Of a DNA stretch of 64,000 bases, positions 1 to 64,000 are shown in pieces. Numbering within the stretch: the first letter of the stretch is position 1; every line of letters starts with the position of its first letter. Below the pieces are notes generated by a model. That model was not told the DNA's origin, did not search any database, and saw only the letters and a program-made list of their open reading frames with translations. Origin of the DNA: Chiloscyllium plagiosum (Eukaryota); contig NC_057719.1 in NCBI RefSeq assembly GCF_004010195.1, forward strand, positions 43,988,847 to 44,052,846, given 5' to 3'. The translations under genes were made by a program, and so were the position numbers.

Positions 1-1311
1 GGTGCAATAAACTAAAACATCAACATTCACCATTCTGTCATGCTTTAAGAATAATGCAGAAAGTGGTGCATTTTATAGAGACAGTATACCAGCAAGCAGT
101 TTTATCATAAAGAAAAGCTCTTTCCCATTCTGAAATATGCTTTGAATGAACACTTGATGTAATCTTGCATTATGTTTCTGCATGCAGTTTATATCAATGT
201 TATTTCAGTTAAGATAATTTAAAGTTATCCATTTCAGAGATTCATCAATTATAAATATGCCCTCTTCCCATGATCATTTAATTCGGAATACTAAATTTGC
301 ATATTCCAACTCTTTGTAGTACATTTGGACAGGAATATATGTTATAGATTACAATATGAATATTTGCTCTTGGGAACACAGACCCATCAACAAGAGCAAC
401 AAAGTAGTAATATAATGCTAAATGCTCATAAATTTAGGTAAAATTAGCACTAAAAGCTCAATTTAAACAAAACCATAAAACAAAATATAATTTTGAAGGA
501 AAATATTAATCCTCAATCCCAATCCTTCAATTTTAAAAATAAATTCATTTTGATTAATGCACAGCTATTTTATCAGTTTTAAATAAAATAGATTTTTTGT
601 TCATTTAGAAAGTTCAAATATTTCTGGAATATAATGAAGAAGCTCCAGAGAAAAATATATTGTCCAAGTCTCCCTTCTACACTCAAATAGTCAACGGAAG
701 TTTAGTTTACAATATTCACCAAAGATGCATTCACTTTAAAATGATGTCAAACAATAGAGTCATAGCAAAGTTTAAAACAAAAAGTGAAAATTTTCAGAAA
801 AAACTGCAAGAAACCTAATGAAATTATTGCATCTTAACAAGGACTAAACATCCATTTTTCTTATAATAGGCCAATTTCATTTTAAGTAATCATCTGTTGG
901 ATAATAAGGTAATAAATATTTTGGGACTGATGTGATTCAAAGCATAATTAACTTTCACAATGACTCTCACAACAATCTTTAGGAACAACACTTACAAAGA
1001 AGGACAATACAAGCCTTTAAGCAGAGCAAGAAATCCACCCATTCATAATGAAGGGATGGAAAATCTAGCCTCTATAGTCTAGCTGATACTATAAACAAAA
1101 TGCTTTTTAGTTTAATTTTAACTGAAAATGCACCACCTTAATCCACTAGGATTATCATCTTACCACATTTCAAAGAAGTCAGCTGTCCACATGTTTGGAA
1201 AAGCAAGCATTGGAAATGAAAGTATGTTAATTTCACATTTCAGCCAAAAGACATTTATCACAAAAGAACTGGGAATTGACTAAAATTACATAAAATAACC
1301 ATAACCATTAC

Positions 1312-3018
1312 CTGTTTGTTCTGGCTTGTTGCTGATTTAATTGCTCCTGCAATCTGGCGACAACTGCTTTTAACTCAGCATTCTCTTTTTCTGTTTGATC
1401 ACCTCTCTTGTGAAGTTCTGAAATGGACGCAACCTTCTCTTCCAATTGCTTGGTCCTTTCTTGCAGACTTGTGTTCTGAGCCCTTACTTTTACTATTTCT
1501 TTCTCAGAGCCTTCATATGCAATCTCTAAGTCTGAAAATACCTCTACTTTGTCTTGTAACTGTTTAACTTTTTCTTGAAGTTGTACTTTCTCCTGTATCA
1601 TTTCTAATTTTTCACTGTTAAACAGTTCAATAGCTTTTCGTAAATTTGAGAGCTCCAGAGCTTTTTCCTGAAATTCCTTCATGCTGTCTTTCAAGCTCAC
1701 ATTTTGAAATTTTACTTCTGCCAGCTCTTTCTGAGATTCTTCGAGCAGCTTTGTGAGAACTTCAACTTTCTCTTGCAATGGTTCAACTTTATCTTGACAT
1801 TTTAGCTTCTCCGATTTCATTTTACCCATTTCATTTTTCAACAACTCAATTGTTTTCTGTAACTTTGAAATGTCTAGTGTTTCTTCCTCTAGTTCCTTTA
1901 TCTGCTTGCTCAGATTTGAGTTTTCTGATCTTATTTCCTTTTCTGATGATACAGACACTTTCTCCAAGTTTGTAAGAGTCATCAATTTACCCTGAAGTTG
2001 TTCAATCTTTGCTTGAAGTTCAATGTTCACCTTCATTAATTCTGTCTTTTCTCTTTCAAGTAGTTGATTGGCTTTCTGCAGGTTTGGTTGATCTAGAGTT
2101 TTTCCTTTTAATAGTTGAGAACTTTCTTCTAACTCCAATGTTTCAGTTCTCATCTCCATGTAGTCTTTTTTCAAATCCTCATTGTTTGAGTCTGGAAGTA
2201 ACAATGTTTGTACTTCCAGCTGTGGTGGTTTTTCCTGCAAGTGGGCAATTTTGTTTTTCATCTCATTACTTCTCCCCTCCAGTTCATTGTTGAACCTTTG
2301 CTTTTCACCGAGGAAGACCATGTCCTCTTCCATATTTTTTATTTTCTCTTGGAGTCTGGAGATTTCAGAAAAATATTCTGCCTTTTCTTTGTCACATCCT
2401 TCATATGCTGCCTGGAGCTGAACAGAAATCATTGAATGCTTTTCTTCCAGTTGAAGATTTTCCAATTTCAGTCTATTTAATTGCTTTTCAGATTCTGCTT
2501 TCACCTGTTCAATCAATATTCTGGTCTGTTCCTGCTTATGTCCAGCCTTGGCCAATTGTTCTTCTTCCTTTTGTAATTGTACATTCAATTCCTTCTTCAA
2601 GCTGATAATTTCATCTGTCAAAATACTCTCTTTCTTTGAGGTAGCAAATTTGAACTCTTCCAGTTCCTTTTGAAGCTGCTGATGTTCGGAAGCTAATTTA
2701 TTTAGTTCATCTTCGCAAGATTTTTCTAATCTGTCTCTCTCTTCCATGAGCATCTGTGCAAATAAGCTTTTCTCTTTCAACATTTCCTTCAACTTTTCTT
2801 TCTCATCTTCACTTTCCTGTAAAAGCTCCTCTTTTTCAAATTCCCACTGCCCTTTCTCTTCCTGAAGCTGTTTTTCAAGTTGTAAAAGCTCATGTTGGTA
2901 TTTTTCCTCAAGTTCAGATGTTTCTGCTTTGAATTTAAGTATGATTGTTTGATGTTCCTTGGCAAACTGGGCTTCCATCTTGGCAATCTTGTGGTTAAAT
3001 TTGTTTTCCATGCTTTTC
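1312..3018 (-). CDS. NIN: Ninein giant coiled-coil exon (1707 nt, equivalent of mammalian exon 18)
   Basis: Lies within ORF 1308..3095. TAG acceptor and GTAA donor, phase 2/2. Begins KSMENKFNHKIAKMEAQF...EEKGQWEFEKEEL, matching the ninein EEKSQWEFEKDEL segment. Confidence 0.93.
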
Positions 3019-4912
3019 CTAAATGATAGAAAATTGGAAATATTACAAATCAAACTCAGTTGAGGCAAAATCTCTGGTAATAGGGGAGAAAACAAATCAC
3101 TTCCAATTTCTGATTACTACCAGTTGGAGTTGGGCTGGTCTAGACAACAGGTGAGGAAAGGTTCAGATTCAGTTCTGGTGATGCTCAATATTAAATTGTA
3201 AAATTGCACACAGGGTCACATGAATAATGGGTAGTACACAAAATCCTATGTCCACCAGGGATTCAAAAGGAGGGGCAAAATTTAACATTTCTCAAAAGTG
3301 GAACAGCAAACCACAATGTGTAGTTACACCTGTTGTTTCTGATGCAGGCAGCACATTTATATGATGCTGCCACCTAATTAAAATGATTGCTATATTCAGT
3401 CAGCATGAAATGTATATCTTGTGCCCCACTCTGGAAGGAACCTAACATATAAATGTTCATGACCATAGTTATTTATATAGCCACAAGCAATGTCGTCCTT
3501 TCCTTGCTCTGAGGTTATAGGTATGATGTGACAGATTTCAGAGACAGCGTCCTCCTAACTGAACCATAGATATGTTCCTTGCTAGGTTTTGAATAGTTGA
3601 ATGGCTGTTTGAATATCTTTGTTGGATATAGCCTTCTGTTGAGAGCCCTTCTTCCCCTCCCCACCCTAACTCTTCCAACAGCTTGCCCTGCTTTGTGATG
3701 TCTCCTCGCCATTCTGTATTCCAAAGAGGAGTACATCAAATCAAGGAACAACTGCTTTGTGAAGAATCTGTGAAATCAATAAAATGTAGCTCAACATCTG
3801 CCACCCTGCCTATCTAAACTTAAGTCTACTTTCTGTAGACTTATGAAACTTTATATACCTCTAGAAAACACCAAACACTGTTATAATAGCAGTGATAGCC
3901 AACACAACTCAACCAGCATCTAATCTGCAATTCATTGATGATCCTTGTCACTGGTGTTAATGCTTGGGGTCATTCCATCCTGCTTTTGAATGTGTACTTG
4001 TTACGCATGGAACACTGAGTTCCAAGCATTGGAGTCAAATCAGCATCAAACAGTGGTTTGTATTACTATCTGCCTACTCTGCAGATTCTCTTCAGGTTAA
4101 TTGTGCCTCACAGCTCCCTCTTGCACCAGAAACATACACCAACACAACAGATGCTGTTTTAGAGCCAAAATAGCATTTGTAGTGCTCAAGAAAGGGCATG
4201 AATGAATTGAATTTTGCACTCAATAATTTTAAGGCAAGCAATTAGTCAAGAGAAAAGTTCTGTAAAATAAATTATAAATGGAAGTTGATGAGAATCCAGT
4301 AAGCAATACTAGCAGGAAATGTTGATTCATCTGTGTACAAATGCATACATTTGAAGGTTAAACTCAAAACTGAGTTGATTTGAATGAGAAAACTCAATTT
4401 GCTTATATAAATAGAAAATATTAGAAATTTTTGCTGAACACAAAAAATTAGCAAATAGGGATAATTCCCTGAAAGAAGTGCTTAAACTCTTTTGATTAAG
4501 GCTAGTCATATAATCTCCAAACCATGTTCCAAATATTTCCACTAGTCTTATCAGTATGACTTCAGGAAATAAAACAAAGTCAAAATGAACTCCTATTAAT
4601 CTTCTGTTACAAATATCAATATTATGTTCAATGAACTCAAATTGAAGCATAACACGACATGAAAATTCATTAAATTCTTTTTAGAAATGTGGCCCATTAA
4701 AACTGCTCCCTCATAATTTGTAAAGGTTCAAGAATTAAGTTGCATTTTTGGTCATAAGTTGTCAATAGTCTAAACTGTAAATTCTGATTTCAGTTTATCT
4801 CAATCCACCACCTGCTATCTTATTTATATTTGCTGGATTAGCCTTCAATATTTAAGTTACCTTCCCAATTATAATTGTGAAATTTCACAGCAATCTTCAT
4901 TCTAATCCTTAC

Positions 4913-5451
4913 CTTTCCTGTAGGAGTTCAGTTTGCTGTGCATGCAAGAGATTCCTTTGCAACTCTTCTTTCTCCTGCTCAAGATTTTCTGTAACTTCAG
5001 AAACTTGTGTTTGATAAATTTGCTCCAGCTCCCTTTTTTCTCTTAGGAATACTTCCTTCAGCTCTTTTCGTTGATCTTCCAATTGCACTTCAGTAGCAGT
5101 CAACCTTTTTAACAATTCTTCTTTCTCATTATGGCGACAGTGATTTATTTCCTTCAATTTGATTTGGAGTGTTTCTTCATGTTCCTGTTTCAACTGCTCC
5201 TCTAGCTGTGTTTTATCGACATTGAACTTATTCTGCAATTCTTCCTTTTCTTCTTTGTGTTTACATTCTGTTGTATGTTGTAGTATTTTAAGGGTCTCTA
5301 TTGCTTCTTGAAGTTCTGAAATATGGCTTCTGAGCTCATTGAACTCATCATTCATTTTTGCAATGTTATTATTGTGTTCTTGGTTAATATCTTCTTTCTC
5401 CAATTCATATTTAGCTTTGATTTCATTGATCTGCTCCTCATAATAATTTAC
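4913..5451 (-). CDS. NIN: Ninein coding exon (539 nt; VNYYEEQ...ELLQE-R)
   Basis: Lies within ORF 4909..5487. CAG acceptor and GTAAG donor. Phase 0 in, phase 2 out. Coiled coil homologous to the exon preceding the giant ninein exon. Confidence 0.93.
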
Positions 5452-5502
5452 CTGAAATGGAATATTGGGAAAAACCAATATTGTCATGCTTTATAAGTAA
5501 TT

Positions 5503-5545
5503 TTCTCTCTCTCTCACACACACACACACACATACACACACACAT
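5503..5545. repeat. (CT)n(CA)n compound microsatellite
   Basis: Directly visible dinucleotide runs. Confidence 0.9.
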
Positions 5546-5604
5546 ATGATATTTAGAAATGGTAGCATACTAATATTATATAATTACAAGTACTATATAG
5601 TTAC

Positions 5605-6110
5605 CAATCAAACAAGACTCTTGAAGCTCAACATCATTCAAAACAAAACAACCCACTTGATTGGAGGCCCATCAACCACTTTGAACATTTACTCCCTTCA
5701 TTAGGGTAGTAGTGATATATACCATTTAGTGTTTACCAAGATGCATTGCAACAATTCACTGATCCTCCTGCAATAGCATCCCAGACCTCCAATTATTCTC
5801 ACTTAGAAGGACAACTGGTCAGCATGGACAGGTTGGACCGAAGTGTCTGTTTCCATGCGATACATCTCTATGATCTATGACTATGACAACTGCATGGGAA
5901 TATCATCACCTGCTAGTTATTTCTCAATGCACCAATCTTACTTGGAAATATATCAGTGTTCATCTAAACTTGTTACATCAATATCCTGGAATTTTCTTCA
6001 GAATATCTCACTGTGGGTCATTCATGAAGGAAACTCTCCACTACCTTCTCTAGGGTAATTAGGACTGGGCAGCAGATGCATATCTTACCAGTGATACTCC
6101 TATACCGTGG
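5605..6110 (+). mobile_element. Decayed 3' part of a CR1/L2-group LINE with a nested HER1-type tail (about 5820-5866)
   Basis: Similar to 31020-31440 in this window (acttggaaatatatcagt). Nested ...tctgtttccatg...(ctatga)n tail. Confidence 0.65.
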
Positions 6111-6286
6111 ATGTATAATATATATATATATATATATCACTATTAAAATAATTAATAATAGAATTCTTCAAGAAATATCTAAATATGCAATACTAGCACG
6201 CAAATTGCCCAGGAACAATGAAATGAGATTTTCAGTGTATTTTATATAATCTTCACTCAATAATCAATTGCTTTCCATTTACTTGC

Positions 6287-6408
6287 CTTAGCATCAAGTT
6301 CAGTTTTAAAACCATCAATTGCCTGATGGTGTTGCTCCTTAATTTGTTCTATGACCATTTCTGCTTCCAGACTCATGTTCAATGGATTACATTCTTCAGA
6401 AACAAAAC
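6287..6408 (-). CDS. NIN: Ninein coding exon (122 nt; GFVSEECNPLNMSLEAEMVIEQ...ELDAK) with GC donor
   Basis: CAG acceptor. SEECNPLNMS.EAE motif. The only frame-compatible donor is AAG|GCAAGT. Confidence 0.9.
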
Positions 6409-7091
6409 CTGGAAAAGATACAGCATTTTGCCAAAAACAGTCAGGATTTTTGTGCTGGTTGTTTAAAAAAAGCTCTATCCTTAAGGCAAATAAATGAATG
6501 TAATGTAAAACAGTCATTCAGTTAAAAGAAAATCAGGAATATTGGATTGGCTTTCCATCCTACAGTCAGGAAACAGAGTTGGGAAATTTTCTGGATTGTT
6601 CACCCTGCTGTAAAGAGGGACTCACCCATTACAGACAACTGTAGGTTCTAACAGGATTCAGGCCTGCCATTCCTCCAGTTTGGAGGGCTGCTGGATGTCA
6701 AGGTGGTCTGTTTAAGAGGCCTACTGCAGTGTTCTGGAATTTCATCCCAGTTGTAATAATGCCAGTCAAGCGAAGAACAGACTTCTAGACATCCCTCCTC
6801 ACAATCCGATGTACTTCACATACCCTATCAATGTTATCACATGCAATCTTTATCGTCCCAATCCATCCTCATTGCTCCACATATCCTTCATGCCAAACTA
6901 TGCTTATTCATCGACTACCCATGGAATTCACATCTGTGATCCTCCACTCACTTCCAGTCATGGAGCCTCGTAGCTCCATGCCAAACTGTGGCATTTCCAT
7001 ATCTATTCAGCAACTATATACTCTGGGGAGAACTAATTAACTTTATAAATAATAAGAATGTGTGTGAAAAGGATTTTTAAAAAGTCAATAA

Positions 7092-7595
7092 TCTGGATGT
7101 GGGTTTGCTTGCTGAACTGGAAGGTTCGTGTTCAGACATTTCTTCATATACTAGGTAACATCTTCAATGAGCCTCTGGACAAAGCATTGCTGATGATTCC
7201 TGCTTTCTATTTATATGTTTGAGTTTCTTTGAGTTGGTGATATCATTTTCTGTGATGATGTAATTTCCTATGGTGATGTCATTTTCTGTTCTTTTTCTCG
7301 GGGGTGTTAAATCGGGTCCAAGTCAATGTGTTTGTTGATAGAGTTCCAATTGGAATGTCATGCTTCTAGGAATTCTCATGGGTGTCTCTGTTTGGCTTGT
7401 TCTAGGATGGATGTGTTGTCCCAGTCGAAGTGGTGTCCTTCCTTATCTGTATGTAAGGACAATGCTTTGATCGGAGGCTCACTGAAGATGTTACCTAGTA
7501 TGGTGACGAGACGTCTGAACATGAACCTTCCAGCTCAGTGAGCAAACCTACATCCAGAACCTCAACTTGAGCTACAAATCTTCTCAAACATTGCT
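7092..7595. mobile_element. 5'-truncated Penelope-like element (Poseidon-like GIY-YIG C-terminus) with inverted terminal repeats and a hammerhead motif
   Basis: Minus strand encodes HFDWDNTSILEQAKQR..EFLEA.HSNWNSINKHIDLDPI. 7092-7190 and about 7458-7558 are inverted copies. Direct repeat agtcaataatct at 7083-7094 and 7596-7607. Confidence 0.8.
7476..7520 (+). ncRNA. Minimal type I hammerhead ribozyme motif (one core mutation, GAAA to GAGA)
   Basis: GGCUCA CUGAAGA U GUUACC-UAGUAU-GGUGAC GAGA CGUC^ UGAAC. Confidence 0.7.
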
Positions 7596-7679
7596 AGTCA
7601 ATAATCTATAATTTTCTACTTTAAAAATACACATTTTTCTGAAGCCCTATGAAAATGTCAATCATCCAGATCCTTTAAA

Positions 7680-8006
7680 GATTAGATTAGATTAGATTAC
7701 TTACAGTGTGGAAACAGGCCCTTCAGCCCAACAAGTCCACACTGACCTGCCGAAGCCCAACCCACCCAGACCTATTCCTCTACATTTTACCCCTTCACCT
7801 AACACTACGGGCAATTTAGCATGGCCAATTCACCTAACCTGCACATTTTTGGATTGTGGGAGGAAACCGGAGCACCCAGAGGAAACCCACGCAGACACAG
7901 GGAGAATGTGCAAACTCCACACAGAGAGTCACCTGAGGCGGGACTTGAACTTGGGTCTCTGGCGCTGTGAGGCAGCAGTGCTAACCACTGTGTCACCGTG
8001 CCGCCC
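7680..8006 (-). mobile_element. HE1-like tRNA-derived V-SINE, full length
   Basis: A/B-box tRNA head GGCGGCACGGTG...GTTCAAGTCCC. V-domain TGTGTGGAGTTTGCACATTCTCCC...GGTTTCCTCCCAC. LINE-derived tail with (TCTAA)n. Confidence 0.9.
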
Positions 8007-9310
8007 AAATGTAAAAAATACAAGCACTTAGAAATGCATTTTTACCATGTGTAAATATTGTGCAATTTACAGAATGGATCAAAGAGACAGATCTGTCAAC
8101 CAAGCAATGTTTCCCTGGGATGCAGATGTTTCAACCTGAGTATTGGATGTCTGGGCTCGAGAAGTATTTCAAAGTTTTCCAAGGAGAGTATAAGGGACGA
8201 TCGGGCACAGTGGAGGGGTATAGCTTGGCATGGAAGGCATCCGTAAAGCCTTTTCAACCTGCACATCATTCAAACTAAGGCTCATGATACCTCTGAAGGG
8301 ATGTAAATCATGAGTTCTTTCAAAGCAGGCCTGACACCATGATAATTGAGACAGGCTAAGAGGTACCACTCCCCATTACAGAGCTGGCCAAGCCAGGAGT
8401 ACAAGGTATAAGCACAAGACCTGAAACATCCTGCACCCTTAATTCAGATTGGTCAAAATCTGAAATTCCAGGAACAGGCTTTGGAATCCTGGACTTGAGC
8501 TCTGGCTGCTTATATTTCGCTTCCACAAAGTCATCCTGGCTTCATGAAAATCCAGCCCATGGAAATGAATGAAGCACATATTTAATTCACCACTATTGTT
8601 AAATATCACACAAGAATTAAGAAAAGAAGATTTAAAAAAAACAAAGTATTTATTTCACTCTTTGAATATTATTGAAACGTAGCAAGTTCTGCATGAAGCT
8701 TTAGACCGCGTCAGAATTCCTTAGATGATAAATATGCCTTCTAACATGTGACTGAATATTACAAGAAACCAAACCAATCTCAAAAAACTTGAGCTTGTTT
8801 TTGAACAAAACCCAAAAGCAGGAGTTCCAAGGAAGGAAACTATGACCACCTAAGGGGAGAAGGCCTGTCAGCTCATCTGGGAATCAGGCAGTTCTTTAGC
8901 TGCCACTGGAATTTCTGCTGGACTTAGGACCCCAGCCCAGCAAGTCCCCTGTATGGATCTGCCATCCAATCTCAGAAGCCTGCAGGTCAGAACTCAGGAC
9001 AACCAAGACAGAGTGTGTGGCTGCTGCTACCAGACTCCCAGAATGAAGCATGACTGTTGAAAAGGCTGAGTGTCATTTGGGGTAGGGTTTCTGGCATTGG
9101 GGTTCATTGGTTAAGGGGCACAAGAGGGTCAGGGTGAAAGCAAGAGTGTGGCTTTAAATGGCTACCCAAGTAAGCTAGATGCATTTGTATTTAGGTAAAT
9201 TTGGAAGGGGTCTGATCTAGCATCCTCTACTTAATAATTAAGTTCACTCACACCTTTAGGCCTGCCACCATTCTAGAATATCATGCCCCGGTCTTAGCAT
9301 ATTATAGTAC

Positions 9311-9449
9311 CTTGATCACAGTCGACAACATCACTCTTGGTCTCCATTTCCTCTGACAAGGGACTTCTCATCAATGGTTTAAAACTTCTCCCTTGTGTCT
9401 GATATGCTTGTAACTCAGATTGCAGTTCATCAATCCTGTCCTGGAGCTC
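9311..9449 (-). CDS. NIN: Ninein coding exon (139 nt; ELQDRIDELQSELQAYQTQGR...DCDQ-G)
   Basis: Hand translation. TAG/GT boundaries. Phase 0 in, phase 1 out. LQD..DELQSEL motif. Confidence 0.93.
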
Positions 9450-9689
9450 CTAAATTTGATAAATATATAAGATAATTAAAAATAGATATATAAATTATTC
9501 TGCACAAGTAAAAGTGATTTTCTTATAACTCTACAACACACAAAAAAATTGACTTTAATTCCTCTCTTTGGTGTTGCGAACAGGCCTCACAGGATATGCA
9601 GTGGTGGAAATCGACAAACAAACACAGTCTCAAAAGCTAAATGAAGGACATTTCTCGCTTTCTGAAAGGGAACTGATACCTAACTGTTT

Positions 9690-9960
9690 TGATTGTTAGC
9701 ACTGCTACCTCAAAATCAGTAGGATGTGGGATTCGGCTCCACTCCAAAACAGAATCTTGGTTAATATTTTAGTAGAGTACTCAGGAATTTCTACATTGTT
9801 GGAGATGTAGTTTTTTGATGAGGTAAGAATCAAGGCTCAATTCAGTTAGATGAAGAAATCTCCCAAGTCATAATCAAAGAAAAGCAGGACATTCATTTCA
9901 CTGCTATTTGACTGATCTTGGATTAAGCAAAAACAGTTGCCCCATTTCCCTAAATTACCA
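9690..9960 (+). mobile_element. Old Deu-domain SINE (SacSINE1-like), decayed
   Basis: tRNA-like head followed by agtactcagga...cattgttggag...gatgag. Similar to the copy at 40030-40435. Confidence 0.55.
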
Positions 9961-10079
9961 CTTTCTGTTCAATTCAATGGACGCAAACATGCACACATGC
10001 AAGTATACGAAATAAAGGGGGCATGACTATGGAGAACGCACACGTGGTGATTAGGAGAAAGTCTGCCAAGTGCTTCTTA

Positions 10080-10640
10080 TGGTTGCCTATTTCTACATTC
10101 TCAGGCTCCTCACATTCATCAAAGACATCTTGTAGCTTCTAATTAGAATATCCTTGCTCCAGCTGTTCCAAGTGGATGCCTCTTTGAATTGAGAGGTTAG
10201 AGAGAATACAGCCAATGATTATGATCCTGAATGCAAGGCTTGATTGTACTGGGACCAGACCCAAGAACTGAGGCACTGGGTATCTCTGCTTTATGATGTC
10301 CTCAATAATCAATCTGAATGAGAGATACACATTTTCGCATTAGTACTTTCCTGCTGTTTCAGGGTTTGTAGATGGATCATAACTTAGTGCTACAAGCTGA
10401 GCCACCCTCACACGAAAGCTCCATGAATCTTAATCAGGAGTGCAGCATTCACCTGCAGTGTCCAGTACAGATAGTCATACAAGCAGAACCAAAGTGGAAT
10501 AGATACCCTGGTAGCTGATGGTTGGGGCAGCCCCTGTTTACAATCAATAGCACCTTGGAGTTTTGGTAATTTGCCATTTGGAAATGTTATTGCCTTCAGG
10601 AACATTCACTTAACTATTATTGACAATTTCGTACTGAAGC
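10080..10640 (-). mobile_element. Harbinger/PIF (HARBI1-like) transposase relic
   Basis: Broken ORFs encode (F)PKLQGAIDC, VNA....IHGAF and IIE.II..KQR...RIIIIGCILSNLSIQRG. These match the DDE motifs FPxVQGAIDCTH, HDAFI and CCxLHNLAIxRG. Confidence 0.72.
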
Positions 10641-10827
10641 CTGCTTCAGTGTCTGACAGGTTAAATAGCTGAAAGTAATTACAAACGTGAAAATGTGACG
10701 AGATTAAGCTTAAAAACCAGTGACAAACAACATATAACAGAACCAACCCACAAATACCATCAGCTACCCATAGCTTACTTTAAAAATGTAGCCAAATTAC
10801 ATTAGGTGTGGGCTCAAGTATACTTAC

Positions 10828-10917
10828 TCTACATTGCTGCTCATATTCCTTTCTCATCCGGGTAAATTTTTCTTCATGCAAGAAGAATTCAGCACTGGTT
10901 GGATCAAGGTCTCCAAA
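10828..10917 (-). CDS. NIN: Ninein coding exon (90 nt; FGDLDPTSAEFFLHEEKFTRMRKEYEQQCR)
   Basis: Hand translation. CAG acceptor and GTAAGT donor. FGDLDP.SAEFFL motif. Confidence 0.95.
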
Positions 10918-11531
10918 CTGTAAGCAAGAAATGGGAAAGAAATATTTCCAGTATTTACAATTTCATTTTTGAGTATTCTATTGTATATGTGCACAGTGAA
11001 TTTGATCAGCAGTTTTCATTGAATATATTCTACAATGCATTGCTTAAAAAGTCAAAATGTATAAAGTTAAAACAACAGGACCAGCATATATATTTCAAAA
11101 TGGATTTTTATTTCCTTTTGATCTAAATGATTACTGTAGTCTGAACAATATTTTTATTTACGTTAAATATATATTCAGTAAATAAATATATTCAGTACAA
11201 ATCTGAATCTTCAATGCAACTTCCACGTTATGAGAGATAAAATCAGCTAATGCTGGTAATACTTAGTCTGGCTGCAACTGTGGATAGAAAAATAGAACTA
11301 TTATTTCAGATCTGTGACCTTTCATTAAAGTATTTTCAGCAATTTCTGATTTTATTTCAGATTTTCATCAATTATCATATTTGAGAAAAGTAAACTAATT
11401 TATTTGCAAAGGATTAATACATAGCTCTTCAAAAAACAAAACTTTTAATTGAATGTCATAATAGATGTCAAACCTCCGGCATTATCCAATACTAGGCACA
11501 TGGTAAACCTCGATAAATCAAATTGAATTAC

Positions 11532-11642
11532 CTTTTCTTTTAATATAGTGTCCAAATTATTTTGTAACTTCTTTGCTAGGTTCTCAAATTCAAACAGCTT
11601 CTCTGAATTTTCTATAAGTTCTTTTTCCAATCGACTGTTTTC
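11532..11642 (-). CDS. NIN: Ninein coding exon (111 nt; ENSRLEKELIEN...ILKEK)
   Basis: AAG acceptor and GT donor, phase 0/0. ENSRLE.EL.EN motif. Confidence 0.93.
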
Positions 11643-11689
11643 CTTTAAGATATGGAAAGACAACTGAAATAAGTACAATAACAAAAAGT

Positions 11690-13258
11690 ACTGGGGAAAT
11701 AAATTAGGCTAAAAGGCTATTAAGTCCTTGAGACCTGATGCTTTGCATCCTATGATTTAAAATAAAGTAGCTACATAGAAAGTAGATGCACTGATAGTAA
11801 TCTTTCAGGAATCCTTAGATTCATCAAAAATCCAAGATGATTGGAAAACAGCCAATATAACATCCTTATTCAAAAGAGAGGGAGACATAAAACAGGCAAC
11901 TATAGGCCAGTTAGCTTCATATCTGTCACTGGGAATACATTTGATTGTGTTATGAAGGATGTAACAGCACAACATTTAGAAAAGCATAATAAAATCAAGC
12001 AGAATCAACATGGGTTCATGAGGGGGAAATCATGTCTGACAAATTTATTAGAGTTCTTTGAGGAGGTAACAGCAGGGTAGACAGAAGAGAACCAATAGAT
12101 ATAATATATTTGGATTTCCAAACAGTGTTTGATAAGGTACCCCATATAAGCTACTCAATAAGATGAGTCCATGGTGTTGGGAATAGAATATTTACATGGA
12201 TAGAGATTGGGCTAAGTAACAGAAGACAGAGAGTTGGGATAAAGGGACATTTTCAGGATGGCAACCTGTGCCACAGAAATGAGTGTGGGGCTACAATACA
12301 TTAATGAATTGAATGAGGGACATGAATGTTTTAACGCAAAGTTTGTAGATTATCTAATAATAGGGAGGAAGGATGACACAAAGTATCTGCAGAGGGAATT
12401 AGACAGGTTACGTGAGTTGACCAAAAGTTGGCAGATGGAACATAAATGTGGGGAAATATAAGGTTGTGCACTTTGGCAGTAGAGGAGTTTAATATTATTT
12501 GAATGGGGAAAGACTGCAGAAAACTGCAGCACAAAATGGTTTGGGGGTTATTATGCATAATACTATAAAACTCAAACAACTAGCACACAAGATCAGTGGG
12601 TAATAGGGAAGGCAAATAGATTGTTGAACTTTATTTCCTAATGAATAGAGTATAAAAATAGGGAGGTATTGCTAAAACTCCAGAAAGCACTAATTAGATC
12701 ACAACTGGAAAACTGTGAATTGTTTTGCCCCCCTTATCTATAGAAAAATATACTGGCATTGGAAGAAGTTCAGAGAAAGTTCATTAGGTTGATTCCAGGA
12801 TGGAGGAGTGTTCTTATGAGGAGAGGTTGAGTAGTTTTGGCATGCATTCATTGGAATTTAGAAGACTGAGGGTGACCTTATTGAAACATTTACAATTATT
12901 AGGGGTATTGACTGTGTAGATGCGGAGAGGTTGTATCCCTTTGTGGGAGAGTTTAGGATCAATGAGCACAATCTCAGGGTAAAGGGTTGCCCATTTAAGA
13001 CAGAGATAAGGAGGAATTCCCTCTCTCAGAGAGTAGTCAATCCATGGAATTCTTTACTCAGAGCTGTTGAGGCTAGGTTGTTAACTATAATCAAGACTGT
13101 GAAAAGCAGGTTTTTAATAAGTAAGGAAATCTAGGATTATAGGGTAAAGGCAGGAGCGGGGAGTTGAAGATTATCAGATCAGCCATGATCTTGAATAGCA
13201 GAGCAGACTTGATGGACTAAATGGCCCATTTCTGTTCCTACATCTTATAGTCTTATGA
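11690..13258 (+). mobile_element. CR1-clade LINE, 5'-truncated and decayed
   Basis: RT fragments GNYRPVS, QHGFMRGKSCLTNLLEFFEEVT, KFVD and WQME. CR1 3' tail (cttatagt)n. Confidence 0.9.
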
Positions 13259-13983
13259 CCAAATTAGCTTTCTACACATTGCAAAACTGTACTTTGAAAA
13301 GTTAAATTGAAACAAATTGTGAAAATAAATGTTGCTATTCTTTTGAAGAGTTAAATACTGCAGCTTTGCTGTGTGCACACAGGAAAAATTAGGAATTATT
13401 TTAATGCAGAATTGCTGTACATTCCATTCATATTGTTATCTCTGTGTCACTGTCCTCGGCCACCAGCACATACAGTATAAAAAGTATAAATTCTTGCATT
13501 TGTATGGCAAGGAATCATGATTAGTTCTTCCTCCCCCCAGCATTATTCCAAGAGAATCTAAAGATGGTGGCTTTTCATTCACTTAGGCTCCAGTATACAG
13601 TAGGTGAAGAACAACATTTTGGAAAAGTGTGTATGATATTAAATTAATTGTCAAGACTTCTGAAGCTAGTATCACTTGCTGCTCTTCAAATGAGTATAGG
13701 AAAATCAAGCTAGTGTTCAAATGTGTTTCACAAGCAAGAAAGATTTGCAGTGAGGAATAAATTGTATGCCCATGAAGAGAGAACAACCTAAATATTCATC
13801 ACTTCACAGTATTTCATCACAAATTCAGTTTAAACAAAAATATTTGATCCAGCTGAAAGAGAATTCTTTCGCATACCGCCTTAAGCTTTGAAATATGAAT
13901 CTAATCACTTTACATAGTTTCTCTTCCTTGGTGAATTATACATTTATAAAACAGAAATTATAAACAGAAAAGGGAATGTTTAC

Positions 13984-14158
13984 CTTCAATGACAGAGCAA
14001 GTCGATCCCTGAGGTATCCATCTTCCACTTTCATTTTCTCAATCTCTTTCTCAAGTTCTGTTCTTTGTTTACTGGCCTGGTGGAAAATCTGGTCTTTTTC
14101 TTTGGTTAGATCTGCCTTCAAAGCAGCAAAACGATGTCTATATTCTTGCTCTAGCTTG
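13984..14158 (-). CDS. NIN: Ninein coding exon (175 nt; KLEQEYRHRFAALK...LRDRLALSLK)
   Basis: TAG/GT boundaries. Phase 2 in, phase 0 out. RDRLALSLK motif. Confidence 0.95.
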
Positions 14159-15072
14159 CTAAACAATAAAGAGCACAACAATATGAACAATGTGAAACCA
14201 TTTATTTGTTGGATTACTTTTAGCTTGGGTGTTTTAGAGCAGCAGAATATTTTTAGACACATGCAAACAGACCAAAGGATTCAACTTGAAGAACTAATAT
14301 TTAGCAGCCAAATAACAAAAGAAATGTGACTTTAAGAGTTACCATTAAATTTTCATGTATATTGTGAACTTTTTCATAATCCAGACATGAAGATTTTCAG
14401 CAAATTGAAAGTACTGCTGTGTTAAATCAGATCTACTCCATATTTATGCTTTATAATCTCCCCACAATACCATCTGCCAGCACAATATCCACTTTAACAA
14501 TGGCTCTCTGCACATTCCCAACATAGCCACTATAGGAACTTTCTCAACTATTCTGTTAAGTGCTACTTCAAACAGATTGTTCTTTTTCTTGTTCTCATAA
14601 ATACATAAAATGCACTACAAGGAACATTTACTAGCAGTGTAATACATTATCTGGTGACTCATTTGATTAATCCTAATAAAACTATTAAGGGCAAGTCTTA
14701 TAATTGTTACAGAACCAGCTTCTTGTATCCCTGAAATGAATTTTCTATCTATAAATGAATCACGGGCCTGTGGAGTCTGTCTTTGGAGAAATTATATTCC
14801 AATGATTAGGAGTAGACCTTTTGAATCGATTTTACAGTGTTTAACAGTCTTCTATTTTGCTAAAGACAATTGCAGACTAATTCATCTTAAACATAAACTA
14901 ATTTTCATGTACTGCTACAAATGATATATTATTCTGGAATAGGTTATCTATAGTTTTTTTGGAGTGGTTGTAATTACCTAAATCATATGGTACAGATAAC
15001 ACAATAACTTTTTACATTCCCAATTGAATGATATATATGCTTTATTAGAAGGACAGGGATGTCTTGAATACA

Positions 15073-15255
15073 GGGAGACAGTGAGGTCTGCAGATGCTGA
15101 AGATCAGAGTTGAGAGTGTTTTGCTGGAAAAGCACAGCAGGTCAGGCAGCAGCCGAGGAGCAGGAAAATCGACATTTCGGGCTGGCCCAAAATGTCGATT
15201 TTCCTGCTCCTCGGATGCTGCCTGACCTGCTGTGCTTTTCCAGCAACACACTCTC
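15073..15255. mobile_element. Fold-back palindromic PLE terminal-repeat element with 14-bp TSD
   Basis: Inverted arms of about 72 bp (15111-15182 and 15185-15256), homologous to the PLE end at 17554-17630. TSD atgtcttgaaYaca at 15059-15072 and 15256-15269. Confidence 0.85.
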
Positions 15256-15585
15256 ATGTCTTGAACACAACATAGTGCTCAATACATTCACCTGTTGCTG
15301 TGCTGAAGCTGATCTATCCCTTCTAAAGTCAACTTGCTAACTCAGATGGAGGAAAACCAACATTTGCATCCATGCTTCTGCTAATACTTTACTTGGGCTA
15401 GGCTCAAAGTGGTGAATGACAATAATATGGGCTGTGCAGTGGCTCCAAGATTCAACGCACGTCAATTGGCATAATGGGCGAAGCAATGCACTGATTTCTG
15501 GCTTTCGATGTTGCTATTGTGCATGGACCTCAGAGGTCTGCACACTGAAAAGAAAAATTCAAGGGAGTATTGGCCTGGATTGATC

Positions 15586-15910
15586 ATCCTGTGGTCTCCA
15601 CTCTTGCACTTCATTCAGGGTTTTGGGGACTTTCCTGGCTATGTCAGTGTTTATTGCCTGTTCCTAATTGCCTTTCAGATGGTGGTGCTGAGCTGCCCTC
15701 TTCAGGTTATGGCTCCTTTGGTGTAGGTAGACACACAACGGTGTTAGCGAGGGAGTTCCAGGATTCTGACCTATCAACAGCAAAGGAACAGTGATGGATT
15801 TCCAAGTCAGAATTGTGTATGTCTTTAAGGTGAACTTGCAGTTAGTTGTATTCCCATGGATTTGCTGCCCTTGTCCTTCTGGATGGCAATGGGTGTGAGT
15901 TTCCCTTGCA
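15586..15910 (-). mobile_element. CR1/L2-group LINE 3' end fragment
   Basis: Reverse complement resembles 31170-31400 (gacttggaaa..., ggaactccct..., cagctca.caccacc). Confidence 0.65.
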
Positions 15911-16029
15911 AATAACTGATCAACCATCCTAATACAATTGTAATTCATGCATAATAAATGCAAAACTAAATTCAACTGTTAAAGGTAAAACATGCTGCAT
16001 GGACTATAGTCACAAAAGATGTTAAGTAC

Positions 16030-16170
16030 CGGAGATTGCATTCATTGAGGTGTTCTATAGCAGCATGGCGATCATCCACTTCAGAAGCCATCAAATTTTT
16101 CAGTTTTTCCGCTTTTTCTAAGTCCATTCGAAGTTTTTCTTTTTCTCTTAAAACCTGATCAACACGTTCC
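16030..16170 (-). CDS. NIN: Ninein coding exon (141 nt; ERVDQVLREKEKLRMDLEKAEKLK...ECNL)
   Basis: TAG/GT boundaries, phase 2/2. Ninein coiled-coil motif ERVDQ..REKEKLR.DL.KAEKLK..MASEVDD. Confidence 0.95.
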
Positions 16171-17613
16171 CTAAAAGAAGAAGCAATTGTGATAAACTTC
16201 ATGAAAACAATGTACTCAAATGAAATTAAATATTTTTTGTTAACGAATCATTGTACAGAAAGTAGTAATGATTTCAGGGATGTTATGGGGTGTCCTGTAC
16301 TTGGTTTATTTAAATTTCTTGAAGTAAAGGGGTAATTGATTTAACAGAATTGCTTTGTGATCCCTCATTGTTGCCATCCAGGTTACAGCAGTCAAAGCCA
16401 TCTGGAAGAATGCCCATCACTGCAAGAAGGTCAATGACCTCCTCTGCCAGTTTAAGTGCCACCATTCTCTCTCCAATACCTCACATTCACTCTCTCTGTT
16501 ATTGGATCCACTTCCACCAAGGTTCATGCTGTACCACGCTCTCTATTGCCTATACCATCTTGCCCAACCCAACATGTAATACCACTCACCCAGCATGCCC
16601 TCTGCGTGCCTACTCATTTGGGAAACCCACTCAGAAATCAACAGTAACAGCTGTGCCACCCACTTTCATCTTCCATAATATCTGCAATTTCTCTCAGTCC
16701 AGGAGGAAAACAGCTCACAATACAACAGTGAGTCATAACTGGAGGTGTACCACCCATCTTCCAGCTACTCACTGCTTATCAATAGAGGATTTTGATTCTG
16801 ATTGCCCTGAGCAGAACTGGGACTGGTCTCAGAAGTTGCTGTTGACTTAAAGTACTGGGAAGCCTGAGCAATAGTTATCACTCTTGACTAGACTGAAGCC
16901 TGCTGACAATGATAACAAGCTTCCTGACTCTGTTTTGTGCTACATGGCATAGTAAGATACTAGTAATATGAGCCTGGTATCTCTGGCTGAAGGGACAATA
17001 TACGAAAATGCAAGGTAAGGTAATGTACAGCAGGGATGCTGTGAGCATCCAGGTAGGCTCAGAGTAAGTAAACGCAATGTCAGGAAGCACACGATCTGGA
17101 CCTGATGACAGGCTAGGTGCATGCCCGTGATCATACAGTGTTCTTGCTGCAGCGTTAAAGCAATGGGTGTTAGACTGGCCTGAGGTGTAATAATTGAAGT
17201 CATGAAGCATCCTGTAAATGGATCAGAGAAATGCCATAAGGTTTGCAGAAACTAGCACACGTTGGATACCAACATCCACGTAGCCAATGTCCGTAGTGTA
17301 TGCCTGAAATGGAGGTTTTATTTGGAGCAAGTAGCAAGTTGTACGTAGTTTCCATGTTGAGGTTTCCTCACAGCTAGTTTGTACAATGATTTTTGACAAG
17401 ATCACACCCGGTGGCAAGTTAGGCTGTTAACAAGGCATTTAACAAGCAATAATGAGCATTACTTAGGAACATTCCTCTGTCTGGTGGGAATCTCACTACA
17501 CCACATAAAAAAGGTGAACAATGTGCGGCAAGGTGATCTTGATGTCGAGATGTGAGCTGAAAATGTGTTGCTGGAAAAGCACAGCAGGTCAGGCAGCATC
17601 CAAGGAACAGGAG

Positions 17614-17649
17614 AATCGACATTTCGGGCATGAGCCCTTCTTCAGGAAT
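17614..17649 (-). ncRNA. Minimal type I hammerhead ribozyme motif in the PLE pseudo-LTR
   Basis: AUUC CUGAAGA A GGGC-UCAU-GCCC GAAA UGUC^ GAUU. Confidence 0.8.
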
Positions 17650-18026
17650 GAGGAAAGTGTGTCCAGCAGGCTAAGATAAAAGGTAGGGAGGAGGGACTTG
17701 GGGGAGGGGCGTTGGAAATGCGATAGGTGGAAGGAGGTCAAGGTGAGGGTGATAGGCTGGAGTGGGGGTAGGGGCGGAGAGGTTAGGAAGAAGATTGCAG
17801 GTTAGGAAGGCGGTGCTGAGTTCGAGGGATTTGACTGAGACAAGGTGGGGAGAGGGGAAATGAGGAAACTGGAGAAATCTGAGTTCATCCCTTGTGGTTG
17901 GAGCGTTCCTAGGCAGAAGATGAGGCACTCTTTCTCCAGCCGTCGTGTTGCTATGGTCTGGCAATGGAGGAGGCCAAGGACCTGCATGTCCTTGGTAGAG
18001 TGGGAGGGGGAGTTGAAGTGTTGAGC

Positions 18027-18397
18027 NNNNNNNNNNNNNNNNNNNNNNNNNNNNNNNNNNNNNNNNNNNNNNNNNNNNNNNNNNNNNNNNNNNNNNNNNN
18101 NNNNNNNNNNNNNNNNNNNNNNNNNNNNNNNNNNNNNNNNNNNNNNNNNNNNNNNNNNNNNNNNNNNNNNNNNNNNNNNNNNNNNNNNNNNNNNNNNNNN
18201 NNNNNNNNNNNNNNNNNNNNNNNNNNNNNNNNNNNNNNNNNNNNNNNNNNNNNNNNNNNNNNNNNNNNNNNNNNNNNNNNNNNNNNNNNNNNNNNNNNNN
18301 NNNNNNNNNNNNNNNNNNNNNNNNNNNNNNNNNNNNNNNNNNNNNNNNNNNNNNNNNNNNNNNNNNNNNNNNNNNNNNNNNNNNNNNNNNNNNNNNA
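18027..18397. other. Assembly gap (371 N)
   Basis: Run of N. Confidence 1.
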
Positions 18398-20006
18398 TGG
18401 GTTGGCGTTTTTACAGGGGGCAGGATGGGAGGAGGTGTAGTCCAGGTAGCTGTGGGAGTCGGTTGGTTTGTAGTAGATGTCCGTGTTGATTCGGTCGCCT
18501 GAGGTAGAAATAGATAGGTCGAGGAAGGGGAGGGAGGAATCTGGGACTGTCCAGGTGAATTTGAGGTCGGGGTGGAAGGTGTTGGTGAAGTGGATGAACT
18601 GTTCAACCTCCTCGTGGGAGCACGAGGGAGCGCCGATACAGTCATCGATGTAGCGGCGGAAAAGGTGGGGGGTGGTGCCAGTGTAGCTGCGGAAGATGGA
18701 CTGTTCCACATATCCAATGAAGAGGCAGGCATAGCTGGGGCCCATGCGGGTGCCCATGGCTACTCCTTTGGTTTGGAGGAAGTGGGAGGATTGGAAAGAG
18801 AAGTTGTTCAGGGTGAGGACCAGTTCAGTCAGTTGAAGGAGGGTGTCAGTGGAAGGGTACTGGTTGGTACGGTGGGAAAGGAAGAAGCGGAGGGCTTTGA
18901 GTCCTTCGTGATGGCGAATTGAGGTGTACAGGGACTGGATGACCATGGTAAAGATAAGGCGTTGGGGACCGGGGAAGCAAAAATCGTGGAGGAGGTGAAG
19001 GGCGTGGTTGGTGTCCCGAACATAGGTGGGGAGTTCTTGGACTAAGGGGGACAGGACCGTATCGAGGTATGCAGAGATGAGTTCGGTCGGGCAGGAGCAG
19101 GCTGAGACAATGGGTCGGCCGGGGCAGTCAGGTTTGTGGATTTTGGGCAGGAGGTAGAAACGGGCGGTGCCGGGTTGTGGGACTATGAGGTTGGAGGCGG
19201 TGGATGGGAGATCCCCTGAGGTGATGAGGTTATGGATGGTCTGGGAGATGATGGTTTGGTGGTGGGAGGGGGTCATGGTCAAGGGGGCAGTAGGAGGAGG
19301 TGTCCGCGAGCTGGCATTTAGCCTCAGCGGTGTAAAGTTTGGTGCGCCCAACTACTACTGCGCCCCCCTTGTCTGCCGGTTTGATAGTGAGGTTGGGGTT
19401 GGAACGGAGGGAGTGGAGGGCTGCACGTTCCGAGGGTGAGAGGTTGGAGTGGGTGAGAGGGGTGGAGAGGTTGAGGCGGTTAATGTCGCAGCGGCAGTTG
19501 GCTATGAAGAGATCGAGGGCAGGTAAGAGGCCAGCATGGGGTGTCCAGGTGGATGGGGTGTGTTGGAGCCGGGAGAAGGGGTTGTCAGAGGGTGGGCGAG
19601 AATCCTGGTTGAAGAAGTAGGCACGGAGGCGAAGGCGGCAGAAGAATTGTTTGATGTCACGCCGCGTGTTGAACTCGTTAATCCGAGAGCATAGGGGAAT
19701 GAAGGTGAGGACACCTTTATGAATTTCTCTCACGATTCTATCATTCACCTCGCCAAAGCCCACATCACTTAGGGCCTGATAAGGTTCCACCCTGTATTTC
19801 TACCAGAAAGAAAATTCAAACAAAAATAAACTGAAAGAAAAAGTAAAATAGAGAAATGAGTAGGAAAGTATTCAGCTCACCTATATCAGGCTTCAGAAGT
19901 TGGATCAGCTAAAAATACAATGACACTAATGTAATCAGTGTCCATAAATCAGTATATGAACAAAGAAAAGTGCAGGCATATGCAAAAGAAATGTGAAAGA
20001 ATTCTT

Positions 20007-20052
20007 TAGATTAGATTAGATTAGATTACTTACAGTGTGGAAACTGGCCCTT
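20007..20052 (-). mobile_element. Extremely truncated HE1/HER1 3' tail
   Basis: Nearly identical to 7682-7724: (ttaga)n ttacttacagtgtggaaac.ggcccttc. Confidence 0.75.
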
Positions 20053-20093
20053 CTTTTATTCTATCTTACAAAAAAAAGAAACAATTGACTTAC

Positions 20094-20230
20094 TTTAAAT
20101 GTCTAATCTCATTTTTGAAGCTGGCCAGAACAGCTTGGTGGATTCCATTCTTTGTTATCACGAGCTCGTTCTCCAAAGCCAGGGTAAGTTCTGTCAGGTT
20201 GACCTTCCCATACAGATCAAAATCCAAGGT
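20094..20230 (-). CDS. NIN: Ninein coding exon (137 nt; TLDFDLYGKVNLTELTLALENEL...EIRHL)
   Basis: CAG acceptor and GTAAGT donor. NLTELTLALENEL motif. Phase 0 in, phase 2 out. Confidence 0.95.
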
Positions 20231-20400
20231 CTGTAAACAGTGAGCACTTATGTTGGCCATCATGTAGAATCCAGCAAGCACATCACCATTAATGAGAGGC
20301 ATGTAATTCTCACATCCATTCAAAGCGATCATAATAAAATGTAAACAAGTTTGTACAATTAAGCATTTTTTCACCCAAAGATTTTCATCTGTTGTCATAC

Positions 20401-20568
20401 CTTTAGAATTTCAAGGCCATTTTCAATTCCTTCATCTTGCCAGGTATCCAAGATCTGATCTGCTGAAGTGTAACCTGTCCCATCGTCCAAGCATGAAAAT
20501 AGACGAAGGCCAATAGTACTAGTCATAGCAGATGGGGTAGCAGTGCGCCGGCCGCTTTCATCAAATGG
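20401..20568 (-). CDS. NIN: Ninein coding exon (168 nt; PFDESGRRTATPSAMTSTIGLRLFSCLDDG...EILK)
   Basis: Hand translation. TAG/GT boundaries, phase 0/0. Near-identical to the recalled mammalian FDESGRRT..SAMTSTIG segment. Confidence 0.95.
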
Positions 20569-21102
20569 CTAACCCAGGAACAGGAAAAGAAAAATACAGT
20601 GACTTTACTTACTGATTTGAACTTGTGACTTAGCAACAAGACCTGTTTAGCTGGCCTTCCAAATGTGCTGTAAAGCCTCCCCCTTACCCTTGCTATATGA
20701 ATCTGAACTCCCATACAGAAATGACATTGGTCTCAGCATCTGTCCCTCTCACCAAGGAGTTCACTGGAGAAGCAAATGAGGAACTGAAGACATAGATTCC
20801 CAGGCATCACCATATGATTAATTACCAGATCTACTGTGGGTGCAAATCCCACACCATTAGAAATTGTCATGTCTGAATGAAGTAAATGTTTCATTCCACA
20901 GTTCCCGTCCCATTTGCACTGACAGAAATTTCAGCATCTGGGAGAGGAAAGATTGAGCTTGGCATAACCAGAACTTCCAAATTCTCAAACTTAGTAGGAT
21001 AGGGAAATGTTTAATCCCATTAACCTGTTTCACTGATACACTGAATGCAATTTGTGTTAGTTCTCTTGTTTGACTACCAACTCCATGAAAACTATTATAT
21101 AT

Positions 21103-21234
21103 TAAAAAAAATTGCAGATGCTGGAAATCTTAAACAAAGAAATTGCTAGAGAAATTCAGCAGATCTGGTAGCATCTATGGAGAGAAAGCAGAGTTAATGT
21201 TTCAAGTCCATTGACTCTTCATCAGAACCTCTTC
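21103..21234 (-). mobile_element. Short PLE pseudo-LTR insertion beginning with a hammerhead motif (21191-21231)
   Basis: GAGGUU CUGAUGA A GAGUC-AAUG-GACUU GAAA CAUU^ AACUC, then the ...ccagcatctgca tail. aaactatta repeated at 21089-21097 and 21235-21243. Confidence 0.75.
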
Positions 21235-21577
21235 AAACTATTAAAAGGGTCTGAGAAAGCAAAGGCTTAGATCACCTCCACTTAGTAAATGAAAATTGGG
21301 ACCCAGGTTTACAGAAGGGTTGTTCATACCCACATCTCCCAATTATATTGTCAACGTTCTTCAAGTTTAGATAATTTTTCCTTGCCTTTGCTCCCCATTC
21401 CTCCTAACTTTTTTCCATTTACAAACTCATCTTTCTTTATTCTTCCACTTATCTGTTGAATCTTTAGGCTAATTATAAACGATCTAAATATTTCAGCATG
21501 TATAGATACACTCTCACACTCCTGACTAGATGAGTGGCTTGGCTTCAGGAATGCAGAGGTGGTGAACTCAGGAAAAA

Positions 21578-21647
21578 CTGATCAAGCGATAATGAGGAAG
21601 TATCGACAAAAACCTGATCAAGCGATAATGAGGAAGTATTGACAAAA
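21578..21647. repeat. 36-bp tandem duplication
   Basis: ctgatcaagcgataatgaggaagtatYgacaaaa occurs twice. Confidence 0.9.
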
Positions 21648-21815
21648 GATTTTCTTCTTTCAGTGAAATGATATCAAGTGCGGAGTGAGAAAGTGATCTT
21701 GGAATTTTAGTTAAACTAATGTTTTAAAAAATATATCAACTGAAAAGTCAGTCCAACTGAATGCACGTATGAAACCACTGAAATACCATTCAGTTATCTA
21801 AGCTATCTTCATTAC

Positions 21816-21956
21816 CTGCTGAGAGTGATGCCTCTTTAGTTGTCTGTAAGGAGTGGAAGCAGATGAAGGAGTTGATTTTTTAAAGATGGCATAAATGAAA
21901 TCTTCAAGACGCATTAATCCATCTTGATCTAGTTTTTGAAATATGTCATCCAGAAT
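21816..21956 (-). CDS. NIN: Ninein coding exon (141 nt; ILDDIFQKLDQDGLMRLEDF...SASTPYRQLKRHHSQQ)
   Basis: Hand translation, not in the ORF track. TAG/GT boundaries. EF-hand-like LDxDG plus the ninein motif SASTPYRQLKRH. Confidence 0.95.
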
Positions 21957-22986
21957 CTATAATACAGAATCAAGTGTTCAAAATCTCAATGTAATAAAAA
22001 ACCAACAAAGGTAACAAATTCTGTAGCTGTATAAAAACATAGCTTCTTTAAAACATATATTCTATTCCTATTTTCTAACTTACTATGTTTAATCACAAAT
22101 GCAGAAGATCCTGCTTTCAGATATTATGATTTCACTTTATAGTTTAACTCAATAAAACTCTGAATTTGCTCAGAAGATCAAAATAGCCATGAATTTAGAG
22201 TCAGAGTCATTATTTCATGAGTTTATGTAATAATTTATTCTTTGCATTTCTCATGTTACATCTTTGCTGATCTGTTTATTGTCTCACTCTTACAATGAGT
22301 TTGTGAACTACTGGGGCCTCTGCATTAGGTTCTGTCAGTAAAAATTCTTAATAATGATAACCCAATGATGCATGTTCAGACTTTGTGGTGTTACGTCGAA
22401 GTAGCAAAATACAGCTTTGTCCCCACTGAGTTGCAAAACCGGGTTGCTATTTAGTTGTTCCACTAGCAGGGACAAAACACCAAAAGAAAGCTGACTGATA
22501 GGAGTTAATCCTGAAGGCCAGATAAACCACCATAATCTGGCTGAAGGAGAGCACTGGCAGATCTAAACATTAATCTCTGATGGGGAATAAATTTGTGTTG
22601 AAGAAACTTAAACTAGAAGTACTTTACAAAAACACAATGGGACTGTTAAAACAAAAGTAAGAAACCCGGGAAACTATAACTTAGACTTTGATTTGAATAA
22701 TATTCTAACTTAATTATCTTCAGTATAAAATGAGCTGTTCTATTATTTTTGCTGTGCTATTTGCAGCATTGATTATATTTTCTATAAAAATAAATACATT
22801 TTATCCATTTACATAGAAACATAACAAAAATGAATCTGCCTGTCTACTTTGGATTCCAGCATCTGCAGTTTTGTTTGTCCCGAACCATATTAGGAAGACA
22901 TACTGGGATCAACCAAAATCTTAGCCACTAGCAAGTATAGGGTCAATCCCATGGATTGTACTTTACGAAAATAAAATATTGAGAAT

Positions 22987-24600
22987 TATAGAGTTCTTAT
23001 AGTGCAGAAAGAGGCTATTTGGCCAGTCATCTGTACTGGCTCTCTAATCCTTCCAATTTACTGCCGGTTTCCTGTCTTTTCTCTGTAATTCTGCACATTG
23101 TTTCTAAATAAATAGTCGTCCAATGCCTTCTTCCATGCCTCAGATAATCTTACATCCACCACACTTCCAGGCAGTACATTCCAGATTCTAACTACTCACA
23201 GTGTGCTTTCTTTCATCTTGTCATAGAATCATAAAGATGTACAGCATGGAAACAGACCTTTCAGTCCAACTTGTCCATGCCGACCAGATATCCCAACCCA
23301 ATCTAGTTCCACCTGCCAGCAGCCAGCCCATATCCCTCCAAACCCTTCCTATTCATATACCCATCCAGATGCCTTTTAAATGTTGCAATTGTACCAGCCT
23401 CCACCACTTCCTCTGGTAGCCCATTCCACACATGCACCACCCTCTGAGTGAAAATGTTGCCCCTTAGGTCTCTTTTATATCTTTCCTCTCTCACCCTAAA
23501 CCTTTGCTTCTTTTGCAAAACACTTTAAAACTGTGCCTTCTGGTTATGTATTCATTTATGATTGGAAACAGGTTCCCTCTATCTGTTCTGTCCAGAGCCC
23601 TTAAGACCTGAAAGAATTCCATCAAGTCTCCTCTTAGCCTTCTCGTTTCCAAGGAAACCAGTCCCTATCTCTCCAATCTTTCCTCATAGTGTACCTCTCT
23701 GGAACCAACTTCTTAAATTTCTTCTGCACTCTCTCAATGCAGTCACATCCTTCCAATAATGCCATGTGCAGAAATGCAGCCTACCCATCAAATCTATCAA
23801 TGTGTCAATTTGAGGTTTTGTGCTGTTCACCTCACAGTTAATAATTTTCTCAAGTTTTGTGTCATCCACAAACTTTAAAATTGCCTCTACCAACCAAGGC
23901 CTAGATCAGTTATGTATCAGGAAAAGCATGGTCCAATACAACCTCTAGAGAACTTTACTACAAACTTTCTTTCAGCCAATGTTATTGTCTGTTTCCTATT
24001 TCAAAACCAATTCTGTATCCAAATTATACTGTTCCTGTTATTCCATGACATATAGCATTCATCACAAGTTTGTAATGTGGCATACTGAAAACCTTTAGGA
24101 AGTCCATGTACATCACAGCAAAAGCCTTCCCCAAATCAAGCCTTTCTATTGCATCTTCAAAACCTCTGGCAAGTTAAACATGAATTTACCACAACTACTT
24201 TTGACTCTTCCAAATCAAATGACAGTTTTCCAAGTGACTATTAATTATATCATAAAGATATTTTTTCTGAAAGGTTTACTCTCCATACCACAAATCATAT
24301 GTGCCCCACAACCCCAACCCCTCACCTGACTGAAGTAAAAATGACTGACTTGTAATTAATGGGCTGAAGATGACGTAAGGATTGCCTTTCATATTAGCTG
24401 ACAACCTTTTTTCATAGTTCCTCTTTGCTTCTTTTATTTGGTTTCTCACCCCATCTTCTGAATCTTTCGTACCCAATTTGGTACTCAATTGTACTTAACA
24501 GCCTGATACCTGACATAAGCACACTTTTTCTTCTTTCACTTAATTTCCAACCCCTTTATCATCCAGTGATCTCTGCATGTGCAGCTGTTTTCAAACAGGA
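22987..24600 (-). mobile_element. Old CR1 LINE fragment with a younger HER1/CR1 3' end nested at 23222-23505
   Basis: KFVDDTKL fragment. The nested piece encodes RDLRGNIFTQRVVHVWNGLPEEVVEAGTIATFKRHLD and has a (ctatgatt) tail. Confidence 0.75.
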
Positions 24601-24996
24601 ATATTTAATACCCAGACCCATCCTTTCTTGATCCAAGTTTTTGTTATTACCAATAAGGCAATATGCGCCTGTAAGTCCCCAGTCTTACTAACTATATTTT
24701 GTGCATTCACAAATATGCACACTTCATTACTTTCTCCCTTACTCCAACTCGACCTATTAACTTTCTATTCTCTAACTTGTGCCATTTCCCAGCATTTTGT
24801 GCATCTATGTTTACTGTTAAATATTCTCTTCTGGTTTGTACAATTCTGCTGAATTAGTTTAGAATATAATCTGCATTGGAATGTAAAGGAGTTCTTGAAG
24901 AAACAAAATAATCACAATGTTGAGTAGGTGCCGATTCCAGAGTAAGTCTACGTGGTATTTTGTGGAGGCAGCAGGTTGACGTGTGAACAGGGCAGG

Positions 24997-25125
24997 GTAA
25001 AAACAAGGACTGCAGATGCTGGAAACCAGATTCTAGATTAGTGGTGCTGGAAAAGCACAGCAGTTCAGGCATCATCTGAGGAGCAGTAAAATCGACGTTT
25101 CGGGCAAAAGCCCTTCATCAGGAAT
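24997..25125 (-). mobile_element. Short PLE pseudo-LTR insertion with 8-bp TSD
   Basis: Homologous to 17554-17649 plus tail. cagggcag at 24988-24995 and 25126-25133. Confidence 0.85.
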
Positions 25126-25126
25126 C
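25089..25126 (-). ncRNA. Minimal type I hammerhead ribozyme, core intact
   Basis: GAUUC CUGAUGA A GGGC-UUUU-GCCC GAAA CGUC^ GAUUU, with a palindromic ACGU helix III. Confidence 0.82.
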
Positions 25127-28100
25127 AGGGCAGCACATTTCTGACCAGCTTCTGTTTTAACCACTAGGGGGTGCCAACATTCCTACCATGAAAAAAATAT
25201 TACAAATGAAAACATTTCAAATTAAATCAACATTTGAACGTGCCCATGATGCACTGATGATGGTATTCCTTGTTTAATTATCCTTATAAGAATATCCAAC
25301 AGCTGAATCAATTTAAATTACAAGTTGTCAAGAAATTATTTGGACTTTTGTGGTGCAGTGGTAGTGTCCCAACTCCTGAACCAAAAGACCTGGATTCGGG
25401 TCCCACCTGTTCTGGAACTGTGTAACAGCATCTCTGAACAGGTTCATTCGAAAAATAGGCTAAATTTAAAAAATGAAGGAAGTTATTCAAGGCTAAGTCA
25501 TCTAAAATGTTATGTCTGTGCATCATATAGCAGTCCTAAGAAGTCTTCAAAAATAACAATTGTAAGCATTCTAGTTTCACTTTGATCTGAATAAAGCACA
25601 TCCCATACTTTGCAATGTGATTGTTTGACAATTGCATGAGCACAGGTTTGCATTATTTGCAATAACCTGGTTACCGAGTTAAAAATAATCTCATTTTTGC
25701 AACACACACCCTCTTAAGATGATTTCCATCATATTGAATCAGAAATTCATCAAAACTTATGGGATACAAATTGCATTCATTATGTGATTACCTGAAAAAC
25801 ACATCAATCTGCACAGGCACTGTTCACTACTACTGCAACAATTCTTTCAGGTGCCCTAGACAGAGGTTAGGCATTAGGCTATTTACATATGGAAATTAGC
25901 AACCTAATGTCTGTTGAAGAACTTCCCCACATTGAGAAATGAGTTGTTGATGATTTGCTATAATATTAATGTTAAGAGGTTGTGCTGAGTATCCCAAGAT
26001 ATTTCTGGCCAAAAAGATGATGCTGAAAAGGTAATAGACTTCAAAAGTAAACTAAAATTTAAATTTGACAAATGAAAGATAAAGTTTGGTGTTCCCAGGT
26101 TACTAGGCAATCACAAGGATAATTCATTGAAAGTTGTTGAAATAGTACTGCGTATGAAATGCAAACATCAACCGTTCACCATATGGCCTTTATTGTAAAC
26201 CGACATAACCAAACCAACACATTTGCAACGATGTGAATTCAGGGACGATCCAGCTAGTTATCAATGCACTCCATGACTCAATGTACAATGGCCAGAATGT
26301 TACGTCCTGCACTGGAAAGGCTGATTCTACTTTTTATGGCATCTCCAAACTTATCACCTTCTCTCTGGTTATGAAAACGGTCTTTGTATCCCTCCTGCAT
26401 CATCAAGCTCACAAAACAATCTCTGACAGTACATCCTCTAATAATTTATCTCGTAACAGCTTCTGAACTAAATCTATCTCTAAACTTAGATAGAGTCTCT
26501 GAGCTGACTCCATCTTAAAGTCAATATTATCTTAATGAACTTCCACCTTTAACTCTGGGACTTTTTTCTGTTACCTCTGATCTATCTTCTATTTACTGTC
26601 AGATCTTACCTTTCTTTATGTAACCAGGCTGATGTCACTGGAGTTTTACTCAAGCTTTTATCCAATCACATTGTGTATTTTAGCTGCTGTTCTAGACCTA
26701 TGTCAACTTATTTATGATGTTTCACTTTTTTACTTTTCTTCTTATCCATCCAAGACCAGTCACTTCTATCATCATGTCGTTTTTTTTATTTCTTCCATCT
26801 CTACCTTCCCAATTCCCTAACTCAAACTTTCATTACTCCTCATCGTTGCTGCTTTGGTTGCTGCTGTACCAGGTTTTTACGCTTCTGGAATAAGCCTGCC
26901 ACTGCCATGTGTGCCTCTCTTGGCACTTCTGTGAAGACTCATTATGACAACCAAGCCCAAATGGCCCGTATTACTCTCCTGTAAAACATAATTTCAATTT
27001 GCCATTCCCTCTGCTGACTCTGTGGACCCTGCTTGAGATCAAGTCTCATCACCTCACTATTGGCTTCCCTCCAGAATTTCCTTTGGGCTCTTGATATCGA
27101 TAAATATCACAGCTTGAAGGGAAAATTAGTTGATATTCCCTGTGTAAGTATCCTCCTGAGATCAGATTTCAATTTACCTTTTACTATGAAAAACCAATGT
27201 GGTAATGTCATGGGTCCAGTTATCCAGAAACCAAGGCAAATGTTCTGTGGACAATAATTTGAATCCTACCTCAGCATTCAATAAAATCTGAAGCTAAAAG
27301 CTAATCTATTGATGATAGCTGTACAAATCTAACTGGTTCATTAAGGTTACTTCGGGAAGAGAATTGTCATTCTCAACTCGTCTCCCTTTACGTGAATCCA
27401 AATCCATAGCAATGTGGTTGAAACTTAACTGCCTTTTGAAATGGTCTTAACAAATCACTCAGTTCCAGAGGAAGTAAGAAATAGGCAGTTGGGCTGGTAA
27501 GTTAAGGGAACTTCTTGGAAGAACTAAAAAAAACGGAGTTAAAAGTGCAAGTCTTCTTAAGCTATAGTGTTAGGTTTAGCAGCGCTTGCTTTGTTTACTT
27601 TATCTTGATATATGCAATCAAGTTTAGTTTAGTTAAAATCATGAAATCTTGTAGCAATTTTGTCAGGTAATTATTTGGTTTCCATGCTTCTTCTTTAAAT
27701 GCTAACAGTCCCTAACAGGATTTCAACAGTCTAAATGTGCAAACTTGAAGGCAGGTTGCTGGGCAGAAATAGGTTATTCCCCGTTCAGGAGAAAAGTGAC
27801 CAAATAGGAAGACCAAAAAAAATCAAAACCACCACTAACTAGCATCCCCCCCACACCCAAAAACAAATCAATTAACTGATCCCAAAAACACTCGACATTT
27901 AGTTTATTTAAATACTAGATGGCATTTTACCCATGGCTTTACAGCATTTCCTTCATCAATTTTTCAATTGCCAAAGTATATTATTTAAATTGTTCAAAGC
28001 ACACCAACATGGTGAATTAAATTTATATCATCATTTAACATTATATGAGTGACACACCTATACAATAAATAGACAAGTGCTTTGAATATTGATTGCATCC

Positions 28101-29074
28101 TTCAGCTTCAGAAGATTTCTTAATCAAAAACCTTGATGTTTGCTTTTTTTGATCTTACCAGTATAAAAGGTATTTTTCAAAGGCTTACTTTATCTTTAGA
28201 AGCACTTCAATAAAGCAAGACAACTACATGTTACATTTCTCCAATAATCCATTTCAAAAATGCATTTCTGTGCATAGGGTGCACAAAGGACTGAAAAAGA
28301 TTCAGCATATTAAGATAACATTCAATTTCTAAAATTTATTTTCAAGAATCATTTTGAACATTTTCAAATGACTGACTTGGAAAGCAATTCAAAATTGTCA
28401 AGTTCGTATATCCTCCTGAAAAAAGCAAAATGTGTAAATAGCTTTATTTAAAACTTCCAGGTGGATTGTATACCTTAGCTTTTTATTCACTGGAACTGTC
28501 AGGCTCCACTGAAAACAATTAAAAGACACACTGAAACATTTCTCATCTAAACACACAGCAGGAGGGATAATAAAGTGAGGCAGTGTATGCTATAGCACAT
28601 TGAAAAAGACTTTGGGCAAAAATATTCCAGCATGATGTGTACTAAAGCTACAGTATAACCCTCATTTCTAGCATGTTTCAAGAAAATCGTTTTCTTACTA
28701 TCAACTGTTATTGTGCAATTCAGTGGAATTAATATAAACCCACATTTGATCTAAACACACAGACATTATTGCAATGAGTTAGAACTCCTAAGACAAGCTG
28801 ACTGAAAAAAATGTAAATTTCACAAATCATCCACAAAGGCTTTCACACAAATATATCAGCTTTTACTAATATACAATTTTGAAACAACAATTATAATAAT
28901 AAAATATTTCAAATTGGTCAGTATAAATCATTACAAATACAGCTTTCCTTTCAAAAATCAATATTTACCTGACAGAAATAGAAAACATTATAAGTTTTCT
29001 AGATTCCAGTGACGAGCTTACATACTATAAGTACATATGTATCCAGGTGAACTTAAATTATAACCTTTTTATGA

Positions 29075-31440
29075 TCTTTAACTTCTGGTCCTATGTCTGT
29101 ATCACATTCCCAGCATTACAGATGTCAGTCTTCAGCCAATTTGATTCACTCCATGTGATATCAAGAAATGGCTGAAGACACTGAATATAGCAAGGGGCTA
29201 TGGGCCCTGACAACATTTTGGTAATTGTACTAAAGATGTGTGCTCCAGAATTTGCTGTGCCCCCTGGGAAACTGTTTTGTTCCATCATGAAGACTGGCAT
29301 CTAAGCATCAGTGTACAAAATTGCCTGGATACATCCTGTGCACAAAATGCAGTAGAAATCTAACCCAGTCAATTACTGCTTTATCAGTCTAAACTCTAGC
29401 AACAGCAAAGTGATGAAAGGGGTTGTTGACTGGGCTATCAATTTGTACTTGCAATGGAATAATCTGCCTACTGATGCTCAGTTTGACTCCGACTGGGCCA
29501 CTCAGTTCCTGACCTCATTATAGCCTTGGTTCAAGTATGGGACAAATGAACTGAACATCGAGGTGCCTGAGCTAAATTGGAGTCAATGGAAATCAGGGAA
29601 AACACTCCACTAATTGCATTCATACCTGCCTCAAAGGAAGATGATTGAAATTTTGGAGGCCAATCATCTTACCACCAAGATATCTTTGCAGAACTGCCTC
29701 AGGATAGTGCCCTATACCCAACCAGCTTTAGCTGCTGCTTCATCAATGGCCTTCCCTCTAACATAAAATTCAGAAGTGAGGATGTTTGCTGATGATTACA
29801 CAATGTTCAGTGCCATGTTATCTAAGATTACAAAGAGATCTTGATCACTTGGGCCAATGGGCATAGGAGTAGCAGATGGAATTTAATTCGGATAAATGCA
29901 AGCTACTGCATTTTGGCAAGATGAACAAGGGCAGGATTTATACAGTTAATGGCAAAACCCAATGCTGTTGAACAGCGAGACCTCGGGATTCAACTATATT
30001 ATTCTTTGAAAATTACCTCACAAATAGACAGGTTGGGAAAGAAAGCATTTGGCACACTTGGCTTCATTGCTCAGACCATTGAGTATAGGCCTTGGGACAT
30101 CATGTTGTTGTTGTACAGGATGTTGGTAAGGCCAATTTTGGAGTACTGCATAGAGTTCTGGTCACCCTGCTATAGGAAAGATATTATTAAATTGGACAGG
30201 GTGCAGAAAAGATTTACAAGGATGTTACTGGGACTTGTGGTTTTGACTTATAGGGAGAGGTTGGATAGGCTGGGACCTTTTTTCACTGGAGAGTAGGAGG
30301 TTGAGGGATGACCTTATTGAGGTTTATAAAATCATGGGGGCATTGATAAGGTTCATAGCAAAGGTCTTTTTCCTAGGGTGGGGAGTTCAAAACTAGAGGT
30401 CATGTTTTTAAGGTGAGAGGAGAAGGATTTAACAAGGGACCTGAGGGGCAATTTATTCACACGGAGGATGGTTTGTATGTGGAATGAACTACTAGAGAAA
30501 GTGATAAATGCAAGTACAGTTACAACATTTAAAAGACATTTAGACAGGTACATGAATAGGAAAGGTTTAGAGGGATAACTGGTTAAGTTGGACTGAAAGG
30601 TCTGTTTCTGTACTGTATGATTCTATAACAATGCATGATTCCTCAAATACCAAAGCAGTCTATGATCACATGCAGCAAAGCCTGGACAATATCCAGGATT
30701 GAGCTGGTAAGTTGCAAATAATACTTTTGCCACAAAGTGCAAAGCAGTAACCATCTCCTTCAGGAGAAAATCTAATCATCACCTCTTGACGTTCAACAAT
30801 GCTACAGATTCACAGTTGCTGAATCTCCTACTATCAACATCCTAGTGTTACAATGGACGAAGAACTACCCAAATGAAGTAGTTGCAAGAATACGTCAGAG
30901 GCTAGGAAATCTTTACCAATTAACTCACCTCCTGTCTCCCCAACACATAGCTACCATCTCAAAATCAGGAGTGTAATGGAATACTCTCCATTTGCCCAGG
31001 TGAGCACAACTTCAACAACATTCAAGAAGCTTGACTGGCACCTCATCCACCACCTTCAACATTCTCCACTGATGCACAGTGGCAACAATGTGTACCATCT
31101 ATAAGGTGCATTGAAGTAACTCAAAACTACATCAACAGCACTTCCCAAACCAACTAAAACTGCCAAATTGAAGGACAAAGGCAGCAGATACATGAGAACA
31201 CCATCACCTACAAGGTCCTCTCCAAGCCACTTGCCATCCTGACTTGGAAATATATCAGTGTTGCTTCTCTGTCACAGGGTACAATATCCGGAACTCCCTT
31301 CCTAACAGCACTGTGGGCATGCTTGTGTGCCAAGACTGCAGTGGTTCAACAAAGCAGCTCACTACCATCTTCTCTAGGAAAATTTGGGGGTGACCAATAT
31401 GTGCCAATGTAGCCAATTATGCCCACATCTTTATAAACAA
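29075..31440 (+). mobile_element. CR1/L2-group LINE interrupted by a nested HER1/CR1 3' fragment (about 29822-30627)
   Basis: Host carries KAMGPDNI, NY..ISL, PQ.S.L.P and MFADD motifs and resumes after 30630. Insert carries LVRPILEYCIEFWSPCYRKDIIKL and a CR1 tail. Confidence 0.8.
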
Positions 31441-31827
31441 ATAAAAAGAAAGCAAATGGTTACATCTGAAATGAAGAAATTGTGTTGCATCAAAGTTTCA
31501 CTGTTGACTCTCACAGCTATACAGAGTATTACAATCAGAAGTGTCTAAAGAGATGGGGAGGAAACAAAAACATGTATTCATGGAAAGAAATCAAGTAATT
31601 CTTGTCCATATCTGACAAGAGAAATCAGAAGTGATCTATCACTTACTAGTTGATAATCTGCTTGGTGGGGAACAAGTACACAGTTTATCTTTGGAAATGG
31701 AACTTAGTATTGTTTCTGTTTACATTTAAAATAAAAAAACTATACTCCTTGGAAAAAGATTGAAAACCTTTCAAAACCATTTTCATACATCCATTACCAA
31801 AACCGCATACAACTCAGATGACCTCAC

Positions 31828-32018
31828 CTCTGCATCTACATTCTGAAGTCCACACTGATCACAAATAGAGATCAGCTCTTTGCTACTCAAGTAGCTGTCT
31901 TTGGTGACTCCGAGTTCTTCGGAAACTGCTTGAAGTCGTTCTTCAATGTACTTGGGGTCAGCATCAAACATGCACTGGGAAGTGTTCAAGTCATCCGGGT
32001 TCCAAAATCTCAGCTGAC
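31828..32018 (-). CDS. NIN: Ninein coding exon (191 nt; GQLRFWNPDDLN...CGLQNVDAE, degenerate EF-hand region)
   Basis: CAG acceptor and GT donor. GQLRFWNPDDLN is characteristic of vertebrate ninein. Phase 1 in, phase 0 out. Confidence 0.95.
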
Positions 32019-33352
32019 CTGAAAAACATATCATTTTTCTACTTGCTTATTGCATACTGAAAATAAAGTCAATGAAAGATCAAAAAAAGGATACATTAAT
32101 AATCAACCACAAATGTGCTTTTGGAGTAAGGATATTAGAATGGATTTGCTAAGGCCACCTATTTGGCTATTTATTGTTGTATATGATAACCACTGTAATT
32201 CTATACTTTAATCACATTTAATTTTCCACTCTAGCTTGTCATTTGACAATCCAATGTACTGTTTTTAACTGCACTATGTAAACCAAAAAAACTATCATGA
32301 GGCAAGGGAAGTCTCAGAAGAATCAAAATGTTTAAGAAGGTAGTTAATCTATTATGAGTCCATGACAGATAGAGGCCATCCTGCCCATAGAGGCTGCCCA
32401 TCCAGCCCTCTGAAGCGCATCCTACCTTCTATCCTCTGAAGAAATATTGAGCTGGATTATAAAAACCAAGATCTGAAAGTGGAAATTTAAAATCTAAATT
32501 TGTTTTCATTTTCTGACACTTTCTGGAGTTTGTAAAGTTGTTTCTAGATATTCTTCTATCTCAGCCAATTCCTCTACCTAAGTGATAGTCAAGTAGTGAC
32601 AGTCAATCATAATGTTTGCATTACCAAGTACATATATATAGAGCCAGAGTCATACATGGAATCTGAATCTATACACACGTAGTGAAGCAATTGATTGATT
32701 CACACGTGTTTCTGGAGTAAATCTCAACCAAGCTGAAACAAGATGAATGGATTTGAAACCAAATTTATACTTCCAATTTTCAGAACTTACAATTCATCAT
32801 CTGGGTTCCCATTTTGTAAAGTGGTCCCAGAGTAATATTGTTACATTGTTCACCACCTTTATTCTTGTGCATACAAATGTAATAATGGCAAATAATATAG
32901 GTTCTTGATTCATACAGAGTCATCAGTTACAACCTTGACAACCTTTCTATGGCAAATTAAGTGATCTCAGTTAGAATGGCGGGGCACTAATTGGTGATCT
33001 CAGTCACAGAGGAGAGAAACTCTGCACTTCACTGGCAACTAATTCCTGCTTTGAAATACATTTATTGGTATTGGGTGAGGGCAGTATTGACTTGAATTTG
33101 AATACTGCAACATCCTAATCATCATATAGACAAACTGTCTCACGTATGATCGGTGGATTACTCAGCAAGAATGACTCAGCAAGGAATCAACACCACGTCT
33201 TTATGGAACGGACAGCCAGTCCATGAATGAGCAATGCAGAATAATTACAAGGAGGCAAGAAACAAATAAGTTAGGTCCTTTCTTATTCAATTTTCCCTTT
33301 CTTGCTGTTCCTCCATCTGAACCCTTAACATGACTTAACATTTTGGCTATAA

Positions 33353-36300
33353 GTACAAAGAACAAAGAAAATAACAGCACAGGAACAGGCCCTTTGCCTG
33401 TCCAAGCCTGCACCAATAGAGATCCTCTATCTAAACCTGTTGCCTCTTTTCTAAGGATCTGTAACCCTCTGCTCTCTGTCCATTCTCTCTAGATACATCC
33501 TAAATGATGCTATCCTGCCTGCCTCTACCACCTCTGCTGGTAACGCGTTCCAGCCACCCACCGCCCTCTGCATAAAGCACTTACTACGTATATCTCCCTT
33601 CAACTCTTCCCCTCTCACCTTGAACTCATGACCCCTAGTAATTGAGTCTCCCACTCTTGCTACCCACCCTGTCTATACCTCTCATGATTTTGTATGACAT
33701 CTACAGCACTTCCCTCGTCATTCAACTTTGTCACTTTCTCAAAGAATTCTATTGAGTTGGTAAGACATGACCTTTCCTGCACAAAACCATGTTGCCTATA
33801 CCTCTCATGATTTTGTAGACTTCAATCAGGTCCCCTCTCAACCTCCATCTTTCTAATAAAAATAATCTTAACCTATTCAACCGCTCTCCATAGTTAGTGC
33901 CCTCTATACCAGGCAATATCCTGGTGAACTTCCTTTGCAGCGTCTCCAAAGCATCCACATTCTTTTGGTAATGTGGCGACCAGAACTGTACGCAGTATTC
34001 CAAATGTGGCTAACTCGATACAACTGTAACAAAACCTGCTGACTCTTGTACTCAATATCCCATCTGATGAAGGAAAGCATGCCGTGTGCCTTCTTGACCA
34101 CTCTATCAACCTGCATTGTCACCTTCAGGGAACAATGGATCTGAACACTCAGATCTCTCTGAATAAATTTTCCTCAGGACTTTTCTATTTACCATGTAGT
34201 TCACTCTTGAAGTGGATCTTCCAAAATACATCATCTTGCATTTGCCCGGATTGAACTCCATCTGCCATTTCTCTGCCCAACTCTCCAATCTAACTATATT
34301 CTGCTACATCCTCTGACAGTCCCTTTCACTATTTGCTACTCCACCAATCTTAGTGTCATCTACCAACTTGCTAATCAGACCACTTATACTTTCCTCCAAA
34401 TCATTTATGTATATTATAAACAACAATGGTCCCAGCACAAATCCCTGTTGAACATGACTGGTCACAGTTGTCCATTTTGAGAAACTCAATTCCATACCTG
34501 CTGTCCAGCCAGTTCACTATCCATCTAGATAATACACTCATCAGCCTACCATGGGGAACCTTACCAAAAGAATGTGGATGCTTTGGAGACGCTGCAAAGG
34601 AAGTTCACCAGGATGTTGCCTGGTATGGAGGGCACTAACTATGGAGAGTGGTTGAGTAGATTAGGATTATTTTTATTAGAAAGATGGAGGTTGAGAGGGG
34701 ACCTGATTGAGGTCTACAAAATCATGAGAGGTATATGACATCTACAGCACTTCCCTCATCATTCAACTTTGTCACTTCCTCAAAGAATTCTATTGAGTTG
34801 GTAAGACATGACCTTTCCTGCACAAAACCATGTTGCCTATCACTGATAAGCCCATTTTCTTCCAAATGTTATTAAATCCTACCCCTCAGTATCTTCTTCA
34901 GCAGTTTCCCTACCACTGACGTCAGGCTTATCGGTCTATAATTACCTGGATTATCCCTGCTACACTTTTTAAACAAGGGGGCAACTTTAGCAATTCTTCA
35001 CTCCTCCGGGACCTCACCCGTGTGCAAAGAAATCTGTTAAGGCCCCGCCTATTTCCTCTCTCGCTTCCCTCAGTAACCTGGGATAGATCCCATTCAGACC
35101 TGGGGACTTGCCCACCTTAATGCCTTTTAGAATACCCAACACTGCCTCCCTCCTTATGCCAACTTGACCTAGAGTAATCAAACATCTATCTCTAACCTCA
35201 ACATCCATCATGTCCCTCTCCTTGATGAATACTGATGCAAAATACTCATTAAGAATCTCATCCATTTTCTCTGATTCCATGCATAACTTTCCTCCTTTGT
35301 GCTTGAGTGGGCCAAACCTTTCTCTGGTTACCCTCTTGTTCCTTATATATGAATTAAAGGCTTTGGGACTTCTTTTAACCCTGTTTGTTAAAGATATTTC
35401 ATGATCTCTTTTAGCTCTCTTCATTACTTGTTTCAGAATGGTCCTACTTTCCTGATATTCTTCCAAAGCCTCTTCTGTTATTCTTCTGTTTTCAGTTGCC
35501 TAGACCTTCCTTTTTCTTCTTAACTAGTCTCATAATTTCACCTGTCATCCTGGTTCCCTAACCTTGCTAATCGTCTATCCCTCATTTTCACAGGAACATA
35601 TCTCACCTGAACTCTAATCAGCCTCTCTTTAAAAGCCTCCCACATATTGAATGTAGACTTCCCTTCAAACAGCAGCTCCCAATCAACATTCCCCAGCTCC
35701 TGCTGAATTTTGGTATAGTTGGTCTTCCCCCAAAATTAGCACTCTTGCCTTAGGACCACTCTTGTCTTTGTCCTTGAGTTTCCTAAAACATACAGAATTG
35801 TGATCGCTATTCCCAAAGTAATCCCCAACTGCAACTTCAACCACCTGGCCAGGCTCATTCCCAACACCAGATCCAGTAGGGCCCCTCCCGAGTTGGACTG
35901 TTTACATGCTGCTCTAGAAAACCCTCCTGGATGCTCTTTACAAATTCTGCTCCATCTAGACCTCTAACACTAAGTGAATCCCATTCAATGGTTGGAAAAT
36001 TAAAATCTTCTACCACCACTACCCTGTTGCTCCTACATCTTTCTATAATCTCTCTACATATTTGTACCTCTATCTCATGCTCATTATTGGGAGGCCTGTA
36101 GTACAACCCCAAAAATGTTACCACACCCTTCCTATTTCTGAGCTCTGCTCATATTGCTTCACTGCTTGAGTCATCCACAGTGCCCTCCTTCAGCACAGCT
36201 GTGACATCCTCTGACCAGTAATGCTATTCCTCCACCCCTTTTACTTCCCTGTCTATCCCAACTGAAGCATTTATATAAAGAGACATTTAGTTGCCAATCA

Positions 36301-36975
36301 TGCCCTTCCCTCAACCAAGTTTCAATCATAGCAATAACATCATACTTCCAGGTACTAATCCAATCCCTAAGTTCATCTCCCTTACCTACTACACTTCTCA
36401 CATTGAAACAAATGCATCTCAGACTACCTGCCGCTTGTGTTCATTATCTGCTCCCTGCCTACTCTTCCCCTTAGTCACGCTGACTTCATTACCTAGTTCC
36501 TCACAGACTTTAGTTACTACCTCCTTTCTGTCCACAAATCTCCTCATTTGGTTCCCAACCCGCTGCCACATTAGTTTAAATCCTTCCCAAAAGCATTAGC
36601 AAAAGCACCCTCAAGGACATTGGTTCCAGTCTGGCCTAGATATAGACCATCCAATTTGTAATAGTCCCACTTTCCCCAGAACCAGTCCCAATGTCCTAAA
36701 AATCTGAACCCGTCCCTCATGCATCATCTCTCAAGCCACAAATTTAATCTGCCTATTCTTTCATTTCTACTCTGACTAGCACGTCACACTGGTAGCCATC
36801 CTGAGATTACTACCTGGGGTCCTACTTTTTAACTTGGCTTCTAACTCTTCCCATTTTGTACCTATATCATTGGTGTCGATATGCACCATGACAACTGGCT
36901 GTTCACCCTCCCCCTTCAGAATGTTCTGCAGCCAATCTGAGACATCCCTGATCCATGCACCTGGGAAGCAACATC
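33353..36975 (-). mobile_element. CR1 LINE, about 3.6 kb (ORF1 esterase end, APE endonuclease, RT, tail), decayed and internally rearranged
   Basis: VMVHIDTNDIG (SGNH), DVIAMIETWL, YYRPPN, DFNFP, KSPGLNGIYPRLLRE, VQQGFVLGPLLFIIYINDL, DDTKIGG and EYCVQFWSPHY. Confidence 0.92.
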
Positions 36976-39775
36976 CACTAATTCATGCGCCCATTTATTA
37001 ATCCTCAATTATCTGTTAAACAACTGGAATTTTAAATGCTTACAGAGATTTAGCAGTTTGTACAATAAAAAAAGTACTAAACAAATGGAGGGCGGGGGGG
37101 CATTCGCTCGTGTTCTCCTGACTCTATTCCACTCATTAAAGTTTGATGGGAGATTCTGCACTATGCATTTCTTCTTTAGCCCAGATTGAAGTATCCCAGA
37201 GGAAATGTGCATTATTGTTAGGTTGGCAAAATCTTAATGGACAACAGCAATGTGACTGTCATTGCTGTCAACTGCACGATTCACAGCAATGCCCCAATAT
37301 GTACATGGGGAGGCAGGAAGATATACCTAAAACCCAGAACAAGGAATTTGTTTATATCAACAGCACGATCTGAATAATTTTTTCATCTTTCATTTTACAC
37401 CCAGCACTCACCTAGATTGGACACTGATTGGTTATAGAAGTGGGTTACTTGGCTCACCAACTTAATTCAGCATCTGCTGCCAGAAATATAATGAGCAATG
37501 AAAGGCAGATGAAAGAGGCCAGCCTGCTTTTTTACCAATGTTTAAAAGGGAGAAAGGGGTGGGGAGGGGTGAGTGTTGACTCCCATTTGGGCTTGGGTAC
37601 AAAAGTGTTTCCTCTTTTGGGGAGGGGCAAAGATGCTCTGTGCATATCAGGGTCAACCGTTCCTTTGTGCCTCCCTATATCCTACAGCCCAATCTCCTGC
37701 ATTCCCATGACTCCCTGTAGCCCCAGCATTGGCCACTACTAATTATAGCACCGCTAGGACTAGATGACTGCTGGCCAATCAGTTCTCAAGGATGAAACTT
37801 CTTTCCTTTAGAGTCTGAGCTTGTTGACGTTGCTCCTAGGGGGTTATTGTTGTGGGAAAACTATTTTTAAAGTCTGTCTTTTCTACTGGGGAGAGATTGG
37901 TCAAATATTACACCACTCCCTCATGTAAATCCATACTGTTATTTTGAGTTTCTGAGAGGCATGCAGGAATTCACAATTAATCCAAACTATACTCTTGCAT
38001 CTTAATACAATCTATTCTCCACCAAAGGGCCACTGAACTCAAAATGTTAACTCTGCTTTCCTTCCATAGATACTGCCAAATCTACTTAGTTTCTTCATCA
38101 ATTTCTGTTTTGTTTCTCACCCAAAGATGTCTGTTCTTTAATCAACAACGTGGAAACACAAGCTTGGCTGGGGTGAATGAGAAAATTTCAGCAAATGTTC
38201 ATTAAATGTGTGTCATTTGTATTCCATAATGTCCAGATTTGAGCAGCACACAGCAATCTTTACTTCAGAGTTAACCAAAAATCCATTATTACTATCGTGA
38301 ATAAAATTCACCATTTTATATGGCAAATTCCAAATGGACTTTGACTAATGAAGTCAAAGCTCACTTGTATCATCAGTTACCATTTATTACATAAAGTAAT
38401 TTGTAAAATGAAACATCTATTGAATATATAAGAATAAACCCTGACTATTTAATTACAAGATGTGGTTCTTGTCCAGACCAGTCAACAGCATCTCTCTCCA
38501 TTTGTACTGAGTTAGCTGATATCAGCAAAAGCAGACAGGGTTGCTATAAATGGGCTTCAGTACCACTGATCAGGGGACAGACAAACCAAGAGGCCTACCA
38601 ACCTCTACCATCTAGGCCTAGACCTGAAGGTCTGGAATTTTCCCTGGATTGGGGAGAATGGCAATTCATTTAGTGGACATAATGGCTGCCTTCATGCCAC
38701 TTCAGGCACTAAGTCCTAGGTGGGAAGGTTCACAGTCAATCATCCTGACCTGTTGTTGATTAAGGCCCTTAACAAGCACTTCAGAGCCTCAGCCCAAAAT
38801 TTCCTGTTAACTTTGTTCCCAGTGGCCATCTTTCTGACTGCTACATGCTTGCCGGATGGGTGAGAGGAATGCATTGATTTGTCTCAATCTGGGGCAGTTG
38901 GAATTATAGATGGTGTGCAGATAGCTGCTGCTGAAAGCCTAACCCTGCTCTTGCCTCCTATCCCTCGCTTCTTGTGACCACAACTTCACGCCAAAATTAC
39001 TTGCCTCCCTGCTGCACCTGGTCTGCAGAGAGCAGTCAAAACCTTCAATGTAGCTTCACCTTTCATAGGGATTGCTAGCCTCTGATTGTCCAGCAACCTC
39101 AGGCAGGGCAGGGCAGGTAGGAACTGACTGGCCAAGTATCTGCCAGGCTACCACTTTAGCGTTTCATTGGTACTTGATCTGGTTGGCTTTGTTAATGGTT
39201 GGAATAGGATTGTGGAGTCTCAATCTTAAAGACATTCACCCCCACCCCCCTCCCCAAACAAAGAGAAAATCTAGCTGAATACACTTAGGTATGAAAGGAT
39301 AGTCAATGCTATGGGACAGTCTGACAGCATATGTCAGGTGGGAATTTCCCCACCTCCTTCAATAATTACTCTTTCATACTGAAATTGTTGATTCCTTGGT
39401 GGATAATGGATCCAATTAGTTCTGGGTAGCAGCAGCTCAGCATCTAATTCAAGGGGACATCACAACTGAACTGAATTATGTCCTCACAACATGTCATATG
39501 CTGACCTCACCCAGTGATTAGGGGTAAGATCCCTGGCCCAGGAGTACTCAGCCTAAATGGTACCCTACTTTCATCTCAGCTAACCACAGTTAATTCAACA
39601 ACTATAAGTCAAACTCTGAAGCTCCTGGTCTGAACACCTCAGTTACTCACAAAACAAACTGACTAGACTATCAGAGAAGCTCAGTTTTTAAAAATACCAA
39701 AAGTATGCATTGCTTTAAAAAATGAACTAAACCTTAGTGTTCACAAGATATTTTAAGTCTGCAGTTCATCCCTAC

Positions 39776-39818
39776 CTTCAGCTTCATATTCTTCACCTTC
39801 TGTGGAAGCTTTCCATTT
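39776..39818 (-). CDS. NIN: Ninein coding exon (43 nt; KWKASTEGEEYEAE-G)
   Basis: TAG acceptor and GT donor. Peptide resembles the ninein ..EEYEAEG motif. Phase 0 in, phase 1 out, matching the next exon. Confidence 0.88.
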
Positions 39819-40029
39819 CTAAAAATAAAAAATACTAAATCAAATAATTTGAAATGTAATTTATACTTATATTAATCACAAACAAAATTTTAAAATATGT
39901 GAACATAACAAGGCTCAGTGATAAAAATTAAAGGATAATATGACAAAGACTATATTTATCAAGGACATGAGAAAACTTTAAACCTCCAATCTTGCCATAT
40001 TTTTGAAAAATAAATTGAATTTATCACGT

Positions 40030-40435
40030 ATTTTTCATATCCTCAGAATATCCCAACGCAGTTTTATAGTCAATGAATTAACTGTTTGAAGTGTAGTTAC
40101 TGTTGTAAGAAAGATGGCAGCTAATTTGTATACTGCGCATTTCTACAAACACTAATGAAAAAATATGTAAGAGATACTGGTTGACAGATAAATATTGATG
40201 TCAAGTGAAGACCCTGAACCTTCTACCAATCTTGCCAATGGATCTTTACAACCAAATAGGAGGGCAGACAAAGCCTTGGTTTAAAGTCTCATTAGAAGAA
40301 TAATAGCTGTGATAGTGCAGCACTTCCTCAGTACAACAGTGAAGTGCCAGCCTTCATTATGTGCTGACTGGAGTGGGGCTTGAATTCCTGACCCTCTGAT
40401 TCAGAGGTGACAGTGTTATGAATGAGCCTTGGCTG
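40030..40435 (-). mobile_element. Deu-domain SINE (SacSINE1/AmnSINE1-like)
   Basis: Minus strand has a tRNA-like head, then gtactgaggaagtgctgcact...gagactttaaaccaaggc, gtaaagatcc and acaacagtaactacacttcaaa. Confidence 0.75.
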
Positions 40436-40621
40436 TTGCTTTAGCTGAAAAGAGAAGCATAACTTACAAGAACTCACTCCATTTTTAGACATTCATGGGT
40501 ATAGCAATTTGTAGGGCATTTCCTGAAGTGCATGGGGTGGCACCCAGCGCACTCTTCCATTAGTGATTTTTGCAGAGATTTAACTGCCAAGTGTGCAAAA
40601 ATAAAATTTTACCATCAAGCA

Positions 40622-40832
40622 CACAGAGAAAATACTGGAGAAACTCATCAGGTCTGTCAGCATCTGTGGAGAGAGAAACAGAGTTAATGTTTCTTCAGTT
40701 CTGAAGAAGTCATATCAGATTCAAAACATGAACTCTGTTTCTTTCTCCACAGATGTTGTCAGACTTGCTGAGTTTCTCCAGCATTTTCTGTATTTGTTTC
40801 AGATTTCCAACATCCACAGTATTTTGCTTTTA
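40622..40832. mobile_element. Older fold-back PLE terminal-repeat element with a decayed hammerhead at its centre
   Basis: Inverted arms at about 40624-40692 and 40723-40790. Central agtt ctgaaga...aaaa catg aact. Same family as 21103-21234. Confidence 0.72.
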
Positions 40833-42295
40833 TTTAAATCTTTTTCATCAGATGATTGTAAATATCCATTTATTAGGAAGCTGTGGATGAGTTTGCAAAA
40901 GAGTTGTTTTTAAGAAGTAGGAAGTGAAAATTGGTGAAAGAGGAAATTGCCCAAGATTCACTCACTATACATAAAAAAATTCAACAATACGGATTGAGAC
41001 TCTAACAAATAGTTGTGTGATGAAGGTAAACAATATTTGATGTATCTAAGTACAGTCAATTCTCTCTGGAGTCCAGATACCAATCTACTGATGTTGACAC
41101 ATAATTATTAGCTACATCATTTCAAGCTTGTTTTGATTTGATTTGATTCCAGATTTGAGAACAGTAATATGCACAATCTTAGCTAGAGCTCTAAATGCTG
41201 TTTCAATCAATCAATTTACCTTATGTCAACTAAATCCAATATATTAGGACTCAATGTATAAAAGTGATGATGGTACTTGTATAGACCCTCTCAAAGTCAT
41301 GGTACTAAAACATTAAACATTTCTTTGATGAAGCGAGTGTTGAAGAACATATAACCTTCCCTTACTCCCTGAAAGTACTTACTAAATGGATTATGAATTG
41401 TCCCTTATAAATCAACTATTTGCACATTAATTGTATTCAAAATTGTAAGATTGGTTTTCATTTCAAGGTATTAAAAGACTTTTAAATGAATCTGGTTCGA
41501 AAATAAATTACCGAATAAATCAGCAACATGTAATTATGTGGGACCTGCATTAATCCCAGCACGGGCATGATTTAAATGCAGAATTTTATGAACTTACTTT
41601 TGGGATCACTGCATTTCAAAATCAAAGTATCAAAGCGTTTCTTATTGATGATGTTCTGAGGGTATGTCTGAAGGCAAAGAAGGGATGCTCACTGATTCTG
41701 ATTGCAGAGTAGTGGCTTCTTGGCTGAGCCACTTCATTATGGCTGCTCCTGGTATTAAAACTACCTGATCAACTGGAATACATTCAGCTTTGATCAAAAC
41801 ATATACAAGTCATTGAATTAAATTGAATACGCCCTATATCTAGGTAGACAGTCTGACAAAATCAGTTTCATGAGCCAAAGGCCAGACAGTAATCCAGATA
41901 GATTGCATCCACCAGTACAATATTGAAGTCCATGAAATGTGGCTATAAATACAGAGGATCTGTAGATGGGCACCTAACTAATTGAAAATGGAGGCAACAT
42001 TCAATCTGCATGGTTTCCATAGAAACAAGATTAAATATAGTGGCTTTAAAATTGCAGCAGCTGGTGGAATATTTCAATTACCCTGTTACTGAGCATTACT
42101 GGTGTCTCCAATGTTAAAGCTGTAAACCTAATTTGAGTGCTGTTCTTCAAGTGCATACACAGTATGCAATGGAAGTGAGTGTGAGATCATGATTTTTTGC
42201 TTCAGGAAAATAAAAAGAACATCATAATCCAATAAAAACAAACTAATTTAGTGAATAACATTTCTTTATTATTCAGTGCACTGGTTAGAAGATAC

Positions 42296-42580
42296 ATAGA
42301 ACATAGAACATTACAGAGTAATACAGACCATTCGACCCTCAATGTAGCGCCAACCTGTGGAACCAATCTGAAGCCCATCTAACCTCCATTATTCCATTCT
42401 TGTCCAGATGCCTATCCAATGACCATTTAAATGCCATTAAAGCTGGCAAGTCTATTACTGTTGCAGGCAGTGCGTTCCATGCCCCTACTACTCTCTGAGT
42501 AAAGAAACTACCTCTGACATTTGACCTGTATCTATCACCCCTCAACTTAAAGCTATGTCCCATTGTGCTAGCCATTGCCC
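42296..42580 (-). mobile_element. CR1/HER1 3' end fragment
   Basis: GHSFKLRGDRY..VRGSFFTQRVVGAWNALP and a (ttctatg)n tail. Confidence 0.85.
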
Positions 42581-42679
42581 TTTCTATACTTCCTATACAC
42601 AGGGTACAAATAAATCCCATTCCATCTCACCCCATCCCTTATTCTCATGCCACTTCATATATTCACTAAATTAGCCGAC

Positions 42680-45600
42680 CTTCCATTATCTAATGTTAAA
42701 TGAACTGTGGTCAGGAAAGGATCCTTTATCCCTTTATGGCCCCCACCTCAATGAGATCATGTACAACACAATGTTGACTTCTTCTATTGTTGCCTATGCC
42801 TTTGTGCCCATTTCTTTGGGCAGCAGCCTTCTCCTCACTCAACAAACTCTTTCACCTATTCTCAATACTCTTCCCCCACACCTGAACTCTTCCTCTGGCC
42901 ACTTACCTGCTCTCAATTTTTTCATTGAGAACTATTAGCTTGATATCAGCTGCCTGGATTCCTCTTCTCCCCACACCCCAATGTCTATGTCTGGACTTGA
43001 TGTAGTTTATTCTTTCAGGTCCAACTCTGACTCTGTTATTAAACATGCTAATGGGAATGGTGCTGGTGTTATCGATTATACCAACCTTCATCTCACAGAG
43101 GCTAAGTGCCAACTCTCAGATGCCTCTTTCTAGCTTTCCCTAGATCATGATTTCACTACTGAAAAACCAAACCATGTTTCCGGGACTATCACTGACCACA
43201 TCTCTGCCACAGTTTCTCCACCACAGCTTCCCACTTCATGGACCCTAAGTTTGCATAGCTTGTTTTGACCTTCTTCCCAAAATTCACAGACAGGATTACC
43301 CTGGCAGACCATAATTTTAGCTATTTCTTCCAATCTTAACATTTTTTTCATCCCTTATTCAGTACCTTCCCAGCTTCATTTGTGTTTATTCTGACACCCT
43401 ACGTCCATTCAACAATTTCCAGTTTCCTAGCACTAACTGCTTTCTCTTCACTACGGATGTCTAATTCCTCAACACCTTTCTACCCCAAGACCGTTGTAAT
43501 GGGGTTCCCTTCTTCTCCCTTGAATGGAGGCAAGTGTAGACCCCACTACCACTACCCTCCTCTGTCTGGCTAAGCTTGTTCTTTCATTTTCTCCACAACA
43601 ATTTCTCCTTGAACATGTTTCAATGTCTCCATGTTAAAGGCTATGGATAACTGCATGGATCCCAGCTATGCCTCTCTTTTTGTTGGGTAAGGGGAACATT
43701 CTTAGTTTCAGTCCTACTTAGGGTCCTCTTAAACAATTCTTTCTCCAACGTATTGATTAATATATCAGTTTCGCTATCAGTTCTTGTCTGGATCTGAAAA
43801 GAATCAACTTTGTTGTTAATTTCCATCCTTTCTCACCTTCACCTGGTCCTTCTTTGACTCTTTCCTTACCTCCCTTGATTTCTCTGTTATCTTTTCTGGG
43901 TATAGGTTTTCCACTGATATTTATTACAAAGGCATCATCTCCCACAGCTACTTATTCCTCACACACTGCTTCCTGTAAGGACTTATTTCCATTCTCCTTA
44001 ATTCTTTATCATTATTGCATCTGTTCCAATGATGCAAGCTTCCACAGCAGTGGTTCTGACATGTCTTTGTTTTTTCTCAACCAAGGATATGTCCTCAGCC
44101 TTTAACTCATTTCCTGCACTTGTGCCCTTATCCTTTCCTCTGCCACCCAAGGCCAAAATAGGATTCCTCTGTCCTCACATTCTGTCCAATCTGCCTCCAC
44201 ATTCAAATGATCATCCTCTGCATTATCCATCAAATGCAGCATGTTATCATCAATAAACACATCTTCCTTTCCTTCTCCTATCAGCATCCTGTAGGGACCA
44301 TTCCCTATAACAGTATGGACCACTCCTCCCACACCCACTACATCTCGTCTCCTACTACAGCACATTCTATGCAATTGCAGAATGTTTATCACAAACGCCT
44401 TCACCGCCTCTCTCCTCAATGACCAAGGCTGCAAACACACCTTCCAGGTGAGTCACTTGTACTTTCAAATCTAGTCTACTGTATTTGCTGCTCACAATAT
44501 GGTCTCCTCTATATTGGGGAGACCAAAATAGACTGGGTTACTGCTTTTGAGAAAACCCCTACACAGTCTGTAAGAGTGTCCCTGAGTTAAAAACCTGGCC
44601 TCTCAGTTGTTTGCCACTTGATTACACTATCTTGCTCTCATGCTGACATTTCTGTCCGAGGCCTGCTGCAGTGCTCCAGAGAAGCACAATGTAAACTGGA
44701 GGAACAGAACCTCATTTTCTGTTCAGGCACTTTATAGCCTTCAGGACTCTACATTGAGTTCAACAACTTTACACCAAGAATCCTTCTCTGCATTTTGATA
44801 TTCCCCCACCTCTTAGCGCCACTCTGCAGTATCTGTATCTTGCTTTTGATAGTTTTGCTTTCAACCAGATCTCATTTTTATTCTATTATTAGAACCTTAT
44901 CTGTACCTATGCCTCACTTTCTCTACAAACATTACACTTCCTTTACCTTTTGTTCTATAGCAGCTTTGATCTGCAATCTATCCAACCTTCCATAACTTGA
45001 TTCATTCATCTCTGCTACTTATCAATGGCATATGATTCATGAGATTTTCCTGTCTCTCCCTACAGTCAAACAGTCAGAGCATGGAAACAGATCCTTCAGT
45101 CCAACTCGTCCATGCCAACCAGACATCCCCATCTGACCTTTTCCCATTTGCCAGCATTTGGCCCATATCTCTCTCAACCATTCCTATTCATATGCCCATC
45201 TAGATGCCTTTTAGATGTCATAATTGTAACTGCTTCCACCAGTTCCTCTGGCAGCTTGTTCCATACACACCAACCTCTGTGTGAAAAAGTTATACTCAAT
45301 GTTCTGACCAATAAAAAAAGCATGCCAATGCCTTCATTGCCCCCACTCTGTCTCCATGCAACTCCACTTTCAAGGAACCTGCATCTGTTTCTTTGTTTGA
45401 CAACATTCCCCGGGGGCCCTACCATTAACTGTATAAGTCCTGCCCTGGTTTCCCTTAGCAAAACACAATATCTCACATTTATCTAAATTAAACTCCATCT
45501 GCCACTCCTCAGCCCATTGGCCCACTTGATCGACGTCCAGTCTAAAAAGCAATCCTCTATCACCACCCTCTGTATCCTACCTTCAAACCAATGTTGTATG

Positions 45601-45975
45601 TAATTGGCTAGCTCCCTGGATCCCATGTGATCTAACCTTACTAACTAGTCTACCATGAAAACCTTGTTGAACACTTTGCTGAAGTCCATAAAGACAATGT
45701 TTCTAGCTCTGTCTTCATCAATTCTCTTTGCCACTGCTTCAAAAAACTCAAATCAAGTTAGTGAGACATGAATTCTCACACACAAAACCATGTTGACTAT
45801 CCCTCATCAGTCCTTTTGAAATACATATAAATCCTGTCTTTCAGAATTCCCTCCAATAACTTACTCACCAGTTCCAAAGAAGTGTCATATTGGACACGGA
45901 ACACAAACTCTGTTTTTTATTCCACAGATGCTGTCAGATCTACCAAACTTATGTCTTTATTTCAGATCTCTAGCA
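42680..45975 (+). mobile_element. Old, near-complete Penelope-like element (RT plus GIY-YIG), interrupted by a CR1 at about 45063-45868
   Basis: Colinear with the 17.5-19.7 kb element (LPKIHR.DYPGRP, GYG.CMDPSYA, DIYYK). GIY-YIG motif LVYCICCSQYGLLYIGETK at about 44470-44527. A pseudo-LTR with a decayed hammerhead resumes at 45870. Confidence 0.82.
45063..45868 (-). mobile_element. CR1/HER1 fragment with internal deletions, nested in the old PLE
   Basis: QWAEEWQMEFNLDKCE, WNKLPEELVEA and QHGFV motifs. Confidence 0.8.
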
Positions 45976-45978
45976 TTT

Positions 45979-47030
45979 ATAAGAACATAAGAAATAGGGA
46001 ATGGGAGAAGAGGTAGGTCATTTAGTTCATCGAGTCTGTTCCACCATTCAATAGGATCACGGTTGATCCAATAATCCTCAATTCAACTTCCTGCCTTTTC
46101 CCCATAACCCTTGATTCCCTTAACGATTAGAAATCTGTCTACCTCAGCTTTGGATGTACCGAACAACCCAGCCGAGACAACTTTCTACAGTAAAGAGCCA
46201 AGTATTCGTTATCCTCAGAGGGGAAAAAAACTTATTTCAGTGTTAAATGGGCAACTCATTACTTTGAGATTATGTCCTCTGGTCCTGGACTCTCCCACAA
46301 TAGGAAACAACCTCTCCATATCTACTCTGTCAAGCCCACTAATAAGGTCACCTCACTCCTACAAATTCCAATGAGTGTAAACCTAACCCACTCAACCTCT
46401 CCTCAAAAGAAGATTCCTCCATATTCAGGATCAACCTAGTGAAACTTCTCTGGAATGTCTCTAATACCAGTATATCTTTCTTTAGATAGGGAGATCCAAA
46501 ACTGTTTGTAATATTCCAGCTGTGGTCTGACTAGCCTCGAGCACATTTGTTCCCAACACGTCAAGTGAAGCCTGTCGAACTGGAACTGCTCCCTTATACT
46601 CAGTACTGGTGCCAGTGCTCCACAAACTGAAATGCCGTTCTTCCATGCCAATTTTTAAGTCATGCATTTAACTCCTTGATTTCATTTATCCTACACTAAT
46701 TTGCCTCTGGCTCAGATAATAATTTTGAGATTATCACCTTGGTGGTTCTCCATTTTAGATTAGCTCCTAACTGTTCAAGATCTTTCAGCAGAATCTCCTT
46801 TCCAGTCCTATCAATGTCGCTAGTACCAATGTAGATGACAACAAATGAATTCCTCCCTTCTCACTTTAAGTTCTTCTACATCCCTGTGGAGATGTCCTTA
46901 ACCAGACAAGCAACATATGTTTGTGATTCACTCACGGCTGCAGACAACAGAATCTATCCTCCCAATTATAATATACCCTACCAGCACTACATTCCTTTTT
47001 CCTTCCTACCCCCACTTTAATTGCTCCCTG
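45979..47030 (-). mobile_element. CR1 LINE (3' end joined to an ORF1 esterase fragment)
   Basis: (tcttatgt)n tail, LVRPQLEYYKQFW and VVIYIGTSDID (SGNH-like). Confidence 0.75.
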
Positions 47031-47208
47031 TCATACCAAACAAGTAAGAATTGGCTGGGATAATATGTCATGCTTTGAATTAATCAAGGATCTAATTTGC
47101 TCAGCAAGATTATGGGACAAGAAACAATATAGTTTATTCTACATAAATGATCGTTAGACACACTTGTAGCGAATGATTTTATAATTAAGTGGATTACTAG
47201 ACTAGGTA

Positions 47209-47390
47209 CATTGGCCATGCTAAATTGTCCATAGTGTCCAGGGATGTGCAGACTAGATGGATTAGCCATGGGAAATGCAGGGTTTTGGGAACAGAGTAGA
47301 AGGTGGATCTGGATGGGTTGCTCTTCGGAGGGTGGGTGTGGACTCAATGGGCTAAATGGCCTGTTTCCACACTGAGGGATTCTATGATTT
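47209..47390 (+). mobile_element. HE1-like SINE 3' half
   Basis: ttggccatgctaaattg...ggcctgtttccacactg...ctatgatt, shared with 7680-8006. Confidence 0.8.
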
Positions 47391-50300
47391 CTACTTCAAA
47401 GTGTGCTAAACTGAACCACACAGCGGGGACTGGAGTCACTGGCAACCTAGGCTAGGCAATGGTAATACATAAAAGTAACAGGACTCTTTCTCTTCAGTGA
47501 GGCAATTGGGACTTCATGTCAAATCAGCAGCCTTCAACCGGCGGGAGACAATTCTGGCACTGATATTAAGCAACTAGATTTATTGAATCAATTCCAGAGC
47601 TTGTCATGTTGGGATTTGGACTTATGACCTTGCATCCAGTATCATAACCATTACACTACCACAACATGGTTTACATTCATTTACATTAATTTACATTAAA
47701 ATGCTTTTTGTGTGTGATCAATTTAATATGCCATTTGTCTCAAAGAATGAACAAGTGATTTCAGCTTTAATGTTAGCTTCACAGCGTTCATCTGTTTATT
47801 ATCTTTTGCAAAGTTGACAACGTTGCATTTATTTAGTGCACAGGTCCTTGATATAGTTCAAATTCCATCTTTCTTTCCAAACATAATTTGTTTCCTTGGA
47901 CAGAACTACCCTGCAGACAATTGCAGAGCGAGAGCACGCAAACAGTACCAAATCAGACAGTGAGAGACTCAGTGTAGCAGCATATTTAGGGAGAAATAGT
48001 GCAAATGAGGCAATCAGGCAGAATTTATACTTTTTTAACTTTGATTTTTATTTCAAAGGTGGAGTGGCTGCAGTAGGGAACACAATTGGAGAAATTATTG
48101 AAGAGCAAACCAGAGTGGTTATTTTGCACCTACTGTTTCCAGGTTTAAGAGGCACTTAGTTGGCATTTTACTTTCCTCCCTATGATTTTTTGCACCAAGT
48201 GCTAAAAGTGGAACAACGCAGTTTCCCAAGAGACAGAGAAAAAAAATCACACCAACTTTCAGCACTTTGTTTGACAGTAAATTAATCGTGGAAGTGTTAT
48301 TTTTCTAAACAAGTCTGCTGGCAAATATTTTCCAAAAAATATAATTAAAAATTCACAAATTGCTGGAATTGGTTTACTAACACCATTTAAAAAGGTCTGT
48401 TCAATTAACAGCACGAGTACACAATAGCTGAACTAGAATCCTGTACTAGCCAAAATTTAAAACTTATCATTGCCATTCAGTATTACAATTACCGTTGGGT
48501 GTTTGGCAAGAAGCATCCAGGCATTTGTACTTTGACCTACTCACAACTAATTAATTATATAAAGGTGGATTTAAAAAAATTCACAAAGCTTGAAACAAAA
48601 TGGTTCTAGCCTTCGAACATCAGCACAGAGCTCTTACTGGCAGGAGAACATTGTATTTTAATGTCATGTTGGGCAGTTTGTGCACGATCAAGAGAACAGC
48701 TTGATTTGATACAAGTCAGTGTTTATTGATGCCTGCGTGGAAGACAGAGCACTGCAAATACATTATTCAGATGGACACATGCACAGCTGAACCACAGAAC
48801 AGATGGCACAGTTTAGTATTCTGGGCCATATCTTTTGGACTGAGAAAAGCACATGCTCCACTTGCTATTGTTTACTTGTCATAGCTCTTTCACCCTTTAT
48901 AGATAAACCCACAAACCCTTTCCACTTCACCATCTGTTTCATAGAACCAGATTCTTAGTCATAAATTAAGGATACCCAAATAACTGTTACAAAAGTCCTG
49001 CCTTTGTCAGCATTTCATTAACATAACATTAAAAACGCAAAGATCAATGTATGCAGTATAATCACAATCATGTTCTGAAATAAGGAAAAAACTAAATATT
49101 TAAAACCCTTAACTATGGATTTAATTTTGAAAATACTTGTATGAATACAGATCTGCATTTTAAAATCTGTAATGGATTTAGAGTTACAGCATTAAAGCTC
49201 TATCTGAATTCCTTTGTAAGGGAAGATTATGTTGGCCACACAGTTTCACTGTTGCTTGTACTGACCACTATTGTTGCAAATTACAGTATCAATCTCAACT
49301 CAACCCATCTGAACATGGTAAATATCTTAGTACTTAGTTAATTAGATTTCATCCCAAAATATGACAAAGACTATTTTCAGATGCACAACACAAGAGCACT
49401 TTTCCACTTAATATAAATGTGAACAACAAACCACAGAATTATACCAAAAATATACGTGTTTAGAGAAATTTGTATTATTTTTAGAGTGAAACAGTTTCTA
49501 TTGCATTGAAAATAACACCATTTTGTAATATGGTTGATAAAGAATGGAAGTTATGTATCTGGTATAGAAATGAATCCCTGCTTTCCCAAACCATCTTGAA
49601 ATTGAATTAATGTGGCTATAAATGAATAATTTAAGATCCAATTTATGACATGTTTGAGGCACCCAAGATCTATGACTTCACAAGATATTTTAAAGAGCAG
49701 GATTTTATTCTTGCTATTAAGGATTGTGTTATTCAGGATGGCGTTAGACATAATTATTCATGGAACATGTTTGAATCACCATCTAAATATGCTGTACGTG
49801 TTAAAAATGGACAGGCACGATCTAGCAGACACCTAATAGAGATGCTGCTCACCTCTATCTCCAGCAAGAGCATGGTGCTGACAGGCATAGAAAAATAGAA
49901 TTGATATTCAATCATGTGATTTTTATGAATTTGGCTGCAACAATGCGGTTTGATTTATTTCATCTTAAATGAAAACTAAATTGTATCAAGGTAGATATGC
50001 TACCCATTCAATCATTTTACAATTACCTTTGGACCCACTAAACCAACACCCAATCTTTTACCTTAAACTGTAAAAAGTTACATTTTTGTCCCCATATTAA
50101 TGTGGTTTGTAACATGAAACACCACATCAGCTGACTTATGCATAACGCTCAGCCAAAGCAACGGAACACCAGAATATTAAAAAATAGAAACAATACTATC
50201 TATTGGTTTGGCCCTGGCAAGCCTGTGCTACAACTTAATACCGAACCCATATATTAGAGGTAAACCTTCCAAAAGCAAATATTTCCCCTTCTATTAATTA

Positions 50301-52427
50301 TATTTAAAATTAGTAATGCAGCTTTTGGCTTTTAATGTAAAATACAAGACTATTCACCTTTGTGAAAAATCTCAAATTCACAATAATTTGGAATTGCTAA
50401 GAAGATTTGATGTAACAACTCATTTTTCTAAGCAATCACTCGCATAAGAGTATAGTCCTACTGGAGCTGTGAGGTCATCACAATGTGAAAATGTAGCTTT
50501 AACAATGAAATATCTTTCTACAATAGTTACTTTTAGGAAAGGTATAAAAGTCATATCCTAATTTTCTGGAAAGCTGCATCTGTAAAACGTCAAGTGCTCC
50601 TTTTCTCATTTACTTTTGTTCCAATGTTAGAAAGTAATAGATTATATACTTTGACAGTTCAATGAGGATTTTCATTTTTGCCACTTTGGTTAAAAGCATC
50701 CACTGGAGTACACAGGGCAGACATTTTTTCCTTTTACATTAAGAGAAAGAACATGGGATGGCTGTGTCACTGGTTTGTGAATCTCTCCACCCGATGTTTC
50801 ACTCTGTGCTTCTCCCAGGTATAACTTTATGCCTGGGTGGAAAAGCTACAAATTAACACATTGAATGCTTTAAACCCTTGGGAAAAACAACTCAATCCTA
50901 TCCCTATAAGTACCCGAATCTTTAGATACCAATTCAAAATAATTCTAATTGGTACCAATGGGACCTCTGCGTAGTTTGACTTTGTTTTCCAAGATATAAA
51001 AGGTTACTCATTAGTATTTGTAGGCCTCAAGTTAAGAATGAGGTTAGGCCTTTTAAAGAATCCATCATGGCCAGTCTTCTACAATTTTTCTGGAAAAGCA
51101 GAATTGGTAAATCCATGTTGGCACCATTCCAGATCAACAGGCCAGGTTTTCTTCACTTTCAGAAGATTTTAGTTTTAAATACCAGAACACTTTAAAACTC
51201 GAATCAATCAGTAAAATTGTCCAGCGGACAAGGCAGATCATGGACTGAAATTTGACTTGATAGGACATTTTATTTTAACAAGGTGACTTCTCACTGAAAC
51301 TTAAGTATGGAATATTGCAGATTTAGCTTTAACAATAAAATTGAAGTTTAGTATGAAAATAAATGAAAATAAAATAGAAAAACCCAATAAACTCAGATGA
51401 CACATGTTTAAAGATTTGAAACACAAGAATATAATCCCATTAATCCAAAAATAATTCCTTCACAGTACTCACACCAATGAGAATTCCCTTCACTATCAAC
51501 CCTACAGGACTAATTTAACTGTGGTTTCAACTCCCAGACCAGCATCCCTTGCATCTATGCCATCTTCCAAAACCAACTGTGTACCTGCAAGAGTGCTGCC
51601 ACCTGAAACTGCTTAGCTATGAAAGGAGTCAGAAAATAACTGTGCACTCTGCGTTTCACACTCAAACCACTCCACAAATGGATGAGGGGAAAACTGCTCC
51701 AGACCAATGGCACTCAGAGGAGTGTCACAGGCCAGGCACCTGCTGAGACCCCAGCAGGAAATAACACTTTTGTTTTGATGCTGAGTGACTTCATTCAAAT
51801 GAACAAAGATGAGCAGCAGCAGCATCAGGCAGGTGGACACAGAGGAGGATTTGGCCACCATAGTGGAGAAGCTGGAGTGATGTACCAGCCCGCTGACACT
51901 TACGTGCTGGCAGACCCACAACTGTTTGTCTGCCTCCATGGATAAGTCGCTGGCCCAACACCGTCAAAGTCGGCTGGTCAGTCAACAATCCCTGATCTCA
52001 CTGCCCTCAGTATTGAGCCTCAGGACTGATGGCATGGTAAGAGTAAGTCAGGGAGACTTGATCCTAGTCCAGGATCTCCTCTTCAAAAAGATGCAGGGCA
52101 GTACCACAAGGTACCCAGCCAGAGGAGCTGCACACAGTCCTCTCTATAGTCTTCATTCAGGACACTGTGGAGGTGGCTGGACCCCCTAACTCCACTCTGC
52201 CTGCACCCTCTATCTCCACTTTCCCTGCACCTTTTTGATTTTTGGAAGTTCCAGCCATAGAGGGTCAACATTCATAACACATCTCGACCATTCAGACACA
52301 ACTACCAATCAAAGAGCGAACAGGCCCCAGCATGGAGCAGGCTCCTTCTACTGTATCTGCAGAGCAAGGGAGCTCAGTATATCACAACAGGAGAGGAAGA
52401 GAAAAGGTCTACTAAACACATGAGGAC

Positions 52428-52659
52428 TGTAGTGATTGTAACCAGCTCAGCCAGGTGGACCTCATATAATGAGTTCCCTGATTGTACCAGGTTAACTGCC
52501 TCAGTCAGGGAGCCCTGGCTGACAGATGTAAACAGGAATGTCAGAAGCTCTGTTCACTTTGAGCTGGCTCTGAGGAAGCTAAACTAGTGACAATTACTAT
52601 ACACATATAAATAAAGTGTGACTTGGTGATGGGATACATGCTTCTGCTGAGTTATCTCA
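52428..52659 (+). mobile_element. Probable solo LTR (Gypsy-type)
   Basis: TG...CA termini, 232 bp, AATAAA about 45 nt from the 3' end. The TSD is imperfect. Confidence 0.55.
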
Positions 52660-54032
52660 GAGGTGATGGTTAGAAAACTTGTGAACAATTTGATCAGCAT
52701 ATGACATGATGTAATAGCTTTTGTTTGGCATACAATGCCATCTGCATCTTTTGTTTCAATACTGTAATGTTATAAACTTAGTTTCATACAATGTTAGTTA
52801 AAGAGTTGTTATTTTCATAAACCCTTGTATTGCACTGTTCATGTGGTAGTCTCTGTTTCTATTCTGAATATGGGCTAAACACAGGCAAAATGGTACCAGT
52901 TCGGTTTAGAATACCTAGTTGGAGTGAAGAGTCTGTTTCTGTGCTGTATGACTCTATGAAGCATGACTCCTTGGCCATTAACAAAATTAATGGTTGGGGT
53001 GTACAATGAGCATCAAAACATTCTGTGGGAGCAAGGATAGCAGTGTGTGAGCATGGAATCAGCACACTTTGATACCTTAGGCAGTTTTTCCCTTAAGCAT
53101 CACTGTTACTGTTTAGCTGGCAGCAGTGTAAATCTGAGGGAGCTTCCCAACAGTGACAGAGAGGAGTAACTGAGACAGCCAATGCTGCAGGATGGTCTGG
53201 CAGTAGGCATCCTACTTGTCTGTGTTGGCAAGATAATGTGCATTACAGGATAATTATGTTCCTTGAGAACTCCCAGTGAGTGGTTGTAGATGCATGTTCA
53301 TCCCTCACAAGTTGGCTCACAGACCCCACTCACTGCATGTCCCTTCACAGCCATTCTCCCCAACATTGCATGCTAACCATGTACTTCACAATTGGAACAA
53401 TGAGCGGCCCTCTGCCAGTGGCTTTCAGTCTCATCACTGAGATGCTCAACATCACTTTCTCCTTTCTAATTGCTCTTTTCTGTCAACACCGCAGAATTCA
53501 CATTTCCTGGGTGATCACCCAAGCCATGTGCATGTCACTCCATCTTTGTACATGCAGCCCCCTCTTCTCTGGTCAGCCTCCCCCTTAACTTCTATGAATA
53601 GAGGAAATGGGACAACCAAGGTCTACCCCTTGAGTGACCTGATCTGCCAGCATCAGCCCTCACGTGCCCAGCTCTCTGGCTGGTGGACACAGATGCCTGC
53701 TACTATGACATCCCTTCCCATTCCCAATTGGCCCCTACAGAGACAAAGGACTGACCATGACCTGCTCCCCACAGAATGGAGGCACGGCCTACTTTGCAAT
53801 GCCATCCTGCCTGGACACCTGATCACGGCTGAAGCCCAGGACTGGTGTGGGAGGCTGCTCAGTCCTAGCCATGCTGGACTCCCGATTGACAGGTATCCTC
53901 ATGGATTTCATTGCGGACTACTCCATGAAAACTTTCAAACATGTCCACTGCTTGCTGCAGATGCCAAGTGTTTGGTGCGAATGCAGAGGCTACATGATAC
54001 AAGTATTAGAGTGACATAAGGCTGAAGTAAAA

Positions 54033-54345
54033 ATAGAATCCTTACAGTGTGGAAACAGGCCTTTCAGCCCAACAAATCCATACTGATCCCATTCCCAAAC
54101 CCATTCCCCAGTACTTTACACTTACCCATGACTAATGCACCTAACTTAGACATCCCTGAATACTATGGGTAATTTAGCATGGCCAATTCACCTAACCTGC
54201 ACATCTTTGAGCTGTGGGAGGAAATCAGAGTACCCAGAGAAAACTTCGCAGTCACGTGGAGAATGTACAAACTCCACACAGACAGTCGCCTGAGGCTGGA
54301 ATTGAACGTGGGTCCCTGGCGCTATGAGGCTACCGTACTGAGCCA
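54033..54345 (-). mobile_element. HE1-like V-SINE
   Basis: Colinear with 7680-8006 and more diverged. Confidence 0.85.
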
Positions 54346-57244
54346 AGCTGCATGTCGTCTTGACAGACAACTTCACAATTCATAGCATGGTCACCTGCCT
54401 GGTTGTGTAACTGTGTCAATTACCAATAAAAAACATGGCAGGACAATACAATGGAGGCATGGTCAGGGCATGCCAAAATGGCACCAGGTAAATACTCAGT
54501 TAGCAAGGGTGGACAGTCTAGTCCATGTCATATGATGGGTTCCCTGTACCTAATGCAGCTGGTCACTGCTGTGTGTCAGTGCTCTCCGACACCCATCCAG
54601 TCTTGCAGTGCATGGTGCTAATGTATTAGTCAAAGCCATGATGGTGGCAAAGAATCCCTGAAAGTGCAGTGCCAATGTCCATAGAGGAAGGGTACATGTG
54701 GCTGTTGCTAGTGGATTGTGGCCTGGTCTGTGGGTAGGTGGAGGTCCTTTAGAGCAACCCATTAGTTGATCCCGTCAAGAACTCACTCTGATTTCCAAGG
54801 CAAGTTTTCCTGACTAGTTTATATGGTGAGCTTGGTAAGATTGCAGCACAAGGTAAGTTAGGCTGTTTAATATACAACATGAGCATCAACTGAGAACTTG
54901 CCACTGACAATCGAGAATCTAGTAATGCTTTATGTGGTGAGATTATCTTGACATTGAGATCAGCCCCGCTGGGCAACTTGCCTGATTCTATCATTTATCA
55001 TTACCCATACTGCTCAGAGCCTGATGAGATCTTGCTTAATATAATTAAACTGAAATCCTAATTTCTGAAGATTTGATTTAAAGCTTGCAACCATATTGTT
55101 GCAAAGTGTGTATAGTATTAAAACTGAGCTACTGCATAGAAGTATAAAATTGTCTAAGCAAGTTTGAAATTGTCAGACAACTTTACAGACAGATGACATA
55201 GCCAGACTGCTGAGTAAAAAGTGTGAAACCATGACTAGCCAGGTAACTTTAGACAAGTCAGACATAATACATTAAATAGAGAATAATATGAAGCACAGCA
55301 GAATATGACAGTCTCATCATATGTCAACCACTGTTAAAAGTTCAACCTCAGCAGCTCTAAATTTAAAAATAAATTACTTAAAATCAAGAAGAATAAATTA
55401 AAACTGGATTTTTTTTAGACAGCACATTTCCAGCAATCCAAGCATATGACTTATACACCAGTGTGATTAATCAAACTAGCTGTATAAAAAACTGTTGAGA
55501 GGCATACACTTTCCCCCATTTTAGAAAAAGTAATTACATGTTCAATGACAGGGCATTTTGGTTTTCATTGATCAATACATCTTCAGCCCCTTTGTCCAGT
55601 AATGAATCAAATTATCTTTCAAAATATATAAACATACTTCTGCACACTGTAGTCACAGAACATGCTTTGCTACCATTAAGGAAGCTAGAATACCACCACC
55701 AAGAATCTCTGCTGCTTCCAGTACTGTGTTAATTACATACTGTGTAAACACTAAGGATTTGAAAGGTTTCCCTCTGAGTTACCTTGAATAATTCTGGACT
55801 GCGTGCGACATGACCGTAAGCTGAATGAATTCATCAACCATAAGTAATTTTATGTATGCTTGGCGCTCTCCTTTTTCAATTTGTGCCTACACACAATTTG
55901 TGGTTGAATAATCAGAGATTTGTTCCCATCTTTGTTTTTGCTCAGTGGCTTGCCTTTGATGGAAAGCAAACTCCAATTAGCTCACAGTTGCTTCCAATTG
56001 TTCAATAAGAAGTAGAAAGATGGCCAAGGAATCAAAGCAGCTTTATTTCTTCTGAGGCATTGAGTAAATATGCAGGTCTTCTCAAGCAGTGAATATCAAT
56101 ATTTCATTTAACAAATCTCCAGGGCTTCTGTGCAACGCGCAACTCATTTTGTTTGTGATAAATTCGTTTCACAGCTTCACTCGTGTTATTGTAAAGAATG
56201 CTCTCACTACCTGTAAGACCCAGTGTGATGGTCACTTCACTATGAGTTCTCAGAATGTTCAATAGAATACTACTGATCACATATGATCTCAACATGGAAA
56301 ATGCCTCACATGATTAGCAGAATGCATGAATATGTATATGAACAGAGACAGTGAATTTGGTTATCAAGTTGAATTGGTATTGCAAAAACTTAGAAGTTCT
56401 ACCTATATTTCAGGTGAGAATAACACTCAAAAATGTATCCCCTTAGCTGTGAAGCACTTTGTGAAGTTCTGAAATTGTGAAAGATATCATTCAAATGCAA
56501 TTTCTTTCTTGCTTTTTGCCTCATGTCAATCAGAAGCTGCAAGAACTACTGAAGAGGGGTGTGTCATCTGCAGCTCTCAAAGCTTTAAAAATGCATTAAG
56601 GCACTTAACATACAGTGGATTATTTTGAAGCATTAGTGTTACACAGGTAAATGTGGCAGGTTTATTTTGCAAGGCAAGACCTCAAGAACAATAGTTTGGT
56701 GCTTTTCGTCAGAAAGAAAAATGGTAGAATGGTTGCAGCAGCAGAGGAGGTAATTCATCGTGTTGTCTTCATTCCTGTTCTCCGTAGGAGTAACTCAACC
56801 AGTCCACTCTCTCACCCCTTTTGCTATCACTGTTTTCTCTTCAGGTGCTCATCTAAGTTTCTCTTGAATCTGCTCTACTACAGTCTCGAGCAACGCATTG
56901 CAGATCGTAACAGTTTGGTGAAATACTTTTGCACACTGTGGCATGCCTTACTCATGTGGCCTCTAATGTCATCTTTGTAAAGAGTTTTAAGGCAATAGGC
57001 ATTTTATACATTGCATGGAACATAATGTCACTGCACATGGGACTAATGAATTTTCATAGCTATATTAGTGCCAGTGGCTGTCGAGATAAACATAGACCTC
57101 ACTTATGTGAGTCCCAAAGGGTAATCTTTTATCTGAAGTCTGGAATTTCCTTTCACAGAAGGCACAGGGGTGAAGTGAAAAAGAAAATTAAGAAAGTAAA
57201 AACAGGATTCAAAAATGCCTATCCCTTGCATCTTTTGGGGTGAT

Positions 57245-57603
57245 TAAATTGAGGTGTAAAATAATAAGGTATTTAGATAGAGTGGACAGGAAAGATTGGT
57301 GTTCCCTAGTGGAGAGATCAATTACCAGGGGCACAGATTTAAGATGATTCGTATAAAGTGTAGAGGGGATATAAGAAAAAGCCTTTTCACCAAGAGAGTG
57401 ATGAATATCTGAAATTCAGTGCTCGCTTTGGTTTTTTGAGGCAGAAACCCTAAACTTGAAAACAAACAAGTGCTGAAAGCTGCAAGGCTTTGGACTAGGG
57501 GCTGGAAAGTGGAAATAGAATGGGTGACTAATTTATTCAGCTAACACAGATATGATGGGCGGAATGATCTCTTTCCAGGCTGTAACCTTTCCATGATTCT
57601 ATG
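57245..57603 (+). mobile_element. CR1 3' end fragment
   Basis: accaggggcacagatttaag, ttttcaccaagagagtg and a (ctatgatt) tail. Confidence 0.7.
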
Positions 57604-57756
57604 GCTGTAATAATCAAAACTTCAGTCTGAAACTCTGTACAAAATACTGTTGTGCGGGTCATTTTAGCTTACAATATTCTATTGTGTGACCTTATGGAGA
57701 TGTAAGAGGATTTAAGACTGAATTAAAAATTCCTCCAATCTCAATGATAGAATTAT

Positions 57757-58085
57757 TTGGTTGCCACAGTATTGAACAATAAGATATCAGAACTGGAGAA
57801 ACAATGCTACAAGTTATATTGCAACCTAGACTTCACTGAAAAACAGAAAAGACAAAGTTGTGAAGTTTTAGAGGCCTTGAACAAACATTTTGAGCCTGCA
57901 AATAATGTCATCTATGAATGCTACATCTTCAATATGACAGCTCAGGAACAGGAGGAGAGTATGTGGCTCTACTGTGACATCTAGATGAGTCTTGCAAGAT
58001 TGGGCAACAGAAGGATAATCTAATCAGAGACATGGTTGTCATAGGAACAAGGAATCCCACAATGAGAGCATTTCTGATGAAAGAA
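57757..58085 (+). mobile_element. Gypsy-type LTR retrotransposon gag relic
   Basis: VATVL...LEALNKHFEPANNVIYECYIFN..QEQEES, then SCKIG...NLIRDMVVIG, typical of fish/shark Gypsy gag. Confidence 0.75.
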
Positions 58086-58599
58086 GGGAAGGTTAGGGCC
58101 AGATATTCATCCTCAAAGTGGGATTTGGGAAAATTACCAAACCTGCACACCTATCTTGGCTAATACTGATTCTGGAGGGGTGATTTTCATTTACACACCT
58201 GGGGAAATGGCTGTGGAAGTGACCTGTTTAAAAGGCCTGCTTTGGGCTGGGGGACTTTGTCTTATCTGTAAGAAGAAAAGCCCTACAGTCTTCATCCCCA
58301 CAATACACACTTCCAATGCAGCATAGATTATACACCCCAAACACCCTACCATGTTTTATCATACAATCCACTGCCAAAGTTTTCCCCTCCTCCCAGCCAG
58401 TGGCCAATCATGCTCCTATGCCAAAACATGACATTTTCATTTACAATGAATGAATTCAATCATGACAGTATTATGTGTTAAAAAATCTTTGATAAAGAGG
58501 TTAATTGTGAACAAACATTGTGAAACTGATAGCAGGTATCAGACAACCAAAGCTTTGAATCAATGGATGGCTCAGATGTTTCAACATTCAGTGAACAAT

Positions 58600-59720
58600 A
58601 ATAAGATTTGACTGAGAGCCAAAACAAATATTAGAGGGCTGAAACATCTGAGCCCCTGTTTAATTGACAGCTCTTACTGTCTGATATCTGTAGCCTTGTA
58701 CCTGCATTTTGCTGTTCATTGATCTTTTAATCTCAAGTTTGTTTCTTCAGGTCCCAGTAATTTCATTGACGATGACTGAAATTTCATTTTTTTAATGTTA
58801 TTTGAACACTAGTCTGATGACACTGAGACATTTATTCTGGCATCCAGTTTAAACACCATGCTCTTCCCATTCACTTCCTGTTTAACAATACAGTAACTAA
58901 TCCCAATACTGAGGGGATTTCTCATGAAATAGTTTTATTCCTGTTATGTGTTGTTTCAACTTAAATCTGTTCTAGCTTCATAGGCTTTGTTTGTTCACTG
59001 TATTCTGTTTTGGAATTCTGTAGACTTATCTAAAATATCTCAAATTCCTATCATTGTGGCATTGTGCTACCCCTCCTGGTCAATTGTCCAATTTGCATGG
59101 TTTATTCCCTTCACAAAGATGAAGGTTGTTGTGCATTTCCTGGGCTTGGTGGGCTATGTTTTCTATCCACTTTTTGTCTTGCAGCCCATGTACTGAATTG
59201 GCTCACTTGCTTTCTTCCGTGACCCTTCAGTTTCTCCTTAGACAAACACCTGATTCAGCTTCCAGTTCTGCCTACTCATCTGTACTGAAATTTCCTGCTT
59301 CAAATCCTCCCTAGCTTGTCAAAGGTATGACAATGCCTCATCGGAAACTCCAGCCATGATTCAATCATGAATTAGTTCTGCCTTCAGCACCTTGGAAATG
59401 CAGTTTTCTGTTGACCTGTAGGTCATTTGTGAATGAATCCATGCTTTTCTCAGCCCTTCATTTTTTCCAATTAAATTATTAAATTTTTCCACATGTTGAT
59501 GTATGCATTAAATGCCTTCAGTATTTCTTCATACAATATATTAAATGCATTAACATCCTATCTTGCAACTACATTGCTATAATGGCCCCTGCTGCATACA
59601 ATAATGTTTTGACCTGGTCTATTTGCCCTTCATTTGTCTAAGCATGAAGCTATTCTGCATCTTGTAAATCTTTTCTTCCAAATCTCCCATTCCTGAATTT
59701 GGTGCAGTGTGCCTGAAATG
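58600..59720 (-). mobile_element. Gypsy gag-protease relic
   Basis: Hand translation across frameshifts: QVKTLLYAAG, SMDSFTNDL, ENC...LKAELIHD.IMAGVSDEALS, a degenerate zinc knuckle, and a protease-like VNGKSMVFKLDARINVSV (FKLDTGA motif) at about 58812-58880. Confidence 0.72.
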
Positions 59721-59721
59721 G

Positions 59722-59918
59722 CACAGGGATTAGCCAGACAGGTTCAATAGAGGCATTTAAAAAAGGACTGGAATGGATTTTTGGATAGTTCTGGTGTGCA
59801 GGGTTCTGGGAAAAGCAGGAGATTGGCACTAGATAAAAGAGCCAGAGTAGATAATAGAGCCAGTGCAGGCATGATTGGCCAAATAGCCTTCTTTTGCACC
59901 GTAATAATTGTGTGATTC
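59722..59918 (+). mobile_element. CR1-type 3' tail fragment
   Basis: gaggcatttaaaa...ggcatgattggccaaatagccttctt...gtaataattgtgtgatt. Confidence 0.6.
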
Positions 59919-60427
59919 ACTGAATTGAGCTCTGGAGCTGCTCCTTCAACTACAGTGGAGCTTGTCCAGTTGTCCGCTAATTCAGTTGATTCTTACTGCT
60001 GAATGGTTTTTGGCTCCATTTTGCAGTCTACTGCTGTCTGGTGATGAGCGCCTGGTGAGACCTAAAATTTTTTTTTCTCCATCTTGACGACATATTTCAC
60101 TTCAATAGTTACATTTGACGCCACTGCTTTTTGCTGCCTTTCCTGTTTCCACCATTTTCGATCATGTGTGTATGGTCCAAATTACTTTAATCTTCCAAAT
60201 TCTGCTTTTTGAGTCCAAGGTACTTTCCTTTAAGCTGTTCCGTTACAACTTGGTATATACACACATTCTCTTCGATCGCTCTACACAATCATCTGAGACA
60301 GACATAATCAATGCATCATTCTACATTATCACCTTTATACATTCTGCTGGTGTCTCGTTACTCTAAATCAGTAGCTTTATTAAAGCTGAGAGTTATTGAG
60401 CCAGTCAGAGTGTAAAGATTCAACACA

Positions 60428-60642
60428 GGTAGAAAGTGAGGACTGCAGATGCTGGAGATCAGAGCTGAAAAATGTGTTGCTGGAAATGCGCAGCAGGTCA
60501 GGCAGCATCCAAGGAGCAGGAGAAGCGACGTTTCGGGCATAAGCCCGATTCCTGAAGAAGGGCTTGTGCCTGAAACGTCGAATCTCCTGCTCCTTGGATG
60601 CTGCCTAACCTGCTGCGCTTTTCCAGCAACACATTTTTCAGC
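60428..60642. mobile_element. Fold-back palindromic PLE terminal-repeat element with 14-bp TSD and a central hammerhead
   Basis: Inverted arms at 60464-60546 and 60560-60642. TSD aaagattcaaSaca at 60414-60427 and 60643-60656. Confidence 0.87.
60547..60584 (+). ncRNA. Minimal type I hammerhead ribozyme, core intact
   Basis: GAUUC CUGAAGA A GGGC-UUGU-GCCU GAAA CGUC^ GAAUC, with a perfect 5-bp helix I. Confidence 0.82.
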
Positions 60643-60734
60643 AAAGATTCAAGACACTCAATAAAAGATAACCTACTTGGCAATGTGTAACCTGTGTGTA
60701 GCAGTTGTTACCACAGTTAAAATGACTGAATAGA

Positions 60735-60821
60735 CAACCACCTGTTGAAGGAGCAGCACTCCGAAAGCTAGTGCTTTCCAATAATCCCGTTGGACTATAA
60801 CCTGGCATTGTGTGATTTTTA
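60735..60821 (+). mobile_element. 87-bp hammerhead-headed mini-insertion with 10-bp TSD (third family)
   Basis: CAC CUGUUGA A GGAG-CAGCA-CUCC GAAA GCUA^ GUG at 60739-60773. actgaataga at 60725-60734 and 60822-60831. Confidence 0.75.
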
Positions 60822-61274
60822 ACTGAATAGATAAAATGTCACAACCGCAGACATGTGCATATAATCAGAGGAGCTGCTCCTTCAATGCAGAAAGTTGATG
60901 GGAAAGATTGGATTTTTGCCAGCTGAACAAGGAAATGAATGATCATTAGTCTCAAAGGTCAAATATTTTCTACCAAATGCAGTCGATCAGCAGTAACAGT
61001 TACCACAGCAGCAACATTCACCACCATTATATTTCACAGTGAGGCAACATCACCCCAGGACACCAGATGACAACTCGCATGTGTACAGTTAGAAAACCAG
61101 AATGCTTTACATTTGTGTGTGCAATAAATATGCAGGAACAGATGGAAATAGGACAGTCTAGAATGGGCAAGCAGTTTTACTGTTCATGTGAGATGATTTT
61201 CTTAAGAGGCCATATATGTGAGTAACTTGCAAATCACAGTGCAAACATTTTTAATTTTTTTAAATTAGCACTGA

Positions 61275-61400
61275 TTTTCAGAAGAGTCATATTGGACTTG
61301 AGATGGTTGTTCTATTTCTCTCTCCACAGCTACTGCCAGATCTGCTGAATTTCTCCAGAATGTTGCTTTATTTCAGATTCCCAGCATCTGCAGTATTTTA
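61275..61400 (+). mobile_element. Decayed PLE pseudo-LTR copy (same family as 21103-21234)
   Basis: gaagagtcatattggacttgaga...ctctccacag.tactgccagatctgctgaatttctccag...ccagcatctgcagta. Confidence 0.65.
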
Positions 61401-62074
61401 ATTTTATTTCAATAAAGTCATGATTTGGATAATCTTAACATAATTTGTTGAAAAACACAAAGCAAGTCCATATTGGAGGGAAAAAGCTGCAAATAGCGAC
61501 GAGGGGTGGAGATAAAGTGCAAACAGTCCAAAATAAATACAGCAAAAAATTGGAAACACATAGTAATTTGCCAGAAAAACAAATGAACAGTGGCAAAAGT
61601 AGATGGAGAGTTTGCAACGTGGATATACCATGGAGATACCTAACCTTAAAATGTGGAAAGGAGACTTAAAACAGGTTATCTTAAAATATATGATTATATA
61701 TTCAAAGATAAAGAATCAGAAATAAATGGAAAAAGGATGGGGTTCTAAAATTCTTCAAGATTAGCAAAATTCCCATTTTTATTTTCAAGAATTATATTTA
61801 CTGGGCAACTTGGAAATATTACTGTAACAATACTCAGATCAAAAAGGTCAATGCAGCCTCCATGAAAAATGATACAGGCATTAGGACCATTTCAATTGTG
61901 AAATTGGACAACTTTTGGGTGACATAAGCATATCAAAATCTAGTCAAATAAAATACCGGGAAAAGAAAACTGCTATAACCTAATTGATTAATTATTGTCA
62001 ACTTTGTTGGATGTTTGTTTAACACCATGATTTGAACTTATAACTATCAAGGTTAACTATCAAGTGTGGATCTT

Positions 62075-62250
62075 ATGGAATACTGCATTGTTAGGATGCT
62101 GTCCTTTGGAGGATGTGTTAATATCCAAGCTTTAATCTTTATTTTCAGTGAGACTGAAAAAGATCCTGTGGCACTGTTTAAAGAAAACCAAGAGGCTTTG
62201 GCCAACTTATTCACTGTTCAACAAACAGAATGACCATGTGGAAAGTCAAC
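62075..62250 (+). mobile_element. Deu-domain SINE fragment
   Basis: ctgcattgttaggatgctgtcctttggaggatgtgttaa...aaaagatcctgtggcactgttt. Confidence 0.5.
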
Positions 62251-64000
62251 AGCTCATTTGGCACACCACATTATTTTCCTTTCCATTTACTTTGTTGTTG
62301 ATTTAGTATTGTTGTTTTGTCCTAACATCCAAGTCAATTTCATATTCCAACAGAATTTAAGATTATTTTGCTCAACTTGATTATATTTTTAGTATATTGT
62401 CTCACCTATTCACTTTAGTCAGACAGACTCAGAACTTTAATTTGATTTCCGAGGACATAGGATTATCTCGTTAAAATAAAAGCAGGGCATATACTTTGTA
62501 GAGCCAGCCAGGAGAACTCTATACACATGAAGGCATTCATGATGGGACTCAAATAAATATACTATATGCTCAATGACAAAATGGATGTAGTTACATGAGG
62601 GGGTTTCTGTTCAGCCACCACACTGATTTCATATTTCAGCATTACTATGAAAGCACATTTTCTGCTAGCTGCCTGTGCAACTTACACGCAAATTGGGAGG
62701 TGAAGAGCTCCTGGGAAATAAATAGCTAAACCGGTGGGACCTGAGGAAGAATAAAATGAGGTTGCATGACACAAATAACCTCTATGCAGACAGTGTAAAG
62801 TGGTGTCTGTGTAAATTGCACATGTCACTGCACATCATAGCAACTAATTGCTTAAACAACTCCTGTTGCTAATTGTTCAAACAACTCATTCTGCAACAGT
62901 CAAGTACTCAAATTTCACCCAAGTAAGTGGAACTTCCAGCTGTCATTTGTCTATTTTAGACACAACCTATTAATGTAACCTTATTTCTTTCCTTGGTCTC
63001 TTAAGAATGTCTGCTAAAACATACATTTGGATAAAAAGGTTTGGTTTCAAGCTCATTTTCCAATGTAAATCACTCCATGTGTATCTATCTATGCTTTGTT
63101 AAAATTCTACATTTGCCTGTACTGTCTAATGCGAAGCTTTGAAAGATTTTCCCCTTCTCTGTTTTAAATTCCTATGTGCACTTTTGTACTGGATTTTGCC
63201 AATATAAACTTGTCACAAGTATTGCACTGTAAGGTGGCTTTGCAGGTGCTTTTTTATCCCCAGCAGAGTACCAACACGTAAATATTTTACCCTTTGATAC
63301 CCACAACCTACATTAATTTTCTCCAAATTTTAGGCTCTTGCTGTCCTTCAGCATCTGAATTCCACTTGTTCAAAAATTTAAAATACAAGCTGTGGTTCTC
63401 TCAACTTTCTTTATGCCATCTTCATCCACCATGGGCCTCCAAACTTTGTCCTTATGAAATGAAATACACCTTGCCTCCAGGCTCCCCACCTAGCTGTTGT
63501 CAAGACTTTCCCACCCAACTCATGCAGCTGCTTCTCATGTCCGTTATATCTGTGACCCTGTTCCAAAAGCAGCTATTGTTTTAAATATCCCACTATCCCT
63601 AACAGTTGCTTTAATTCAATGCAGATTGTTTACACTGAAATTTATTCAGTATTTTTCTTTGCTGCTGTGATGCTAAGACATACTCATGATCTTGCTACTC
63701 TCTTCAGTTACTAGGCTGGAATCTTTCCGGGCCCAGTGGTTGTATCTAATCTGATTAAAGGTGTATCTGCTGAGGTGAAGCCTGTCTGTACTTGGTTAAG
63801 AAAGAATGCCTACATCCCCAAAGATGTAGGCTAGCATCACACTCACTTTCAACAATTTGAAAAGTTTAGAATAATTTTTAATATCTTAAATTTTGACACA
63901 GTTATTTGATTTTCTGAAAGAAAGTGACATATACATACATACATACATTTACAGAGAGAGTGGAAATGAGAAAGGAAATCAAACTGAATAAAAATTTACA

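What the first reader, a model, noticed from the sequence alone, without database searches (positions are those of the whole stretch)
7476..60773. At least three unrelated Penelope-type terminal-repeat families share a minimal hammerhead ribozyme with an extra nucleotide after A9
Seen: six readable motifs (7476-7520 +, 17614-17649 -, 21191-21231 -, 25089-25126 -, 60547-60584 +, 60739-60773 +) and decayed ones (about 40697, 45870, 61277). They fit helix I - CUGANGA - N - helix II - GAAA - NNUH - helix I'. The helices differ in sequence but stay paired: helix II GGGC/GCCC, GAGUC/GACUU, GUGUC/GACAC, GUUACC/GGUGAC, GGAG/CUCC; helix I GAUUC/GAAUC, GUU/AAC, UCA/UGA, CAC/GUG. Helix III is reduced to a 4-nt palindrome (ACGU or AGCU) in the best-preserved copies. 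Known: PLEs carry minimal hammerheads thought to cleave as dimers. Inference: this shark genome hosts several parallel ribozyme-bearing families, all with an unpaired A or U between the core and helix II. I do not know whether these specific families have been described.
Basis: partly seen in the sequence, partly recalled or inferred. Interest (0 to 1): 0.75.

Follow-up and report, generated by a model that had tools for sequence, protein, structure and literature searches.

The report
Shark Penelope retroelement hammerhead stubs
The motifs are real copies of a small self-cutting RNA motif already described, extra letter included, at the ends of Penelope-like jumping genes; most copies here are damaged stubs, and the one fresh clue is that many stubs begin at the motif's first letter, which likely marks the capped start of the element's RNA.

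Summary
The six motifs are real minimal type-I hammerheads (min-HHRs) in pseudo-LTRs of Penelope-like elements (PLEs). They form four families: A and B (related) and D are Neptune-like, C is Poseidon-like. Exact family patterns match 91,119 times in the genome; reversed controls give 0. The headline is not new: the extra nucleotide after A9 and the palindromic helix III are in the published min-HHR consensus (PMC4209133). Only 2 of 6 copies keep both core and palindrome; two have core substitutions. Most copies are short insertions with 8-12-bp target duplications, often head-to-head. Beyond the finding: in an unbiased 1.14-Mb sample, 49 of 187 family-A 5' ends fall on the first bases of helix I and 6 of 187 near the cut site (genome-wide 7,263 versus 625). 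A G precedes that edge in 8 of 12 resolvable insertions. This suggests copying of uncut, capped RNA that starts at the ribozyme; it is inferred, not shown. In family C the extra U is part of a likely AUG start codon. No cleavage was seen in RNA reads. The scan reported this system and the capped-start reading many times on other DNA. Verdict: new members of a known kind.

The parts
7092..7459 (-). Family C (Poseidon-like) inverted 5'-truncated copy: 3' end of the element, decayed hammerhead, short tail
   Evidence: blastn to family C locus L085, 85%; sequence
7460..7596 (+). Family C short copy with long tail; min-HHR at 7476-7520 with A14 to G; the extra U is part of ATG 7488-7490. The head-to-head unit is flanked by a 12-bp duplication at 7083 and 7596
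15074..15256 (.). Family A head-to-head palindrome centred on loop II, lacking CUGANGA; 10-bp duplication at 15059 and 15256
17547..19712 (-). Family A (Neptune-like) 5'-truncated PLE: RT region, assembly gap, end of the endonuclease frame, 3' region, min-HHR at 17614-17649 (helix III AUGU), short tail
   Evidence: ORFs, weak Pfam RVT_1 E 4e-6 below cut-off, DKG motif in the translation, sequence
21117..21231 (-). Family B short copy; min-HHR at 21191-21231, intact core, helix III ACAU
24996..25125 (-). Family A solo short copy starting at helix I; min-HHR with intact core and ACGU; 8-bp duplication at 24988 and 25126
38025..38116 (+). Family B decayed copy, core lost
40617..40819 (.). Family B head-to-head pair; decayed min-HHR near 40697 (+)
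45860..45975 (+). Family B decayed copy (about 45870)
60431..60642 (.). Family A head-to-head pair: minus copy begins at helix II (60546), plus copy begins at helix I (60548) with one extra G at 60547; min-HHR 60547-60584; 10-bp duplication at 60414 and 60643
60734..60824 (+). Family D (Neptune-like) solo short copy; min-HHR 60739-60773 with A6 to U and AGCU; 10-bp duplication at 60725 and 60822
61277..61399 (+). Family B decayed copy

Best explanation
The motifs are minimal type-I hammerheads in the pseudo-LTRs of four Penelope-like retrotransposon families, present here mostly as short, damaged insertion products that were likely copied from uncut element RNA. Shown: in family A the hammerhead and its tail lie both after the RT/GIY-YIG frame and before its ATG; copies end at two preferred 3' points, carry 8-12-bp target duplications, are often head-to-head, and in families A, B and D start preferentially at the 5' edge of helix I. 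Inferred: reverse transcription starts internally in the tail, as shown in vitro for the anole element PAc; when it starts on the 5' repeat it runs about 90-130 nt to the RNA's 5' end, which would be a capped start at helix I. Inferred from the literature: in an intact element the ribozyme would cut slowly after GUC, GUU or CUA, helped by a second copy (dimer through the ACGU or AGCU palindrome) or by the element's protein; the dispersed stubs are probably inert.
For: Chance excluded (59 descriptor hits in 1.14 Mb, 58 with exactly one extra nucleotide although 0-2 were allowed, 1 in the reversed control). PLE link: A, RT with DKG motif upstream in the window and a CX4CxxC linker; B, endonuclease-end peptide upstream in L058, L046 and L037 and a tail shared with A; C, GIY-YIG-like frame directly upstream, 85% identical to an RT protein of another shark; D, endonuclease frame 68% identical to a protein with RT, CX4CxxC and GIY-YIG motifs. 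The tail runs into a 5' region and ATG at 297 exact sites. 3' ends are bimodal and 70 of 76 paired A members have one long and one short tail, the published PLE tail signature (PMC11167929; PMC8557442). Unimposed helix pairs hold: first helix II pair 28/30, 30/30, 29/30 in B, C, D; helix I pair 3 in C 26/30 with three pair types. 5' ends. G at the edge.
Against: No cleavage evidence: RNA reads of a related species show no pile-up of starts or ends, lie on both strands, and 94% run on into unlike sequence. Pfam gave no GIY-YIG hit for any fragment; the endonuclease call rests on motifs and homologues. The G excess among solo copies was not significant in the unbiased sample (A: 14 of 33 at the peak, 10 of 41 elsewhere, p 0.08; B and D not significant). 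Only 13 of 35 candidates gave a resolvable duplication. The 30 tail-into-ORF loci have mixed 5' ends and only 2 continue for 900 nt or more. Family C shows no peak (4 of 28 ends near the edge). In D. virilis Penelope the start lies 46 nt before an intron that ends at helix I, so not at the ribozyme (PMC2377424; PMC4209133).
Confidence: 0.85

Rival explanations
1. The 5' peak at helix I is a joining hot spot, not an RNA start: reverse transcription stops where the cDNA can anneal to an AT-ending target overhang made by the endonuclease.
For: In 8 of 10 flush duplications the target continues with AT, matching the element's first bases. The PAc endonuclease prefers 5'-ATT-3' (PMC11167929). 24 of 38 head-to-head A pairs have a member at the peak, where short palindromes can drive fold-back.
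Against: The same GATT word sits at the cleavage site and draws 11.6 times fewer junctions (625 versus 7,263). B and D peak at the equivalent place without ATT. All 3 junctions with extra bases have G. 25 of 33 solo A copies at the peak have unique flanks.
Confidence: 0.3
2. The stubs are 3' cleavage products or circles of an active ribozyme, that is a retrozyme-like non-autonomous family that spreads through self-cleaved RNA.
For: Junctions at the cut site are 1.8 times more frequent than at +4 after correcting for flank composition. Animal retrozymes derive from PLE pseudo-LTRs (bioRxiv 10.64898/2026.07.22.740005, abstract and part 1).
Against: Copies mostly begin upstream of the core, not at the cut. 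Of 30 cut-site loci, 20 were inverted junctions explained by short shared words, 4 were mutations or small indels in longer copies and 6 were solo. Same-strand family neighbours within 1 kb are few: A 10/123, B 2/29, D 4/48, though C 10/27.
Confidence: 0.07
3. The motif is kept as a protein-binding, promoter or start-codon element and does not cut in vivo.
For: PAc ribozyme mutants insert normally in vitro and no RNA-seq ends were found at its cut site (PMC11167929). Naiad PLEs thrive without hammerheads (PMC8557442). Helix I is only 3-4 bp here.
Against: All catalytic core bases and the NUH site are kept across DNA-unrelated families while helices change. PAc's motif cuts when its protein is added, with C3G/G8C rescue.
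Confidence: 0.2

Closest known systems
Minimal hammerheads (min-HHR) in pseudo-LTRs of metazoan Penelope-like elements (Cervera and De la Pena 2014, PMC4209133; read parts 1-2 of 4 and supplement 2 part 2; supplement 1 not readable)
   Same: Core, extra H nucleotide between 9 and 10.1, G10.1-C11.1, palindromic 15.2-16.2 without loop 3, short helix I, several families per genome, mostly single copies or opposite-strand pairs.
   Different: No shark term in the searched supplement. Copy number is at least 91,119 here against about 4,000 (coelacanth) and 9,000 (Xenopus). Helix II is shorter in A (4 bp). The 5' end peak is not mentioned in the parts read.
PAc, Poseidon element of the green anole (Frangieh et al. 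2024, PMC11167929; read parts 1-2 of 4)
   Same: Hammerhead at the start of the ORF region, two internal RT starts giving the optional tail, uncut RNA as the main template. Family C has an AUG at the start of stem II, as PAc does.
   Different: In family A the ATG lies about 135 nt after the cut site, outside the ribozyme. No activity was tested here.
Neptune and Penelope/Poseidon clades of endonuclease-bearing PLEs (PMC8557442 and PMC3846280, passages only)
   Same: RT with DKG motif, C-terminal GIY-YIG, CX2-5CxxC linker in A and in D's relative, none in C's relative; inverted truncated 5' copy, tail at one end, short target duplications.
   Different: Clade placement rests on motifs and homologues; no tree was built. 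Penelope's mapped start lies upstream of an intron, not at helix I.
Chrysanthemum chlorotic mottle viroid (+) hammerhead with an extra A between A9 and G10.1 (review PMC3705267, passages)
   Same: Same insertion site; A and U are the tolerated bases there (A slightly slower, U 3-4 times faster, C and G harmful), and A and U are the bases seen here (51 and 3 of 54).
   Different: A canonical viroid ribozyme with full helix III and loop contacts.
Non-LTR retrozymes of animals (PMC7229834 passages; bioRxiv 10.64898/2026.07.22.740005 part 1 and passages)
   Same: Type-I hammerheads in short, abundant, PLE-related repeats.
   Different: Retrozymes are tandem arrays; these copies are dispersed or head-to-head.

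Membership tests
PLE min-HHR (Cervera and De la Pena 2014) | CUGANGA and GAAA cores with NUH cleavage triplet | tested here: met
   Met at family level; 2 of the 6 listed copies have a core substitution
PLE min-HHR (Cervera and De la Pena 2014) | One unpaired H nucleotide between 9 and 10.1 | tested here: met
   58 of 59 descriptor hits with 0-2 allowed; A or U
PLE min-HHR (Cervera and De la Pena 2014) | Helix III reduced to a palindrome without loop | tested here: met
   ACGU 25 and AGCU 12 of 54; 13 more are single changes at the central CG or GC
PLE min-HHR (Cervera and De la Pena 2014) | Paired helices I and II with compensatory change | tested here: met
   Pairing kept at unimposed positions and between families; no phylogeny-aware covariation test was run
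PLE min-HHR (Cervera and De la Pena 2014) | Self-cleavage, as dimer or protein-assisted | not testable with these tools
   RNA reads gave no ends at the site, but they come from passenger copies
Endonuclease-bearing Penelope-like elements | RT plus C-terminal GIY-YIG frame upstream of the repeat | tested here: met
   A, C, D; B only by an endonuclease-end peptide and kinship to A; no Pfam GIY-YIG hit
Endonuclease-bearing Penelope-like elements | Repeat also precedes the ORF start (pseudo-LTR) | tested here: met
   Family A only: tail continues to an ATG at 297 exact sites. Not found for B, C, D; for C no continuing copy among 16 long tails
Endonuclease-bearing Penelope-like elements | Inverted truncated partner, optional 30-40-bp tail, target duplication | tested here: met
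Neptune versus Penelope/Poseidon clade | CX2-5CxxC linker between RT and endonuclease | tested here: inconclusive
   Present in A (L018) and in D's relative P0001, absent in C's relative P0003; no tree built
Non-LTR retrozyme | Tandem arrays of units each with a hammerhead | tested here: not met
   Few same-strand neighbours within 1 kb in A, B, D; none for the six window motifs

The most novel reading that the evidence does not exclude
In shark Neptune-like PLEs the transcript starts on the first base of the hammerhead, and a large share of roughly a million genomic stubs are strong-stop-like cDNAs of the capped, uncut 5' leader. The ribozyme would then act as a decapping switch: cutting removes a 32-nt capped leader (and in the Poseidon-like family the AUG), shutting off translation rather than preparing the template.
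Probability: 0.45. Interest if true: 0.6.

Novelty: new member of a known kind. Interest (0 to 1): 0.3.

Why it matters
The motif and its extra nucleotide are known, so the catch as written adds shark families and a large copy number to a described class. The role of PLE hammerheads is still open. The sharp 5' boundary gives a specific, testable prediction for where the RNA starts and says the copied template is uncut. The young, abundant families offer natural substrates for cleavage and insertion assays.

Tried and rejected
Rfam found no hammerhead family up to E 10; its miRNA hits are the palindromic pairs. A DNA search of the genome returned nothing because common words are skipped. Pfam found no GIY-YIG domain in 5 fragments and the PDB sequence search had 0 hits for the RT. 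An apparent common 5' boundary of long copies near the GxKF-like motif was an artefact of my query start. Long open frames are inflated by N runs. A hidden subfamily explains 8 of 33 solo A copies at the peak; the peak stays after removing them. A splice acceptor at the peak was considered and rejected for A: no AG there and no shared upstream exon in the flanks; B does have an AG at that place, so it is not excluded for B. A nearest-neighbour energy comparison of monomer and dimer was uninformative. No RNA holder was listed as RNA for this species; run X20 laid no reads and is no test. A search for a protein starting at the family-C AUG gave only a chimeric host prediction. Literature: searches for a description in sharks and for a start site at PLE hammerheads found none; the library lacks most subscription papers and Repbase/Dfam were not searchable. 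The cap-derived G and the initiator consensus are recalled; one search gave only a listing that I did not read.
Full report
Observation. The six motifs are at the stated places. A descriptor needing both cores, helix II of 4 bp or more, an NNUH site and helix I found 3 motifs with intact cores (0 in each of 30 block shuffles) and 5 with one mismatch (shuffle mean 0.13). Copy by copy: 7476 has GAGA, 60739 has CUGUUGA, 17614 has AUGU and 21191 ACAU in helix III. Only 25089 and 60547 keep core and palindrome. The predicted fold of 60547 in its palindromic context leaves no hammerhead helix, whereas from its first base alone helix II forms at 0.91-0.96 and helix I at 0.34-0.53. Helix I had probability near 0 in all six copies folded with their flanks; such folding is a weak guide for hammerheads.

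Families. The window holds four families: A (17614, 25089, 60547 and a palindrome at 15074), B (21191, 38025, 40697, 45870, 61277), C (7476 and an inverted partner) and D (60739). Exact patterns matched 63,983 (A), 412 (B), 2,015 (C) and 24,709 (D) times, with 0 reversed-control matches each. The A pattern imposed helix II; the others imposed part of helix I only. A and B share their tail; C and D resemble neither them nor each other. In 1,140,818 non-N bases from 12 blocks on 11 contigs the descriptor gave 59 hits and the reversed control 1; 58 had exactly one extra base. That is about 52 per Mb, or on the order of 170,000 in the genome by extrapolation. Tail-bearing copies ran at 164, 64, 25 and 61 per Mb. 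Core and helix III were intact in 41 of 123, 0 of 29, 3 of 27 and 20 of 48 core-spanning copies.

Structure across copies. In 30 loci per family, the first helix II pair was kept in 28, 30 and 29 of 30 for B, C and D, and family C's third helix I pair in 26 of 30 as C-G, U-A or G-C. Helix sequences differ between families while pairing holds. Helix I is short: 3-4 pairs, with U.U at pair 3 in 25 of 30 A loci. No phylogeny-aware test was run.

Link to Penelope-like elements. The 17614 motif follows an RT frame with a DKG motif. Family C loci have a GIY-YIG-like frame directly upstream whose best relatives are shark and flatworm RT proteins. A family D locus has an endonuclease frame 68% identical to a shark protein with RT, a CX4CxxC linker and GIY-YIG motifs; A has the same linker. 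By the criteria in PMC8557442 (passages) A, B and D look like Neptune and C like Penelope/Poseidon. In family A the tail continues into a leader and an ATG, so the hammerhead stands at both ends of the unit. In family C, A9, the extra U and G10.1 spell AUG; that frame is free of stops for 25 codons in 19 of 30 loci against 4 of 30 in each other frame. This matches PAc, whose ORF begins at stem II, but no C copy continuing into RT was found.

Insertion anatomy. Five window units have 8-12-bp target duplications. In the sample, 76 of 187 A copies and 42 of 69 D copies have a head-to-head partner, and 70 of 76 and 36 of 42 of these pair a long with a short tail. These are described PLE traits.

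5' ends. Copies were selected by their tail, independent of the ribozyme; position 0 is the base after the cut. In A, 49 of 187 5' ends lie at -33 to -31, the first bases of helix I, and 6 within 3 nt of the cut. After removing copies with shared upstream sequence, density was 8.3 ends per base at -35 to -29 against 1.2 just upstream, 1.9 inside the motif and 0.7 at the cut. B and D show weaker peaks there (2.4 and 2.0 per base); C does not. Genome-wide patterns needing three non-element bases before the junction gave 7,263 at -32, 625 at 0 and 270 at +4; the downstream words differ, so the ratios are approximate. Reads from a related species show the same boundary as 144 loose ends at -32 with mixed flanks. 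The templates were therefore mostly uncut.

Why there? The bases around -32 read TCATTC, TTATTC (A) and TCAGTT (B), like an initiator (consensus recalled); D does not fit well. Of the first 100 genome matches at -32, 54 have G at -33 (counted by eye; about 26 expected), but inverted junctions inflate this. Of 35 candidates, 13 rows (12 distinct sites) had a resolvable duplication; 8 of 12 have G at -33 (p 0.004 against 0.26), 5 inside the duplication and 3 as extra bases, one of the latter at an inverted junction. A cDNA ending in a cap-copied C would give both patterns (mechanism recalled from L1 work). Against: the unbiased comparison was not significant, the target often continues with AT, which supports microhomology joining, and Penelope's mapped start is elsewhere. 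I put the capped start at about 0.55 and the whole decapping-switch reading at 0.45.

Comparison. PMC4209133 lists the nucleotide between 9 and 10.1, G10.1-C11.1 and the palindrome as conserved traits, reports several families per genome, opposite-strand pairs, no monomer cleavage and low dimer cleavage. An extra A at this site was characterised in a viroid, with A and U tolerated. I found no paper describing these shark families, within a library that lacks most subscription journals; the retrozyme preprint sampled one cartilaginous fish, and its supplements were closed.

Earlier notes. I had noted the 5' peak and the capped-start idea before opening the scan's notes, which hold 287 matching findings in at least 27 genomes and the same reading many times. 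They are not independent evidence. One note reports a footprint at the cut site; here the excess there is 1.8-fold over +4 and mostly explained by inverted junctions.

Verdict. Real, correctly recognised, already described in kind. New members of a known kind; interest 0.3.

Noticed in passing
window 1308-3113, 4909-5490, 13936-14280, 20090-20410 (minus strand): Exons of a large coiled-coil host gene; the 20090-20410 peptide resembles ninein (recalled, not confirmed; the Atlas gave only generic coiled-coil hits). The motifs up to 17614 lie between these exons.
   Followed up: partly
L271-L300: Many family-A insertions contain the first 60-170 nt beyond the tail (ORF start) joined to another hammerhead-tail piece, which looks like template jumping; several jumps land just after the codons for MPSLKKLSS.
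   Followed up: partly
window 15074-15256: Palindrome whose centre is the helix II loop, suggesting fold-back priming on that hairpin.
   Followed up: partly
window 7676-8030, 20005-20053, 47203-47384, 54017-54339: Copies of an abundant SINE-like repeat with a (TTAGA)n end; likely a shark V-SINE (recalled).
   Followed up: no
window 33693-34857 and 35014-35499: LINE (CR1/L2-like) fragments with a 178-nt inverted repeat at 33797-33974 and 34558-34735, 96% complementary.
   Followed up: no
L002 (G000:C1:39818-42850): Fragments of an LTR-retroelement-like pol region (protease, RT, RNase H motifs) interrupted by a family-A insertion.
   Followed up: no
P0011, P0013, P0014, P0015: Predicted shark host protein isoforms contain stretches of family C sequence, either exonisation or gene-prediction artefacts.
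   Followed up: no
L253-L270: The family-A ORF has a long Pro/Thr-rich repetitive insert before the GxKF-like motif.
   Followed up: no

Follow-up and report, generated by a model that had tools for sequence, protein, structure and literature searches.

Why do several short inserts in this stretch of shark DNA, each lying between target site duplications (TSDs), begin at the 5' edge of a hammerhead ribozyme motif and run on through its predicted cleavage site? A preliminary description of three of them (here E1, E2 and E3) suggested that they were copied from RNA that was uncut or had been religated, possibly into circles. Their boundaries, their relatives and the distribution of their 5' ends are analysed here in the window, i.e. 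the whole 64-kb stretch of DNA, and in public sequencing runs.

Inserts, ribozyme motifs and parent element

E1, E2 and E3 are 87-137 nt long and lie between exact TSDs (Table 1). The duplications of 9, 8 and 10 bp stand as first described; the exact repeats place the start of E1 at 21098 instead of 21103 and that of E2 at 24996 instead of 24997, while the limits of E3 are unchanged. These TSDs exceed chance (at most about 1%): random placements (1500 trials per insert, boundary slack of 3-10 nt) gave repeats as long in 0-4 (E1), 3-17 (E2) and 0-5 (E3) of 1500 trials. The inserts begin 5 (E1), 0 (E2) and 4 (E3) nt before helix I, within the 0-5 nt first reported, and cross the predicted cleavage site to end 98, 98 and 51 nt beyond it, respectively. 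At the head of E1, 6 nt (21234-21229) have no counterpart in family B, so that its homology begins at C3-3. The start of E2 shares a 3/4 match with the parent element that overlaps the E2 TSD (junction microhomology). E1 occurs in the related species B, in which records 11 and 12 bridge both its junctions. Pieces of the E2 junctions are present with fewer than 31 letters inside. No empty allele of E1 or E2 was found among 24 pieces and 15 of 4,709 joints listed.

Table 1. Coordinates of the inserts, their relatives and associated motifs in the 64-kb window (starts relative to the hammerhead core position C3).
Feature	Position	Strand	Remarks
Insert E1, family B end module	21098-21234 (137 nt)	-	6 nt without family match, minimal hammerhead (C3 21225; predicted scissile bond 21196/21195), body, tail
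E1 TSD copies, 9 bp, exact	21089-21097 (left), 21235-21243 (right)		AAACTATTA
Insert E2, family A end module	24996-25125 (130 nt)	-	Starts C3-4; intact core (C3 25121; predicted scissile bond 25094/25093), body, tail
E2 TSD copies, 8 bp, exact	24988-24995 (left), 25126-25133 (right)		CAGGGCAG
Insert E3, family C end module	60735-60821	+	Starts C3-7 (C3 60742; predicted scissile bond 60770/60771)
E3 TSD copies, 10 bp, exact	60725-60734 (left), 60822-60831 (right)		ACTGAATAGA
Family A fold-back insert	60428-60642		Tailed arm from +8, tail-less arm from -4; 14-bp TSD, one mismatch
Family A fold-back insert	15073-15255		Pivot in stem II (+8 to +16); 14-bp TSD, one mismatch
Family B fold-back insert	40621-40832		Tailed arm from about -6, tail-less arm from about +22; TSD not found
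Decayed family B fold-back	11240-11375		One arm from about 0, other tail only; ends approximate
Decayed family B copy	61275-61410	+	Start between -2 and +5; TSD not found
Decayed family B copy	45869-45978	+	Start about -4/-5; TSD not found
Decayed tail-less family B copy	38025-38116	+	Start inside ribozyme, at +7 as judged by eye and at +20 in a local alignment
Tail-only stub without ribozyme	22841-22874	+	5' end far downstream of ribozyme
Family D fold-back, counter-example	7095-7595		Arms from -21 and from about -290 (hammerhead with C3 7482); exact 12-bp TSD
Family A parent, 5'-truncated Penelope-like element	17556-19730 (2.2 kb)	-	RT, candidate GIY-YIG-type domain end, hammerhead (C3 17645), tail-less 3' end (approximate); 370-N gap at 18027-18396
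Initiator-like TCATTC directly before family A core	17646-17651	-	Its A (C3-4) is the start of E2 and of the 60548 arm
Initiator-like TCAGTT directly before family B core	40695-40700	+	

Each of the three inserts features a motif that qualifies by sequence as a minimal type I hammerhead, with predicted self-cleavage. The CUGANGA and GAAA boxes, stem II, a short helix I and a palindromic helix III remnant are complete in E2 and in the 60552 copy, while the conserved A6 is replaced by T in E3 and the 15.2-16.2 pair is lost in E1. The stems vary in sequence among families yet still pair. No hammerhead model of Rfam matched, the search yielding only 10 weak matches (miRNA and one scaRNA), so that the motif call depends on core boxes and stems. 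The best fold of the monomer is not the hammerhead fold in six of seven copies folded, and ribozyme regions are scarcely more stable than shuffles (z 0.74, -1.93, -2.66 and -0.33).

The window also harbours a 5'-truncated Penelope-like element (PLE) that is the parent of family A. Its RT matches RVT_1 with E 4e-6, below the curated cut-off, and has the DKG motif; its best matches are 87% and 79% identical. Relatives of this protein carry RVT_1 and GIY-YIG, and DKG is present in all 44 of those with at least 850 aa. The parent is assigned on its sequence to the telomerase-like RTs with DKG. The GIY-YIG catalytic part would fall in the N gap, and the adjacent segment 18026-17871 aligns with the carboxyl terminus of the relatives; one relative aligned to it passes the Pfam GIY-YIG model while the parent fragment itself matches no family. 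The CX2-5CxxC linker pattern is found in 16 of the 44 long relatives, and on this pattern the parent looks Neptune-like, not Poseidon-like. Its hammerhead, with core boxes and stem II, lies downstream of the ORF in the pseudo-LTR (pLTR). No TSD was found around the parent, and no upstream module precedes it that would make a partial tandem, the copy being truncated at about 19730. A missing 5' module is common in truncated copies, so that its absence shows just that this copy is not a complete unit. Neither long element of the window was found to have a 5' pLTR ahead of it.

E2 matches the end of the parent with E 6e-16, while E1 matches the parent with E 1e-3 and E2 with E 3e-6; by this homology E1 and E2 are classified as 3' end modules of PLEs (solo pLTRs). 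E3 is putatively placed among PLE end-pieces by ribozyme type and layout alone, and its family C has no second copy, parent or relative within the 64-kb window. The families of E1 and E2 are related and the two inserts are therefore not fully independent. Tailed and tail-less ends both occur in families A and B. E2 departs from the window parent in its 3' part, and the arms of the fold-backs at 60428-60642 and 15073-15255 are equally close to the long parent and to E2.

Distribution of the 5' ends

Starts of the 18 arms catalogued in the window were counted relative to C3. Seven lie at -9 to +1, six inside the ribozyme (+2 to +29), two downstream and three upstream, and none at the cut site. 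The per-base stopping rate is 0.09 at -9 to +1 vs 0.003 downstream and 0.001 upstream. When E1-E3 and the 2-kb copy are left out, 4 of 14 arms start at -9 to +1 compared to 0.55 expected (p ~0.002, for an interval picked post hoc). The 5' ends of the window copies accumulate at the ribozyme edge, as the preliminary description had supposed in doubting random truncation, and a uniform distribution of breakpoints is not what they display. It is a peak and not a rule: in family D the arms have their starts at -21 and -290, and that of the parent is near -2085. Starts coincide between tailed (E2, 40701 arm) and tail-less (60548 and 11327 arms) copies while their 3' ends lie ~35-40 nt apart, showing that the stop tracks the ribozyme and not the copied length. 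Scans of sequence collections gave no further short copies.

Four public runs were used, three of DNA (contigs) and one of raw RNA reads (polyA single-cell). The depth of the ribozyme-tail module relative to the next 267 nt upstream is 5.7-9.7x in the DNA runs and 11-13x in the raw RNA reads, a step measured in 267-nt bins that is inflated if subfamilies diverge upstream or if copies continuing upstream are assigned to the parent and not to E2, contig depth being different from copy number. Beyond position 25125, 984, 843 and 948 contigs of the DNA runs enter sequence with an agreement of 0.30-0.31, the value of unrelated flanks, while 241 RNA reads have an agreement of 0.39, equivalent to about 20% shared continuation. 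The commonest first loose base at this position, on the element strand, is C in the three DNA runs and T in the RNA run. Neither the starts nor the ends of reads pile up in the one raw RNA run, whose library shows starts poorly. One direct-orientation joint, from the ribozyme start (17648) to the tail-less end (25041), occurs among the 15 of 4,709 joints listed, supported by 1, 1 and 2 contigs per run.

Origin of the common start

Both sides of the predicted scissile bond are contiguous in the inserts and no arm starts at the cut site, which upholds the earlier view that the template was uncut at the ribozyme when copied. We give roughly even chances to the reading that the inserts are run-off copies, extending from internal priming at the tail to an RNA 5' end located 3-7 bases before the hammerhead core. 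The element enzyme would prime at the internal tail site and copy uncut linear RNA until it runs off that end. In a transcript of a tandem unit the module would be present at the 3' end and also close to the 5' end; priming at the 5'-proximal module would therefore yield a short run-off cDNA, akin to retroviral strong-stop DNA, that may integrate alone or as a fold-back arm. In families A and B the RNA 5' end would likely be set by transcription starting at an initiator that overlaps helix I, and the ends within stem II likely result from two fold-back cDNAs annealing via the self-complementary stem. The TSDs, the hammerhead motif, the match of family A to its parent, the contiguity over the cut site and the peak of 5' ends are seen in the window itself. 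Endonuclease nicking, two internal priming sites (tailed and tail-less), an uncleaved RNA template, a pLTR promoter and weak cleavage by single minimal hammerheads have been published for related elements. In vitro, the product of the anole Poseidon enzyme shortens when the template is truncated at its 5' end and does not change with ribozyme mutants (PMC11167929).

The +1 A of the initiator-like motifs falls at C3-4 in families A and B (chance 0.002 per position, for a motif spotted post hoc in two related families), and the motif is absent ahead of E3 and family D. TCATTC and TCAGTT were compared with the initiator consensus. A cap copied by the enzyme would place a G before the +1 A, and the loose base C or T, instead of G, counts against run-off, though in E2 and in the 60548 arm a G is present before the A. 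So do the 6 of 18 arms that start inside the ribozyme, the 3 of 18 that start upstream, the lack of a 5' pLTR in the window and of a read pile-up in the RNA run, and the Penelope element of D. virilis. In the latter, a 75-nt intron ends next to helix I and transcription starts 46 nt ahead of the intron (PMC2377424), hence ~120 nt upstream of the ribozyme and not at its edge. It is rather unlikely, though worth stating, that in these shark families the 5' strand of helix I incorporates a Pol II initiator, such that the transcript would start on the ribozyme, and that the strong-stop-like cDNA is both a self-sufficient mini-retroelement and the long-sought route to pLTR regeneration. If true, the integrating unit of 90-135 bp would hold promoter, ribozyme and priming site together.

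A somewhat unlikely alternative to run-off is that the template extends further and that a bound protein, a paired partner RNA (double-hammerhead form) or small hairpins, such as the one that the TCA ahead of the core can form with the TGA within it, bring about the stop while copying or joining is under way. It would account for the 13 of 18 arms starting at -9 to +29 and for fold-back pivots in stem II, and is consistent with the hairpin over the ribozyme edge in the best fold of the parent, with the microhomology at the E2 junction and with the bound protein that the anole ribozyme requires for folding and cutting (PMC11167929). However, RNA structure would be expected to halt the enzyme at the 3' sides of the stems (~+20 and +32), positions at which 1 and 0 arms begin, the folds of the ribozyme regions are hardly more stable than those of shuffles, and the anole product follows the template 5' end irrespective of ribozyme mutations. 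A stop just past the folded ribozyme, as initially proposed, fits poorly with this behaviour and with the order of copying, in which the RT would reach the 3' strands first and melt the fold before the 5' edge. The most defensible form of stall is that the enzyme releases, or anneals to the target, near the ribozyme.

The short copies could also form a self-amplifying, non-autonomous SINE-like class in which a few master minis, copied by the protein of the parent once transcribed, have a fixed 5' end, the common start being then inherited and not newly made. The abundance of 18 arms in 64 kb and the divergence of the 3' part of E2 from the window parent agree with this idea, as do the mobilisation in trans of pLTR sequences alone in a rotifer (PMC3846280) and the dispersed monomers related to pLTRs in frogs (bioRxiv 10.64898/2026.07.22.740005). 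We regard it as quite improbable: starts and fold-back pivots vary among copies (-7 to +22) and the arms of the two family A fold-backs are no closer to E2 than to the long parent. The separate class suggested at first is not shown: within the window, family A inserts match an autonomous-type parent at its 3' end. A SINE-like class still requires a defined RNA 5' end and therefore overlaps with run-off.

Trimming of new DNA by the element endonuclease just ahead of the ribozyme, which would fix the 5' end, is very unlikely. The anole endonuclease favours 5'-ATT-3' and cuts its own ORF-pLTR junction (PMC11167929), family A inserts start with ATT, and tails have been attributed to endonuclease-mediated resolution (PMC8557442), but the first letters differ in families B (GTT/AGTT) and C (CAAC).

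A religated, retrozyme-like circular RNA, put forward earlier as a possible template, finds no support here and is highly improbable. Inserts that cross the cut site and the direct 17648-25041 joint would suit a circle, and circular intermediates were proposed for PLEs (PMC4209133) and demonstrated for tandem retrozymes (PMC7229834). A circle has no end and so gives no reason to stop at -4, while multimers and permuted units would be expected; head-to-tail hammerhead units are absent from the 20 tandem-repeat rows, the joint is rare and the letters between its ends are not known, and the parent sequence upstream of the ribozyme is endonuclease-side and not unit tail. Retrozymes, moreover, bear canonical hammerheads in tandem (PMC7229834), and uncleaved linear RNA explains the span across the cut site (PMC11167929).

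That the peak stems from ordinary random truncation, with copies lacking a ribozyme going unnoticed, is scarcely credible: old short stubs are hard to detect, the edge interval was chosen after looking and fold-back arms are not independent, but profiles built from sequence beyond the cut site (with one family A seed out of three extending a few nt over it) gained just one confident ribozyme-less stub, the edge excess keeps p 0.002-0.004 without the chosen three inserts and under stricter detection, and the depth step and unrelated loose ends recur in four runs.

Relation to known systems

How PLEs rebuild their pLTR and what role the ribozyme has are open questions in the field (PMC2377424, PMC8557442). 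Should one base beside the ribozyme be where most inserts end, an intermediate of the cycle is preserved in very many genomic copies. Such a common end would argue against a template made by ribozyme cleavage or circles, and would single out one position for tests by in vitro run-off and by cap mapping. As elements, the inserts are of an ordinary, already described kind; the sharp starting point alone seems unreported.

Truncated metazoan PLE hammerheads (Cervera and de la Pena 2014, PMC4209133) share with the inserts the type I topology, the short helix I, an unpaired base preceding stem II and the palindromic helix III remnant. Most genomic copies are single and were attributed to truncated PLEs, and cleavage was not observed for a single motif (PMC4209133). 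In the available text of that study, insert-boundary mapping or a 5'-end pile-up at helix I is not described and sharks are not among the genomes named. The Poseidon element PAc of Anolis carolinensis (Frangieh et al. 2024, PMC11167929) has two internal priming sites leading to tailed and tail-less 3' ends, cutting and extension of both target strands, AT-rich targets and uncleaved RNA as main template; an uncut template is thus already published for this lizard element in vitro. Its main text reports no natural 5' boundary at the ribozyme, a point on which supplementary Fig. S2 could bear, and the family A parent looks Neptune-like instead.

The insertion units of PLEs with an endonuclease (Arkhipova et al. 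2013, PMC3846280; Craig et al. 2021, PMC8557442) also feature 8-10-bp TSDs, solo pLTRs, head-to-head inverted copies, an optional tail of 30-40 bp and heavy 5' truncation. Truncation is variable in those units, whereas the window copies mostly stop within a ribozyme zone of ~10-40 nt and are just 87-137 nt long. Non-LTR retrozymes (Cervera and de la Pena 2020, PMC7229834; Li, Clavereau and Pollet, bioRxiv 10.64898/2026.07.22.740005) are likewise non-coding, with a type I hammerhead, kinship to PLE pLTRs, dispersed monomers and TSDs longer than 4 bp. They are tandem units of 150-450 bp with canonical hammerheads that give circular RNA (PMC7229834), in contrast to the single or fold-back inserts with minimal hammerheads of the window. 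The D. virilis Penelope promoter (Schostak et al. 2008, PMC2377424) is TATA-less and internal, with an initiator in the pLTR that drives the downstream copy. Its start lies ~120 nt upstream of helix I, a distance of 46 nt once spliced, while the start proposed for the shark elements would overlap helix I.

Ribozyme-bearing inserts and their relatives

Three short inserts, E1, E2 and E3, are end modules of Penelope-like elements (PLEs) and carry each a minimal type I hammerhead motif, in which CUGANGA is followed by a single unpaired base, a stem II of 4-5 bp and GAAA, together with a palindromic remnant of helix III and a helix I of 3-4 bp. They are bounded by exact target-site duplications (TSDs) of 9, 8 and 10 bp, respectively, as claimed in the preliminary description, whose start was correct for E3 and was displaced by 5 nt for E1 and by 1 nt for E2. 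When the same geometry was placed at random 1500 times with 3-10 nt slack at both ends, repeats of these lengths turned up at most 17 times. The inserts do begin immediately upstream of helix I (5, 0 and 4 nt for E1, E2 and E3) and span the predicted scissile bond; their ends, first put at about 50-95 nt downstream, lie 98, 98 and 51 nt past this bond. The six unassigned bases 21229-21234 at the E1 start duplicate positions +5 to +10 of its own ribozyme core, perhaps reflecting a short template jump.

The comparison with public reads covered E1 and E2, E3 lying outside the stretch 17383-25392, and yielded, among the loose ends and joints listed, no empty site with a single repeat copy. Both E1 junctions are bridged in a related species (species B), showing that E1 is present there; E2 apparently is as well, its junction pieces being too short to count. 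The TSD reading rests on the placement statistics and on published precedent.

E2 retains an intact ribozyme core. In E3 the A6 position is occupied by T, and in E1 one core pair is lost, so that, judging from their cores, these two ribozymes are probably dead now. No hammerhead model of Rfam was matched; the 10 matches obtained (E up to 1) are to miRNA models on fold-backs and to one scaRNA model, and were dismissed as hairpin matches.

Features of the window (coordinates are window-based)
Feature	Coordinates	Strand	Description
E1	21098-21234	-	PLE end module, family B
E2	24996-25125	-	PLE end module, family A
E3	60735-60821	+	PLE end module, family C
Parent element	17556-19730	-	family A PLE, 2.2 kb, encodes reverse transcriptase (RT)
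Assembly gap	18027-18396		370 N, interrupts parent element
Family A fold-back	60428-60642		includes tail-less arm 60548
Family D fold-back	7095-7595		fourth hammerhead family; exact 12-bp TSD; arms start at -21 and about -290
Decayed PLE	42629-44780	+	RT and endonuclease remnants; ~30-45% identity to parent and its relatives
Small fold-back family	58528-58698 and 8076-8136		GAAAC-like box, no clear CUGANGA core
Coiled-coil ORFs	1308-3113 and 4909-5490	-	long; no Pfam match
Repeat pair	33693-33974 / 34558-34857		young, inverted and direct, 96-98% alike, LINE-like region

The 3' end of the parent element is the same ribozyme module found in E2. RT relatives of the parent carry RVT_1, GIY-YIG and the DKG motif, and the closest named relatives of its protein are from Chiloscyllium punctatum (87% and 79% identity); no PDB sequence matched the parent RT. 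Family B is a more distant relative of the parent ribozyme module, and no second copy of family C was found within the window. Five fold-back inserts combine each a tailed and a tail-less arm, the two 3' end types, and three of the five have TSDs of 12-14 bp. One family D arm runs for ~290 nt within a broken frame resembling an endonuclease; by its motif this frame looks Poseidon-type, and none of the family A protein relatives matches it. Neither a ribozyme nor a 3' module was found behind the decayed PLE. The small fold-back family is possibly a decayed fifth ribozyme family. A pattern from downstream of the ribozyme retrieved three metagenome stretches, all unrelated and without match to the window, and no viral stretch; two further patterns matched nothing in viral and genome contigs. 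The DNA of the window is of vertebrate origin, probably from a bamboo shark or close kin to judge by the C. punctatum relatives of the parent protein, and its coiled-coil ORFs resemble ninein exons.

Position of the 5' ends

Arms, each one copy of the end module either single or as half of a fold-back, were catalogued with profiles built on the region past the cut site, which limits bias to ribozyme-bearing copies. Counted from C3, the reference base of the hammerhead core, seven of 18 arms start at -9 to +1 (the edge), six at +2 to +29, two further downstream and three further upstream, at -21, -290 and about -2085. Offsets were placed by eye; local alignment, applied to 14 arms, disagrees for two, arm 61280 (+5 used, -2 aligned) and arm 38025 (+7 used, +20 aligned). 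The per-base stopping rate is 0.09 at the edge, compared to 0.003 downstream and 0.001 upstream. The clustering noted for E1-E3 holds beyond them: when these and the 2-kb copy are removed, 4 of 14 arms start at the edge versus 0.55 expected (p ~0.002, rising to 0.004 when detection is made stricter and the -290 arm dropped as well), p values that are generous because the edge window was picked after looking and arms sharing a fold-back depend on each other. It is most improbable that the edge peak is an artefact. None of the 18 arms starts at the cut site, where about one was expected, a deficit that is not significant alone. The count leaves out the small fold-back family, for want of a clear ribozyme core, the decayed PLE, for want of a 3' module, and four weak profile matches (63329-63364, 29105-29135, 33884-33968 and 34564-34648) scoring E 0.4-1.6, with decoy matches down to E 0.76; if these four were real stubs, the class starting further downstream would rise from two to six.

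Four public runs (three DNA contig sets and one of raw RNA) were aligned to 17383-25392 at 80% likeness. Depth over the parent ribozyme-tail module, relative to the adjoining upstream 267 nt, is 5.7- to 9.7-fold in the DNA runs and 11- to 13-fold in the raw RNA reads; it declines slowly further upstream. The direction of this step agrees in all four runs; its size is an upper estimate because the 267-nt bins are wide, copy number cannot be read from contig depth, copies that continue may be collapsed or aligned to the parent, and subfamilies may diverge upstream of the ribozyme. Among the loose ends listed (24 of 12,984 rows), 984, 843 and 948 contigs run on past the E2 5' edge into sequence whose agreement, 0.30-0.31, equals that simulated for unrelated flanks; controls that share their continuation give 0.68-0.91. 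Agreement is 0.39 for 241 RNA reads at this edge and 0.40 for 1023 and 987 contigs at the E1 edge, corresponding in both cases to about 20% shared continuation. Reads of the raw RNA run X21 (~2 in 100 sampled) occur in both orientations and their ends do not pile up, circles and caps being beyond its reach. Its reads over the RT region (bins 18451-18984) show 3:1 the opposite mate orientation to those of the ribozyme module; they may derive from antisense or internally primed transcripts.

State of the template

The template is continuous across the scissile bond. It had been proposed to be uncleaved or religated, possibly circular RNA; the first part agrees with inserts that span the bond, the second is not supported. 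An uncut, linear RNA suffices without religation, since single motifs cleave undetectably and monomers favour other folds: single minimal hammerheads without detectable cleavage are described in PMC4209133, and in six of seven copies folded the monomer prefers a non-hammerhead structure, the E2 core pairing with the cut-site strand. A circle has no end to stop at and predicts multimers, which were not found in the window; the one exception is a rare direct head-to-tail joint from 17648 to 25041, seen in 1-2 contigs per run among the joints listed (15 of 4,709). A circle is very unlikely. That joint links a ribozyme start to a tail-less end (depth 310, 148 and 33) and possibly stands for a small family of retrozyme-like tandem mini-units. 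A second joint, 17617-25125, connects opposite strands in 3, 5 and 9 contigs and coincides with the base just past the cut site. It was discarded as a sign of cleaved templates, because similar joints occur at 17600, 17612 and 17614 and its position could be shifted by an overlap of 2 nt with the parent.

Origin of the 5' edge and comparison with known elements

Of the readings left, the simplest takes the ribozyme edge to be the start of the RNA. A promoter in the upstream pseudo-LTR of a tandem unit, where PMC2377424 places the PLE promoter, would drive a transcript starting at this edge and carrying a priming site ~90-130 nt from its own start; priming there would give a short run-off cDNA comparable to a strong-stop product. 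The chances that such run-off causes the edge are about even. The six bases before the core, TCATTC in family A and TCAGTT in family B (chance 0.002 per position), conform to the initiator consensus TCAKTY and place its +1 A at C3-4, the first base of E2 and of the 60548 arm. Against run-off, the motif was noticed post hoc in two related families and does not precede E3 or family D, a G left by a cap does not predominate at the junctions, and transcription in D. virilis starts ~120 nt upstream of its ribozyme (PMC2377424, PMC4209133).

A stop imposed by a protein or a hairpin is doubtful. The preliminary view that copying stops just past the folded ribozyme fits poorly, since an RT moving 3' to 5' would already have melted the ribozyme by the time it arrived at the 5' edge. 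Self-amplification of the mini-elements is improbable and trimming by the endonuclease still more so. A fixed copying length is excluded because tailed and tail-less arms end at the same place. A splice-acceptor origin was also set aside: family A lacks an AG at this position and the inserts carry no upstream exon. In family B a pyrimidine run and AG precede helix I, and a D. virilis intron ends just before helix I (PMC4209133).

Among the papers listed by literature searches that covered few subscription journals, none announces in its title or opening abstract lines that the 5' ends of PLEs gather at the hammerhead; Fig. S2 of PMC11167929 and the supplements of bioRxiv 10.64898/2026.07.22.740005 may bear on novelty. 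A sharp 5' boundary was likewise not found in the consulted parts of PMC4209133, PMC11167929, bioRxiv 10.64898/2026.07.22.740005, PMC8557442, PMC3846280, PMC7229834, PMC2377424, PMC6155905 and PMC6765202.

The elements are of a known, ordinary kind, and the feature is real, with one unexplained and testable regularity. Endonuclease-bearing PLEs, as described in PMC4209133, PMC3846280 and PMC8557442, display 5' truncation, 8-10-bp TSDs, head-to-head arms, an optional 30-40-bp tail, solo pseudo-LTRs and single minimal hammerheads, traits that the window inserts share. These elements work like the Anolis carolinensis (anole) element (PMC11167929) and differ from retrozymes in that they are not organized as tandem units.
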